Assembly (NCBI GenBank): GCA_003971905.1
Contig: RSEE01000030.1
Span: 496,001 to 560,000, forward strand
From: Moniliella sp. 'wahieum'
Lineage: Eukaryota
DNA: 64,000 nt
Direction: 5' to 3'
Shown here one piece after another: positions 1-64,000 of this stretch. Each line of letters begins with the position of its first letter. Position 1 is the first letter of the stretch. The notes below the pieces were generated by a model. That model ran no database searches. It was not told the origin of the DNA and saw nothing but the letters and a program-made list of their open reading frames with translations. A program made the translations under genes and the position numbers.

Positions 1-318
1 GTCACACGTCAGATCTCAGGATCTCAGAATCGGATCTGAGACACAACAGTGACTGGGGAGCTTGGCTCTGCTCAGCCTGAGCGCTGAGGCTCAGCCCTCG
101 CTGCTGCTTCCGGGGGAATCGCCACGAGAGACAGCACTCGGGCCGAGGGCCGAGCAGTCGGTCCAGTGCTCAGGATCATCGATAATCGATCACTACTCGT
201 AATGCGTAACTTAAGGGCGTTGCAGATTCCAGGAGGACCACAAAAGCACCCGAGAAGCCAATAATGCTAACGTGCTGAAAAGTAGTCACCTCACTTCACC
301 TATGGACACGAGGAATGC

Positions 319-363
319 ATGGTGTATGGTGTATGGTGGGTGTATGGTGTATGGTGTATGGTG
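319..363. repeat. Heptamer microsatellite (TGGTGTA)n, about 6 copies with one interruption
   Basis: Direct read: atggtgtatggtgtatggtgggtgtatggtgtatggtgtatggtg. Confidence 0.85.
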
Positions 364-550
364 CACCTTTGTCCCATGGCAGCTGCTGCAGTGAGCCTTA
401 TGCCGCTTTTTCCGAACGTGTACAACAGTGCCGGCGGTTTGCCCTATTACTAGGAGGCTAGTGGTTGCCCATTGCTGCCTGGGGCTACTTCAGGCTACTC
501 CCTGGATTCATGGACATCATGCATAGGACGTCATGCGTTACTGATCCTTC

Positions 551-603
551 AAGCTTCAAGCTTCATCGATGATCATTAACACCATGCATCATGCATCATT
601 AAT
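551..603. repeat. 7-bp-period palindrome arrays AAGCTT-C-AAGCTT-C-ATCGAT and ATGCAT-C-ATGCAT-C-ATTAAT
   Basis: Direct read; hexamers at 551, 558, 565 and 584, 591, 598. Confidence 0.85.
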
Positions 604-2249
604 CATTCTTGAAGCTAAAAACTAGTCGCCAGTCTCAGTTCACCCTATTCTTAGTCCTCATTTCCTCCGCATGGTGGCTGTGGCATGTCCCACATGTCAT
701 GCATCACATATCATGCATCACTCCTAACTGTCACCTGTTGCGCATCTGCATCCCGCCACCCACATTGGTCACCGGCCCTTGGTCCCCGTTTTGCTTGTTC
801 CACATAGTGGTGCATAATGTTTGTCACACAACGGCATCTTCACACTTCATCACATGGGCCTCTGAAGTATTACTGAAAGTAGGGAGAAATAACACAGAAG
901 CGCTGCAATTCCTGGTAACCAGTAACGGTAAGCGGTAAGAGGTAGCCACCCTCTGTATCCACCATCTTTCTCGGCCTCCCGTGCCACATGCATCCTGTGT
1001 TATCCTTTCGCATAGACTTGTGTCGGGTTATGGAAAAAAGATGATCTAACGATCAACGTCCAACCTTCTGCATGATTTTCCCTCTCTCTTTTCGGCGATT
1101 TCAAGAAGCTGCCACCAACCATATTGGATGGAATAAGCCATCGGTTTTTTACCATCAACAGTAGCGCCAACAACATCAGAGCATTAAAAAAGCTAAGGTA
1201 TATATACAACGATGACTCTTCTGTAAATTGGGTACTTATTCCATCTCTTTCCTCGAACTATGCATTATACAGAGGTGGTGTGGTATAGGAAAGTACAGCG
1301 CATCAGGGCCGGCGAGGGCTATATCATAACTGTTGTGTGTATACTCTTCTCAGGTCTCCCACAACGTCTCTCGTCATCCGTTTGTCACGCAGTTCTTCTC
1401 GGCCGTTGTCACTGTGTTCTATATTATGCATGCAGGGTATATGGAGTAACTAGTATAATGATGCATGATGACGCGTTGGATTACCCGCTCTGCGCACTTT
1501 GATCTACATATCTACATGTCTACTTATCCCCTCCCTGCGGCCCATACGGGCTTCCGGGCTTAGTGTCAAAGGCTTTAAGCTCCAAGCTTAATGAGCGCTG
1601 AGCTTCGAAGTCCCAAGCGTCTGTTGACATGGACTTGAAAGAGGCCAGGGCACACACTGTTTTTGTCCAAGGTGGCTCATATTCAATATTCTGAGTGTCT
1701 CGCCGCTTGCCGCTGTGGTACCTGATGTATAGTAGTACGCTGACGCGGGGCACTGAGTACTGATATGGATGGGCCTCCACAAACATGTTACACGTGAGGC
1801 TGAGGTAGGAGGCCTGAGGCACACAATCCTGTGAATACTGAATGCGACAACGCTATCACCCGTTGTAATAGAACGCATGAGATTTCTGTTTGCTTCAAAA
1901 GAGCATTCTCTTCGGTCCCACTCAGGAATACAAGAAACAAACTATCTGAGACAAAGCTGAAAACGAGAGATCGCGTGACGCGTGGTGCTTGACGCTGAGA
2001 CGAGAATAGTTTGCTAGGCCTTGGGCCAGTCTCCCACCCTGGTCGGTCTTTCGTACGTACTCGTTCTTCTGCCTAGGGACCACAGGTACGAAGATCCGAT
2101 GCCAGGAATGCGTTGCGAATGCAGCTGCGTGGTAAGATAGTGACACGGTTTTGTTTGTTAGGAAGGGTGATGCGGGTGATGCGTGTGGGACAGCGCAGCA
2201 CAGCCACGATCTGCCTTAAAATTAACGTTTACATATTTGCATGTTTCCA

Positions 2250-2620
2250 TGTAAATTTAAAGTTGGCGACGTAGTTTGGGCATGCAACATGGAACTGGTA
2301 AAGCGCTAACGCATAGCGCGTAACGCGTAACGTGTAACATGTAACGTTTGAATGCGCGGGCCTGGGCGGACAAGGCCTCTGCGCTACGCCCGGCGCTGAG
2401 CCTTCCAGCTCAAGGTGACCTCAGTTTCACTGTAGTGATGAATGATCAACGATGCATGATGCATGATGCATGATGCATGATGTGCATGAGTATGGCCGGT
2501 GACCGGTGACCGGTGACCGGCCGGTGACCTGTCGCATGGCACTGTCACACATCACACATGTCACATGTCGTGCCACATTTGGTGCATTGGCTAACAGCAT
2601 TGCGCGTTACGCGTTACGGA
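2250..2620. repeat. Cluster of 7-bp-period palindromic arrays
   Basis: ACGCGT-A-ACGTGT-A-ACATGT-A-ACGTTT (2323-2349), (ATGCATG)x4 (2452-2479), (ACCGGTG)x3 (~2496-2520), ACATGT-C-ACATGT (2556-2568). Confidence 0.85.
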
Positions 2621-2749
2621 TTTCCGGCTCTAACATCTATAGCAGGCGATAACGTTTCCAAACGGTTTTCAGAACAGAGCTCAGAGAAACCCGGTGACCG
2701 GAGACTGGGGATGTCCGATGTCCGGCACAGGTGTGGCTTTTTTAAGATG

Positions 2750-2876
2750 TGGGACGAGGTCAACTCTATGTTGTGCCTGGCGCATGATGCACATGATGCT
2801 GTGGCATATTGATGGGACGAGTTCTACAGTATTAGGTTGTGCCTGGCGCATGATGCACATGATGCTGTGGCATATT
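2750..2876. repeat. Local tandem duplication of about 65 bp with a 41-bp identical core
   Basis: gttgtgcctggcgcatgatgcacatgatgctgtggcatatt occurs at 2770-2810 and 2836-2876, each preceded by tgggacgag. Confidence 0.9.
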
Positions 2877-3482
2877 TTCCCGTCGAGTCTCGTATAAGGA
2901 AAAGATATGATCGAGGGTTAATATATTCACCCCACACTGGTGCTAGAGAGGGTAGTGCTAGGGTTCACCTGCACTCTCTCAAATGGATCGGTGACGCTCG
3001 CTGGTTCGGGTGATTCGCCCCTTTTGCGCAGAGGCTGCGCCACCCCTTTGTCTGTTCCGACTTGCTTGCCTGCTCTTATCTTCTTCCCTTCAGCTTGCTG
3101 GACTTTTGTGGCTGACTGCCCTGCCTTCTTGCACGCCTTGAAGCTCATCTCTCGTACTGCCCATAGCGTTCCCTAGCCGCACTCCAGCAACTGGGTCTGA
3201 TGTGTAATACAAAATGCATATGAAATGCTCTCCGGTGAAAATTTTGGAGCCCCGTAGGGGAGGGCCAACCACAAGAACATATGTATGGCAAGAAGCATTT
3301 ATAGACCAAAATAGTAGTACCCCAGCACATCCCGATGAGAGGGGGCTACTAAAAGTATTGATTATGAACGTTAAACTAAGCAATTGATGGCGTTCTGGGG
3401 GACAGTGGGGCCGAAAGGATGCGAGTTTTGACTATAAAATTAAGGTGTAACTCGATCTTCTGTTGTGATTCTGTATACTGCA

Positions 3483-3552
3483 TCCATGTCATTGACAGAG
3501 CTTAAGGCTGGAACAGGGAAACGCTGCGTCTAAACGGAACCGTTCATCTTGC
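3483..3552. repeat. Dispersed ~70-bp direct repeat, copy 1 (copy 2 at 5746-5817)
   Basis: tccatgtcattgacagagcttaaggctggaacagggaaacgctgcgtctaaacggaaccgttcatcttgc aligns by eye with the 5746-5817 segment. Confidence 0.75.
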
Positions 3553-5745
3553 GGGAGTTACTTGGTAGCGCCACCAAGGTTAAGGAACCAGGGATATCGC
3601 TAGGATATCAGCACACAGGACGCGACAATCAAAAAGGTAAAACTGGTACATAAAGAGAAAAGATAAAGGAAATGGGCAATCTTAGTATGAGAGAGTCAAG
3701 CGAAAGATGAAAAGGGGTGAGGATGAAAATCAAACGTCCCGAGCGTCCGTCGTACACTGCGTTTGTTCACAAAATCTCTGTCCACACACAGTGTGGTAAA
3801 AAGAGACTCATCTCCCGTCGTATTAGCTCTATTACATGCCATTAGATAGCCCTGAAGCTCCATTTTGCATTAGAACTAATGAAGGCACTGCAAGGGAGCT
3901 TCGGCCTGACAACAAATAACAAATCCTGAAGCTCTCTGTAGGCAACCCACGTTTCACACTCTGTATGGTCCCACTCCGAGAGGAAAAACGAAGAGTCCTG
4001 CAGTAGGCCGCAGTGCGCATATGCTCGTTAATATCTCATTCGCATATTAACAGTCTCCTGGGAGAATGCGGGCTCTGTCCAACACGTTCCATATGCCATA
4101 TCCATCTCCCCTCAATCAAAGGGTTTTCAGGCTATAAAAATAAAAGGCTTTTCACCAAAAGTCTCTGCCTGTGCTCTTTTCAACTCTAAAAATCCATGCC
4201 GAGCCTCTCCACAGGCATGCATGAATAGTGTGGGTTGTTTGTACACGCGCTGTCATAGAGTTGACGTTGTTCGGTGGCGCTTCTAGCAGCAAGCCCCATC
4301 TCAGGTGGCCCGCCACAACGCCTATCGACTATATATGATGAAAAGTACAACCATATATATAGGCAGAAGCGCGTCATTCTTAACCATTTATTGCTGCCTG
4401 ATCGATCTGATCGATCCGTCACATGATGCATCACATTCATCACGAGCATCACGGATGGACCAATCCCGAGAGGATGAACTAGTGATATTGATACTGCCTT
4501 TGTGACAAGCACCTGTCACTGTGCTTGTGATCCTTTTTGCAAATAAATAAATGCAAGACATGTCTCTGCCAGCTTTTTGCAGGTAAGCGGGTGAGCGCTC
4601 GCTGAGCGCGCAGGCGGAACATCAGGTACATCAGGCCTGTTGACCTTCAGGCGCTGAAGCCTCAGGGCATCGGGGTCTCATCAGTCACTAGTCACCTCAG
4701 ACCAGCAGACCAGGCCTCCGAAAACTCTCCTTAAAGCTTGAAGCTCGAAGCTTTCAAGTGAGCGGTCACATAATGGTCACATGATGGGTCACACGTTCGA
4801 GAACTACATATATACGAAGACACATACAAGTACTTTTCCCTTCGACTGTACCATGTCACAACTGGGGCTACGCGAGAAAGATCAAGCTCGTATCAAATGG
4901 GAGGTTAGCAACATTGTTCGGGGGAGGAAACGGGAGGCGTAGGGAAGGCAACAAAGGGAAAGGGAAAGGGGAGAGCGAGAAGCTTGGTATGCGCGCAGAA
5001 TTGGAAATTGGAGAGAGAGGTTGAGTCTCATTCGGTGAGACATCGACTTACTAATAAATCTTTTGCTGCAGCCCAACGTGGGCCTCTGATACCCGTGTGT
5101 TGAAGTGTCAGAAAGTAGCAAGTGAATAATGGAGAGAGAACGATGGATGGCACTACTACTGACGAAGAGAGAGAAACACAGGAGGTGCTTTGGAATGAAA
5201 GAACAGGGTATTATATGTATATAGTCGAGAGAACCGCTGAGAATAGATAGAGTCGTCCGCACCATGACTAATGAGAGAAAAAATGGGATATATATGAAAG
5301 CGAGCCCAGTTGGCGGATTGTGGAAGTGAGGAAGCCCAGCTCACGGCAGCGGGGGTAGACAAGAGATGAAAGACAGGACTAGGATAGTCGTCACAGGAAA
5401 CAACGAGGAATAAAAGCGAGAAGAAAAGGCAAAAATATGAAAACGAAAAAGGCGGAAACAGAGATACTGAAGAGATGCACATCAGTGGTCAGAGAACACA
5501 TTTGGTTAGGGAAATACCAGAATGAAGATGACTCCTTAAGTTAAGACCACTCCGGGCACATATCCATCCAAAGGCATAATCGAACACCACCCGGAGTCAG
5601 AGAAAGTACAGAAGGAAAGTAAAAGTTGTGGTGAGAACAGATCCAAACACTCCAAATTCACTTATACCACATCACTTTCAACAACACACTACGCAAGATA
5701 TACCATTGTTGACACACATAGATGAAGGGGTGGTATGTAGTAACT

Positions 5746-5817
5746 TCCATTCATTGGCAGACTTAAGAAGGCTGGGACAGGGGGAACGCTACGTCTAAAC
5801 CTAACCGTTCATCTTGC
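5746..5817. repeat. Dispersed ~70-bp direct repeat, copy 2
   Basis: tccattcattggcagacttaagaaggctgggacagggggaacgctacgtctaaacctaaccgttcatcttgc. Confidence 0.75.
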
Positions 5818-6102
5818 TATATATACCCTTTCGGTGCACACATACCCCTGCCTACTATGAACTACCGCAACGGAATTTTGGGTAGATGACATTTGATGGG
5901 GCCCGCTATATCGTTTCAGGGCTGCGGACTGAACGGCCAGCCTGCTTCGCAGGACAAAGGGTTCAAGATTGGATTTGCTGAATGTTACCGACGGTGAGTG
6001 GCGCGAGGGGATGAGTAGGTGTTGGGGGACGAAGTGCGTATGAGAGAATCACAGCTAATAGAAGGAGGGAGAGGCAACAAGTCCTCATACGCGTCGAGCA
6101 AT

Positions 6103-8756
6103 TCAGACGAGGGCGGCGGGGAACTGATCAGCTGCTCTAGCGGGGACTGCTTTGGCCTGGTCTTTTGCGCAAGAAACTCGTGTTAGTGACCCCCCCCCAA
6201 GAGCGGCGGAGTGCAGAGTAGAGCGATCGTGAGTGGGGGAGGGGCACCTCCTTGGTGAGTTGGTAATGTTGTCTGTCCGCCGGCGCAACTGTTGTGCAGG
6301 AGAGGTCACCCGGCCCATAGATCCCAGTCAATTTAGGGGGTGAGGTGATGGTGAGCTCAGAGGCAAGTTCATCCACTTAGATCGGTGTTGGTAAGGGGAC
6401 GGAGGTGCCGCAGGCATGGGAAGGGAGAAACCTGATGAAGAACTCTTTCGAGCACTGGAGTTTTCAGCAGGCAGAAGATCAATAGAAGGCGGCCTTTTCT
6501 CAATTTCATTGGGTGTAAGCGCTCGAAGTGGGGATCGGTTTGTGACAATTTCATCAAAGTGCAAGTGATCATCCCCCATATACAAGACATAGAGGCTGGT
6601 AAGAGAACCCAGTACACCTACATCCGCGTAAAGGGAGACAAAAGTTTCCGTGATGGGAATTGACTGTGGAGTGTTCCATAGAAGGGCGAGGATATACGCG
6701 CATACCATCACGATGGCGAGAAATCCAAGATAGGCCTTGTGAAGCATTGTGAAGATCATGTGTATGTTGCATTGCAACTGATCTGTTTCCGTGAAGCGGT
6801 TGACCACGAGGCGGACGAGGAAGGCCCAAAGGAACGTCATAGACAATGCAGGGCCCAAATTCTTCAGGTGAGCCACTTGCAGAAATAAAGAAGCGCATGT
6901 CGCCGCTACGAGTGTGACAAAGGCATTGCCGTGCTGAGCTGTAAGAGGTGCCAAGTATGTGGCTGGGGTTGTGAGCCTCAAAAGAGTTTGCTCGTCCACA
7001 ATCTGCCCAAATGCTAAGTGACAACCGGCACATAGTACCACGGAATGGACCAGTCCCGAGTATGACGGCCGTTGCGTCAGACGAATCAGAAAAGGAAGCA
7101 TCAAAAGAATGGCAACTACGGTGCAGAATGGGGGCTTAATCATGGGCAAGGCCGTTGAATCCCCATTTTTCGATGATAACAAAGTCCTGCTGGTGGACCA
7201 CAAGCCCTCTTCGTCCGTAACGAGGGATAGGATGACTTGCTTCCCAATAAGGAGGGTTTTGTTTGCAACCGAATACCACCTCTTCCATATACCTGGAGAG
7301 TTGAAGAGAGGAACCGAGGTTTCACGAAAATGTCGCTTCAATAGCATTTGCGCTTGCTGTGAGGACTGTCCCAGGGAGCCAACTTGATCGCCTTCATCCG
7401 AAACCACGGGGGGGCACATGAGCTTGATCCCAATTATCGTCAGGGAGGCAAAGAATGGAAGTACGATAAAACGGCAAGCGTTACGCCCGCTCTACGGATC
7501 CCACCACCAAGGCGGTGCGTTGCTTCATCCACCTAGGGAGCATGATGTTTGTACGAAAAAGGAATATCAGTATAGGGGAGCAAGCCAAACGAAGCCGGGG
7601 CTGAGGTTGATCAGGGTAGATATCAGACCACCACAAAGCAATGAATGACCCTGTGTATTAGTCAAAAAGGTCGGTAAGTATGCATCTCATCATTCGGAAG
7701 GAATAACGGACTTGCCTCTCGTGCGGCCCACAAACACCAAAGTAGACCTCCTGCGAGGAAAGGCCCACTCAACGATAACGCGCTGATGCAGTTAGTGCTG
7801 AAGAACAGGTACGGCTGGAAGAGCAGAGCAGCAAGCAAGACGACGCGAATTTCTTGCCGCTCCCAAGTGTCCCGGGTGGGTGGAGTAGTCGAGATGGTTC
7901 TTGGAGCATGACAGCTTGAGGTAAGGCAAGATGTGATGGACGTGAGAGAGATGCTGGGATGCCATGATGGTTCAGCCCCTGCCTCGTCATCTAGATTGGC
8001 ATTATGCAACTCGTCCAACAGCCGGTCTCCTCTCTCTAGGCTTGTCCGGGATAGGGCCAAAGCTGCCGAAACGAGAACAACGTTGGAAGCGATCACCAGG
8101 ACACAGGCATATGTCTTTACTTGTGTGTGTCCTTCATCTCTTCATCTAACAACACGGCGAGCAGGTCAGGGAAAGCGAAGCGCATGGAGTGCATCAAAGC
8201 CCAATGGAACAGGACAGAGAGAGGGGGCAAAGTTGCGTCCAAGGTGGTTGCGAAACTTGGGCTCATGGGTGGAGAGGTGGCGAGAAGCAAGGAAGCGCGG
8301 TGCACGGCCAAGATATCTGGGTGAAACGAAGGCCAAAACTAATAACGCGAAAAATTATCCCTAGGACCATGCTAATCTCCCAAGACTGGAGCCGAAGCGG
8401 CGTGCTGGGTAACTGGTGTTGGAGGGAGGCGGGGAGGGGTTGCTTCTCTTTGCGCTTTGTCTGCCTGTCGGGTTCCAAGAGAAATAATGCCGTCTGGGCA
8501 TCGACTCGGGCGTTTTGTCAAGCTTGTCCACGAGTTGGCGTCATAGGTGGGAAGATGACGACGGTAGCGTTGTTGCTGCGAGCCAAGCTCGTTGTTCGCT
8601 CTAGTACGCCGATCCGGCAAGTAGGAAATAGATGCAGAGGTGCGCCGGCGCGAATGCTTTTCCGGCATTACTTTGGGTGGCAGATTCCTCGCCAGGCAAG
8701 GGAACTCCTGTTCCTCTTCTCTGATTTGGTCTGACACTGGCCCCAGCGGAACCCAT
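6103..8756 (-). CDS. Highly divergent ALG6/ALG8-family (GT57, GT-C fold) multipass membrane protein, closest in pattern to ALG8; frameshifted; ends approximate
   Basis: Joining frames gives colinear matches to ALG8 consensus blocks recalled from knowledge: DILAVHRAS (DFEVHRNW), LDATLPPLSVLFHWAL (LDYPPFFAYFEW), VIASNVVL, LINLSPGFVWLAPPILIFLFR (LLNFKHIYLYVAPAYFVYLLR), QMLLKRHF, SPGIWKRWYSVANKTL (APNFWALY..DK.L), LPMIKP, LCAGCHLAFGQIVDEQTLL (LCA..SFLFGWHVHEKAIL), VSLYADVGVL. Many hydrophobic segments. Confidence 0.65.
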
Positions 8757-10040
8757 GGCCGCCGTTCCAGTTGAGGCAGAGACTTGTGCTTCTGATGCTG
8801 CATGTTTGTGCGGGATGGGGATGGAGAAGAGTTGGCTGAGGAAGGAGGAAGAGAGGGAAGGCAATAAGCCAGCTAAGCGGTGTGCTCGGATATGACAAAA
8901 AGGGGTGCTGCGGACGTGAGAAAAGGGGTGCTGCGAAAGGAGGGGCAATGCGCTATTTTGCCATGCAGTGGACGCTTTAGTTGTCCACTTGTTACCCTAC
9001 TGCGATGTGTACCGAGGCGCACAGGCGTTAATTATTAACCCCTACAACGCGACAAACGTACGGCAGCTGTGCCCTGTGCACGGACCCTTACGGTCGGTAG
9101 CACAGCCTGGCCAACTCGCCGCTATTCTCGCACTTGCCCCGCCTAACCCTCGGGAGCCTCAGGCGCCGAGGTATGCCTCAGTCAGGTCCCTCACACATCC
9201 TCCTCGGCCTCACCAGTCACCTATAGACTCTGCTGGTTTGTGCAGTATGCCTCCTGGCTCTTGGATTTGCTCTCTTGCGCCTAGTACGCTCTGCCACCCA
9301 ACCCCCCGCAGCACTACCTCCCCGCCTAGCTTTTAGCTCGCAGGCACAGCCGCAATCTGATGACAATATACAGCGAGGGCAACGAGAGAAGCAGCCACCA
9401 CAGCGCAGCAGCAACACACCACCACCATTGTAGGGGGGAAAGCACACATACTCCGTGTAGCAAAAGAAGCGTTGCTAAGCGCATTTTGGCGGACAGAGGG
9501 ATGGAAGGTCGGAGTACAGCCAAGAGTGGCGGGTACAAAACAAAAGGCGGGGAAAAGTACAAGACAGAACACACACTCGGCAGGCACACTGGGCAAGAGG
9601 CTCGTGGAGGGGACCATTGGCCAACACCTCTTCCCAGCTCTAGCCGGAGACCCTGAGTGTGCGCACGAGAGGAGGCATACAGAGCGAGCAGCACAAGGAC
9701 GGGCCCGTGCCAGGTTGGGTTGGACATGCAAGAATGCATCCCATTTCAAGGCCGCGTGTGGGAGCGTAGGCGTACACGTGAGGGCGGGAGTGGAAGTATT
9801 TGCGTATGCACAACCGGTGGATAGCTCGTCGGGCCAGGCAGAAACAGGATTTTGGTAAGGTCCGACACCGCGGGAAAGCAGGGTGGAGAAGGAGCGATGA
9901 GGCATAATAAGAAAGGGGAACGATTCGGAAACAGATGATGGGGGGTAGGATGAAGGATGGAAACATAGACACAAAAGGGGAACCCGTCACATAGCTTTAA
10001 CCGATTGGCGCCCCGCTTCCTTCAAAAGGAAGGTCACAGA

Positions 10041-11375
10041 TCACGCACCCACTCCCTCAGAGTCGAACATGGAGGAACCAAAGTCAGCGCCGTCAAGGTC
10101 AAAGAACCCAGCATGCTCTCCAGTTGCTCATCAGAACCACCCATGTCGCCCAACCCAGAAAACGAGAAGCCGGTTGAATTTGGTGCCGGGGCCAACCCAG
10201 TCCCGTCATTAGAGGGAACCGCAGCTGGTGCGTTGGCAATATCGGCTGCCATCGAGGCGGCCGGATCCTTTGTATTGGTGGAGGAGCCCGACGTGGCAGT
10301 GGCATTGAGCATTGCATCTGCAGTCGAAAGGGTGTCCATTGACCCAGGAGGGTGAGCGGGCGTGGCACCAGAAACATCGAAGGTGGGACTCCCTGAAGGT
10401 GGTGGGTTTGAAGCGAGAGCTGGGCTCGACGACGTCCCCGTACTTGTCGAATTGTCTGCTTGCCGCCCAGACTGCGCTTTATTTGCAGTCGTCTTGGTGG
10501 AGCCTTTGCGGGCGCGGGCGGCGGGTCTACCTTTCCCACGCGATGCAGTATCCGATCTGCGAGTAGATACGTGACCAGCCAGAGGCCCAGAGCCGCCAGG
10601 GGTAGCTGCCACGCCGGGTGATGCAGTGTTAGGCCCAATTGCGCTTGCGGAGACTGTGCCATTCCCTGGCCCGTCGCTGGGAGCGGTGGGACCATCAAGG
10701 GTGCAGATTGCTGTTGTCCCTGTCCCTGTCCCAGCCTCATTTGAGCTTCCCCTTGAACAGAGCTGGGTGCATCTCCTGGACGGCCAACCCCCGCCGCGAG
10801 AACTTGCTGCTCACCAGCGCCAGAGTAGAACTCCGACATTTCCTGCATCGGCAACTGTTCCGCACCAGCCTGGGAGCGTCATCGCCTCCAGCTCCTGCAA
10901 CCGAGCGCGATACACGCCCACCTCAGCATATGCTTGCTGCGACACCTGCTCCGATGTCGCTCCCTGGGCCCGGGAAAGCTCCGCTTTGATGGCCGCCTGG
11001 AGTTGCTGCACCTGGGCAAGCATCTGCATCCGGTTCGCAGGCATACCAGCTGATGCGGCCCTGCTATGCGGGGCAGATGGAGCACCCCCCTGGTTGGAAG
11101 CCTGCATAAGCTGCCCCACTTGAGCAGACGACGCCCCGGAGTTCTTGCGTTGTTGGGCGCCATCATAGTCATTCTGCATGGGCAGCCCCCTGAAGAGCGG
11201 TGATTTCAGCATGGTGTTTTTGTTGCTGCTGTTGCTGCTGCTGCTGCTGCAGTAGTTGTTGCTGCTGTAGTCGATGCTGCTGCAACTGCTGCTGTTGTAG
11301 TTGCTGCTGCTGCAACTGCTGCTGTTGAAGTTGCTGTTGCTGTAGCTGCTGCTGCTGTAGTTGCTGTTGCTGTAG

Positions 11376-11418
<43 letters not shown>

Positions 11419-13904
11419 GGTGCTGGGCCTGTTGCATTTTGGCCAGTTGGGCTTGATGCAGTTGGGCCTGGTGTTGGGCTTGCAGTTGGGCTTGCTGCAT
11501 CTGAGCTGCCCCTGGCCCCTGGGCTTGGGCTTGGGTCTGGGCTCGAGCTTGAGCTTGTAGTTGGGCTTGGTGGGCATGAGCTTGGCTCTGAGCTTGTGCC
11601 TGGGCCTGTGCGACCTGAACGGCCTGGGCTCGCGCTCGCGCTTGAGCCTGCGCTTGAGCTTGAGCGTGGGCTTGGACTTGAGCGTGGGCATGCTGGACCG
11701 CAATCAAGCCGGGGGGAACTTGGCGAAGGATGTGCGCAATGTTGTGCGGGCCCAACTCAGTGATGAGCTGGACCTTGGTTTGCAGCGAGGCTGCACGAAC
11801 ATCCTCCAAACTCACTCCCTGCCGCTGAGCGGCAGTGGAGATGAGAGCAGACTGCTGGCCATTGCTCAACCGACTAAGCCAGTGGGTGAGCTGAGCCAAG
11901 GTCATACGCTCAATGAATGCCACAGCTTGCGCCATCTCGTTCGACATGCCCGCCTGAGCTCCGACCGGATGGCCTCCAGGGGTCGCCACGCCCGCAGCGG
12001 GAATCGACATGTTCGACCCCATCACAACACCCGAGCCCTGAGGTCCAGGCACGCTTGACCCGCTCTGTGACGCCGTCCGCATTGGCGTTTGACTTTGTCC
12101 AGGAGGGCCCATTCTTTGTCCCGGGTAGGGAGAAGCGGAATACACACCCGCTTGGCCTGCAACCTGTTGACCTACTTGCCCAGGCGAAGAGGCAGGAGGT
12201 GACGCAGCATAGACTGCCCCGGCATGCGCGTATTTCTGGCCGTTTGGACCCATATGGGGACTAGACTGGGCGAGTACGCCAGCTTGGGACATGCTCAAAC
12301 GGCCCACCATGCCAGGATGGGAACCGGCATGCGGCGGCGGCACAGCAAACTGCGGTGCTCCGGTAGGAGTCGTCGCTGGAACTGCCCTCCCTGCCGCCAT
12401 TGCAGCGGATGGGTCCGACGTGTTTGCCCCTGTGCCTGAGTTTGAATCGGAAAGAGCGGAAGTGACCCACCCTACGCCCTTGGAAGCTCCGGCGTTACTG
12501 TTTGCTTGGCCGCGCACGATGGACGGGAATGAGGTATGAGCGGTCACACCAGCACCAGAACTGTTCGATCCACCGCCTTGGGACTCAGTTTGAAACCTGC
12601 GCAACGCAGCTTGGTACGCGGCAAAAGTACGCGCCTCGACACTTTGATGGTATGTTCGGGCGCTTGCGCTACCCCCACCCGAGCGCGCATTGAACAGGTC
12701 CCAGAAGAGGTACCAATATCTGGAGAAATGGTCAGCGTCAATCGTGATTTGGGGTCAGAGGAAACTTACTCGAACAACAAGCCTTGAGGCGTTTTGAGTG
12801 GCACCTCAGGTACTTCATCCAGACCAGCATCGGATATCAGGGCTTGTGCTGCAGAATCATACCCACGGCGTTTGCAATAGTCCCACACGTATAGATCGAG
12901 CTTGTCGGCTTCTTTTCCCCACCGAAATCCTGGTGTTGAAAGAGAAGGGGCGCTTCGGTAGTCTCTGCCCGTGATGCCGACTTGGGTCTGGACGATGGCG
13001 CGGCGGGAACTGTTCCATTTGATTGAGAAGAAGATTCAGCCAGTCCAGTGAAGGTGGTGGTAGGACTCGGTTGGGACTGAAGAGCCCGAGAGCCTCTCCG
13101 CGCACCCGGAGTAGAAGGGGAAGTATTCTCCTTCGATCCTTCATGCGGAGAAGGGTCGACGCAGGGCCGCTTGGCGTGCTGTTCTGGACCTTGTTCAGAC
13201 ACCGATAGAGAGCGTTTGCGAGTGGAGCCCACGTCGCCACTGGGGGCCCCAAGAGCATCACCAGCGCCACCCTCGCTGCTGTGCACACTGGTGGTGCTCG
13301 CATCGGGCTGATGAGCAGGGGCAGCGGCAACAGCAATGCTAGCATTTGTGGCGCTGTGGTTGTCGCTATCGCTGCGGCTTTGGCTGCGGCTGCGGCTGAC
13401 GCCACTGCGGGCATTCTGCCCACTGTTTGGGTCTTTTGGGTCCGAGGTGGCCTGGCCATTGATGGAGACAGGGCTTGCGTCAGCATTGCTGGTCGGGGCC
13501 TCACCGGGGATCTGAGGAGGGTCGCTCATGGGAGCTGTGTTCGACTCATCCACACCAGCCTCAATGCCCGACGCGTCGGTAGGGGCTGCGCCGAGCGGCA
13601 ACGCGCCTGGGCTGGTGGGGGCGGGCTCGGCCGGGGCAGAGGCGGGTTCCGGAGCAGGAGCAGAGGGAGGAGGCGAGGACGACGCGTGTGGAGAGGTAGA
13701 CGAAGGAGCAGCAGGAGGCTCCAGGCCGTTTGGTACAGAGAGGCTGTTGGCGAGCCAAGCGTCCCAGTCCGCATCCGGCGGGGGCGGGGCGGAGGAGTTG
13801 GGGGCCGCGTCAGGGGGTTGGGGCGGGTGTGGCGGATGGGGTTGTGGCTGCTGCTCTGGCGGCAGCAACTCACCACCCACAGACTCGGATACAAGCGCGT
13901 CCAT
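10041..13904 (-). CDS. LisH/LUFS-domain, glutamine-rich transcriptional regulator (Flo8/Som1/SomA/Mss11-like); intron 12720-12769; several frameshifts
   Basis: After a frame correction near 12915 and splicing of GTAAGT..GCTGAC..CAG the protein reads [57 protein letters not shown], a LisH plus LUFS motif. Also has (QA)n and polyQ tracts and an acidic-hydrophobic C-terminus [20 protein letters not shown]. Confidence 0.8.
11221..11416 (-). repeat. CAG/CAA trinucleotide tract encoding polyQ (read as poly-S/N in the ORF track because of a frameshift)
   Basis: Long (ctg/ttg)n run on the + strand inside the LUFS gene. Confidence 0.85.
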
Positions 13905-16900
13905 GTTGGCGGGGACGACGGCAGCGGCGGAGGCGACGACGAGGCTGAGCTGAGAGCGGATGCTGATGGTGGTCGTCTTCTTGCTTCCGCCCAGCCGCGT
14001 TGGGCCCAGCGGAGGTGTGCGGCCACGGCAGCCCCGTGCCCTCGGGCCGGCAGCACCCCGACGCAGCACGGCGCGAGTGTCGAGCCAACCCTGCACAGGC
14101 GCTGCCATGGCGCCAGTGTCGACGCCCGTGCGAGTGGTTGGACACTGGCCCCGTGCCACCGCATCCTTTGTCGTGTCCAGCCCGGCAGCAGGCCGCTGCC
14201 CACACGGTGCGAGCGCCAGCCAGAGCCCGGGCCAGGCACAGGGGTTGCCTGCGCATCCGCGTATAACGCATGCGGCGCGTTGTTGTCGATGCCGAGCTGG
14301 GCCGAGCAGTGGCCGCAGGGATGGAGCACTCAACACTCCACTGGGTGGTCTACTGCACCCACACTCTCATCGCGCCACGTCGGCATCGCCTCCGCTCGTT
14401 CACGTGGCCTGGAAGAGTCACAGAAAAGCCGTGGTGCACAAGCAGGTGTGGCCTGGAAGAGCCACGGAAGGCTGCCAGTGGTGCACAAACCTTCTATAAT
14501 CGTTTTTGTTACTCAGAGTTAAACTTGTTCTGCCCCCCGCAGAGAAGCGGCACGCAACCGTGGGCAGAAATGCTCTCTTCGCCAGAAACGAGCCACGGCT
14601 GGAGAGCCCTATTGCGTTTGATTATCGCACTTTCGCGATCAATCCTTCTCTTTTCGCCTATACCTTCCTAACGACCGTCCCCCCAGCAGCAGACCCTTAT
14701 TGTCCACTGCACAATCACGCGTTGCCTCCCTGTCTCGGCATGAACACGTGGGTTAGCGTTCCGTTGTGCCGTTGTGGAATGGTAGGCTCAACACGTTATT
14801 CAACGAAGAAATACACAGTATTATATCTCTTCTGCCCAAAGCTTGCTTATATCTCCGGTCTTTTTTGCCTCTGTTTCTCGCCTTACATACAGCATACTTG
14901 CCCTCTCCCCCCCTCTACAAACCCACGCGTATCCGTTCCATCTGAGCACAAATTCCTATCAACTTGACTATTACTACATCGTCTCGACCTCTAAATGCCG
15001 GAGGCGCCTATAGTACTCTCCTCAGGCCTCAGGCTTCAGCCATACTTGTGTGAACACCACCTCCCTCGTCGATGGTCGTTCGTTTGCTACAGTAGGTTCC
15101 CGGTAGGTCTCCTCCTGCGTGCTGGATGATGTGACATATGGTAGTCTTACTCATAATGGGCCTTGGTAGCATCAGGGAAGTCGCCCTTTGAGCCTTTTGT
15201 CGGGTTCGTCCCCCTCCAGCTGCTACGAGACCACGAGTGTCATATAGTTGCTCTTAGTCACACTTCCCTCCTGATCTCTCTTCTCCCGCTGGTCAATGTT
15301 CCATGCCCTGCAACTTGACCTCACCCCAAGCAAGTTAATCGATATAGTATCCGATCTGGGTGATGTTTCTGCATTTCTTCGCCGGCATCGCTAGCCAAAG
15401 AGTCCTACATATAGAGTATCTCATTACTTTTCTGTCCGGCTGACTGTGCACTTGATCGAAGAACCGTCTGTTTGGGGCCCTCTATCTCTATACTGTAGCC
15501 GCGTCATTATTGGCAGAAAAGGCTGTGGAACAAAGAGACGCTGTGCCCAAACCGACCCGCTCATCCGGCGTGTGTTACTTATTGGCACCAAACCCGTTCA
15601 AGGGAACCCAGGGGGATCGCTATACAGCAGATCAGGATCCTCTGGTGCAGGCCATCCATTTCCATATACCCGAGCTATTGCGCTTCTGGTTACGGACGAA
15701 CGGAGAGAGGTCAGAGTGCGGTGGGCCATCTCCATCGAGACTCAGTAGTGAATATTTCCAGCGCCCAAACATCTTACTGGCCGTCTTGGTGGCATATAGT
15801 ACCATTGCGTCGTGAGAACCAAGAGGAAGAAAGGTTCTTGGGTGCATCCTGGTACTTGGCGTTCTTGTTGTGATCTAAGCTTCTCGTTCTCGTTGTGAGA
15901 TTCTCTACTCATAAATGATGCCTTTTACGTTTCTTGCTGAGGATGTGGAGGGAAATCTCTGCCCTCGATTTACTTTGAGCCTTTCTGGCTTTGACTTTCC
16001 CGTGCCTGACTGTCATGAGTGTGGAAGTTTTCCTACTTGCTCTGTGCTTCTCTCTGAGAGCCACAGTGATCTCGATTCATTTCCCCTTTTTCGTTGTCGT
16101 GTCTGTTCCATATATATATAAATCCTGCCTATATGCCTATATAACCCTGATGTATTCATGTTACTTCCCCCCTATTATAGCGGTCATGTCGTTTATTCGT
16201 CTTTCCTTTCGTCGTCTTTTAGTCGTTTCTTTCGTCCTTCGTCCTTGTGCAACATCATTTGCCAATCCATCCTTGTAACCTACCACGAAACTCCCGTCTT
16301 ACTTTTCCTTCACCAGCAGTCCCACCGACTTGATTCGCAAGGCCCCCTCTTGCTCTTTCCATATCCTGTCAACGGGGAATTCATGGTCGTCGATCTCCAG
16401 CTTTCAGCCTCTCTCTGTATACGGATCCCACGGCGATCCTACAACAGTTGAGTTGTTCCGTGACAGGACCTACCCTACCCTGCCTTTGCCTGCGTCAACC
16501 TTCCAACCAACCCTTCAGGATTGCATTCTGGTTTCCTGCTGTAGAACGGTCTCCTTTGTAGAGACTACTATCACCACTACAATTTCCTGTCTCCACCCCA
16601 TTCATGGTCTACGTGTTGCTTCCCTTTTAGCATCCCTGCCACCCAATGCAATGGTTCGTGGGTCCGCCCCTCGACGATTCATTGATGGCGTCCCCACTTT
16701 CGTCAATTGATACGGTATATACAACCAACTCCTCTTTTAATTGCCTCATATGCTCTTCTCCTCCACTTCGCCTCTCAGCAGATACCTATTTCTTAGTTCC
16801 AACTATCCGCCTCAGTCTTCGGCTTTCCCGTATCCAATCCGTGGAGCTTCCATCAGTCCGACAGCGTTTAGTCTCACTGCTCCAACGTCAGTTTTCCCGC

Positions 16901-18610
16901 GCTTCAGACCAAAAGTCCGGGCGCCTTGTCTTCCATCGCATCTTCTCCCCCGTCTCTCCAAAAACACGAAGGGCTTCAGACAAGTCGCTGCTGCTCCCCG
17001 CGCGAGTTTAGTTAGTACAATCCTCTGGAGGTCACAGAATGGTTGACTCGCTATAAGATGTTGGTGCTTGGGCTTAGTACACAGTGGTTCTGATAGGAAC
17101 TACGGGAAGCCAAAGGAAAGTTCCTTCGGCATATATAGCAAAGGCGGCAGATTATGCGGCAAAGGTGCGTCTGCACTGCCTTTTGGGCGGTAGTAACGTC
17201 GTGAAGTCCGTACTGACTTGGGGACGGGAGGAGAGGAGCAGGGGAAAAGCTGCCCTGACAGGGAGATTATTGGGGCGGGAACAGGAATAAACAGTTGAAA
17301 CTGCTGTGCGGGAGTGACTGAAAGTTTAGAGACTGGGGGCTGGAAAGACGGCAACTGAGCGACTGTGAAGAAGAGATGGATCCCTGGGGGAGGCGAAGAA
17401 TGGAGAGCATAGGCAAAGAGAAGAGGAGGACTTGCCTATAAGTAACGAAGAGGGGGGGAACTGGAAACAGAGACGCCAATCGATCTTGGTGGGGGAAAAC
17501 CGCGCTTCTAAATCTCTATATCAAAGAAAATATTACAGGAAGTGTATAAAGGGGAACAACTCACAGTAGAGGGAAAACGCAGAAACGTAAGGGAGAGAAG
17601 ACTGCTGTCTCGCGGGGGTCAAGGGAACAAACATATACAAGGCGAGCCGAGTCTCACAATAGGAGAGCCCAGTGGTGATGCATGATGTTCGAAGTAAAAA
17701 GCAAACAGCAGGGGCGACTGCCCTCGCCAAAAGTATGTATAGGGTCTGTGACCACCTCGTGTGTGCCATCGGAGATGGTACACGACCACTGGACGATCAT
17801 GATTAGATTGGGGTCGGGAACGAGCCCCGTTTAGCGTCCGGAACGGGAATAAGGGCTATAGGCCCGCGGTAGACCAGGCCGAGCCAGAAACTAAGGAAGC
17901 GCGCAGGCACCGCCGGGATCATCACCGATTCGTCTTGGCGCGGACCCCACGGTTCTTCTGTAATAGAGGTGAAGAAGTGATACATATCCGTGCGCACATC
18001 TCTCCATTCCATGATAAAGCTATATCGATAGGGGCGCCCTTTCCACCTCCTATCGTGTTGGACATACTTTCGGCGCCATACGGGACCCTGCCCGGGCCGA
18101 CCAAACGGAGAGTAATGGCTGGAGATGTTGTTCGGCACGCTCTCCTTCTTTCGGTTGTTGGATACCACCCAAAAGGATCCTTGTTCGCACGTCTCTTCCT
18201 TTTCTCAGTTGTCAGTAGGTATACGAGCCAAGTTTCTTCATATTAATTCGCACATCGCTCTTCTTCCTGCGCTCGTCAGGCACAAGAGTGAAAGCCTTCT
18301 TTTGGTCGGCGGGGACGGAGGTGGATTTGGCAGCTCTCATTGTTCGCCGTCCAACGCTCGCCTGCTCATCTGAGAGCTGTAACAGAGTGCGGGCTCTATT
18401 GCCACAAGGACCAATGTCCGCCGCGCGGCACTGCTGCATAAGGGTCAATAGGGATTGGAAGGGGATCGGCATGCTCCACCGGCTCGCCAGTCGCGGCCGT
18501 AACATACAACAACAAAATCATTAATCGATCGACTTCAAAGTCGAAGAAGAATTATCTCTGCGTGCCCAAAACAGATAAGGATAGTAAACAACACACGCTG
18601 CCTCAAGCGG

Positions 18611-19260
18611 CCTCAGTACTGAGTACAGGCCAGGCATCGGGGCCTCATCAAAATGTCTATCCAACACAAAAGCGTATCAAGGCAGGCACAACGCCCTGTG
18701 GCACACCACACTCCTGTCACCAAATAATGCCCTCACGCATGAGTCAATTACTCAACGTACTTTCAGCAAGGAATACTTTCAGCAGGCAATGGAGACCTGA
18801 TTAATGATTGGCCTGATTACCGGTTATCCTGAGGCCCGAGTTACGAAGTGTAGCAGAGCGTAGCTTATGGCTCGTATGGATATGGGCCCCACAGTTGCTA
18901 TTCTTTTTTTAATCTCTGCTAGGCACATCCGCTCTACGCTGTGGGGGGCAACACTTGCCCTGTGCGCTAACGGCCGATCACTGTTCGCCGATCACCCTCG
19001 GCTCCGGTCCCGGCGATGCAGCGCCAAGCTCGCAAGGCCTCAAACTCGGGCCTCAGGCCCTCAGGCCTCAGGTCTCACAGATCTCAGATTTCAAGCGAAG
19101 CTTGGAGCTTGAAAATTGAAGCCGCCAAGCCTCTCAAAAAGCCTCACCGGTCACGGCCAGACAACGCCAGACACCACCACATCTTATCAGTCCTCAGGCC
19201 TCAGGGAAGCACACTGGCCCGGTGTGCTTATCGTTCCTGAGGCCTGGGGTCTGAGACTCT
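18611..19260. repeat. Cluster of degenerate 7-bp-period palindromic units (AGTACT, AGGCCT, AGATCT, AAGCTT, ATTAAT, ACCGGT)
   Basis: AGTACT-G-AGTACA (18615), AGGCCT-C-AGGTCT (19063), AGATCT-C-AGATTT (19079), cctcaggcctcagg (~19192). Confidence 0.7.
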
Positions 19261-20578
19261 ACACCTGAGCGTCCGATGGTGGTCAGGCTATATTCCCGTA
19301 ACTGTGGCCAGGTGCCAAAGGGCCAGTTTTGGTTGTCCGATTGGCTCGCTTTATGCCACGGGGGCAGTTAAGAGTAGCCCCGGGGATAACCCGGGCCGCC
19401 GTTGGAAACTTTGAGCGGTGTTGGGGTTACGAGGGTGCGTCCCGCATGTTCCTCCATGTGTCTGCCCGTTAGCGGGGGGAAGGCTGCGGAGGAGTGCGAC
19501 TGGGCAGTACTTTCTGGCACCTACTGGGGCACTGCGGACATACCCCCCAAGCGCGCACGAGGCCTCTTCTGTGCCTGCCCTTCTCTCCCTCCTGTGCTGA
19601 CCGGTGACCATTATCGCGGGCTCTTTTGGCTTCCCTCAATATCCCAATCCTTCGTTAGGTCTTAGGTCTTAGGCCCTTCCCGCTCTTATCGTCTGGTGTG
19701 ATACTCGCCACAATCCTAGGGTGTGGTTAGTAGGATCCACGGCGCAACACCGTCCGCGCTCAGTGCCCCGGCGCGTGGTGGCAGCCTGCAGCATGGTCCC
19801 CTGTTTCGTTTGCGACTATCAAAGTTTCGAGGGCAGCACCAGGCCAGCACCACCCCAGCCTCAGATCCTTCCTGGCAGTACAGCAGTGTCATGTCTTGTT
19901 CCGTGGGCTGGGCACTGCAGTCGAGTGTCCTCTAGTGCCCAGCGCCCGCCTGCAGACAGGCGCTGTGAAGCGACAAGCCCTGCCCACGCAGGGGCCAAGG
20001 AGGAATCCGTGGCGGGAAGGTGGCACGAGGGCAGCGAAAGACCCGCCAGAGCTGCGGCAGGCCGCCGTGGCTGTGGCGTCTTGGCTGGGGTGCGGGCTGG
20101 CAGGAACCAGTTGGTACAAGTGCTCCTCCGCGCGGGCGCACTAGGCCCTAGGGCCAGGCGCTAGATACTCCACGTGACTATTGTGACTAGTGACTGGGTG
20201 GCTAAGTGACCAGTGAGTGCGACAAGAGTGGCCCCGGGTGGCCCTCGCCGAAGGAACGCCTGAATCTCAGGGCGAAACACCCGAGAGCGAGGCTCTTCCA
20301 TTGCGAGCCCAGAACGCAACGCCAGGCACAGAAACAGCAGGCATTTTTTCTTTGGCTCGCCCCCCCCCCCCCCGCTACCAAACCCACTCCAGTGCAGGAT
20401 AGCAAACGCGCAGGAACTAGCCCGGCCTTTTTTAAGCCGAGCGCGTAGCCCCTCTGTCGCTTGTTTTTGCGTCCCTTTGGCCTCTCCTTCCTTCTCCGCC
20501 ACCTCCTCCCTTTCTGAGCTCCCTGCTCCGACCATATCTTCCCGTCGTGAACGTTGAACCTCCTTGCGCGTCTCCGCC

Positions 20579-22244
20579 ATGAGTCTCCACTCGTCCGACA
20601 TCGAGAAGACACCCACCGCCGGTTTCGCTCACCCGGACAGCAAGCAAGTGTACTCTGATGAAAAGGACGCCATCAACGATCAGATTGATATCGCTTCCTA
20701 CAACAACCCCAACGAAGAGGACCCTGACAATGCAACACCCATCCACTTGCCGGACAATGGTTTTGGTCGGTTCATTGGCACCGTTGGCCGTTACAACCGA
20801 AAAGTCGAGAAGCTACTTGGCATCGAGGCCCGTGGCTTCAGCGTGTCAAGGCAAACGAACGTACCGACCCGCATTTGTACGGTAACCTGATGGTCTGGCT
20901 GGCTGCAAACTGCACATTGCCCACAGTGTCGATTGGTGTATTGGGCCCGTTCGTCTTCGGGATGCATCTCGGCGACTGTCTCCTCACCATTGCTTTCATC
21001 TGCCTCTTTGCCGGCTGCTTGCCGGCCTACTGTGCCACTTTTGGTCCTAGGCTCGGCTTGCGCCAGATGAACCTCCCGGTTCTCGTGGGGGTACTATGGC
21101 GCCAAATTTGTCGCCCTGCTCAACTGCATGGCTTGCGTCGGGGTCCATCAGCAACACCATCGCCGGTGCTCAGACACTATCGGCTGTGGCGGATTTTAAG
21201 GGCGCCTTTACTTCGGGTGCGGTGTAGAGTGGTTATCATTGCCATCATTACTCTTGTGGTGGGGCTGTTGGCTACCGTGTGGTGCACTGGTACGAGCAGA
21301 TTGCTTGGTTCCCTACGGCTGTTACCCTGCTGGTCATGCTGGGTGTCAGTGCCAAGCACTTTGTCTCTCAACCCATGATGACTGGCACGGCCGAGGCGGG
21401 TGCGGTCCTGAGTTTTTGCCGGTACAATTTGGGGCTTTGTCATTGGCTGGGTTTCGCTCGCGTCGGATTACAATGTGTACATGCCAGAGGACGCTTCGCG
21501 CAAGCGGATCTTCTTCTACCTATGCAGGTGTCGTCACTCCCTGCATTTTGCTCATGTGGCTTGGCAGCGCAATCGCCAGCGCCGCCATCAGCGTCGCCGA
21601 CGCAGACGGCAACATTCTTCCCAACGCCAGCCCAACGTTGGTCAAATGGTACCACGGTTATGAGGACGAGGAGTTGGGCGGTTTGTTGCGCGCGGTGCTG
21701 GTGGGGCCGATGGGCGGGGAGGCAAGTTCTTCATGGTTCTCCTCGTGCTTTCGGTTGTGGCCAACAACATTGTGAATGTGTACTCGATGGGTCTTTCCAT
21801 TTCGGTCATCTCCCATTACCTCGCTGCCCTGCCCCGTTTGATTTGGCCCGTCGTCGTCAGGCTATCTACATTCCGCTTGGGATTGTCGGATACCACTCCT
21901 TTGCCTCGACCTTGGAAGACTTTATGTCGATTCTGGGCTACTGGCTGGCCATCTTTGTCACGGTCCTACTGGAAGAACACTTTATCTTCCGAGGCAATGA
22001 CTTTGCCAACTACCATGTGGAGAACTCGTGGAACAACAAACGCAAGTTGCCCGTTGGCTTCGGCGCTCTGGGTGCCTTCTGCTTTGGTGCGGCCGGTGTG
22101 GCTGTAGGCATGAGCCAAGTGTGGTACACTGGCCCCATTGCCAAAACGTTTGGCGGCGACATTGGATTTGAGCTGGCCTCGGGCTTTTCCGGACTCGCCT
22201 ACCCTGTCTTCCGCTACCTTGAGATCAGGTACCTGGGACGCTGA
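20579..22244 (+). CDS. FCY2: NCS1-family purine-cytosine permease (Fcy2/Tpn1-like); frameshifted
   Basis: LGIEARG, WLAANCT, GVLGPFVFG, AYCATFGPRLGLRQM, DYNVYMPE, VVANNIVNVYS, LEDFMSILGYWLAIF..LLEEHFIFR, LPVGFGA, GMSQVWYTGPIA, GDIGFELA..YPVFRYLE. Confidence 0.85.
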
Positions 22245-23313
22245 AAGTTGTGCCTATATCCCTTCACGCCTTGCGTTTCCGTCCTCTTCCTCCCCTCTGA
22301 TGGGTAGAGACAGAGGTTTGTGGGTCATCTGGGTCGTGTACAGTGGGACGCGTTGCCCCCCCCCTCGGCTTTTTAGCCCTTGTAGCAGACTGTTGACCTA
22401 GGTCTTGCCTGCATGCATTTTCCTCTCTACATGTCACGATACGCGTCACGGTCCTCGTATCATATCTTCCGTCTGTATATCTGTACTTAATTGTGATACT
22501 CTCGCTGAGGATGCCACCGCCCCCTTTCACAGGTCAGTAGACTCCATTTGAAAGCCGTCAATAGATAGGAAGAAGCACCTTATCGAGAGCCCTTCCACCA
22601 AACGATACGAGCGTGGCTACTAGCGACAGGCTCCCATCGAGGCTTGACAGGGGTGCACGTATATGCGGTCCCGAGGAGAAGAGACAACGAGAGAAGTGAG
22701 AGGCGTGGAACAGAAGAAACGAAAAAGATGCTAATCCACTAATGCACTGAGGCTCTGTCGGAGGATCTAGACCAAAGAGCCAGCCGTCCTGTTGACTCAC
22801 TTGTAACTACGCAAAAGAAAAACAGCCATTCTTGCTTCAGGTCTCCCCCCCGTGTGAGTCCTGGCAAGGTGTGAGAAGAAAATGCATTTGGTCTCTTCTG
22901 GACAAGCGGTGGCTTCGGCCACCGTCATCGGTTGCACCGATATGCGACGCGGCCCGGCGGTCCAATAGACCTGGAACAAGATGGGTGCATGTGCCGTGGC
23001 ACAGAGCTTACGGACGAGCTGGCAGCAAACACTACCACACAGAAAGGCGAACGACTCATATTCCCCACGTTGCCCCCGACACAAATTGCCCTGGGAGGCT
23101 ATAGCAACAACTGTGTGCCGATACATACGAACTTCTAGAAAGTGATGTGAAGACTAATTTCATTTTCGTCAACAGAAAGGTGAAAGGTCAGAGGTCAGAT
23201 CTCAGACGATCTCAGAGGCCTGTCGGAAACGGATAGGCCGTGTTGTTCCAAGAAGTCCGCTCGTCTGGGACGCACATAAGGTGGGCTGGCTCATGGGATG
23301 TGCTGAACTATAA

Positions 23314-23394
23314 GGACGGCTGGCGCAATGGTAGCGCGTCTGACTACGACTGGTTGTAATCAGGAGGTTGCAGGTTCGACCCCTGCGTCGTTCG
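23314..23394 (+). tRNA. tRNA-Arg(ACG) with 9-nt intron (23350-23358)
   Basis: Acceptor GGACGGC/GTCGTTC, D-arm GCGC-AATGGTA-GCGC, anticodon stem TCTGA/TCAGG with CT-ACG-A, T-arm GCAGG-TTCGACC-CCTGC; T-run downstream near 23413. Confidence 0.92.
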
Positions 23395-24208
23395 ACCCGA
23401 CAGGGCGTCCTATTTTTGCCGCTGTGGTCAATGGCATCACGCATCAAACCTTCAGAACTCCATCAGTGCATCAGCTCCGCCCACCCATCGCTCATCGAGG
23501 TTGAGCATATCATGATCAACCCACATTTGTGGAACCCGCACGAAATGGCAGCCGTTGAAGCGGCCCTCGTGCTGCTTGAGCAAACAACGCGTCCGTGCTC
23601 GGGTCATGGTTGAAGCTGCCGCTACCAAACGAATGCCTCCCAGGTGTCCAGTCATATAAGATGATGATTGAATATATTGATGCCACATCCCCCCGAACCG
23701 CCCACATCGAGGGACATTGATGTTGATGAGATATCAGAGTGGGGCTGAGAAAAGGACCCTGAGGATTGACGGGACAGAGATCTATGATACGTTATGCAGG
23801 CCAAAAAGGTATTGGGGGAAAAGGGTGTGCAAGGTCAAATGAACACAGGGACATAAGGGACGGTTCTGTGCAACGGAAGAGAGGAGAGGCGAATCCAAAA
23901 ACGCTACAAGACAGACAGGTCCGGAGAACAAAAGGAAGAGTGCAATGGTATCTTTACTGGTTGCAGCAAGGCAAGACATGTGTGCGCCACGGAGTGCGAG
24001 GCCGTAAGGAAAATAGAGGCAGGAGGAGAGCGGGCGCGGGGGGGGGATATCAGCAAGGGAGGTTGTGGGTCCCATATGACGTAAACGCATCTTACTCTGC
24101 CCCAAGGAGATGGAGAGGACAACCGGCTCACCTGCGGAAGAGATGGTGGGCGGGATGGTAGGGGTCATCCATAGTTCGGGATGGGGGCGGAGTTTGTCCC
24201 GCACCAAA

Positions 24209-26010
<1,802 letters not shown>

Positions 26011-26279
26011 TGTGGCAGGGCCGGCGGCGGGGAGGCTGGGCGAGGGAAGGTGTGGAGAGGAAGGAGTGTGGTGGTGCGCAGGACAGAGGGCTGGCGATGA
26101 AAGCGGCGCTGCTTGAGAGGAGGCTCGATGCGCAACCTGCCTCGATCGACTCCACTTTTCACGAACGGGGGCGGCTGGCGGCGGCTGGCAAGCGCAAAGC
26201 GACGCCATAGCCGCATTAGGCTTACATCCTATATCGCCGCCTCGCGCGCCCGCAGCACGCCAGTCTACCCCGGCGAAGC

Positions 26280-27375
26280 CTAATTAATAACCGGTACAGC
26301 ATGTGTGCATCCTGATGCATGATGCATACAGAAAGCGTGATCTGTGACCGGGGTATGTGAAGGCTCTTGTTGTGGAGGTGACCTCATCTCCACAGGAAGA
26401 CTGGCGCCGTGCGCTGGATGCAGACCAGCTGGTTGCGGGCGCCTCGGGACTGTCCACACGGCGCCTGTGTAGGGGGGGTGCGCTTGTTTGCGCCCGCGTC
26501 GGCGGGACATCCAGTGATAGATCAGCGGTTGCGCAGCGCGTACGCCTCAGGGGCTCACCGGTCGCCGGTACCGGTCACCGGTCACCGTCGACCATCGACC
26601 ATCGACTATCGCGCGCCGATGCTGACTCACACTGCGGCCCCGTGCCCCCGGCGGTGAGGATGTGAATGCCCATCCCACCCGCACTTTGCCGGGCCGACTG
26701 CTGCGCTCTGTTGCTGGGACGCAGCCGCGGGGGCGGATGCGAACCCTGTGCCCCCCTGCGGGGAGGCGCAGATTGGAAAGCATGTACATGTAATTGCCGC
26801 TGGTCCCGCCGGCAGCCCGCCAGCCACCCCAAGCGCCATTTCCGCCGACTGGCGCTGTGCCGATGATAGGTGCCACGCCCAGCAGCGGCTGCGGCGCGGG
26901 GGCAGAGGGGGGAGATTTCGGTCATGCTGTGTTTGATGACGTTGGCTAGTTGACTATGCCATGTGGCATGTGGCATGTGACAGATGATGACTCCTGTCGC
27001 ACAGCGCGAGAGGGAACGCGACGATGCGGAGACAGCAGTGATGGTTTGGTGACGTAGGCGAAAGCGCCCATGGCTGAAAGATGCGACGTATGTCCTTTTT
27101 CTACTCGCAGTCCTCATCGAGTGTGACATGTGATGCATGTGACATCCCATGTGACACACCTGCCTCCATCTCCGTAGCTCCATTAGCTCCATGCGTGCCG
27201 TGGAACATGTGCCACGGGGTAATGGCTATGAAATTCACCCAGGGGGAAAACGACAAACACTCCCGCTAGTGACTAGTGACTAGTGACGTCACTCGTACGC
27301 CAGCTTGCACCCCCTTTAAGCTTTACCCCGGTTTCTCCCCCCCAGTCTAGCCCCGGTTACCGGTTACCGGTTAAG
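26280..27375. repeat. Cluster of 7-bp-period palindromic arrays upstream of the MAPK gene
   Basis: ATGCAT-G-ATGCAT (~26315), ACCGGT-C-ACCGGT-C-ACCGTC-G-ACCATC (26570), ACTAGT-G-ACTAGT (27272), ACCGGT-T-ACCGGT (27359). Confidence 0.8.
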
Positions 27376-29844
27376 AGCCCAGTTGCTACCCTAGCACTGG
27401 TCTGGATCGGATCGCACGAGAGATCCAAGGCTCTATTTCGACGCTCAACGAACGAACTCCGAGCGTATCATCCCCACCACCACGGTTCACAGTTCACTGT
27501 TTTCACTGTGTGTACTTACATTTTATCTCTTGGCTTTGCCGGCCTCTGTTGCGCTACAAATCAATCCCCCACGATGACTTTTGATTGTTGCCCACAACTC
27601 AACACAGGCGGCGTCATCTCGGAGGCTGGCTATGTCCCATCAGAATCAGCCCGATATATACCATCAGTTCAAAAAGGTGCCCGGTCGCCGCGGTCACACG
27701 GGTACCGAACACCGCTCAACGTGCTCAACATCCAATTTCCTATACCTAGTCGTACCTACCGGCTACCCCGGACATCACACAGATATGGGATGTGTATAAT
27801 GCCAGTTTTGGGGCCGGAGTGCTATGTTTGACGCTGTGAACTTCAATCTGGTGATTGATCAGGTCTGGTGCGTGTGGTGTGTAATTACGGGCCCTACGGG
27901 CCCGCGAGTCCCGCACCCGCAGCACACACACTGTGGTTGCACCCCAGCTGGAGAAGTCGTGGATTCTGGGGGGATGTGGAGAAGTGGGGAAACTGCATGT
28001 ATGCCTACCCTTAATATTTAATTGGCAATTGCTGTGAAAACAACACAAATCACTATAGTCACTGTGCGTAAGGAAGACATTATATTGAAGGTAATGCATA
28101 ATGGTAAGGGCCAGTAGGGACAAGATCAGACCAAGATAAGCGAATGATTTGGGTGGAGAAAACCCAAGAGGAAGTAGAAAGTAATTCAATGGCGATGGAA
28201 GTGGCCAGGACCAAGTCTCATCCAACAGGTATCATGTCGCCCCAAAAAGAACTATAGGGGTTCGAATAAGCCAGCACACTTATAGATACAAGTGTGTGAA
28301 TACAAAAGCCTGGCAAGGTACGCAATATGTCTCTTTTCCGGGGTGCGTAATAGGATAAGGCGGGCCACAGCAAAGAGCATCACCTCCTATGCCAAGTGGC
28401 TCCTGTGTACCCTGCACCCTGTACGAGGTAAACCGACCCGCTCGCGCTCCCCCCCTCGACCATCGGCCTGCTTTCTGGAGCGATCTTTTTGCTGCAACCA
28501 ACGCCTCCCAGTCTTGATATGAGACTCCCCCCCCTACCATCCCCTTACTGCAGCTGACACCCCAGACAGGTGGACCACACATGCGGGCCAGAACACAACC
28601 CTTGTTGGCCCTCGCTGTAAATGTGAGCCAGGGAGGACGGGAGGAGAGGGCCTCTCTCTCCAGTGTCTTCCCCGCCCACAGTCTTTTGCCGCTAAGATTC
28701 GTTTACTGCAAAATCAGGAGCACAGGCACCGTGATTTGCCACGCACGTACGTCCCTCGCGCGACAGCTGGCATCAAGATCGTTGATCTGCGTTGGGATGG
28801 AGCCAGCATAAGGAATGCGAAGATGCCTATAAGAAAGGGTCACTACCAGCGCAAAGAAGACTTGAACGTGTGGTCTCATCGACGATCATCAGTATGCCTG
28901 TGTTGGGCTTCGCTGTTTCGCTCACAGCGCCGTTGTCGCGATCGCAAAACTTCAGTTCAGCACCTTCGGAGACGCCCCATGTGAGCTGCGTTATTATCGG
29001 TATGCCTAAAAACTTCGGGGACTTCTTTTTCCGGCTTGGCTTGACGCCCGATGCACTCTTTGCGCTCTTCCCTCCGCGTCTTTCGGAGCGGGGGCTTTTT
29101 GCGTTGGATTTGTTCTTCTTCTATATCCACATTTTGTCCTTATATGTGTGGGGGGTAGCAGAGACTTCTGCATCGCGGCTATGCAAAACAGAAGGTAGAG
29201 GCCGAGGGGGTAGGATGAGGGAGAAGGCTGAGTAGCGTCTAGTGGCTGTACAGTGGTGACAGATGGCTGAAGGGCTTATATAGAGTGACTCGGGGGGCCG
29301 CCACGCGCTCGTGCCCATCTATCCGATACACTGCCCCCACGCTTGCTTCTTGACGCGTGACGCGTGACGCCTGTCCCACCTCTGCTTTCAACGTTCAATA
29401 TTCAATGCTCAGGCACTCAGGCCGTTGAACGTTGAGGTTCAGCGTCCAGGGAGCGGCAATGCCACAGCCTGTATAAACTAGAACCCAACCTCGCCTTCTT
29501 TCCCTCCTCCTCTCAACTATGTCATCCACGCCAGCAGCAATCATAGCCATGATTGCGAAGTCGAAGAAGATCGGTTGGTGCATTCCCTATAGTCAATGAT
29601 TAATGATGGCCATTCGAGCTCATGTAACACGCCACGACCGGCGCGATCAGCAGAGCAGTGAATCACAGATGAGGGGGGAGGGGCGTGGGGCGCGCACGGC
29701 ATCTGTATCAAAAGCCCCTGTGTACTTGGCGCCTGAGTCGCGTTGCAGTCTATATGGGCAATCCATATCCTTCCCTCTTCCCATCGGCCCCATCCGCCTA
29801 TTATCCTATCACCACTCCACACCATCCTGTTTCGCATCAGAACC

Positions 29845-31403
29845 ATGGCAACTCCCTCCCCTCTAAAGAACATGGTCGCCATCATCCGCCGGCTCGAGGA
29901 AGTCACTTGCGGAAGAAGAACTTGCCGAAGCCGACGCGCCAACACATTGGCAGTAGGCATCTTACCAGTTCGAATGCGGCACAGGGATGCCCGTTCCACC
30001 CGCGTCCCCTCTTATGTTCGATCTTCCCTTTCTCAGGAGGATGCCCCCTTTCAGAGAGGGAAGAACTTCCTGTGAAAGTCCCCGCCGCGGTCACTGGCTT
30101 TGACGAAACAATTCAACCGCGGATGACTCTTTTCTCATGTTCAGCGCAACATTAGGGGGCGTGGCGCAGGACCAGTCCATCCAACTCGTCAAACTCTTTC
30201 ATCTTCAACGGGAGTTGGTGAAGATCGCATCTCAGCGATCTAAACCTCCTGCCCTCTCAGCGACTCTGCAGCGCAACCAGTGGTTTGAGCCTCTGCAGAG
30301 AATCATCTACACCATCGCTCGTACACGAGACGAGGCATATCCATCACTGGCTCCTCACCTCTTTGTTCTGGCAGAAGCTGCCCGTGCGGCGCGTTGGCTC
30401 GTCATGGAGCCTGATCCAGCTGGCTTTGTAGCCAAAGTGCTTGAAGAGGTGGAACAGTATGCGGGTCAAGTTGCCCAGACCCCCGGTAACGACGGGGCCA
30501 ATCCACTGTGGATGCAAGCGTTGGAGCAGTTGCTCTTGGCACTGCGCGCATATGTGGCTACCTTCCATGCGAGAGGATTGTGCTGGGCACAGGGGGGAGG
30601 GGGGCACGGTCTGGCTCTTCGTTCAGGCATCAGTCCTGCACCTGATACCGCCGACCTTTCCCTCGCGGGCCCCATTGCCGCCTCTGCTGACGAGACCGCA
30701 GCCCCGCTGGACACTGCATTCTCCCTGTCGCTAAGGGAGAGGGAGGCTACACCCTCGACCCAGGCGGTCCATCTGCACGCAGGCAAGCATCACAAGAAAG
30801 TGTTGCTCTTGCCTACCAAACGGGCGTCTGACGGCGAAGCATCCCCCATCGTCCGGCCCCCAGTACCGCACAAACCTGTGCCACTGCGCGTACTGAAAAC
30901 CAAAACCCGCCCGTCTTTGCGCTAGAGGGACATCAATGGCTCGTCACGCACCAAAATGACGCACATGGTCTGGTAGTCGAGCCGAGCCAGGCGGGGCAAA
31001 GCGTTCGGCTGGCTCACTGTGCCCATTCGACCATCCAGATCAAGGGCAACGTAGAGACGGTAAGGATAGTAGCCTGCACACGGGTGGCGGTGGTGCTGTC
31101 GTCGGTGGGGACAAAGATTGAGCTGGTACGGTGCAAGGCGATGGAGGTGCAGGTGATCGAGACGGTGCCGCTGCTCCAGTTGGACGGGTGCGATCAAGTG
31201 CAACTGTTCTTGTCGCGCGCGCGGCGGGGGCGGCGGGGGCAAGTGTGCTGGTGTCCAAGTCGACGTGCATCAACATCCTTCCCTCGATCAGGTCCGGGGG
31301 GGGAATTGAAGGAGCTGGCGTTGCCTGAGCAGATGACGCATACGGTTCGGGGGGGCGCTTGCGCACCACCCTGGTCTCCCACCATGTGCACCATGGTGAC
31401 TGA
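29845..31403 (+). CDS. Divergent adenylyl cyclase-associated protein (CAP/Srv2-like): RLE motif, helical folded domain, CARP beta-helix; frameshifted
   Basis: IIRRLEEVT (N-terminal RLE motif), LGG..Q...V.LF.LQRELVKIASQRSKP, W..ALEQLLLALRAYVATFHARGLCW, LEGHQWLVTHQ, CAHSTIQIKGNVETVRIVAC, MEVQVIETVPLLQLDGCD, SKSTCINI, KELALPEQ. Confidence 0.75.
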
Positions 31404-32043
31404 GTCCCGGGCTGAGCGCTTCGGCTTGAGCGCCTCTGGGTTGTGGTCATGCATGGAACGTACGGATATCGAACGTTCAAGTTGAGCGGTGGATGCAATC
31501 AATCGGTGCAATGCTGGATCGATGAGATGACAATGGTGATCATCCGGAGCCCTGGGTGGTCGATGGCTAGTGGCTAGCAGCAGGTCGTTAGGCACAGTGC
31601 ACTGCAGGGCAGCGACGTCATCGATGGGTGAGGATGCGTGGCCGGTGATGCAGGCTGATGCAAGGAGGGCCGTGCGCAGGCGGCAGCCCACGACGCTGCC
31701 CCGCCCCCCCGCGCTCAGCCTCGAGCCCGCTCGGCCCTGCCAGCCCCCCACCGGAGCCACCGGTCCGGGGAGGCAGCACCAGCGCAGTGTGCCTGCGCGG
31801 CAGCAGCGCCCAGCTGCACGGAGCAACGCACCGGCGGGGACAGGCGCAGTGCCAGGCCGCAGACACGCCCGCTGGGAGCGTGTCACGCGATGGCGCAGCA
31901 TATAACACCTCAGCCGCTCTGGGCAGCGCCTGGGCTGCCCTTGCTCCCACCGTCACCACCGCCTCTCCCCATTCCCTCGCACCTCCCTCGCACCTCCTTC
32001 CCGGTCCTTGCTCTCCCTCTCTTCGTCTCTCGGCGCCACTTCC

Positions 32044-34687
32044 ATGAGACTCTCGCTCCCTGCTGCGGCCGCAGGTGTGCTGGCCGCCTCTGCTGCGTCC
32101 GCACGCCCCTTGCTGCCCGACTTGGCGCCGCCTTCGTTTGCCCCGGCCAGCGCCGCCTCGCCCCCCCTCGCCCCCGTGCGGGCGTCCCAGCCTCATGGCG
32201 AGGGTCACCGCCGCATCACCCACCCGGGCGTCTCTGACTTCGCGCCCGTCAACCCACCCAGCTTCCCCCTCGCGGTGCGCAGTCCTTGTGGTACCCTCTG
32301 TCGTCCTTGCGCATGCGTGTGTGGGCCACACGGCTGACCGTTTCGCTCTCCAGACCTCAATGTCTGGCTGCCCTCGGGCTCCAACCCCGATGCTACGCCG
32401 CCCAACCGACAGGGCAATGGTGGCTACCTCGCTGGCCAAGACCCGGCCTTTTGGACGTCGAGTTATGGTGCCGATGGCGAGTTCCGTTTGGGCTGGCACG
32501 GCTATGTTCGCATTGATGGTACAACGTACCAGTGGATGGGCAATGGGTTTGGCACCCTCGTTCGGGCCGGCGAGAATGCCCGTCAACTCTTGGCTGAGTA
32601 CACCTCGACTCGCACCACCTTTGTCTTTGAGGCCGACGGCGTTCGGTTTAACGCGACCTTTTTGACTCCGATCACGGCGGACGATTACACGCGCCAGAGC
32701 CTGCCGCTCTCGTACCTCCACTTGGATTTCGACGAGGCAACAATGAAGCACCGTAAGATCCAGATCTTTACCGACATTGATGAGCGCTGGGTCACTGGTT
32801 ACGACTATACGTTTGAGACGGTGCCGTACGACATGGAGTATGTGCCGTCGAGCAATGGTACGAGCATGTACTTTGTCCATCGTCGGTACCCGGAGTTGTA
32901 CCAGGAGTACCGCCAACGTGCCGAGTGGGGGTCCGCGGTCTATGCCACGGAGGATCGGCCAGGGCTGACAAGTCGGAACAATAACAATGTCGTCGCTCAT
33001 CGCGAGTTCTTGCGACGAGGCAAGTTGACGTATGACCATGGCCCCGTCAGGGGCCTGACAACACCTTTGGATTTGCAGTGGATCTCAACCACCCGGACCT
33101 CACCACTGCGCAGCGGCGCGGGGTCACATTTGCTGTCGGTCATATCCGCACCCCCTATGTCAATTACATTCGTCGTGTACCCGGGACCAAGAACAAGTCG
33201 TACCAAGAGGATCGTTACGGTTACTGGCAAGCGACCTGGCCCAACGTTTTCGATGCGGTCTCGTTCTTTGTCAAAGACTTTTCCACCATGCGCGCGGCCT
33301 CGGAAAAGCTCGATGCTAAGATCTGGGCTGATTCGGTGCGGGTGGCAGGCGGCGGGCAGACGGGGCGCGAGTACGCGGCGATCACGACACTCAGTGCACG
33401 ACAAGCGCTGGCCACGGTCGAGATTACTGTTTCACGCGACCGGGATGGCACGTACCGTACCGATGACACCTTGGCCTTTCTCAAGGAAATCAGCTCCAAC
33501 GGGGACATGTCAACGGTGGATGTGATCTACCCTCTGTTCCCCATTTTGAGCTACCTGAATGTAGATTTGTTGATGGACCTGCTCAAGCCCATTTTGAGTA
33601 CAGCGTATCGGGCCTGTACCCCAACAAGTGGTGCGTGCACGATATGGCGTGTACCCCAATGCGTTTGGACACAATGACGGGCAAGATGAGCCGATGCAAG
33701 TAGAGGAGAGTGGCAACATGTTGCTCATGACGCTGCACTGGGCTCAACTCGTCACTCACGCTCCCACGGCGAGCAAAAAGGATGCCAAGCGGGTCCGGGC
33801 ATTTTTGGAAGAATACTACAACATCCTCGCCCAATGGACCAGCTTCTTGATTGAAGACTCGCTCGTGCCCGCCAGCCAACTGAGCACTGACGACTTTGCT
33901 GGTCCTCTGGCCAACCAGACGGACTTGGCAATCAAGGGCATTCTGGGCGTGGTGCAATGGCGGAGATTGCACGCTGGGTGGACAAGTCGACGGCAGCCAA
34001 GTATTACCGCAAGGTAGCAGAGAAGTATGTGCAGCGCTGGGCCAACTACTCGATTGCCGAGGACGGGAGCCACATCAAGTTGGCCTACCAGGCAGATGGG
34101 TCGTGGGGGACGCTGTACAACTTGTTTGCCGATCGCATGTTGAATTTGCGCCTGGTGCCCCGCAGTCTGTACCGCGTGCTGGAGCACTGGTATCCGACCG
34201 TGGCCGAAAAGTATGGCGTCCCGCTTGATTCGCGGCACAAGTGGGGCAAGTCGGATTGGATGATGTTTGCTGCGTTTACCCACCCGCCGCACGCGGGGGG
34301 GAAGCATGCCGCACCGGGCGCGCAGGACCTGTTTATCCACCTCCTCTATGGCTACATCTCCAACGGTCTCACCGACTCGCCCCTTTCTGACTTGTACGAA
34401 GCCACGAGAGACACGCCCAAGCCCCCGCATGACAATCTCATTCATTTCCTCGCTCGCCCCGTTGTGGAGGCCACTTTATGGGGCTGGCCATGGACAAGGC
34501 GTACGAGGCGAATGGCCTTGAGGGGGCGGACGCGTATGAGTTTGCCCCTGAATTCGCCTATGCCGCCCATACGGATTGGCAAGGCCCCGCTTCGGGCCCA
34601 GAGGGAGACGAACAGCAGGACCGGTTCTTGCCTCATTTCGGATCCCCAATCCAAGGTGCAGGGCAGCAAATTGTGCTGGGAGCTTGA
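32044..34687 (+). CDS. gtaA: Secreted glutaminase A (GtaA) family protein; intron ~32288-32353; frameshifted
   Basis: Signal peptide MRLSLPAAAAGVLAASAASA, PSFPLAVRSPYLNVWL after splicing, WHGYVRIDGTTYQWMG, YTSTRTTF, RQSLPLSYL, LSARQA, FLKEISSNGDMSTVDVIYP, MQVEESGNMLLM, QLSTDDFAGPLANQTDLAIKGI, YGVPLDSRHKWGKSDWMMF. Confidence 0.88.
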
Positions 34688-35409
34688 TCGCGCCATGATG
34701 GCGACGATTTTTCCACGGGCCCGCGTCTCCAGGCCAGGGGTTCACCTCGGTTCCATCCATTGACTTCTGATTGACCGCCGCTATCGCTTTTGCCCTGTGC
34801 CGCACTGGGCCAGCGCCCTAGTTTGGCCTTTTCTCTAGCTGTTTCTGCACCGAAGAGCCCACGCTGGTGACGCCAATCCCATCCCCTTCTCACTTTTCTC
34901 ACCTACCGCGCATGGACGTGCCCTCTCGCTTGGTCAACACGGGTGTTGCCAACAGACTGGTAGGGTGTGGACGCATGGATACTTTTTTTGCGAAAGACCA
35001 AATCAAGAATTGGTCTGTGGCTGTCTCTTTCGGGCCACTGATGTGCTTGCTATTGACCCCTTTTCTATGCTGTATCCCCTTCTGCCTTCTTGCTCCCAAG
35101 GCAACTTGCTTGCCCTCTTGCTCGATTGGGCCCATCCTGTTTATTCTTCCTTCAGTCCACAGCTACCATTTTTTAGAATAGTTACTTTAGAAGGGATTCA
35201 TCATCAACCTTGAGGTCAGGTATATACATCAGGATCTGCGTCAGAGTGAAGAACCCCGGCAGAGCTCACTCAGTATTGTAGAGGCTATACAATAAGACCA
35301 AAAGTATATACCAAGTACCAAGCACGGAAGAAGTAAACAAAAGAGAAAAGTTGTATTTTGGGGGTAAAACATGTGGAACCAAAACGCAAAACTCTTCAAC
35401 GCAACTTCA

Positions 35410-37730
35410 TAACCTAACCGGTAACGGTAGCAATTGAACCGGTACCCGGGATCCGGTACCCTCTGCAAATCCTCTGCAAAGATGCACCCCCCCCGTCTAG
35501 CTGACTCAGTCAGTACTCAGTAACTGAGTAGGGCCTCACCTCTGAGATCCCGAGTACTGAGTCTCATCTCAGACCTCAGACCTCAGTGTGCTGAAATTCA
35601 GCTCTCTCAGCATCTCAGTTGGTCGTTGGTCTACGAATGCTCGCTTGTTCCCGATGGCCGATAGAGACGCTGTGCAACCCAGGCCGTCTGGATGGCGGAC
35701 CCGTCTGGGGGTGGGGTCTGGAGGGATCCGAAGTGTCCGCAACGGAACGCAAATGCATGCATTGTGACTTGTGACATGTGGGGTGGCACATCACATACAT
35801 CACATGTGATCATGTCCCGCATGCCCCATTGCCACCTGTCACATGTCACAAGTCACGAGGTCATATGGTTGTCACATGTCAATTCGTACGGCACGGACAC
35901 GGAACCCCCCGGCGGCTCCTTGGTCCAAGGAGCAGCAGGTGGCAAACCTTGGCTAGTCCGGCCTGCTTTAGCTCAAGCTCAAGCCGAGAATGGGGAGGAC
36001 GCCCGTGCTGGACCTGACGTTGAACTGAAGTTTAAAATTCGAAGCTTGAACGTTTTGAAGAGCTTGAAGCTTGAAGCTATTAGCGCGAAACGGCAACCGG
36101 TAACCGCGTAATCCGCGCGTAATCCCCGAAGAAGGACGACACGGACGGTACTGTGTGACGCGGGACGTGGTGAGCAATGCACAATCGTTTGCTTCTCTGA
36201 ACGCGGCAGAGGGCTACGGCGTAGTGCGCTTAACGTATAGCCTGGGGCCTGGTGTAGCGCATTGTGTAGCAGCAACCTTGATCGGGCGTGGCGTAACCGC
36301 GTAACCGCGTAACCGGTAACCTACGTAACGCGTTACGCGTTATATACGAGGACGGAAGAGAGGGACAGTGTGGCGCGAACGTTTTGATAATGAAGCTTGA
36401 AGCTTGAAGGGTCTGATGCAATGGAACATCACATGTATCACAGTGACATGTGATATGCTATTGACATTGTCCCATTGACATGCACAGTAGCCTACTGTAG
36501 CGGTCAATCAGGCCAAGCCTCTGTCTGGTAACCGGTAAGCGGTAACCAGTAGCCGGTAGCAATATACCGGCAAAAGCGGAAGACTTGAAGCATGACGTGT
36601 GACATGTGGCATGTGACGCGTGACGGACAACGGCAATTTCAAGCTCTCCCCGGCGTGCATGATGCATGATGCATGATGGACTGCGACAATTAGCTATTCG
36701 TCTCCACCTCTCGATCTTCCTGTGCAGTGCGTTTTGACTAGCTGCGTAGTAGGGCATATCGCCCGAGGGACCGACGGCGGCGAGTTTGGCGCGGCAGCAG
36801 GGCGATCGCATGCAGTGGGGAGCTGGAAGAGAGAGAAGGGGTGCCACTGGGGTGCCCCCTTTGTTCCCACCCGCCGTGCGCTGCTGTACGTGGGACGAGA
36901 ACCGCGGCGAGCGCGGAGGAGCAGTGGAGCACAGTGGAGGAGCACTCTGCTGTCGGATCTGAGATCTCAGATTAGATTTCAGGTATTCGATGCTCGGTGT
37001 CGGGTGGTACGTACGTCAGTGCTGTGAGATCTGAGATCTGAGGTGCCGAGGACACAGGACCCGTCCTGGGCTGCTGCAAGCAGCTGCACAGCTCTGGCAG
37101 GGTCGTGCCCTGCTGTGCGCTGCACGGGCTCGTGCGAGACACAGATGTGGCGGGCAACAGGCCCCACTGGTCCCGTGGGCCACATGCCCCCGAGGTGGCA
37201 GGGTCTGGCAAGCCAGGGTAGCGCTGGGCTGCGCTGGGCTAGTGCGGGCTGTGCTGGGAGGGCACTGACGCTGCCCGCTGCTGAGCGTTCGGCAAGCAGG
37301 GTGTGAGACGCAAGGAAGCCGGGTGGCTGGGCTGGTGTGGCAGGCACCGAACGGGGGGTGGCAGTGGGGTGGCGCATGGCTGGCGGGGCGCTTGATGCTG
37401 ATGCGTGATGCATGGGCCCTGCAGCTGAGCTCAGCGCTTTGCAGTGGCCAGTGGGGGGGGGAGGGATGGTTGATGCCTGAGGATCGGTGATGCATGATGC
37501 GTAACGTGTGACATGTGACATGTGATTCCGAGGGACGGGTGGCGTCGAGACAAGTGCTGGGCGGGGATGGTGTCGGAGGGGAGGCAACGTAGTGTTTTCG
37601 GGTCGCTTGGGTGCTGGAGGTGTGCATGCTGGGGACTGGGCTGGCTGGGCTGGGCTGGGCGTGGACAGGTGCACCGTCGCCTGCTGCGGCTGGAGCGTGA
37701 AGCTTGAAGCTTGAGGCGAAGCTTTGGGAC
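35410..37730. repeat. Largest cluster of 7-bp-period palindromic arrays, upstream of the histidine kinase gene
   Basis: AAGCTT-G-AAGCTT (36393), ACGTGT-G-ACATGT-G-GCATGT-G-ACGCGT (36595), ATGCAT-G-ATGCAT (36662), AGATCT-G-AGATCT (37027), ATGCAT-G-ATGCGT-A-ACGTGT-G-ACATGT-G-ACATGT (37490-37523). Confidence 0.85.
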
Positions 37731-37999
37731 GTGAGACTTGGGATCGGGCGCGCCCAGCTGCCCAGGCTGAGTGCAGGACAGCCCGGCTGAGCCGGGGCCT
37801 GAGCGCTGGAGCTGAGCAGGGTGGGGATGCAAGCGCATGCAAGGGCGTGCAAGCGCATGCAAGCGCACGCAGCAGCCATGCAAGGGGCGGAGCGGAGGGC
37901 GGCTGCTGGCGGCTGGGCACTGCGCCCGTGCGCCCGCACACGCCGCCTGGCGAGGATGCTGTCAATCGGCAGCCCTTGCAGCACCCGCTTCCCCTGTCA

Positions 38000-38071
38000 C
38001 CTTCTGCCTTCTGCCTTCTGCCTTCTGCCTTCTGCCTTCTACCTTCTACCCTCTACCCTCTGCCCCCTGCC
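38000..38071. repeat. Heptamer microsatellite (CCTTCTG)n decaying to CCTCTAC
   Basis: Direct read cttctgccttctgccttctg...ccttctaccctctaccctctgcc. Confidence 0.9.
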
Positions 38072-38219
38072 ACCTCCGCCCTTGCCTTGCCTGTCGCGCC
38101 GCCACCGCCGCCGCCACCACCATCACCACCACCTCCTCCTCCTCCTCCGCCCCCCCATCCCTCCTCTCCTCTCTCCCCATCTGCCTCGCCCCCGGCGGCG
38201 AGAGGAGCCCCTGCCCCCC

Positions 38220-41200
38220 ATGAATCCGCGCTACCCCCCCGACATGTCCATCGCCCCGTCCCTCGATCCGTCCGTGGGAAAAGTGGCTGGCCCGCTACCG
38301 CGCCGGCACCTGGCAGGACCCCGCCCTGCCCATCCTTCCCCGCTCCACCTCCTCCCGCACCATGCCCGTTGTCCAGGCCCCTCTCCCGCCCAAGCGCGCC
38401 TCCTCCAGCGTCCACTTCAAACGCGCCGGCGTCTCCTTTGACGTCTCCATGGCCAGGGCCAACGCGTCTGCTGCTCACGCCACCGCCCCCCGCAGCAGCG
38501 CCCCCTCCGCCGGGTCCAAGGCCCGTCGCCAGCGACGCCGCCAGATCGCCCGTCAGCAGAACATGGTTACCGACGAGTCTGGCGAACAGCTGGACACACT
38601 TGGTGCGTATCCCCCCCTCCCGCCCCCGCCCACCTCCGGGCGCCACTGGATAGTACAGATCGCAGCAGCCTTTCGTGCTCCGTCTCCGATGCCGAACCTC
38701 GACCTGGTGCTAACCACTCCCATCCCCTTTGTTTGACCATTGCAATCTCCTTTCCCCCTCCCTGTGTAGACTTTTCAAGAAACACGGTTACATGAATGCC
38801 CCCAGTTTGTTGGGCAAAAAGCGCTCCCGCCGTGCCGCGCTCATCCGCCACGGCCTCTACCCACTGCAAACCACCCCTTTTTTGCAACGCTATGTCACGT
38901 TCCTCCGACTGCGTTCAAAGTGCCTATGCGGCGGTCACCATGCCCTCGGACAACCAAGACATTAGCATCGTGTCCCAAGCCGGTGGCGACGCCAACATCA
39001 GCAGCATCCCTCGTTACAATCCCTCTGTTCCCATGCGATGCTGCACGATGGGTTGTTTATAGTGGAGGACATGTTGCAAGATTGGCGGTTCAAACATGCT
39101 CCCTCTTCCGTCGGCGAGGGCTTTGAGGCAGTCGCGGACGGAGAAACGTTCCGCTTTTACGCCTCAGTACCGGTCAGCTGTCGCTACCGGCCCAGGACCC
39201 TCGCTTTCCCGACGAGCACATTGATGTGGGCCGTCTGATGATTATGGATCATGTGCCGCGCACGCTGGACGAGGCGGACGTGCATTGCTCAATGATATTT
39301 CGTTTATGGTGTCGGAGGCGTTTGACAATGCCTACCGTGAACGCCTGGGCGAAAAGACGGCACGAATGGCACAGAGTTTGGGATATCTAGCGCTGTCTGT
39401 CGACAACCCCAAATTGCTACGCAAGTTCAACAAGAGGCCGTCGGGGGGCAGTATGACTTCGTCTACGTCCGAAACCTCTGACCTGGACGAAGAAGCCGAG
39501 TCGTGCCAACGCACTCAACTTGTTTGCCAGTCGCTCCGATCCACGCTCAATGCCCAGACGGCGTTTGCGATTGACGTACGAGAGCTGAATGGATGCCCCC
39601 AAGCACCGTAGCCACCGGGAGCGCCACCGACAGCGTGCCGCCTTCCCCCGCGCATCGTGGTCCCAAACCTCCATCTCCCCGCTCGACTCACCTCAGACCG
39701 AGCTCCCGCCCGCCTCGGGCGAGCCTACCACGCTCGCGCGCAGCCCGGACGCAGCGCTGGACCCAGCACCGGATCTGCCATCGCCCCGACCGGAAAGCCA
39801 AACACCTCGTTCCCCTGGTTCTACCACCTTGACTACGCCTACCTCTTCTTCGCCCCGCGTAACGAGCGCCTACATCCCCGACACGGTCACCTACGGACCG
39901 GATCTGTCTCGGCTCACTTTGGCCACAACCCTGCCGGGGACGACGACGACGAGAATCGGCATGGACATGCTCATTTGCAAGCGTTTGACGGACCCGACGA
40001 GGAAATGATGCCCGATGTGAGTTCGGCCGAGCGGTGCGCGAATTGAAAGAACTCTTGTCTTTGGCCCAACAATCGCACAACCCGGGCCAAGCTCACTTTT
40101 GGGCCAACTTGGGCGATGGCTCCAACAGCAATTATCCACCGATTCCGAACACGAACTCTCCACCCCGGTTCGGCATCCAATCCGGGCTTGTCCGAGTCGT
40201 CCGAAGGCTCGGTCGAATTCAGTCCCTTGTCGGCCATTGTCACCAAAGACACGCGCATGTACGCCACGGTGCCGTCTTGTCGGCGTCGCGGGCCAAGATC
40301 CGCAAAGTGCTCGTGATTACCTTCCGTCGCTCTTGGCATTGGACCAGTCGGACCTGCTCTTTCTCCATGCTGCTGCCAACATTTGCACGCCTCGATCACG
40401 CGGCAAGAGGCCGCTGCGGCCGAGCAGGCTCAGCTGGCGTTTATCCAAACTGTGCAACATGAGCTGCGCACGCCGCTGCATGGGATTGGGCGTGGCGGAA
40501 GATTTGCGGCATGCGCTCCACAACCGCTCCCTGGTAACCGAGGCAGAAAAGCACTGTTTGACCCAAGCCGAGTACTTGGACCGGTCGCTCGAGGTGATTG
40601 ATTGGCTGGTTCGTCGCTTACCAGGCTGTTGGACGACGTGTTGGATTTTGGCCAGGTGACTGGGGTCAAGTCGGTTTCGGATCCCGTTTCGCGCGCGGGG
40701 CAGGTGGATGAGACGGAGGCGTTTGAGACGCTGGACATTGCTGAGTGGATCGAGGATTTGGCGCGCAAGATTTATGCGTACGAAAAGATGATGCGACGAG
40801 TCAAGTCAGGGCAACTGGCCCTGTCTCGCGCCAAAGAGAGCCGGGCCATGCCCGATTTTATTCTGCGCTTGTCGGACGAAGTGCAAGCGTGGGCATGGGT
40901 AACGAGGACCACCACCTTGACCAAGGTGATCAATCGCATCGTCGGCAACGCCTTCCGCTTTACCGATTCGGGCGAAATTGAGTTACGAGTGGATGTGGTG
41001 GAAGGGGAAGGAAATGAGGACCAGCTCTTGTTTACTATTTCGGACACGGGCGCGGGCATGTCCCAAGACTTTATTCGTCACCAACTCTTCCGTCCGTTTA
41101 CCAAGGGCTCCTCTTTTACCCCGGCGCTGGGTTGGGTATGACGTTGTGGCGCTGCTGGCCCAAGAGATGGGCGCACAGCTTCACGTTAGTTCCGAGTGTG

Positions 41201-42606
41201 GCACAGGGACACAAATTTCGTTGCGGGTGCCGGCGGAACGGGTGCAGCCAATCGAAGGCGATAGCCATTTGGACGGGTAGGCGACGAGCGGATGAGTGCC
41301 GCGCCTACCGCCCCTCCGCTCTTCTTTTTCATCCAGCCCTCGCCCAAGAAGGCACTGATTGAGTTTGTTCAGCACGAACTGCTCAAACGGGGGTTGCTCC
41401 AGGCCCAGTCGATGGCCGAAGCCAATGTGGTGGTGATGGATACGGTGGACACATCCGCGTTCAACTTAACGTCGGTTGACTTGCATCCCGATGCCAAGGT
41501 CGTCCTGTTGGGTTCGGCGGGCATGTCGTTACCGTCGACGGGACGGTTCATTGGACCCCCATGTACGTCATGCGGCCCCCGCATGGTCCTCGCGAACTTC
41601 GACGACGCATGATGGCGTTTGTCAAGGACGACCATGCCAAGTTAGTGCAGAATACGATGATGCCGGTGCGCGATTTGGATGCGGTATCGGTCGCGTCGTC
41701 CACGGCCACTTCCATCTCGCCATGGAACGTACGCAAACGGCTCGACACCCCTCTCTCACCCCCACCCTCCTCGGCTCTGGCTACAACCACGTGTACAGCC
41801 AGCATAGCGCCACCGATCCACGCGGCGCTCGTGCCGCCCGACGTGGACGTGCCTGGGGCGGACACCAAGCGCAGCAAAGAGGAATTCAAAGTATTGGTCG
41901 TGGAGGACAATCCGATCAACATGCGGTTATTAACTACGATCGTCAAACGACTTGGGTTCCAGTACGCCGAAGCGGTAGATGGCGCCGAGGCGGTGAGCAA
42001 GTACACGGCGTTCGAACCGGTGGTCATCTTACTGGACATTTCGCTCCCGGTCCAAGACGGGTTTGCGGCCGCGCGGCAGATCCGTACGCGCGCGGCACCC
42101 TTGGGCTTGACGCCGTTGATTGTCGCCATCACGGCCTTGTCGTCAGAACAAGACCAACAACGTGGTCTGTTCGAATGTGGGATGGACGTGTGGCGCACCA
42201 AACCCGTTTCCCCCCCCCTTGTTGTCGGCTGAATTGCAAGATTGGTTTCAACGCTGGCTCGATCACCCTTTCCGACCACTTGCTCCCCCGCCCCACACGC
42301 CACTTCGGCCCCAGCACCAGCACCAGCTCCAGCGACAGTTCCACCACCAGCACAGGAACGGCACAGACACAGACACAGCCTCCCCTCGCCCCTGGTCCCT
42401 CCGCTGCGCAAAAGCTTGCGGCGTCCAGGTCGAGCCCTGCTCTCTCTTCCCCGTCCCCATCCGTCCCCCCGTCCGCTTCCCCGTCCCGACCTCAGTCTCA
42501 TCCGAGTCCCACCTCCGTCCCACCAACTCGCGATGAATGTGCCGCGGCCGTGGCGGCGGTGGGGAAGGGGGTAGGATCCACGCAAACAAGGAAACTGGGA
42601 TCGTAG
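38220..42606 (+). CDS. Hybrid sensor histidine kinase (GAF - HisKA - HATPase - receiver); probable intron ending near 38769; many frameshifts
   Basis: GAF: FIVEDMLQDWRF, FRFYASVPV, VGRLMIMD. H-box: FIQTVQHELRTPLHGI. N/G boxes: IVGNAFRFTDSG, ISDTGAGMS, LFRPFTKG. Receiver: VLVVEDNPIN, LLDISLPVQDG, IVAITAL, GMDVWRTKPV. Confidence 0.9.
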
Positions 42607-43583
42607 AGTCGGCTCTTTTGTCTGTGTTTGTGTTGTGGTTGTGTTTGTGTCGGTGTCGGTGTTGCGTTGACGGGTGTGGATGCGGGTGCGGGTAAGGGTA
42701 TACGGTTATGCTCGTTTGGTGAATTGGTTGTGCCTGCCCTCGTGCTCATCCGCCCTAAGGTTTAAGGCCCGCTCGTACGCCCGTAGGGCCCTGCATGTCC
42801 GTCGGCACTAGTTTTGTTTTCTTTGGTTTCTGGTTTGCTGGTTTGCATCACGTCTTCAAGCTTTATTCGTGAAAAAGGATACTTTTCTAGGCCTCCTCTC
42901 TCTATTCCCCCCTCCTCATCGATCATCCCATCCCATCCCATCCCATTCCATCTCGTTTCGTATCGTCTTGTCTCATGTGCTTGCTTGGGGTTCGGCCACT
43001 CTCCTATCTTGCTGCCAATCCCATCAGCTCTCCCGCCCTCTCGCGCACCAGCGCACCAGCCTTCCAGGCGTCGGGCTTACTGCCCCACCCACCACCCGGC
43101 TCTCCGCGTCGCTATAGTACCAATCTACTATCCATCTCCCCGCGCCCCGTCCATGCGCCAGCAAGCATGGCTTGTCCCGCAGCTAACGGCAGGCACAAGT
43201 ATGAGAGAGGCAAACGGAAAGAGAAAGAGGAAGAAAAAGAAAATGGGTCAATCAATCGGGGGTAGAGCTTCGGGGAGGGGGGGGGGGGGAGGTGTAGTTG
43301 GGACAGGCAGGAAGGGCAAGGTGGGGCGCGAGGAACGAGCAACTAGAGTAAGGGTAAGGGCAAGGGCACGGCGAGTCAGACACGGTGGGTGGAGGCGACC
43401 ATGGCGGTGTGTAGTAACAGCGTATCGGACAGAGATACCATGGGAAAGAGAGCGAAGGGGTAGAGGGCGAGAGAGACACAAGAAGGCAAAGAGCGCCTTG
43501 GAAGAAACGATGCGTAAAAAGCCGTAAGAGGGTCGGCGGACAGGTGGGCCACCTTCCTGCCCCCCTTTGTTTGGGTGGTTTCG

Positions 43584-46500
43584 TCACGCCACACATAGGG
43601 GGGTGCCACCATCAACGTCGTACCGGGCACAGCGGGCGCAACCGAAGGAAGCAACTCGCCTTCGTCCGTACCGGAAGAGTGCGGGACAGCAATCTGCAAC
43701 GAATCGAGCAACGCAGCGACGGCTGTCGTCGGCTCTGCGTGGCCCCGCCCGCGACCACCTGCGCCGCGGCGGGAGCAAGACGACGACGAGCTCCGTGCTG
43801 CTTGGCTGGCACCAACGCATCTTCTCCTTCCCCGTTCGCCTCGGACTCCGAGTCGGCCTCGCTTGACTCTTCCTCCAACCGGGCCGAAGGCGGCGCACCA
43901 GCCAACGCCGAGCGCAGATCCGACACCGTCGTCGGTCCCGCCCCGCCCGTTTCCACCGACGGGGCAGGACGAAAGAGGGGGCCTGTGGATGCCCCCTCTC
44001 CCGCAGGCACCACGCTGGGTGCCACCGAGCGTCGTCCAGCGCTGGGACCGGAACTGGGTCCAAGGCTGAGCCCCCCCGTGCTACGAGCAAACGAGGCGCG
44101 GAACCACCAAACGATGCCCCACGCACCGTCGCACCCCGCCCACCAAATGAGGTTGCAGCAGCGAGCCGACGCAAGTGACTTGCCCCCGTGCCCGGCCGAC
44201 CAAGCTGTGGGAGCAGCCAAGTTGAGCCCCGAATAGTCCGATGGACCAAAGCCCGTGTCATCAGCGTTAGTAGCCAAGGGCGAGATCCCGGTAAAGCTAT
44301 CGTCCACCGCTTGCTCCACCGACCAGGGACGGCGGAACCATTGAGCCAATTGGGCCTCAGTCAAGGTGCTGGCCGCTTGCAGGCCGGGAGCCTTGCTAAA
44401 GTACGAGATGAGCGTTCGTGGTTCACCACTGGCAGCATCTTGAGTACTTTCTCTTCAAACCCAGCCGGTGCGTCCCCCGGCGGGAAGGGGGACACGTCTT
44501 CGGGCGGCTGAAGCGAATCGGGCGCCGAGGGCATATCCATCTCTGTCGCTGGCAGCGACTCGAGGTGCTGAGAAGCGCGGGTGGGGATAAGCAGGCAGGT
44601 TAGCTTTGGGCAAAGAGGGAAAAGAGAACAAAGTGCGAGCAGAGGGGAGGGAGAAAAGACGTACGTCCAGGAACATGTTGTGCAATTCAAACGCGCCCAC
44701 TTTTTGCGCCGCCAAGGCATAGGTGTGGAGAATGACCCCCTTGATCGCATAGCCGTTGGGCCTCAATCCCACCCCACGAGTTGGGAATGAGGTAGTGCTC
44801 GCGCCGCTCGAACTTGGACGCCAGACGCGAGGGGGCTTGGTCCTCGAGGTACATGAGCATGGGCAGGAACGCAAGCAAGGCCGAGACGGGTAAGTGGTTG
44901 ATTGCGTTTTCTAGAATCGCCTTGATCGCCCCATAATCCACCGGGTTGGCCGACGCAATAAAGTCGGGCACAATCGGACGGTGCGGGTTGCCATTGGAGC
45001 CCTCAACACCCAGCAGCAAGTCCAGCGTACGAGGTGAAGTAGCATGGTCGGGTACAAACAGTGCACGCGCAATCGCCAGTTCAAACACCCCCGCCGCCAC
45101 AGCATGCAGCGTTCCAATCGTCTGTTCCACCGACCGAATGTAGACATTGTTCCAGGGCGTCTTGCCGACGCTCGCCCTGGCTTCCTCGGTTGCCGGAAGT
45201 TCGCTGACCGTCGTGCCCGTCGACGTTGTCTCGGCCCGAAGGAAGAGGACGAGCGTTTGGGCAAAGGCCAAACGGCAAATGGCCGAGGGCCACGCCAACA
45301 GACCCGAGATGGGGTGCAAGACGCTCAACGGAATGTTGGCCACTGTCTTGTTGGACAAGGCATGCGCCGGGCGTTTCGACGATCCCACCTTGGCGCTGGA
45401 CTTTGTCAGAGGCCGGTCCACTTCTGCCCCGTCCGAGTCGGACCGGTTGTCCCGTTCCACCTCTTCAAATGCGTCCCCTTGCATATCCACCTCCACGTGG
45501 CGGCCGGCTGCGGGAGCGACGTGTCCGAGTGCAAGTTGCGTAGGGTCGCCATCAGCGCATAAAGCAGCACCCGAATACTCTCATCCTTCTGTTGCTCTTC
45601 GTCCGTGTCGGCTTGACGAGCTGGGGCGTGACCGCCGTACAACGAATCCGTCTCGCCTGCCGCAACGGCAACAATGTCCGATTCCGGTCGCTGCAGCACC
45701 TCAATTCGCTCCGAAATCTCCTCGGCAATGTCGGCCATTTGCTCGGCGTAGTACACATGGTTGCTCAACGCACCAATGGTGCGCACCAAGTCCGGGAGCA
45801 ACGGGTCATCCAAGTCGGCATGTACGCGTTGGACAGTCAAGCCAAGGAAGTTGTCGACCAACTCGGACGAGGCCAGTCCGATGAGTGATACATTGCTCTC
45901 CAACACGCGCTGAATCATGAGCACGAGCGTGACTTGCTGTACACTGGGCTGGGTGGCAACCTGGTGGGAACCAGGCGCGTCGGTGCCAGCGTCCATCAAC
46001 CGGTCGGCCAGAACATGGACTACCGTGCAACGGTATTGCACGCCCGTCCAGAGCACGTATACCTTGGCCAGCCAGGTGCACCACGCCGACGCGCGCCAGT
46101 ATGAATGCGCAGCGGGCCGTTTTCCCTCAATGAAATCAAGCGTCTGCGCAGTGAGGAGCTGTAGTTGTCCAGCGTCCGCGCTGGAAAGGAGCGCATGAAG
46201 GATATGCATCGCTTCTTGCGTCACGCTGCGCACCGACAAGCTCGGGTCGTGCGCGGGCGCGGCGCCAGTCTCAGCGGCTTCGGTGTGCGCCCGCACCCGG
46301 TCTGCGGCATAGTGAGATGGAGCGGCGCGCGAGGCCAGCTGGCTGCGGGTCGAGTTTGCAGCGGCAGCCAAGTCCTCATTCACATCGTCCGGAACCAGTT
46401 CACGGGCCGTTTCCTCGAGGAAAGGCATATCGATGATGTCGTCGGACGTGTTGCGCGCCGCGGCCGATTTGTCGGTCGTCGGGGCCAAGTTGACCAACAG

Positions 46501-47164
46501 GGCAGGCAGAAGAATGGCCGTGAGTTGAGAAAAGGTCGAGCCATAGAGCAGCTCACCGCTCACCAGCCCGCGGAGGGCAGCAAGTCCGGCGAGCCGGGCC
46601 CGCGCTTCATCGTCCTGGTCTATGCCTTTTAGGTTGGCAGACGGGTCGGCACAGGCCAACGCGGCGAAGTCAACGAGAAGCGCACCGAGGGAGGCGGGAG
46701 CCCGAGTCGAGGATGGTGATTTGCGGGTCGATGACGGTTGCAAATGTGTAGAAGAGGCTGGCGGCGCGCAGGGTGAGTTCAATGTCACGTTTGGCGTCGG
46801 GGGCAGCGGTGCGGGCGGCACCAAGGGTGGCGAGGAGAATGGCCTGGACGGGTTTTTCAAAGTAGTTGAGGCTCAAGGGCGTGTTTTGCACCAGGGCTTC
46901 GGCAATGGCGAGAGTGACCATGAGCCCAGCCTTGGCCTGGTCGTGGGGGCGAGAAAGCTGGCGGGCATAGGCCTTGGCGCGCTCGGCGAGGACATGGCCG
47001 ACCTTGAGGAGCTTGGAAGGCTTGTTGGCGGCGTAGTACTCGAGCTTGCCGAGCTCGTTGGAGTTGGGGCGGTACTCGGGGGCGGAGGCGACGAGGGCCT
47101 TGGGGGGGGGGTAGCACGCGTCGACCAGGGCACGGTGGTTGGGCTTGGGGATGCCGGGGGCCAT
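43584..47164 (-). CDS. EFR3: EFR3 (plasma-membrane scaffold of the PI 4-kinase Stt4 complex); intron 44568-44664; frameshifts
   Basis: N-terminus HRALVDACYPP..RPNSNELGKLEYYAANKPSKLLKVG; WTGVQYR, SLIGLASSEL, IGALSNHVYYAEQMADI; PPY near the C-terminus. Confidence 0.88.
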
Positions 47165-48557
47165 GGCGGCGGGGGGCGGGGCGGAGGGGGAGGTGGTGGG
47201 GCGGGGTGAATGCGGTCCGCGGGGGGGCGTGCTGGGTGGGTAGTGTGCTGTGCGCCATGGCAGCTGCAGCCCCGCCGCCCGCCCCGTAGTCACTCCTGGC
47301 GTTTCGCTGTGGCCGGCGCGCATTCACGGTATATTCTCGGCGAGCATTCACGCCGCCCCGCTTACGTCACCGGCTCTCGTGCGGGGCACATCGCTCGGGC
47401 GCTGCCCCGCTGCCCGCCCCCGCACGGCGCCAGTGCCGGCCGCCACCCCACCCTGGCCTCTCTGGCATGGCCCCCTGCAGCGTCGCTGGCCTTGCCTGGC
47501 GGGGTGCCTGCGGGCATCCGCACGCGCCCCCAGGCCCAGCTCCCGATCTACCCCAGCCTATGTACACCCGCAGGGCATCCGCCGACACTCGCCCCACGCC
47601 GGCTGGTCACATGCACATCACATCTCCACATCCTCTTCTGCTGCTCCCGTTCACGCGGTCACGCGCATTCCCCCCGCACCCACGTTCACGTCCAACGCCC
47701 ACACACTAGCGACAGCCCTCTTCCACCCACCATCGTGTAGGCTACCCCCCCGTTCCGTTCACTTGTCAGTACTCAGTACTAGCGGGACGAGGCAGCGAGC
47801 CCCAAGTCGAGTTCATTGGGCCACGCCCCACGCGCTCGCTCTCGTCGCTGCATCGATCAAAATAAGAAGATGCACTGGACGCCCATTCAATATTCACCCC
47901 TCCTGCGGTTTGCTTGGAAAAGAATAGAGGGGAGCATGGGTGGGTTGGACAGGGCCAAACGTCGCATCTGGCACACTAATAGTAGTAAATCCATGTGTTG
48001 GTCGTTTCTTCCTGTGTTGCCAGAACCGCGGCGCCATGACCCCAAGATCCCAAGCAGGGGAAAAGTCAAGAGAACGGGGGGAAGGAGAGACAAGGAGAGA
48101 ACTACTTTGGTGTGCAACCTCTCGCACCATTCCTCCTGCCAGAGGGCAACTGAACAGACAGGGCAGGGCAGGGAGCAGGTCTACCACGAACTATAAGGTC
48201 GATCCCAGTGGCACACACAGCTACTCCAGTCCACTCGCATTCAGCGTTCGCATCGAGTCGGGACCAAATAGGACACAGCGGCGTACATTGGCCATGGGGG
48301 GACACACACACAAGAAGAAGACAGGCGGTTACACAGGCGACCAAATGCATTGGAGAAGCATGAGGGGGGAGGGAGGGGGGAGGAAGATATGTCTTGTCCA
48401 ACACCCAACAGCAGCCACCAGGGACTTGGGACCAAGAACGCCCCGTCACCCCCATGCCACCGCACGAGAACGCAAGTGTGCAGGGGGGAAAGGGGGGTTG
48501 GTGGGCAAGGTGCCAGGTCACACGTTGTTTTCAAGGTCATTGTCCAGCGCAAAAGAA

Positions 48558-50207
48558 TTAGGTCGCCTTGGGTTTGTCCTCCGTCGAAGCTTCCGAGCTT
48601 GGTTCGTCCTCCACCTCGGTCAGCGTCGCGCCATGCTCCGCCTTGTCCTCTGCATCGTCGTCCTCTTCCGAGGCAATGTGCGCCTCGTAGATCTGGTCTC
48701 CCTCCGACGAGGTGCCGGGGCCCGGGCGGAGCACAATGCCAGCGCCAGCAAGCGCTTGCGCCAATGCACCGGGTAACCGCAACCCCGACCCTTCGTCATC
48801 ATCTTGTCCGCCCTGCAAGTCGCCAGCCAAGGCAGAGAAGATGCTCATCGGCGGACCACCCTGTCCGCCCAGGCTCAGTCGCACCGTTCCATCCTCCTCT
48901 TCCTCGTCCTCGTCGCGTCCGAGCCGTCGGGCCCAAGCCCAGTCCCGCCACGCGAACGGAACACCTCGGGGATCGTCTCGGGTGTATCCCATCCAACCTT
49001 GTTGTCGACGCGCTCCTTGATCCAGGCATAGTACTCCTCCTTCGTCCGTCCACCCAGCAAGGCCACAATCTCAATCGTCATGTTGTCGCATCCAATGCCG
49101 CCCGCCTCCGAAGGCGGCGCAAGGCACTTGTCCATAATCTGCTCGCACAGAGCCTTGGGTTCCTCGCCCTTGGCCAGACCGCGACGGACAAAGTCCACCA
49201 CCTGCTGGTTCGAGAGACAGTCCCAGATCCCATCGCAGGCAAGCACCAGGAACTCCTCCTCGCCCGTCACGTCGTGAATGACAATCTCCGGATCGGCCGT
49301 GACAATCTGTTGCTCGGGCGGCAGGTCCGGGTTCTGCTTAAACTCAAAGTCGCCAATCGCGCGCGACAGGGCCAGGTTGCCATTGACCCGACCAAACTCG
49401 ACAAAGCCACCGGCAGCGCAGATGCGCGCATTCTCGTCCGGGTTGGTAGGCTTGTGGTCAAACGACATGGGCTTGGCCTCGCCCTGCAGGGACAACACAC
49501 TGCGCGAATCGCCCGAGTTGGCCACATAGATTCTCCGTGCCACTTTTTCTGGCTTGTCCGGCTGTGGCACCTCGTTCGCCTTCTCCTCAGCCGTCTTGGG
49601 CGTCTTGACTAGCAGCGCGGCCACCGCCGTACACCCACTCGGGTCTTGCGCATACTGCGGCGACGCACGCAGCGCCTCGTCAGTCGCGAGGAAGGCACGC
49701 TTGAGCGCAGCCGGTAGTCGCCCTTCTTGTACTCCTCCGTCTCAATCAGGCGCGTGTGCACCGTCTTGCCGGAGAACTGGGCGACCGCAGAGCCTAATGT
49801 AGCAACCACACACGTCAGACACCATGAGGGGTGGGGGGGGAGGGCAAGAAAAGGGAGAGGGGTACGTACCGCCATGGCCGTCATAGACAGCAAAGAAGCT
49901 GGTCTTTTCGTCGCCGACTTTGCCGTCGAGGTTGAGGATGGTCGCATGGGCATCCTCCATGCCTGCCAGAACGCAAAGCAGAGTCAATACGAGGGAGGAT
50001 GTGAGAGGGGGGAGGGGAGAGGGGACCTACCCAGACGCCAGCCTTGCATCTCCGAACAGCATAGATGATGGTGTCGTCCTCATCAAAGAGGGTGTGCTGG
50101 AGGGGAGAGGGAGGGGGGGGGGGTCAGTCAGATGCGGCGCGGGCAGGGCAGAGGCGGGGGGAGGCGGCGCACCTTTTCGGTGATGGGTTCGAGAGGGTCT
50201 GGCCCAT
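48558..50207 (-). CDS. PTC2: Type 2C protein phosphatase Ptc2/Ptc3; three short introns in the 5' part (first 50097-50172)
   Basis: MGQTLSEP, MQGWR, MEDAH, FFAVYDGHGG, SGCTAV, YVANSGDSR, SFDHKP, GRVNGNLALSRAIGDFEFK, FLVLACDGIWDC, GIGCDNMT. Confidence 0.92.
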
Positions 50208-53200
50208 GGTGGTAGCGGCGGCGGGGGGAGGGCTGGGGGGGCGCAGGGGCGGGGGGATGGTGGGGGCAGCAGAGACAGCGCCCGAAAAAAAAGCCGGGGA
50301 GGATTGGCTGGCGGACAGACAATCGCCGGGGGAGCTCCGAGCTGGACGGCGGCGGCAGGGCGGCAGAGGGCGAGAGGCGCCTGAGGCTGCGAGAGCCTGC
50401 GAGAGCCGGCCAGCGCCTGCCAGACTAACCCCGTCCGGGCTGCCCCTCCCCCTGCCGCTGGCCAGACGCGTCCCGCGGAATTAGGCGGAACGCGCTCGCA
50501 GAAAAAAAAATATTTGCAGCGGCTGCGCTCTTGCGCCATCGCGCGCCTTCACCCATCTCTCACCCGTCTGCTGCGTAGCGCTTACGCGCTTATTCCTGCC
50601 GTTTCCTCACTTGCCCCGTGCCCGCCTGCCGCTTCCAGCGTTTGAAATTTGCAGCTGGCGGTCTGGCCCCAAGTCCAGCCTCGGATGGGGCCCATCAAAA
50701 CACAAGTGTCACAGCTGTATCTACAGCAGCAGCGCAGTGGCATCCCCCGCTCCACCGTGGCCACACATATCAAGCAACTTTTGCCCATCCACAGCTGGCC
50801 TTCACTTTTTTCGGTAGGGGCAATGGAGGATATGGCCTATGGGGAGACCACTGTTTGTACACAACGAACCAGGCTGCCCCACTTGCTCCGTATCATTCAG
50901 TTGCAGGGCGAGAGCAGGACGATGTGCTGGCTTAACAAGAGATGGAAGGATGACGATCATATTCATCCAGTGGAAAGAGGGCGAGGTATATGTGCCTCGG
51001 AGAAGAAGAAAACATGCGAGCCAAGTCACACGGAGAAAGAAAGGGGCATAGTCAAATGAGGAAAACAGGCTCTAGCACAAATCAGGGCCCAGTCAACCTG
51101 GTGACTAGAAGTGTGACCAGGTGAAGGGTCTGATCCCAACATGGCCGGCATTGACGCCGTGTCTGTATCAAGTTTCGACGAATCGGAGGAGACAAGAACC
51201 CTCAAAGTAGGAAGGACAATCTCTTTTGGACTTGCTCATGAGCGTATTCCCTTTTCGGATGGGAGCGGGCAGCCGCGCGATCTACTCGTACATTCATGTA
51301 CCCCCCACATACACACGTGCTGCAGCCGACAGGTCATCAGCGACTATCTTATCAACGTTTGTTGTCCCCTCGGACACATACAGGGCAAACTCATTTACGA
51401 CACAGGGCAAGCGGTGTCAGACGAGGGGGGGGTGAGTCGGAGAGGCTCCAGAATCTCAACGGGGCCCCGACGGGCAGAGCGTGATTCAACACCGCAAAGT
51501 TTTCAACTATTACACTTGGTTTTGCTCGAAATGCCACGCAGCAGCCACGTGAATGAGTGTCTCGAGCTCCCACCTACCAGGAGATTAAGATTGGTCCCTA
51601 GCTCTGTACTATACCCTGCGCCGTTCCTTCTTAGTAGCGCAGCAAGCGCGAGTGTGGAGTGATGCCCACGCTTGAGCACACATCTTGGCTTGCACCCGCA
51701 CTCAGACTGACTTTGGTGATCGCCACGCTCGCGCATTCCGTCCCCCACCCCCACATTCACAACGAGGCGGCTGGGATTGAAGGAAGATGACGAAACGAGG
51801 CTTGGGAGGAAGGCGAGGGGTGCGAAATAGCACCGAGTGATGGGGGACATGGTGCTTTGGAAGGAGCACTGAGGGTGGAGGTGGACCACACCTCGCGCAG
51901 TCGAGCATAAAGGAGGTGATGCTGTGTACGGAACGGTGGTGCACAACGATATAAGGGATACCGCAACGCCTGTAAAGCATCGGAGGAAGGAACTGCTTCA
52001 ACTGTTGGAACAAACCGAAAGCGAGAAGGCGAAAAACTAAGCTGGGGAGCACTCAGCAGTCTTTCTCCCCTATAGTGGTTATGACCACGCCAGAATACTA
52101 TACTATCCAGGCGGCGAGGAAGATGGTGGGGAACTGGAAAGAAGTAACTGAAGAGTCTCATTGGTGATGGCTTATGGTTTAGCGCTCACATAATGTCTTC
52201 CACGCTCATTCGTACCCACCCGCGGTCTAGTACACCCAGTCTGGAGGCGAATGATGGATACCAGATAGCCCTGACCTGCGGGACTCCGTGGGGTTCCCAA
52301 TTCCATTGGGGCCAACAAGCAGTACACTACGGATGAGCAGACCGATTAGGTTCAGCGCTTCTTTGTCCTTGCCTTAAGCTCTACTGTGTAAATGCTGATA
52401 TGAACACAATGATCGAGTACTATATAGGACCAACGTGACTTTATCAAAGAGTACCACAAGCCCCACTTCTTTTTCTGCACTGTGCTATACCATGGCCACG
52501 GGGCGAAAAGTCACTAAAGGTATGGCGGTTGACCCTTCGCGTCGTGGCAGATGCCGTCATCGCCTAGGGTGCGGTCAAATCCCGCTCCTGATGTGATGGC
52601 GCTTCTTAGTTGTGAAGCCATAATGAGCTATGCTCATGATACCGATCCTGCTAACGACAATAGAAGGTCATTCTCCCTCCATAGGAAATAACCTGGTTGA
52701 TCTATGAGGATGAGAATAGTTCGGAGAAAAAAGGTGAGTATGCGGCATGTGAAAAAGACAACAGAGAAGGGCGTATAGCGGGGGCGATGCATCTCTCTTT
52801 GTGATCGTCGATGGGGCAGAAATTGTAGGCACGACAGGTGGATGTCATCGGGGGAAGTGGCTATGGGAATGTCGGGTGCTATCGTTTGTGGGAGGGTGGG
52901 AGAAGAGAGGTGGAAGTTCAAACGAAACGGTCACTACGAGAGCCAATTATAAAGAAGGGAATCAAAACCCATATACACCTGGTTACAAAATGCAGAGGAC
53001 CAGGTGTGTGGCATCCCGACATGATGAAAGATATGCCGTAGGATGTGGCATCATCTCGAATGTCACGACTGATGTCTTCAGTGATCAAACCTCTTTGCTC
53101 TTCCATCGGAAGTCAGTTGTCAGTTCAGTAGGCGCTCTCTCCGACCTCAGACATCTCGCTCAGTTTTGCATCCTCGTTTTGCCGTCGTGTGCAGTTTGAC

Positions 53201-53420
53201 GTTTCCGACGTCATGATGAGCCTCCAGAGTCTCAGAGTCAGAGCGTCCGTTATCAGTCGTGCCTTGGTCTCTTTACCTCCAATTCAGAAGGTATTGTGCT
53301 TTGAAACGGTGTGGTGTTGGGTAGTGGCTGTGTAGTGTGGCTCGCTCCGTAAAATGATTCTCTCTTTCATTGAACACCATCGATCAACATTTGGAAGGGA
53401 AGCGCGGATCTAAAACGAAA

Positions 53421-53509
53421 GGGTTCGTGGTGTAGTGGTATCATGCCTCTTTAGGGTTCTTTGTTCCCGCTGATAGAGGTGGTCCTCGGTTCGATCCCGG
53501 GCGGACCCC
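53421..53509 (+). tRNA. tRNA-Pro(AGG) with 17-nt intron (53457-53473)
   Basis: Acceptor GGGTTCG/CGGACCC, TGGTGTAGTGGT A-box, anticodon stem CCTCT/AGAGG with TT-AGG-G, T-arm CTCGG-TTCGATC-CCGGG, followed by a T-run terminator. Confidence 0.9.
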
Positions 53510-53967
53510 TTTTGACCTCGTAAACCGAGGTCTCATTTTGGTTTGTGCTGCAAGCAAGCCCCAACCCCTGACAACAACGACATGCTTTGTTTGCGTATCT
53601 AGCGAGCGAAACACCACCACGTTTTCTCCCGCAGGTTGCAAACCTACTTCGCTAATCGCTAGCACACAGTTTCATCGTAATGTTATAGTGAAAGTCGGAA
53701 ATGTGGGATGTGCCGGTAGTGTAGTACGCCAGGCGAAGGGGGATGAGGCCGGATGAGGGGAAGGGGTGAGGTGGCTGTCAAGCCAAGCAGCAGAGGCACA
53801 AAGTAGATGAGAAAAGAGAGGTACACCTCCTGCTTTATGTCCACCAGAGGGGAAACATGAGAAACATGACAGGACAATGAAAGAGACGCTGAGCGCTTGT
53901 GCCGAAAGCATGGAAACGTGTCCAGCGCAGATTCTCCTGCCGAACCACGTCAGGGTGACATCGATCC

Positions 53968-54677
53968 TCACATGGCCAACTCGGCCTGCAACGCTCGGAG
54001 CTCGGCATCCTCGTCTTCCTCCTGGGCTTTCTGTTTGCCGGGCGTACTGGGGACGAGAGTCGTGACGGAGGGGAGCGCAGATTGTGGCACCCGTTCTGCC
54101 CCCACCAAACGCTCGTCCAGGCCTTCCTGCTCCAGTTCGTCCAGCTCGTCCTTAAGCTCGTCCTGTGGTTCCAGTCAATATCAAGTGCACCTAAAACACA
54201 GGGAATACGCACCTCGTCAATGTCTTGGCCCATGCCGACCGGATTGGAGATCGCATCCGAGATTTCGTTGGTCAGGTCCATCTGTTCTCGGATCGAGTCC
54301 ATGGTGGCATCGACCTTATCAATGTTGAGCGATCCATGGATCTGCTTGAGCGCCTCGGACCCGCGTTTCATAGCTTGCATCGTCTCCAGGTTCATGTTGG
54401 CCGACTCGATGGCGTTGACCTGTGCCTCAAGCGTCATGCGCGTCCCAGCAATCCGGTCCAGCTCCGACTCGTATTGCTTCTTCTGCCGAAGCGCCTGTGT
54501 TGCCGCCCTCTTGTTCGTCGACACAAGACTACGAGCCTTGGCTTGCTGCTCTTCAATCTTCGTGTGCAGGTGTTGCTCCTTCTTGTCGAGCATCAAGAGG
54601 TTCTCCCGCAGCCCTACAATCGCATCCCGCGGCGCGGTCCGACTCCGACCGCCAAACCAAGATCCCCATGACGACAT
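53968..54677 (-). CDS. SNF7: ESCRT-III subunit Snf7/Vps32; intron 54163-54212
   Basis: AIVGLRENLLMLDKKEQHL, ALRQKKQYE, LEAQVNAIESANMNLET, DKVDATMDSIREQ, EISDAIS; after splicing DEDELKDELDELEQE...ELRALQAELAM*. Confidence 0.93.
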
Positions 54678-54900
54678 GACGATGGAACAAAACGCGCAAG
54701 TGACAGTGGTGGCGAACTCGAATGAAGAGCGTGCGAGAGAAAATTCGAAGATCAAGCCACAGAAGCAGACAAGGTCGCGGGCGAGTGGCGAATGACGGTT
54801 GAAGGGGGACAGATTAGAGGTAGCACCACGACACCAAGCAAGGTAGGGGGATAGTAACCCTACCCGGTGCGGCCAACTGACGTCAGCACTCTCGCAGTCA

Positions 54901-55045
54901 ACTAGTTACTAGTTACTAGTTAAGCCAGCCCTCGTCACATGATGTGACGTCACGCGTCACGCGTCACCGGTCACCCGTCCCGCACTCACAGAGCGCACTG
55001 CTTATGCTACAAGTATGCCACTTCACGCCTTCCTCAGGCCTCAGG
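54901..55045. repeat. 7-bp-period palindromic arrays between SWP1 and SNF7
   Basis: ACTAGT-T-ACTAGT-T-ACTAGT (54901-54920), ACGCGT-C-ACGCGT-C-ACCGGT (54952-54971), cctcaggcctcagg (~55032). Confidence 0.85.
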
Positions 55046-55213
55046 TATGTCTACGCACCATGCTGGTGTGTATCGTTTGATCTGCAGGGTGGCATTTTGG
55101 GGAAGAGGTTTGAACACACACGCACATAAAGGGTAGGTAGGGGTGGTACTTGGGGAGCAACCGGCATGCCATGGAGCAGCTCGGGGGGCAAGGGCCAACA
55201 TATCAACCGTCGG

Positions 55214-56312
55214 TTACGAGGAGGTGGCTTTGGGCTCGACAGGTGCGCTTGTTATCGTTGGGTCGGATGCAAGCTCGGGCAGAGACTCGGTCGGAACGCC
55301 CAACCGCTCAGCAGCCAATTGGCCAAGGGCGTATCGACCGGTAACGAGGGCTGCTACGCCACCTCCGGCGAGCCAGGGCAGCATCTTGAAGAGAGTAAAC
55401 GATGGGCCTCCGACCCAGTAGCGCAACGCAACCAGTTCCAGGTACCCAATCACCCCCGGAAAATAGCCTTCGGCCTCTGCCCGGCCTTGGTCACTTGCAG
55501 GCCAAGGGAGAACCACTAGGATAGAAAATGAAGATCAAAGGTTAGCACTTGTCAAGGAAAAGATAAGGGTGGCGTACCAAACCAAGAAGCAGGGCCCACG
55601 GCAGGCCCAACGTCAAGACAGCAAAGGCAATACTAATGATTGCCGGCGGCATTGTTTCGCTCGCCGGAATGGCAAACGTATGGTGCTGGGTTGGCCAGCC
55701 GTAAAATCCATCCTCGTGCGCCCGCTTTTCGTACGGTGTAAGCGCAGCGCCTTCTTGGGGAAGAATGTGGCTGGGAACAGAAATTTGGCCGAGACTGTAC
55801 GCAAGGGGCGCCGCCTCACCCGCAGATGCCAAGAGAAGGTGGAGAGAGATGTGCCCGCTTCCACTCAAGAGAGAGGGGGCATGCGGTCCAGCCGCTAGAA
55901 CACGATTGTCAGTTGCATCGGTTGAGAAAAGTTGGTGAATACGTACGACAGTAAAGCTCGCCCTGTTCCCACTTCCTTTCTTGACGGGCACGGGGGTAGA
56001 CACTTGCCGCTCTGGGTGGGCGGGGTCGGCGAGGACAGCAAAGAGTTGTTCGGGTGCCTTTTGGGGTTCGTCCTCGGGAATGGACGGGTTAAAGGTGAGG
56101 AAAGAAATGCGCAGCACTTCGTCCGCTTCGAGTCCAAGCGGCTGCGGCACCGAGCTCGTTACATCCACACCGGATTTGAAAGGTTGGGTCAGGCGCGTGG
56201 CACCGTCAATGGTCGTGACTGCCAGCTTGCCGTCGCGTACCTCCCACGCTGATGCAAACACACTCCCCGCGACGGCGAGGAGGCCCAAGGCAGAGCTGAT
56301 GCGGAAAAGCAT
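55214..56312 (-). CDS. SWP1: Oligosaccharyltransferase subunit Swp1 (ribophorin II-like); two introns (~55896-55945, ~55517-55577)
   Basis: Signal peptide, PEQLFAVL, PTQHHTF..PPAIISIAF followed by three TM segments (LGLW.., YWV..TLFKML, GRYAL). Confidence 0.75.
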
Positions 56313-57010
56313 CCCAAGGAGCAATGGTGGAAGGCAGCAGCTGGTCCAGCTGATTCCTTGCGCAGACTGACTTCGCAACCAGCATCGCATGCTCCACGTC
56401 GAAATTGCGCCTGACGTAATTCGAGTTAGCCCCTCCAGGGAATACTTTTGACCTTTGAAATTTGACCATTGATATATTGAGCCCAAACGGTCTTTGGCAT
56501 GGCAAACAACACTCCATCACTATGGTGCATGGCTACTCTAACGCGTAACGGGCATCCCCTGTCGGGCCGCTGTTCGTCTGCCTCTGATTAGGCGCAAGGA
56601 AATCGCTTCTGCGCGCGCCTTTGATGCGAAGCGTGAAAGGTTCAGGTGCCACAGCACCATGATGGAGCTAGTATATAACTGGGAGTGCTCATGGACGTTG
56701 AGCGCTCGTTGAGCATGCTGTGCCAGTATGAGCAAAAGATGAGGCGGATGAGGCCTCAGCCTGAGGCTACAGTAGCCACTGTTAGGTGGTTAGTGGGGGT
56801 GGCGAGGGCGAAGGTCAAGAGGAAGGGGGTTGCAATCTGTAGCAACTCAACGGGGAAGCGAGACAGGGGGAAGAACTGCCATCCATCGATCGTGATGATG
56901 CTTAGTGTGCCCCCGAGGCTCTCCAGTTGGCGTACGAGCGGACGGTTGGCCATTGGGGGCTGTGTGTGGCAGAGACAGATATTCCTTCTCCTTCCCTTCC
57001 ACGCCCAGAC

Positions 57011-57080
57011 AGGGCAGACTAGGGCAGAGCAGGACAGAGCAGGACAGAGCAGGACAGAGCAGGACAGAGTAGGGCAGACT
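57011..57080. repeat. 10-bp minisatellite (AGGACAGAGC)n, about 7 degenerate copies
   Basis: agggcagact agggcagagc aggacagagc x3 aggacagagt agggcagact. Confidence 0.85.
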
Positions 57081-57472
57081 CGTGGCAGACGTGGCAGAAC
57101 CGTCCTGTTGATCCAAAACCGCGACGCGGGAATCCGGCGGCCGCTTATTACACTCGCCTTGCACGGGTGCAGTGTGTGATCGCCAACACGGCCCAGCCAG
57201 CGCGTCCAACACTGGTCCTCTGCTCTGCGCAGCGCAGCGAGTCGGGCTGAGCAGCCACAGGAGCAGTGCCCGCAGTGCCCGTTCACCGCTCAGCCGCTCA
57301 TCGATTATCTCGCTCGCTGCGGCCACAGTGGAGGCTGAGATGAGCGATCGGAGCATCGCTGAGGCCGCGACGCTCGATGAGGCCCCCAACAGCAGCCTAT
57401 AGTCCCCAGCACCTTCCAGCTCCCTCCTACCACCCCACCGCCACGGCCATCACCACCACCACCACTACCACC

Positions 57473-59139
57473 ATGTCTGCGTACCCACCATACGGAGACC
57501 GCCCCCTCAGCCCTGTCGATGCGGCTGCTCTCTACGATCCCCCCCAGGACATGACCGGGCTCGGCTCGCATGGCGGTGCGGGGCTGCAGCATGTGGGGCA
57601 CACGTCAGGCGACTCGTGGGGCGCAGGGTACCATGATGCCCGGCCTAGCCAGTCAAACATGATGTTTGCCGAGACTGAGGAGGATGAGCGTCGGCAACTC
57701 GAGATGGACAAGGGCGGGTTTGGGTTTGACGTGAATAAGGTCCCCAAGGACCTCTACACCCCGGCCGCTGGCAACCCTCAAGCCCCCCTACCCTTCTCTC
57801 CAACGTGACCGGGTCCACCTCTCGCCCACCCGCCGGAGAGGGAGACTCACGGGACGGATATGGTCCAGCCAACAAATTTGCTGACCCCACCGGGTACAGC
57901 TACCCCGAGCCCCTGAGCAAGGGACAACGACTGCTCCAAGCTCTTGGCCTACGCCCGATCCATCCCCAAGTCGCCTCGCAAATGCGCCAAAAAGGCGTGT
58001 ATCGAAGACAACGGTATGCTGTATTTGCCTACATATTGGCCGTTATCTACATTGCCATCCTCATTGCAGAGTTGGTGCAATCATCACAAAAAACCGGCTC
58101 CGCGATCCAGACTAAACCTTCGATCAACCCTATGATTGGACCGGGCGCGATCTTTTTGATCAACTTTGGTGCACGTTCCGGTGGCTGTATGCGTCCCATG
58201 CCCGGCATCGATCCGGCCACATTTCAAGTCCCTTGCTTGAACGTGTCCAATGCCATCGCTACCACCCAGGCTTCTCACCAGTGTTCTCTCGCCGACATTT
58301 GTGAGCTGAGCAACCCGACGGTCCCCAACCAAACCTGGCGCCTCTTCTCCCCTATTGTGTGTTACCCATACTCCCTCTCTGAGTTTGCTACTGACTTTAG
58401 CCCTTTCAAGTTTATGCACACGGGCGTGATTCACTTGCTGGTCAACGTAATTGTGCAAGTTACCCTATGCGCTGAAACCGAGCGTCTCTTGGGCAGCTTG
58501 ATCTTCCTTCCCTTGTACCTTCTTGGTGGTGTTGCGGGCAACCTACTCGGAGCCGATTTTGGCTTGGTCCTTCAAACGAGTGTGGGGGCTTCAGGGGCCA
58601 TCTTTTCCTCGATCGGGGTGGAGATGGTGGATATCGCATACAACTGGCAGTACGAATGGCGCGCGGGCACTCGTCTCTTTGGCACCCTCGTCATTGCCAT
58701 CATCTCGATTGGATTGGGGCTGTTGCCTTACATGGACAATTTTGCTCACATTGGAGGGTTTGCGACCGGCATTTTTGCCGGTATGGTCGTTTGCTCTTCC
58801 ATTCACCCTTCTCGTTCCCACCGTGCCGCCATCTGGATCTGTCGTCTGATCGGGCTTGGCTTGCTCACTGCCTTTCTGGTTGCAATCGGACTCGTGTCTA
58901 AGAATGCCAAGGACCCTGCGGCAGCATGCCACTGGTGCCGCTACCTATCGTGCCTTCCGGTGTTCAGCCAGTGCAAGGGCAACGGCCTTACCTACACCAC
59001 CAGCACTGGTTCCGGCACCGGCGGGTCCACCTCAGCCTTGCCGTCGGCCTCGGCCTCTTCCCTTGGTGGAGGCGGGGGGGGCAGCGAATCTTACAACTTT
59101 GGTCCTCGTGGCTACCCGACTCCCTACCCCTTGTACTAA
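57473..59139 (+). CDS. Rhomboid-family intramembrane serine protease; frameshift near 57800; probable in-frame intron 58357-58410
   Basis: NPMIGP, FGAR, NQTWRLFSPI-FMHTGVIHLLVN, GGVAGNLLG, SVGASGAIF (catalytic Ser), LLPYMDNFAHIGGF (catalytic His), CHWCRYLSCLP. Confidence 0.88.
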
Positions 59140-59390
59140 GCCACGCTATCAGCCACGCCATACGCCAAGATATCTGCTCCTCTTTCCCTGACGGACCTTG
59201 TGTTGGACTTTGTTTTTTCCTACCTTTCTTCTCCGCGCCGTTGCTCGCATTCAGTCTGAATGGAGCTATACCCTCGGCTAGAGCCTCTCGCACTTGTCAT
59301 GCACACCTGAATGTATCAACCCCCCAATTCGAGTGACCATCCGGAGTTTGCATGGTACTTGCATATCAGTAGAATAGAGTGAGTGAGTGT

Positions 59391-60146
59391 TTATGCGTGA
59401 CCAAACTTGGCTACTGCCGCCTTGCTCTCCTGCAACATGTCCTCGACCAATTTGTCGACAACCGGGTCCATGGGGACGGTCTTGAGCTGGTCGTAGGAGT
59501 ACGAGACGAAGACTTGCTCTGCCCGTAGCACGACGGCCTTTTGCTGGACACTGTAGACGACCCCCTCAAGGGTAGCCTTGGTACGCTTGGCATTGATGTC
59601 GTGAATGGTGCTACCGATGATGCACGTGTCACGGGGTAGACGACAGGCCGAATGTAGCGCAAATTGGCGCCGGCTAGAATAAAACTGGTACCCTTGCCGC
59701 GCAACATGTTGGCAGCTTGTTCGGCCGGCAACCGACGCGCCATCGATACCAGCCAGTTCATCCGGGCCGACTCGAGCCAGCGGAGGTAATGGACATTGTT
59801 GACGTGTTGGAACTGGTCATGGTCGCCCCAGCACACGCGCTGCGTCCACAACGAAGGAACATCCATTCCCATCTCGGCCATACGCAGCTTGGCCTCCATC
59901 ACCCCGCCCGTTCCTCCGCTCGTTTTCGGCCAGAGCACGGACGACAGCTGCATCTTTCCCCCCGTCAAAGCTCTCTACCTCGCTCTCCAGCGCGGCCTGG
60001 ACCACGGGCGAAGGCTTGGGTGAGGAGGCAGAATGAAGGGCGCGGGCGGTTGCTGGACGCAAGAACCGACTGGTGTTGGTGGACCGGGACAGGACGGAAC
60101 GCAGGCCGCTGTGCAGCATGGGCGGCGTGACACGGAGCACCGACAT
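59391..60146 (-). CDS. Hotdog-fold (4HBT-like) thioesterase with mitochondrial-type presequence; frameshifts
   Basis: Arg/Ser-rich N-terminus; VCWGDHDQFQHVNNVHYLRWLESARMNW; ILAGANLRYIRPVVYP; VYSVQQK; YDQLK. Confidence 0.8.
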
Positions 60147-60557
60147 GGTCGATGGTGGGCGAACGCAAGGGAAGAGTACCGGACAGGAGGCGTGCTGCGT
60201 GCTGGCTGAGTGGGTGGGGAAGCGAGATGGGCGGGTTCCCAACGTGATGTCCTCAATCTGTCGGGCCGAGCACCCGAGTCGCCGGGCCGGCTTGCACTGG
60301 GGAGCCGGATCAATCATCAGGATCAGGATCAACGAGGGTCACGTTTTCAACTTTCAACGTCTGAGGCCTGCCTGGGCGCCTGAGAACCCAAGGCCGGATG
60401 TAGGTGGGTTGGATGCGTACGTAATGGGGTACTTGAACGTTTGCTGCTCCTCGGGCTCGGCGGCCGGTTGCGCCGGGCCGCGGCAGGCGTTGGCTGCCTC
60501 GGCTGCTGTGAGTTGGGTGTGGGTCGAGCGCCACCGAGCGTCCCCACCCCCACCCCC

Positions 60558-62043
60558 ATGTCTGCCTCCAGCCGCCCCGATGCGCCTGCAGTGGACCAGG
60601 CCAGCGGCCCCCTGACAGGTGAGGCGCGTGCCAAGGCGCTTGCCCAGGCGGTGCGCTTCCTCGCCTCCCTTCGCACCCGCCCCCGCGGCTGCACTCCCGC
60701 GGCCATCGCTGAGCAGCGCGCCTTCCTCCAATCCAAGGGGCTCGATGGCGCTCTCATTGCGCAAGCCGAGATGGATGCCACCCCACCTGCGTCCATTGCC
60801 TCATCCTCCCCCTCGCCTTCCGACTCTTCTACCGCGCCCCCCGCGACGACCCTGCTGGCTCGAATGGGCTGGATGCTGACGCCTTTGCCCAAGCCCGTGC
60901 CGCCTTTGACGACCCGCTGGCCCCGCTCCCGCTCGTCCCGCAGCGGACATACCCACGCAACGTGCTTGATCTCTACCGCGACCCACGAACAGCCAGCTCT
61001 TCCCGTGCCCTGCATGCATCTCCGCAACTCATCCCTCCCAAAGTATTCTCATGTCCTTCTTTCTCCGTCTCAGTGGCTCCGCCCTTTACGCAGCAGTGGT
61101 GGGTGTACTAGCTGGCTTGCTGTGGAAGGCCGCCGCGTTGCCCCGCATGGTGGCCACCAGGGATGCGCGTGCTGTGGCTGGCCCATGCCAGAGGGCTGGC
61201 GCAACGTCTCACGACGCACTCGAACGCTCTGCGCCGCAGCACGGTAGCATTCGTTGGCCACCCAGTCGGGGCCGATATTGCGCTCGAGTCGGACTGGCCC
61301 CTGGAGCGCAGTGGGATGGATGACGGCCGCCCAACTGGCCGACCTCTCAAGCCAGCGCTGAAACCCAAGCAGAAGAGAGTCAGCTTCACGGAGGATACCA
61401 AGCACCCGGCCGAATCGGAGGACCAAGCCGAGGGGCAAGAGCCACCGTTTTCGGATGCTGAGGAAGAAGCGGAAGCGACTGAGCTGCCTCCGACGGATTT
61501 GACCGCTCCATTGCGGGATGCACTGAAGGACTTGTCGGCTGCGCTGCGACGGGACCGGGCGTTGGAGGAGGCGGTAGAGACTCCCGTTCCCCCTCTACCA
61601 GAGACGGAGGAAAGTGTGGATGTGCTCTTTTCTTCGGACGAGGAGAGCGATTCGGAGCCAGCCGACGAAGAGGAGGAGGAACTGGAATTCGACCCGTACA
61701 AGCCCACAAAGGAGGAGAAGGCAGCCCGGCGGGCCAAGAAACAGGCTCGGGTCCAAGCTACCGCTTCCGTTTCCTCGGGAACTTCTCTCCCGAGTGTGCC
61801 TGAAAACTGGCAGCGCGGCCAAGCCGCCGCGGACTTTGCTTTGGCTCTGAACCGGCTGGGACGGTCATTTGAGACGCAGCGATTCCGTTCGTCTACCTAT
61901 GCCGCTCCAACCCCGGGGAATCGAACGAGAATAGCTCGACCGTCCCTTTGGTCAAGGCGGAAATTCGCAGCTTTAAAGGATTGCTCCTACGCCGCCGGAA
62001 CTTCCCTGCCATCCGGACCGGTGTGTCGACATCGACTTCGTGA
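60558..62043 (+). CDS. Pex14_N-domain peroxin, Pex14/17 (Pex33)-like; frameshifts
   Basis: N-terminal AVRFL...EQRAFLQSKGL; hydrophobic LYAAVVGVLAGLLW; C-terminal VKAEIRSFKGLLLRRRNFP shortly before the stop. Confidence 0.7.
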
Positions 62044-63201
62044 ACTTGATCCATCCCTCCGTCTTCTCATGTGTGGTGTGAGATCACTTAGTGATAGTGT
62101 ATCCCTGATCGCGTCCGAACCTATTTTCATTTTGGTCCAACGCTTCCGTTCTAAGCCCATCCCGTTAGGCGTTGATGCTGATGGTATAGAAGGGATGGGA
62201 TAGATGGGGCTCTGCGCCCGGGACTGCGGATCTTTGTTCTGCTTCAGCCGCTTTGCCAACAGGCGCTTGAGCCCATCCCAGTCGTCAAACGCCAGCAGAA
62301 ATGCGAAACGTCAACGTACCGGCGAACTAGCTGAATGACAGCCTCCTTGCGTCAACGTAACGTTGTTTCTCGATTCTGCCGATCTGGTTATCTCTGGCTC
62401 GCATCCCCATGGACTGAAAATGATTGCAGCTCATACACATGGCCCAACGAAAACAGTGGCCAGCCTCAACAACCTCGTTGGTTCAACCAACATGCGGGCT
62501 GTTGGTTGTGGGTTAAACTTCAACGTCGAATGTTGAATGCGCCTGCCACTTCGAAAATGGCAATATCTCGCACAGGTATCGTCATTTCTCCCTTCCACAT
62601 CGCTCTCCCATCGCAACATACAAAGTCACCCAAGCATCGCATGCAATCTATGCCGATCGGCGTAGCAAGACGGGAACGGCCTCCACGGGACCAAACACAA
62701 GGATAGAGAGGGGTAGTATTAGCTCCAAGCTCGAGGGAAGCTTGTGGTTGATAAGAACAGTAAGCAGGCGATCACCCGCCCTAGAGTGTCCACGCGCTGC
62801 CGCGGCCCGAGATGCGAGAAGGCAATGTGGGCGCAGGGAGGCGGTGTGATGGTGGTGGCGGGGGGGCGGCGGACTGGACGGAGGGCGAGGGCGGAACCAG
62901 CGGCGGGCTGGACAGGACATGTGGGAGTACCGATGTACTGATGCAGCCCCGTGCGCAACCGGTGCCAAGGGCGGCGCCTGGGGGGCAGTGTGTGACTGCC
63001 TCTCCAGTAGGGTTGTTCATGGAGATGGCGTGCTATCAGACACTCTCGCCGTGCCATGCGAACACCGCACACTCCCCCACTGCCCGCCGCCCCGGCCCGC
63101 GCGGAGAAGAGTGGAAACTTGCAAAATTGGAGCCCGGTGCGATGAGCACGGCGCGAGTGTCGTGTGCCTCCCCCATGCGGGGTGTGCGTCGAGCGACGGC
63201 G

Positions 63202-63208
63202 TATAAAA
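63202..63208 (+). promoter_or_regulatory. Putative TATA box upstream of MET6
   Basis: TATAAAA about 60 bp upstream of the MET6 ATG. Confidence 0.5.
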
Positions 63209-63264
63209 GGTGCAAGAAGGAATGCCACCCGTTCTTCCCCCCCAACCTTTTCCCCTCTGGTATC

Positions 63265-64000
63265 ATGGTGTAAGTGTCTTCGGTCCCGCTCCAGGCTGCC
63301 CTGGGCACCATGACTGACTTTGCGTGTCTCCAGCTCCTCCACTGTTCTTGGTTTCCCCCGCATTGGCCCGCAGCGCGAGGTCAAGAAGGCTCTCGAGGCC
63401 TTCTGGGGGCGGCAAGATCCCAGTCGAAGAGCTCCTCAAGGTTGCCAAGGAGCAGCGCCTGCTCACCTACGAAATCATCAAGAACCAGGGCGTGGATCTG
63501 ATCCCCACCGGCACCTTTTCGCTCTATGACCACGTCTTGGACAACTCGCTTGTGTTCAACGTGATCCCTGAGGCGTATGCCAAGTCGGGCCTCAACCCCC
63601 TCGACACGTACTTCGCTTTGGCTCGTGGTCACCAGAAGGGCGGTGTCGACCTGCCACGGAGATGCGCAAGTGGTTTGACAGCAACTACCACTACCCGTCC
63701 CCGAGTTTACTCCCTCGACCGACTTCAAGCTCAACGACCTCAAGCCCTTGAACGACTTCGTCGAGGCCAAGGAAGCTGGCTACAATGCGCGCCCCGTGCT
63801 GCTCGGCCCCATCACCTTCCTCTACCTCGGTAAGGCTGGGAAGGGTGCCCCGGAAGACTTCAAGCCCTTGAGCCTGCTCCCCAAGCTCATTCCTGTGTAT
63901 GCCGAGCTTCTGAAGAAGCTTGGCGCCGCGGGTGCCTCTTGGGTTCAGATTGACGAGCCTGTGCTTGTCACGGACGACGCTGCGGCCCTTGCGGACGCCT
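63265..64000 (+). CDS. MET6: Cobalamin-independent methionine synthase, 5' part (runs off the window); intron 63270-63333
   Basis: After splicing MVSSTVLGFPRIGPQREVKKALEAFW; IPTGTFSLYDHVLD; YFALARG; KWFDSNYHY; RPVLLGPITFL; WVQIDEPVLV. Confidence 0.93.

Follow-up and report, generated by a model that had tools for sequence, protein, structure and literature searches.

We found that the short palindromic arrays scattered through the intergenic DNA of Moniliella sp. 'wahieum' are most likely (a probability of about 85%) footprints that have built up through repeated excision of a cut-and-paste DNA transposon lineage, a relative of EnSpm/CACTA (CMC clade) that would insert at NN-T-N-A-NN and duplicate 7 bp of its target. 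The analysis covered a 64,000-nucleotide stretch of one contig (the window) and larger samples of the same assembly. The elementary event converts a site ab-TNA-cd into abTNAcd-d'c'-TNAcd or its mirror image, where a prime denotes the complement. A sequence-only reading of the window had taken the unit to be a 6-bp palindrome running from A to T plus one free base. This parse is a by-product of the event described here: it is the two host bases beside T-N-A that build the palindrome, and N is copied rather than free, being the same in both T-N-A copies of 428 of 531 units.

A seven-base repeat pattern outside genes

First, the intergenic 7-bp palindrome pattern was confirmed to be real and not shuffle noise. 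As had been proposed, enrichment was specific to palindromes that begin with A, end with T and are separated by a 1-nt spacer; the window contained 31 such pairs, whereas 60 block-wise dinucleotide shuffles averaged 0.57 and never gave more than 2. When initial letter and spacer length (0-3 nt) were combined otherwise, each of the 15 alternatives gave 0-5 pairs, within the shuffle range, and palindromes starting with G, C or T formed no comparable arrays, also in line with that reading. At lag 7, the autocorrelation of T-N-A rose to 244 from a background near 115, which bore out the 7-bp period. Second, a T-N-A followed by a palindromic 4-mer and an identical T-N-A occurred 81 times in the window (2.9 in shuffles), and none of these 81 units was genic over approximately 29 kb of genes, whose limits were approximate and set by hand, so that the concentration of arrays outside coding sequences, previously judged by eye, was upheld. 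All hexamers that had been named were found at their stated coordinates; AACGTT lies at 29390 as reported, and AATATT, placed at the same position, adjoins it at 29397.

With regard to composition, arrays of varied palindromes do exist, but most were short and homogeneous: of the 31 window pairs, 23 repeated the identical hexamer, and a single unit made up 437 of the 538 arrays found in a 632-kb sample. All 16 fillers were present in this larger sample, including, four times, the one palindrome that had been thought absent. Finally, 35 of 76 window units were letter-identical in the separately assembled C13 haplotype, which differs by 2.9%. This agreement, together with the avoidance of genes, argues against a sequencing artefact.

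A probable scar grammar and its polymorphism

Isolated units with distinguishable flanks (294) included 55 right-type and 55 left-type scars, with 1.15 expected for each; thus, the flank predicted the filler in 110 cases, where about 2.3 were expected. Only an inverted arm of 2 nt was enriched (332 observed, 4.1 expected), since arms of 1 nt (13, 14.8 expected) and 3 nt (none) showed no excess. We then scanned 24,304 sites on both strands, symmetric cases counting twice, for abTNAcd followed by two inverted bases and a resumed duplication. Duplications of 4, 5, 6, 7, 8 and 9 nt were found 44, 166, 32, 25, 3 and 0 times, respectively (expected 5.9, 1.5, 0.4, 0.1, 0 and 0), and centres other than T-N-A gave at most 6 at 5 nt. 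The rarer scars are two whole 7-mers with 1-2 inverted bases between them, and none is longer than seven; the spacer equalled the inverted flank bases in 29 of 37 cases with 1 nt and in 24 of 35 cases with 2 nt. Such paired 7-mers and the limit at seven point to a 7-bp target duplication and to flush hairpins on the flanks. Moreover, scar palindromes are even and placed at the 7-mer end, a geometry that rules out hAT-type odd hairpins; duplication models of 3, 4 and 5 bp were also ruled out by scar geometry. Opening of the hairpin 3 nt past its tip with T:A pairing was dropped in favor of about 2 nt after the resumed-duplication counts.

Plain duplications at T-N-A numbered 6 of 294 (11, 20 and 16 at ANT, GNC and CNG centres). 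A slippage microsatellite growing by whole-unit duplication was rejected on this count and because the dominant class repeats only 5 nt, although slippage may lengthen existing arrays. A related proposal is that template switching or fold-back replication at T-N-A yields the inverted filler and slippage the rest. The main product can indeed be written as a short switch with 1-nt microhomology, and changes of unit number in T-N-A arrays, which make up 12 of the 83 7-nt indels between the two haplotypes of the assembly, may well be slippage. However, this proposal, already disfavored by the seven-base limit, leaves unexplained why the arm is fixed at 2 nt, why T-N-A alone among four self-complementary centres is affected, why duplication stops at exactly seven bases, and why there are matching target-site duplications (TSDs), and we regard it as very unlikely.

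The sequence-only reading had also offered two general causes. Its second, that selection maintains the arrays as binding or structural sites of a putative symmetry-reading factor, gained no support and seems to us the least probable explanation of all. Of the 54 loci in the window, 27 fall in the 1.5 kb upstream of a gene start, for which the baseline is 40%, and only 2 are closer than 600 bp to a gene end, for which it is 17%; some scar units presumably resemble fungal promoter motifs. However, insertion into open chromatin also predicts an upstream bias, fillers track their local flanks in all 16 variants, and only the 35 of 76 units noted above are common to the diverged haplotypes, which speaks against general conservation. 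Later co-option of single scars may occur. The first cause, an enzymatic process opening hairpins at T-N-A, was supported by the flank-predicted fillers, the seven-base limit, the TSDs and the filled and empty sites described below, but not in its frame of the unit.

Accumulation of excision footprints would proceed in five steps. An element would insert at ab-TNA-cd and duplicate 7 bp, as TSDs and one empty site show. Excision would be flush with the element ends and leave a hairpin on each flank, as suggested by the even palindromes centred exactly on the 7-mer end. A host nuclease would open these hairpins about 2 nt past the tip, consistent with filler lengths of 1-2 nt, to give the 4-nt overhangs c d d' c' and b' a' a b. 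End joining would mostly retain one overhang and lose or overwrite the other, producing abTNAcd-d'c'-TNAcd or its mirror (+7), or less often keep more or less of the second copy (+6, +8, +9); these products are observed, and the enzymes are putative. The new d'c'-TNA-cd would again be a target, now with self-complementary overhangs, so that repeated visits or slippage could lengthen homogeneous arrays, and a left plus a right event on one site would give a mixed array. The array pattern is observed, with left and right scars on one site in 12 of 20 mixed arrays, and either re-insertion or slippage may have produced it. Because +7 shifts the reading frame, scars would persist only outside coding DNA.

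In the window, non-coding DNA from 1 to 57000 holds 54 TNA-palindrome-TNA loci (70 units) with a filler predicted by the flank, none of them genic. A clean right-type scar, TGA-CC-GG-TGA-CC (19596..19609), is a single TGA-CC in C13, and C13 also lacks two clean right-type scars within 28009..28103 (TTA-ATAT-TTA and TAA-TGCA-TAA), a clean left-type scar (27122..27135), and 7 nt of the left-type scar at 4683..4696. Among arrays, a TAA array (2319..2351) is without 14 nt in C13, two arrays of two units within 27268..27375 (fillers CTAG and CCGG) are each one unit shorter there, and 2455..2518 contains homogeneous arrays, one of three units with filler TGCA and one of two units with filler CCGG. 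Mixed forms include an array with six junctions (540..572), in which two left-type units (flank CT, filler AGCT) are combined with a switch of N to its complement, and a single TCA site (587..607; C30:496589) carrying a left scar (flank CA, filler TGCA) and a right scar (filler TTAA, flank TT). A minor-class scar on the minus strand (23461..23475; C30:519473-) has two inverted bases, then 6 of 7 duplicated bases, with an 8-nt period. Several groups lie upstream of genes: a scar cluster (29349..29437) 440-520 bp upstream of the CAP gene; the densest cluster, with 14 loci (35508..37716), upstream of a histidine kinase gene, in which two right-type units (36389-36409) are missing from C13; and arrays (54904..55045) approximately 230-360 bp upstream of SNF7, which include left, left and right scars (54948-54975; fillers CGCG, CGCG and CCGG).

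The elementary event is therefore polymorphic between the two haplotypes. Clean differences between a single site and a scar, read in either direction, accounted for 20 of the 83 7-nt indels, a scar rate of about 0.3% of the substitution rate (20 versus 7,142). Under our assumption of a mutation rate of 1e-10 to 1e-9, this would call for no more than about 1e-6 to 1e-5 jumps per element in each generation.

A candidate transposon family

A transposon family of approximately 4.9 kb, with CTCACTG ends and an EnSpm/CACTA-like catalytic motif, shows the predicted target. Exact NN-TNA-NN duplications of 7 bp flank five of six complete copies. The termini, CTCACTG..CAGTGAG, are invariant, with CACTG beginning at base 3; the terminal inverted repeats (TIRs) are 78-84 bp long with 88-93% identity, and the subterminal repeats are tandem. 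Of the 15 best-matching ends, 14 had T-N-A in register although the search did not require it, including all 7 independent sites outside the pattern-design set. For the C35 copy, the homologous C46 site is empty and has a single 7-mer. The C29 copy has GTTGATG on either side, and the corresponding C53 site reads GTTGATG-CA-TGATG, exactly the canonical scar. With 13 private substitutions in about 4.1 kb, the C29 copy is much younger than the haplotype split, so the C53 scar would need re-use of the site, or chance at a few percent (one case). Two of five homeologous sites sought were uninformative.

At the protein level, the C-terminal catalytic stretch H-x3-H...W..E matched a profile built from 42 Tnp2 proteins with an E-value of about 3e-9, and the match of the central part to it was weak (E 1e-4 to 0.01); the top Atlas match was DUF4218 at 0.95, with low recognition. 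The element frames are broken: no intact transposase and no first catalytic D were found, Pfam gave no match for five ORF pieces, and two transposase pieces used as queries retrieved no homolog.

In de novo scans for TIRs with TSDs, neither 664 kb nor 918 kb of sequence yielded an element with a 7-bp duplication. Genome searches with Pfam models of MULE, hAT and KDZ were blank, with silent controls in two of them; one of these two, the hAT search (PF05699), weighs little since its controls gave no match either. Two candidates were set aside, namely long inverted repeats on either side of a host NOT4-like gene (C30:622-632 kb) and, on C13, a polymorphic CACTA-like element, which makes a 2-bp duplication. 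A metagenome scan with one array pattern gave at least 120 loci, of which 40 had a length of only about 620 bp; none of the matches listed showed the grammar, and they reached at most 0.33 per kb versus 1.3 per kb in the window. The published literature that we searched contained no account of the T-N-A grammar or of a CMC element with a 7-bp TSD.

The abundance of scars raises the question of their makers. At 0.85 per kb in the 632-kb sample, the genome would hold approximately 59,000 arrays but has about 6 young copies, or roughly 10,000 scars per surviving young copy. The young family prefers A/T beside T-N-A, whereas only 33 of 234 scars (14%) fit NWTSAWN, compared with a background of 19%; the target taste of the scars is thus wider, and older relatives must have made most of them. 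The same two facts would also suit a host or domesticated nuclease, be it a CMC-type transposase acting freely or a different enzyme whose cuts are staggered by 7 nt, that cuts NN-TNA-NN and forms hairpins with no lasting element, the surviving copies being bystanders that share the enzyme. Pfam finds two Tnp2 genes, on C17 and at C34:513-517 kb, both without visible TIRs and between host genes, which would fit such a nuclease, and a Tilletia Tnp2 query retrieved only these genes and one marginal match (C12 holding a paralog, not the homeolog of C34). However, the C17 gene, common to C62, is decayed in both haplotypes and diverges like non-coding DNA, a 7-bp duplication with hairpins is the product of insertion followed by excision, elements with such a duplication exist, and the low scar rate requires only the modest jump frequency given above. 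We therefore consider a nuclease of this kind unlikely, and favor excision of the transposon lineage itself.

Relation to known systems and implications

The scars show what is expected of flank-hairpin footprints, a duplicated target with short nucleotides complementary to the flank end. The parts of PMC5499845 and PMC5873905 available to us describe a similar route for hAT (Ac/Ds), Transib, MULE and RAG coding joints, with a flank hairpin, host opening near the tip and end joining that leave one or two dominant footprints and short palindromic insertions. According to the same part of PMC5873905, Ac/Ds palindromes centre on the complement of the element-adjacent base, a single base, whereas here they are even and lie at the duplication end. 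Muta1 excision is given as more than 90% precise (PMC5499845, in part), and neither of these partial sources reports a genome-wide repeat class, such as has formed here.

Among fungal elements, the family resembles EnSpm/CACTA and CMCT elements (CNIRT6 of Cryptococcus neoformans; EnSpm, Plavaka, ESTA) in a putative Tnp2-like motif H(3-4)H before the last E and in its CACTG-holding TIRs and subterminal tandem repeats, as far as the available parts of PMC12810828 and PMC12730594 describe them. In contrast with these accounts, its TSD is 7 bp with a T-N-A centre, rather than 3 bp (CNIRT6) or 2-5 bp (CMCT clade), its termini are CT-CACTG rather than the CAC..GTG of EnSpm/CACTA, and its TIRs are 78-84 bp rather than 24 bp (CNIRT6). 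Thus, the family has the TIRs with subterminal repeats of EnSpm/CACTA and lacks their short TSD, which is 2-3 bp, or 2-5 bp across the clade. A 7-bp TSD is shared with hAT7, a DNA transposon of rust fungi with a hAT transposase (PMC12730594, in part), but the element here matches Tnp2, and the even palindromes at the 7-mer end are a non-hAT geometry, for which an identity with hAT/hAT7 was rejected. PIF/Harbinger, with a 3-bp TNA/TWA duplication, was also rejected, as the duplication here is 7 bp and the fillers derive from flanking bases instead of the ends of an element.

The small intergenic repeats of Ustilago maydis have reportedly been suggested to be transposon footprints. Compared by description only, they share with the present repeats a smut host, small size, intergenic position, a TE-poor setting and the footprint hypothesis; unlike that suggestion, an element and a filled/scar pair are shown here.

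On balance, we lean towards a broader view, in which an undescribed CMC-clade lineage that duplicates 7 bp at NN-TNA-NN and forms RAG-like flush hairpins has long hopped at low copy number. Its scars would number in the tens of thousands, which would make excision repair, rather than slippage, the main source of short repeats and palindromes in the promoters of this fungus. The scars would be an in vivo read-out of CACTA-type excision and fungal hairpin opening, and the small repeats of other smuts might have arisen likewise. If this is true, the TSD range of CACTA/CMC elements would widen from 2-5 bp (as given in the available part of PMC12730594) to 7 bp. Tens of thousands of natural footprints from one lineage would constitute a very large record of hairpin opening and joining in a basidiomycete, and flush, RAG-like hairpins would be indicated for a CACTA-type enzyme. 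This chemistry is not known to have been demonstrated biochemically for CACTA-type enzymes. It would also follow that few elements can rewrite promoters without raising their copy number, and the grammar would provide a concrete rule for testing the footprint origin of the small intergenic repeats of U. maydis.

A heptad pattern between genes

The sequence-only reading had described intergenic arrays, with a 7-bp period, of 6-bp A..T palindromes that were each followed by one free spacer base, and the hexamers it named were indeed present at their positions. Two A..T palindromes separated by a single base occurred 31 times in the window (mean 0.57 and maximum 2 in 60 local dinucleotide shuffles), and palindromes with other initials were, as it had also noted, not enriched, the remaining 15 initial/spacer classes being at chance level. 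T-N-A followed by a palindromic 4-mer and an identical T-N-A was found 81 times in the window, compared with 2.9 in shuffles; the claim that arrays are concentrated outside coding sequences agreed with the finding that none of these 81 units fell within the ~29 kb of gene space, whose limits were drawn by hand. Analysis of 364 kb revealed a palindromic filler (the 4-mer between two T-N-A copies) in 531 of 1,285 T-N-A doublets at lag 7, and no other gapped pair in the same 364 kb had a palindromic filler above ~7%. However, the spacer base is not free, because N was identical in both T-N-A copies in 428 of the 531 units. The count of 15 of 16 possible palindromes (ATATAT unseen) referred to the window, and a larger sample of 632 kb, containing 538 arrays (0.85 per kb; 437 with a single unit), used all 16 fillers.

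The genome assembly comprised 69.5 Mb in 223 contigs, the window being C30:496001-560000. Judging by the window's genes (ALG6/8, permease, kinase, CAP, glutaminase, histidine kinase, EFR3, PP2C, SNF7, rhomboid and MET6) and by the best named relative of its PP2C (Tilletiaria anomala, 72%), the host is among smut-related basidiomycetes. PP2C (window 48558-50030) had a near-identical allele at 544.6 kb of contig C13 and a paralog without synteny at C4:1198.8 kb (79%); this paralog and several close copies of a HAD phosphatase in the genome hinted at older duplications. ARAGORN identified tRNA-Val(TAC) at window 23314-23394, with an array ~120 bp upstream, and tRNA-Lys(CTT) at 53421-53509. Repeats of other kinds were a 61-bp direct repeat (2760-2880), (ATGGTGT)n (319-363), (CCTTCTG)n (38000-38075), a glutamine-coding repeat (11215-11415) and, further along the window's contig C30, ~1-kb diverged inverted repeats (81-89%) on either side of a NOT4-like host gene (C30:622.7-632.1 kb).

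The elementary event and its spectrum

With the site written as ab-TNA-cd and primes denoting complements, 294 isolated doublets with distinguishable flanks included 55 of a right type (abTNAcd-d'c'-TNAcd) and 55 of a left type (abTNA-b'a'-abTNAcd), with 1.15 expected for each. Plain 7-bp duplications numbered 6 and were not above other centres. The enrichment was limited to the 2-base arm and the T-N-A centre, and no strong further preference was found in the sequence context beyond the T-N-A site.

The second haplotype of the window region lies on C13 and differed from C30 by 7,142 substitutions in 247,266 aligned columns (2.9%). Among 83 7-nt indels in 256 kb of this alignment, 20 were clean pairs of a single site and a putative excision scar (unpolarised; 14 had a 5-nt repeat, a fifteenth such case being imperfect, and 6 a 6-nt repeat), and 12 were changes in unit number. 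The scar-forming event is polymorphic between haplotypes, including at window positions 19598, 27122, 28011 and 28092. Slippage could delete a scar made of a 5-nt repeat and its inverted filler, but cannot create one. A 908-bp scar-rich stretch (window 35354-36262) was missing from C13, with TTGT as a short microhomology where the ends meet. Haplotype-specific insertions of 215-285 bp, including C13 alleles at window 23056 and 52446, were solo-LTR-like pieces with 5-bp duplications, other pieces having 8-11 bp duplications; one repeat end recurred at window ~3480-3610 and ~5730-5820.

We scanned 24,304 sites on both strands, using first units only. Where two inverted bases followed abTNAcd, the next bases repeated the last 4, 5, 6, 7, 8 and 9 nt of the prefix in 44, 166, 32, 25, 3 and 0 cases (5.9, 1.5, 0.4, 0.1, 0 and 0 expected, respectively), and its last 10 nt in 4 cases. 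One inverted base followed by all 7 bases was seen in 35 cases (0.4 expected). Between paired whole 7-mers, the spacer equalled the inverted flank bases in 29 of 37 1-base gaps and 24 of 35 2-base gaps. Two features, a cut-off at 7 bases and an even palindrome located where the 7-mer ends, point to a transposon whose insertion would duplicate a 7-bp target, whose excision flush with the element ends would leave hairpins on the flanks, and whose hairpins would be opened ~2 nt past the tip, leaving inverted flank bases in the scar. The inference on chemistry draws on systems already known to form flank hairpins (PMC5499845 and PMC5873905).

Of 20 mixed arrays, 12 had a first filler that followed the left flank and a last filler that followed the right flank (chance ~1 in 256), which argues that mixed arrays, such as those at window 589 and 54950, are stacked scars; the other 8 matched the flank on one side. 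Growth of homogeneous arrays could reflect either a new insertion into the unit, which has become palindromic, or slippage.

A candidate element family

The pattern T-N-A + CTCACTG gave 341 genome matches (182 for the control), and a terminal repeat family was visible among the first 100 of these 341. Searches without the T-N-A requirement recovered its ends too. In one of them, 14 of the 15 best-matching ends had T-N-A in register, the lone exception having two extra bases; among these were 7 of 7 independent sites left out of pattern design (background ~4%). Complete copies were flanked twice by GTTGATG (C34:500340-505284 and C29:72158-77127), CATCAAC (C35:43991-48846), GATCATG (C23:154552-159519) or, for a 378-bp MITE, GATGATG (C20:546811-547188); the flanks of a further copy (C11:228241-233089) differed and both contained T-N-A. 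The five long copies had 0-13 private substitutions each in ~4.1 kb. They shared a stretch of the Tnp2 type, H-x3-H...W..E, which matched 42 homologs at E about 3e-9. Their reading frames were broken, but this is weak evidence in this assembly because 1-bp indels are abundant (2,258 in 256 kb of haplotype alignment) and host genes are also frameshifted. A Pfam search of the long copies recognised nothing, and no intact transposase was found by Tnp2 searches of the genome or by Pfam and homolog searches of the element. Based on the catalytic motif, the element probably belongs to the CMC clade. At C23:153503-159519, the young 4.97-kb copy is nested in an older relative, 1 kb in from the latter's end; the homeolog (C8:478694) has the older end alone, preceded by two extra bases.

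The homeologous site was sought for five copies. For the C35 copy it was a single CATCAAC on C46, which proves a 7-bp duplication on insertion. For the C29 copy, C53:392279-392292 (minus strand) read GTTGATG-CA-TGATG, which is the right-type scar, in its canonical form, of the exact 7-mer flanking this element. This pair is a single case, and since the C29 copy postdates the divergence of the haplotypes, it needs site re-use or transfer between them; the probability of a chance match is a few percent. Compared with the C11 copy, C54:136.2-136.6 kb had ~67 extra bases between the two T-N-A 7-mers, an element-adjacent deletion ending at a second NN-TNA-NN target. No homeolog was found for the C34 copy, and the inner C23 site failed to align.

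Elsewhere, a 5.1-kb CACTA-like element (C13:351655-356773) had CACGGGCGGG ends, a 2-bp duplication (GA) and no recognised transposase ORF, and was absent from C30. Two TIR-less Tnp2 genes lay between host genes, one decayed in both haplotypes (C17:556.0-558.8 kb and C62:281-284 kb) and one single-copy (C34:513.3-516.9 kb), 8 kb from an element with 7-bp target site duplication (TSD); the upstream region of both was rich in scars.

Known systems and the origin of the arrays

Transib, RAG, hAT and MULE systems excise with P nucleotides, and the scars work alike. However, a single base forms the centre of the Ac/Ds palindromes (PMC5873905), whereas the scars are even. According to PMC12730594 and PMC12810828, respectively, TSDs are 2-5 bp in the CACTA/CMC clade and 3 bp in CNIRT6; the present family departs from CACTA in two defining features (7-bp TSD, and ends beginning CT-CAC). 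Fungal hAT7 elements share the 7-bp TSD but have a different transposase (PMC12730594). Ustilago maydis '10-bp repeats' have been proposed as footprints (PMC4081816). No published description of the heptad pattern was found in the main articles searched, and it occurred in none of 120 metagenome loci among the listed matches to one array pattern.

Some observations did not fit readily. The young family favored A/T beside T-N-A, whereas scars did not (33/234, 14%, vs 19% background); G or C did flank T-N-A at older ends on C12, C15 and C5, all picked using the T-N-A pattern. Only ~6 young copies face roughly 59,000 arrays. A rough estimate eases this gap: with 20 clean events against 7,142 substitutions and an assumed mutation rate of 1e-10 to 1e-9, each element would need to jump only ~1e-6 to 1e-5 times per generation.

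The sequence-only reading had offered either selection for a structure- or symmetry-reading factor or a dedicated mutational or enzymatic process. The former was unsupported, only 35 of 76 units being common to both haplotypes; the upstream bias of scar loci was mild (27/54 vs a 40% baseline). The latter, with hairpin opening at T-N-A sites, gained support from the cut-off at 7, the 2-base arm and the restriction to T-N-A. The arrays are a real feature of this genome and very probably (about 0.85) the footprints of transposon excision.
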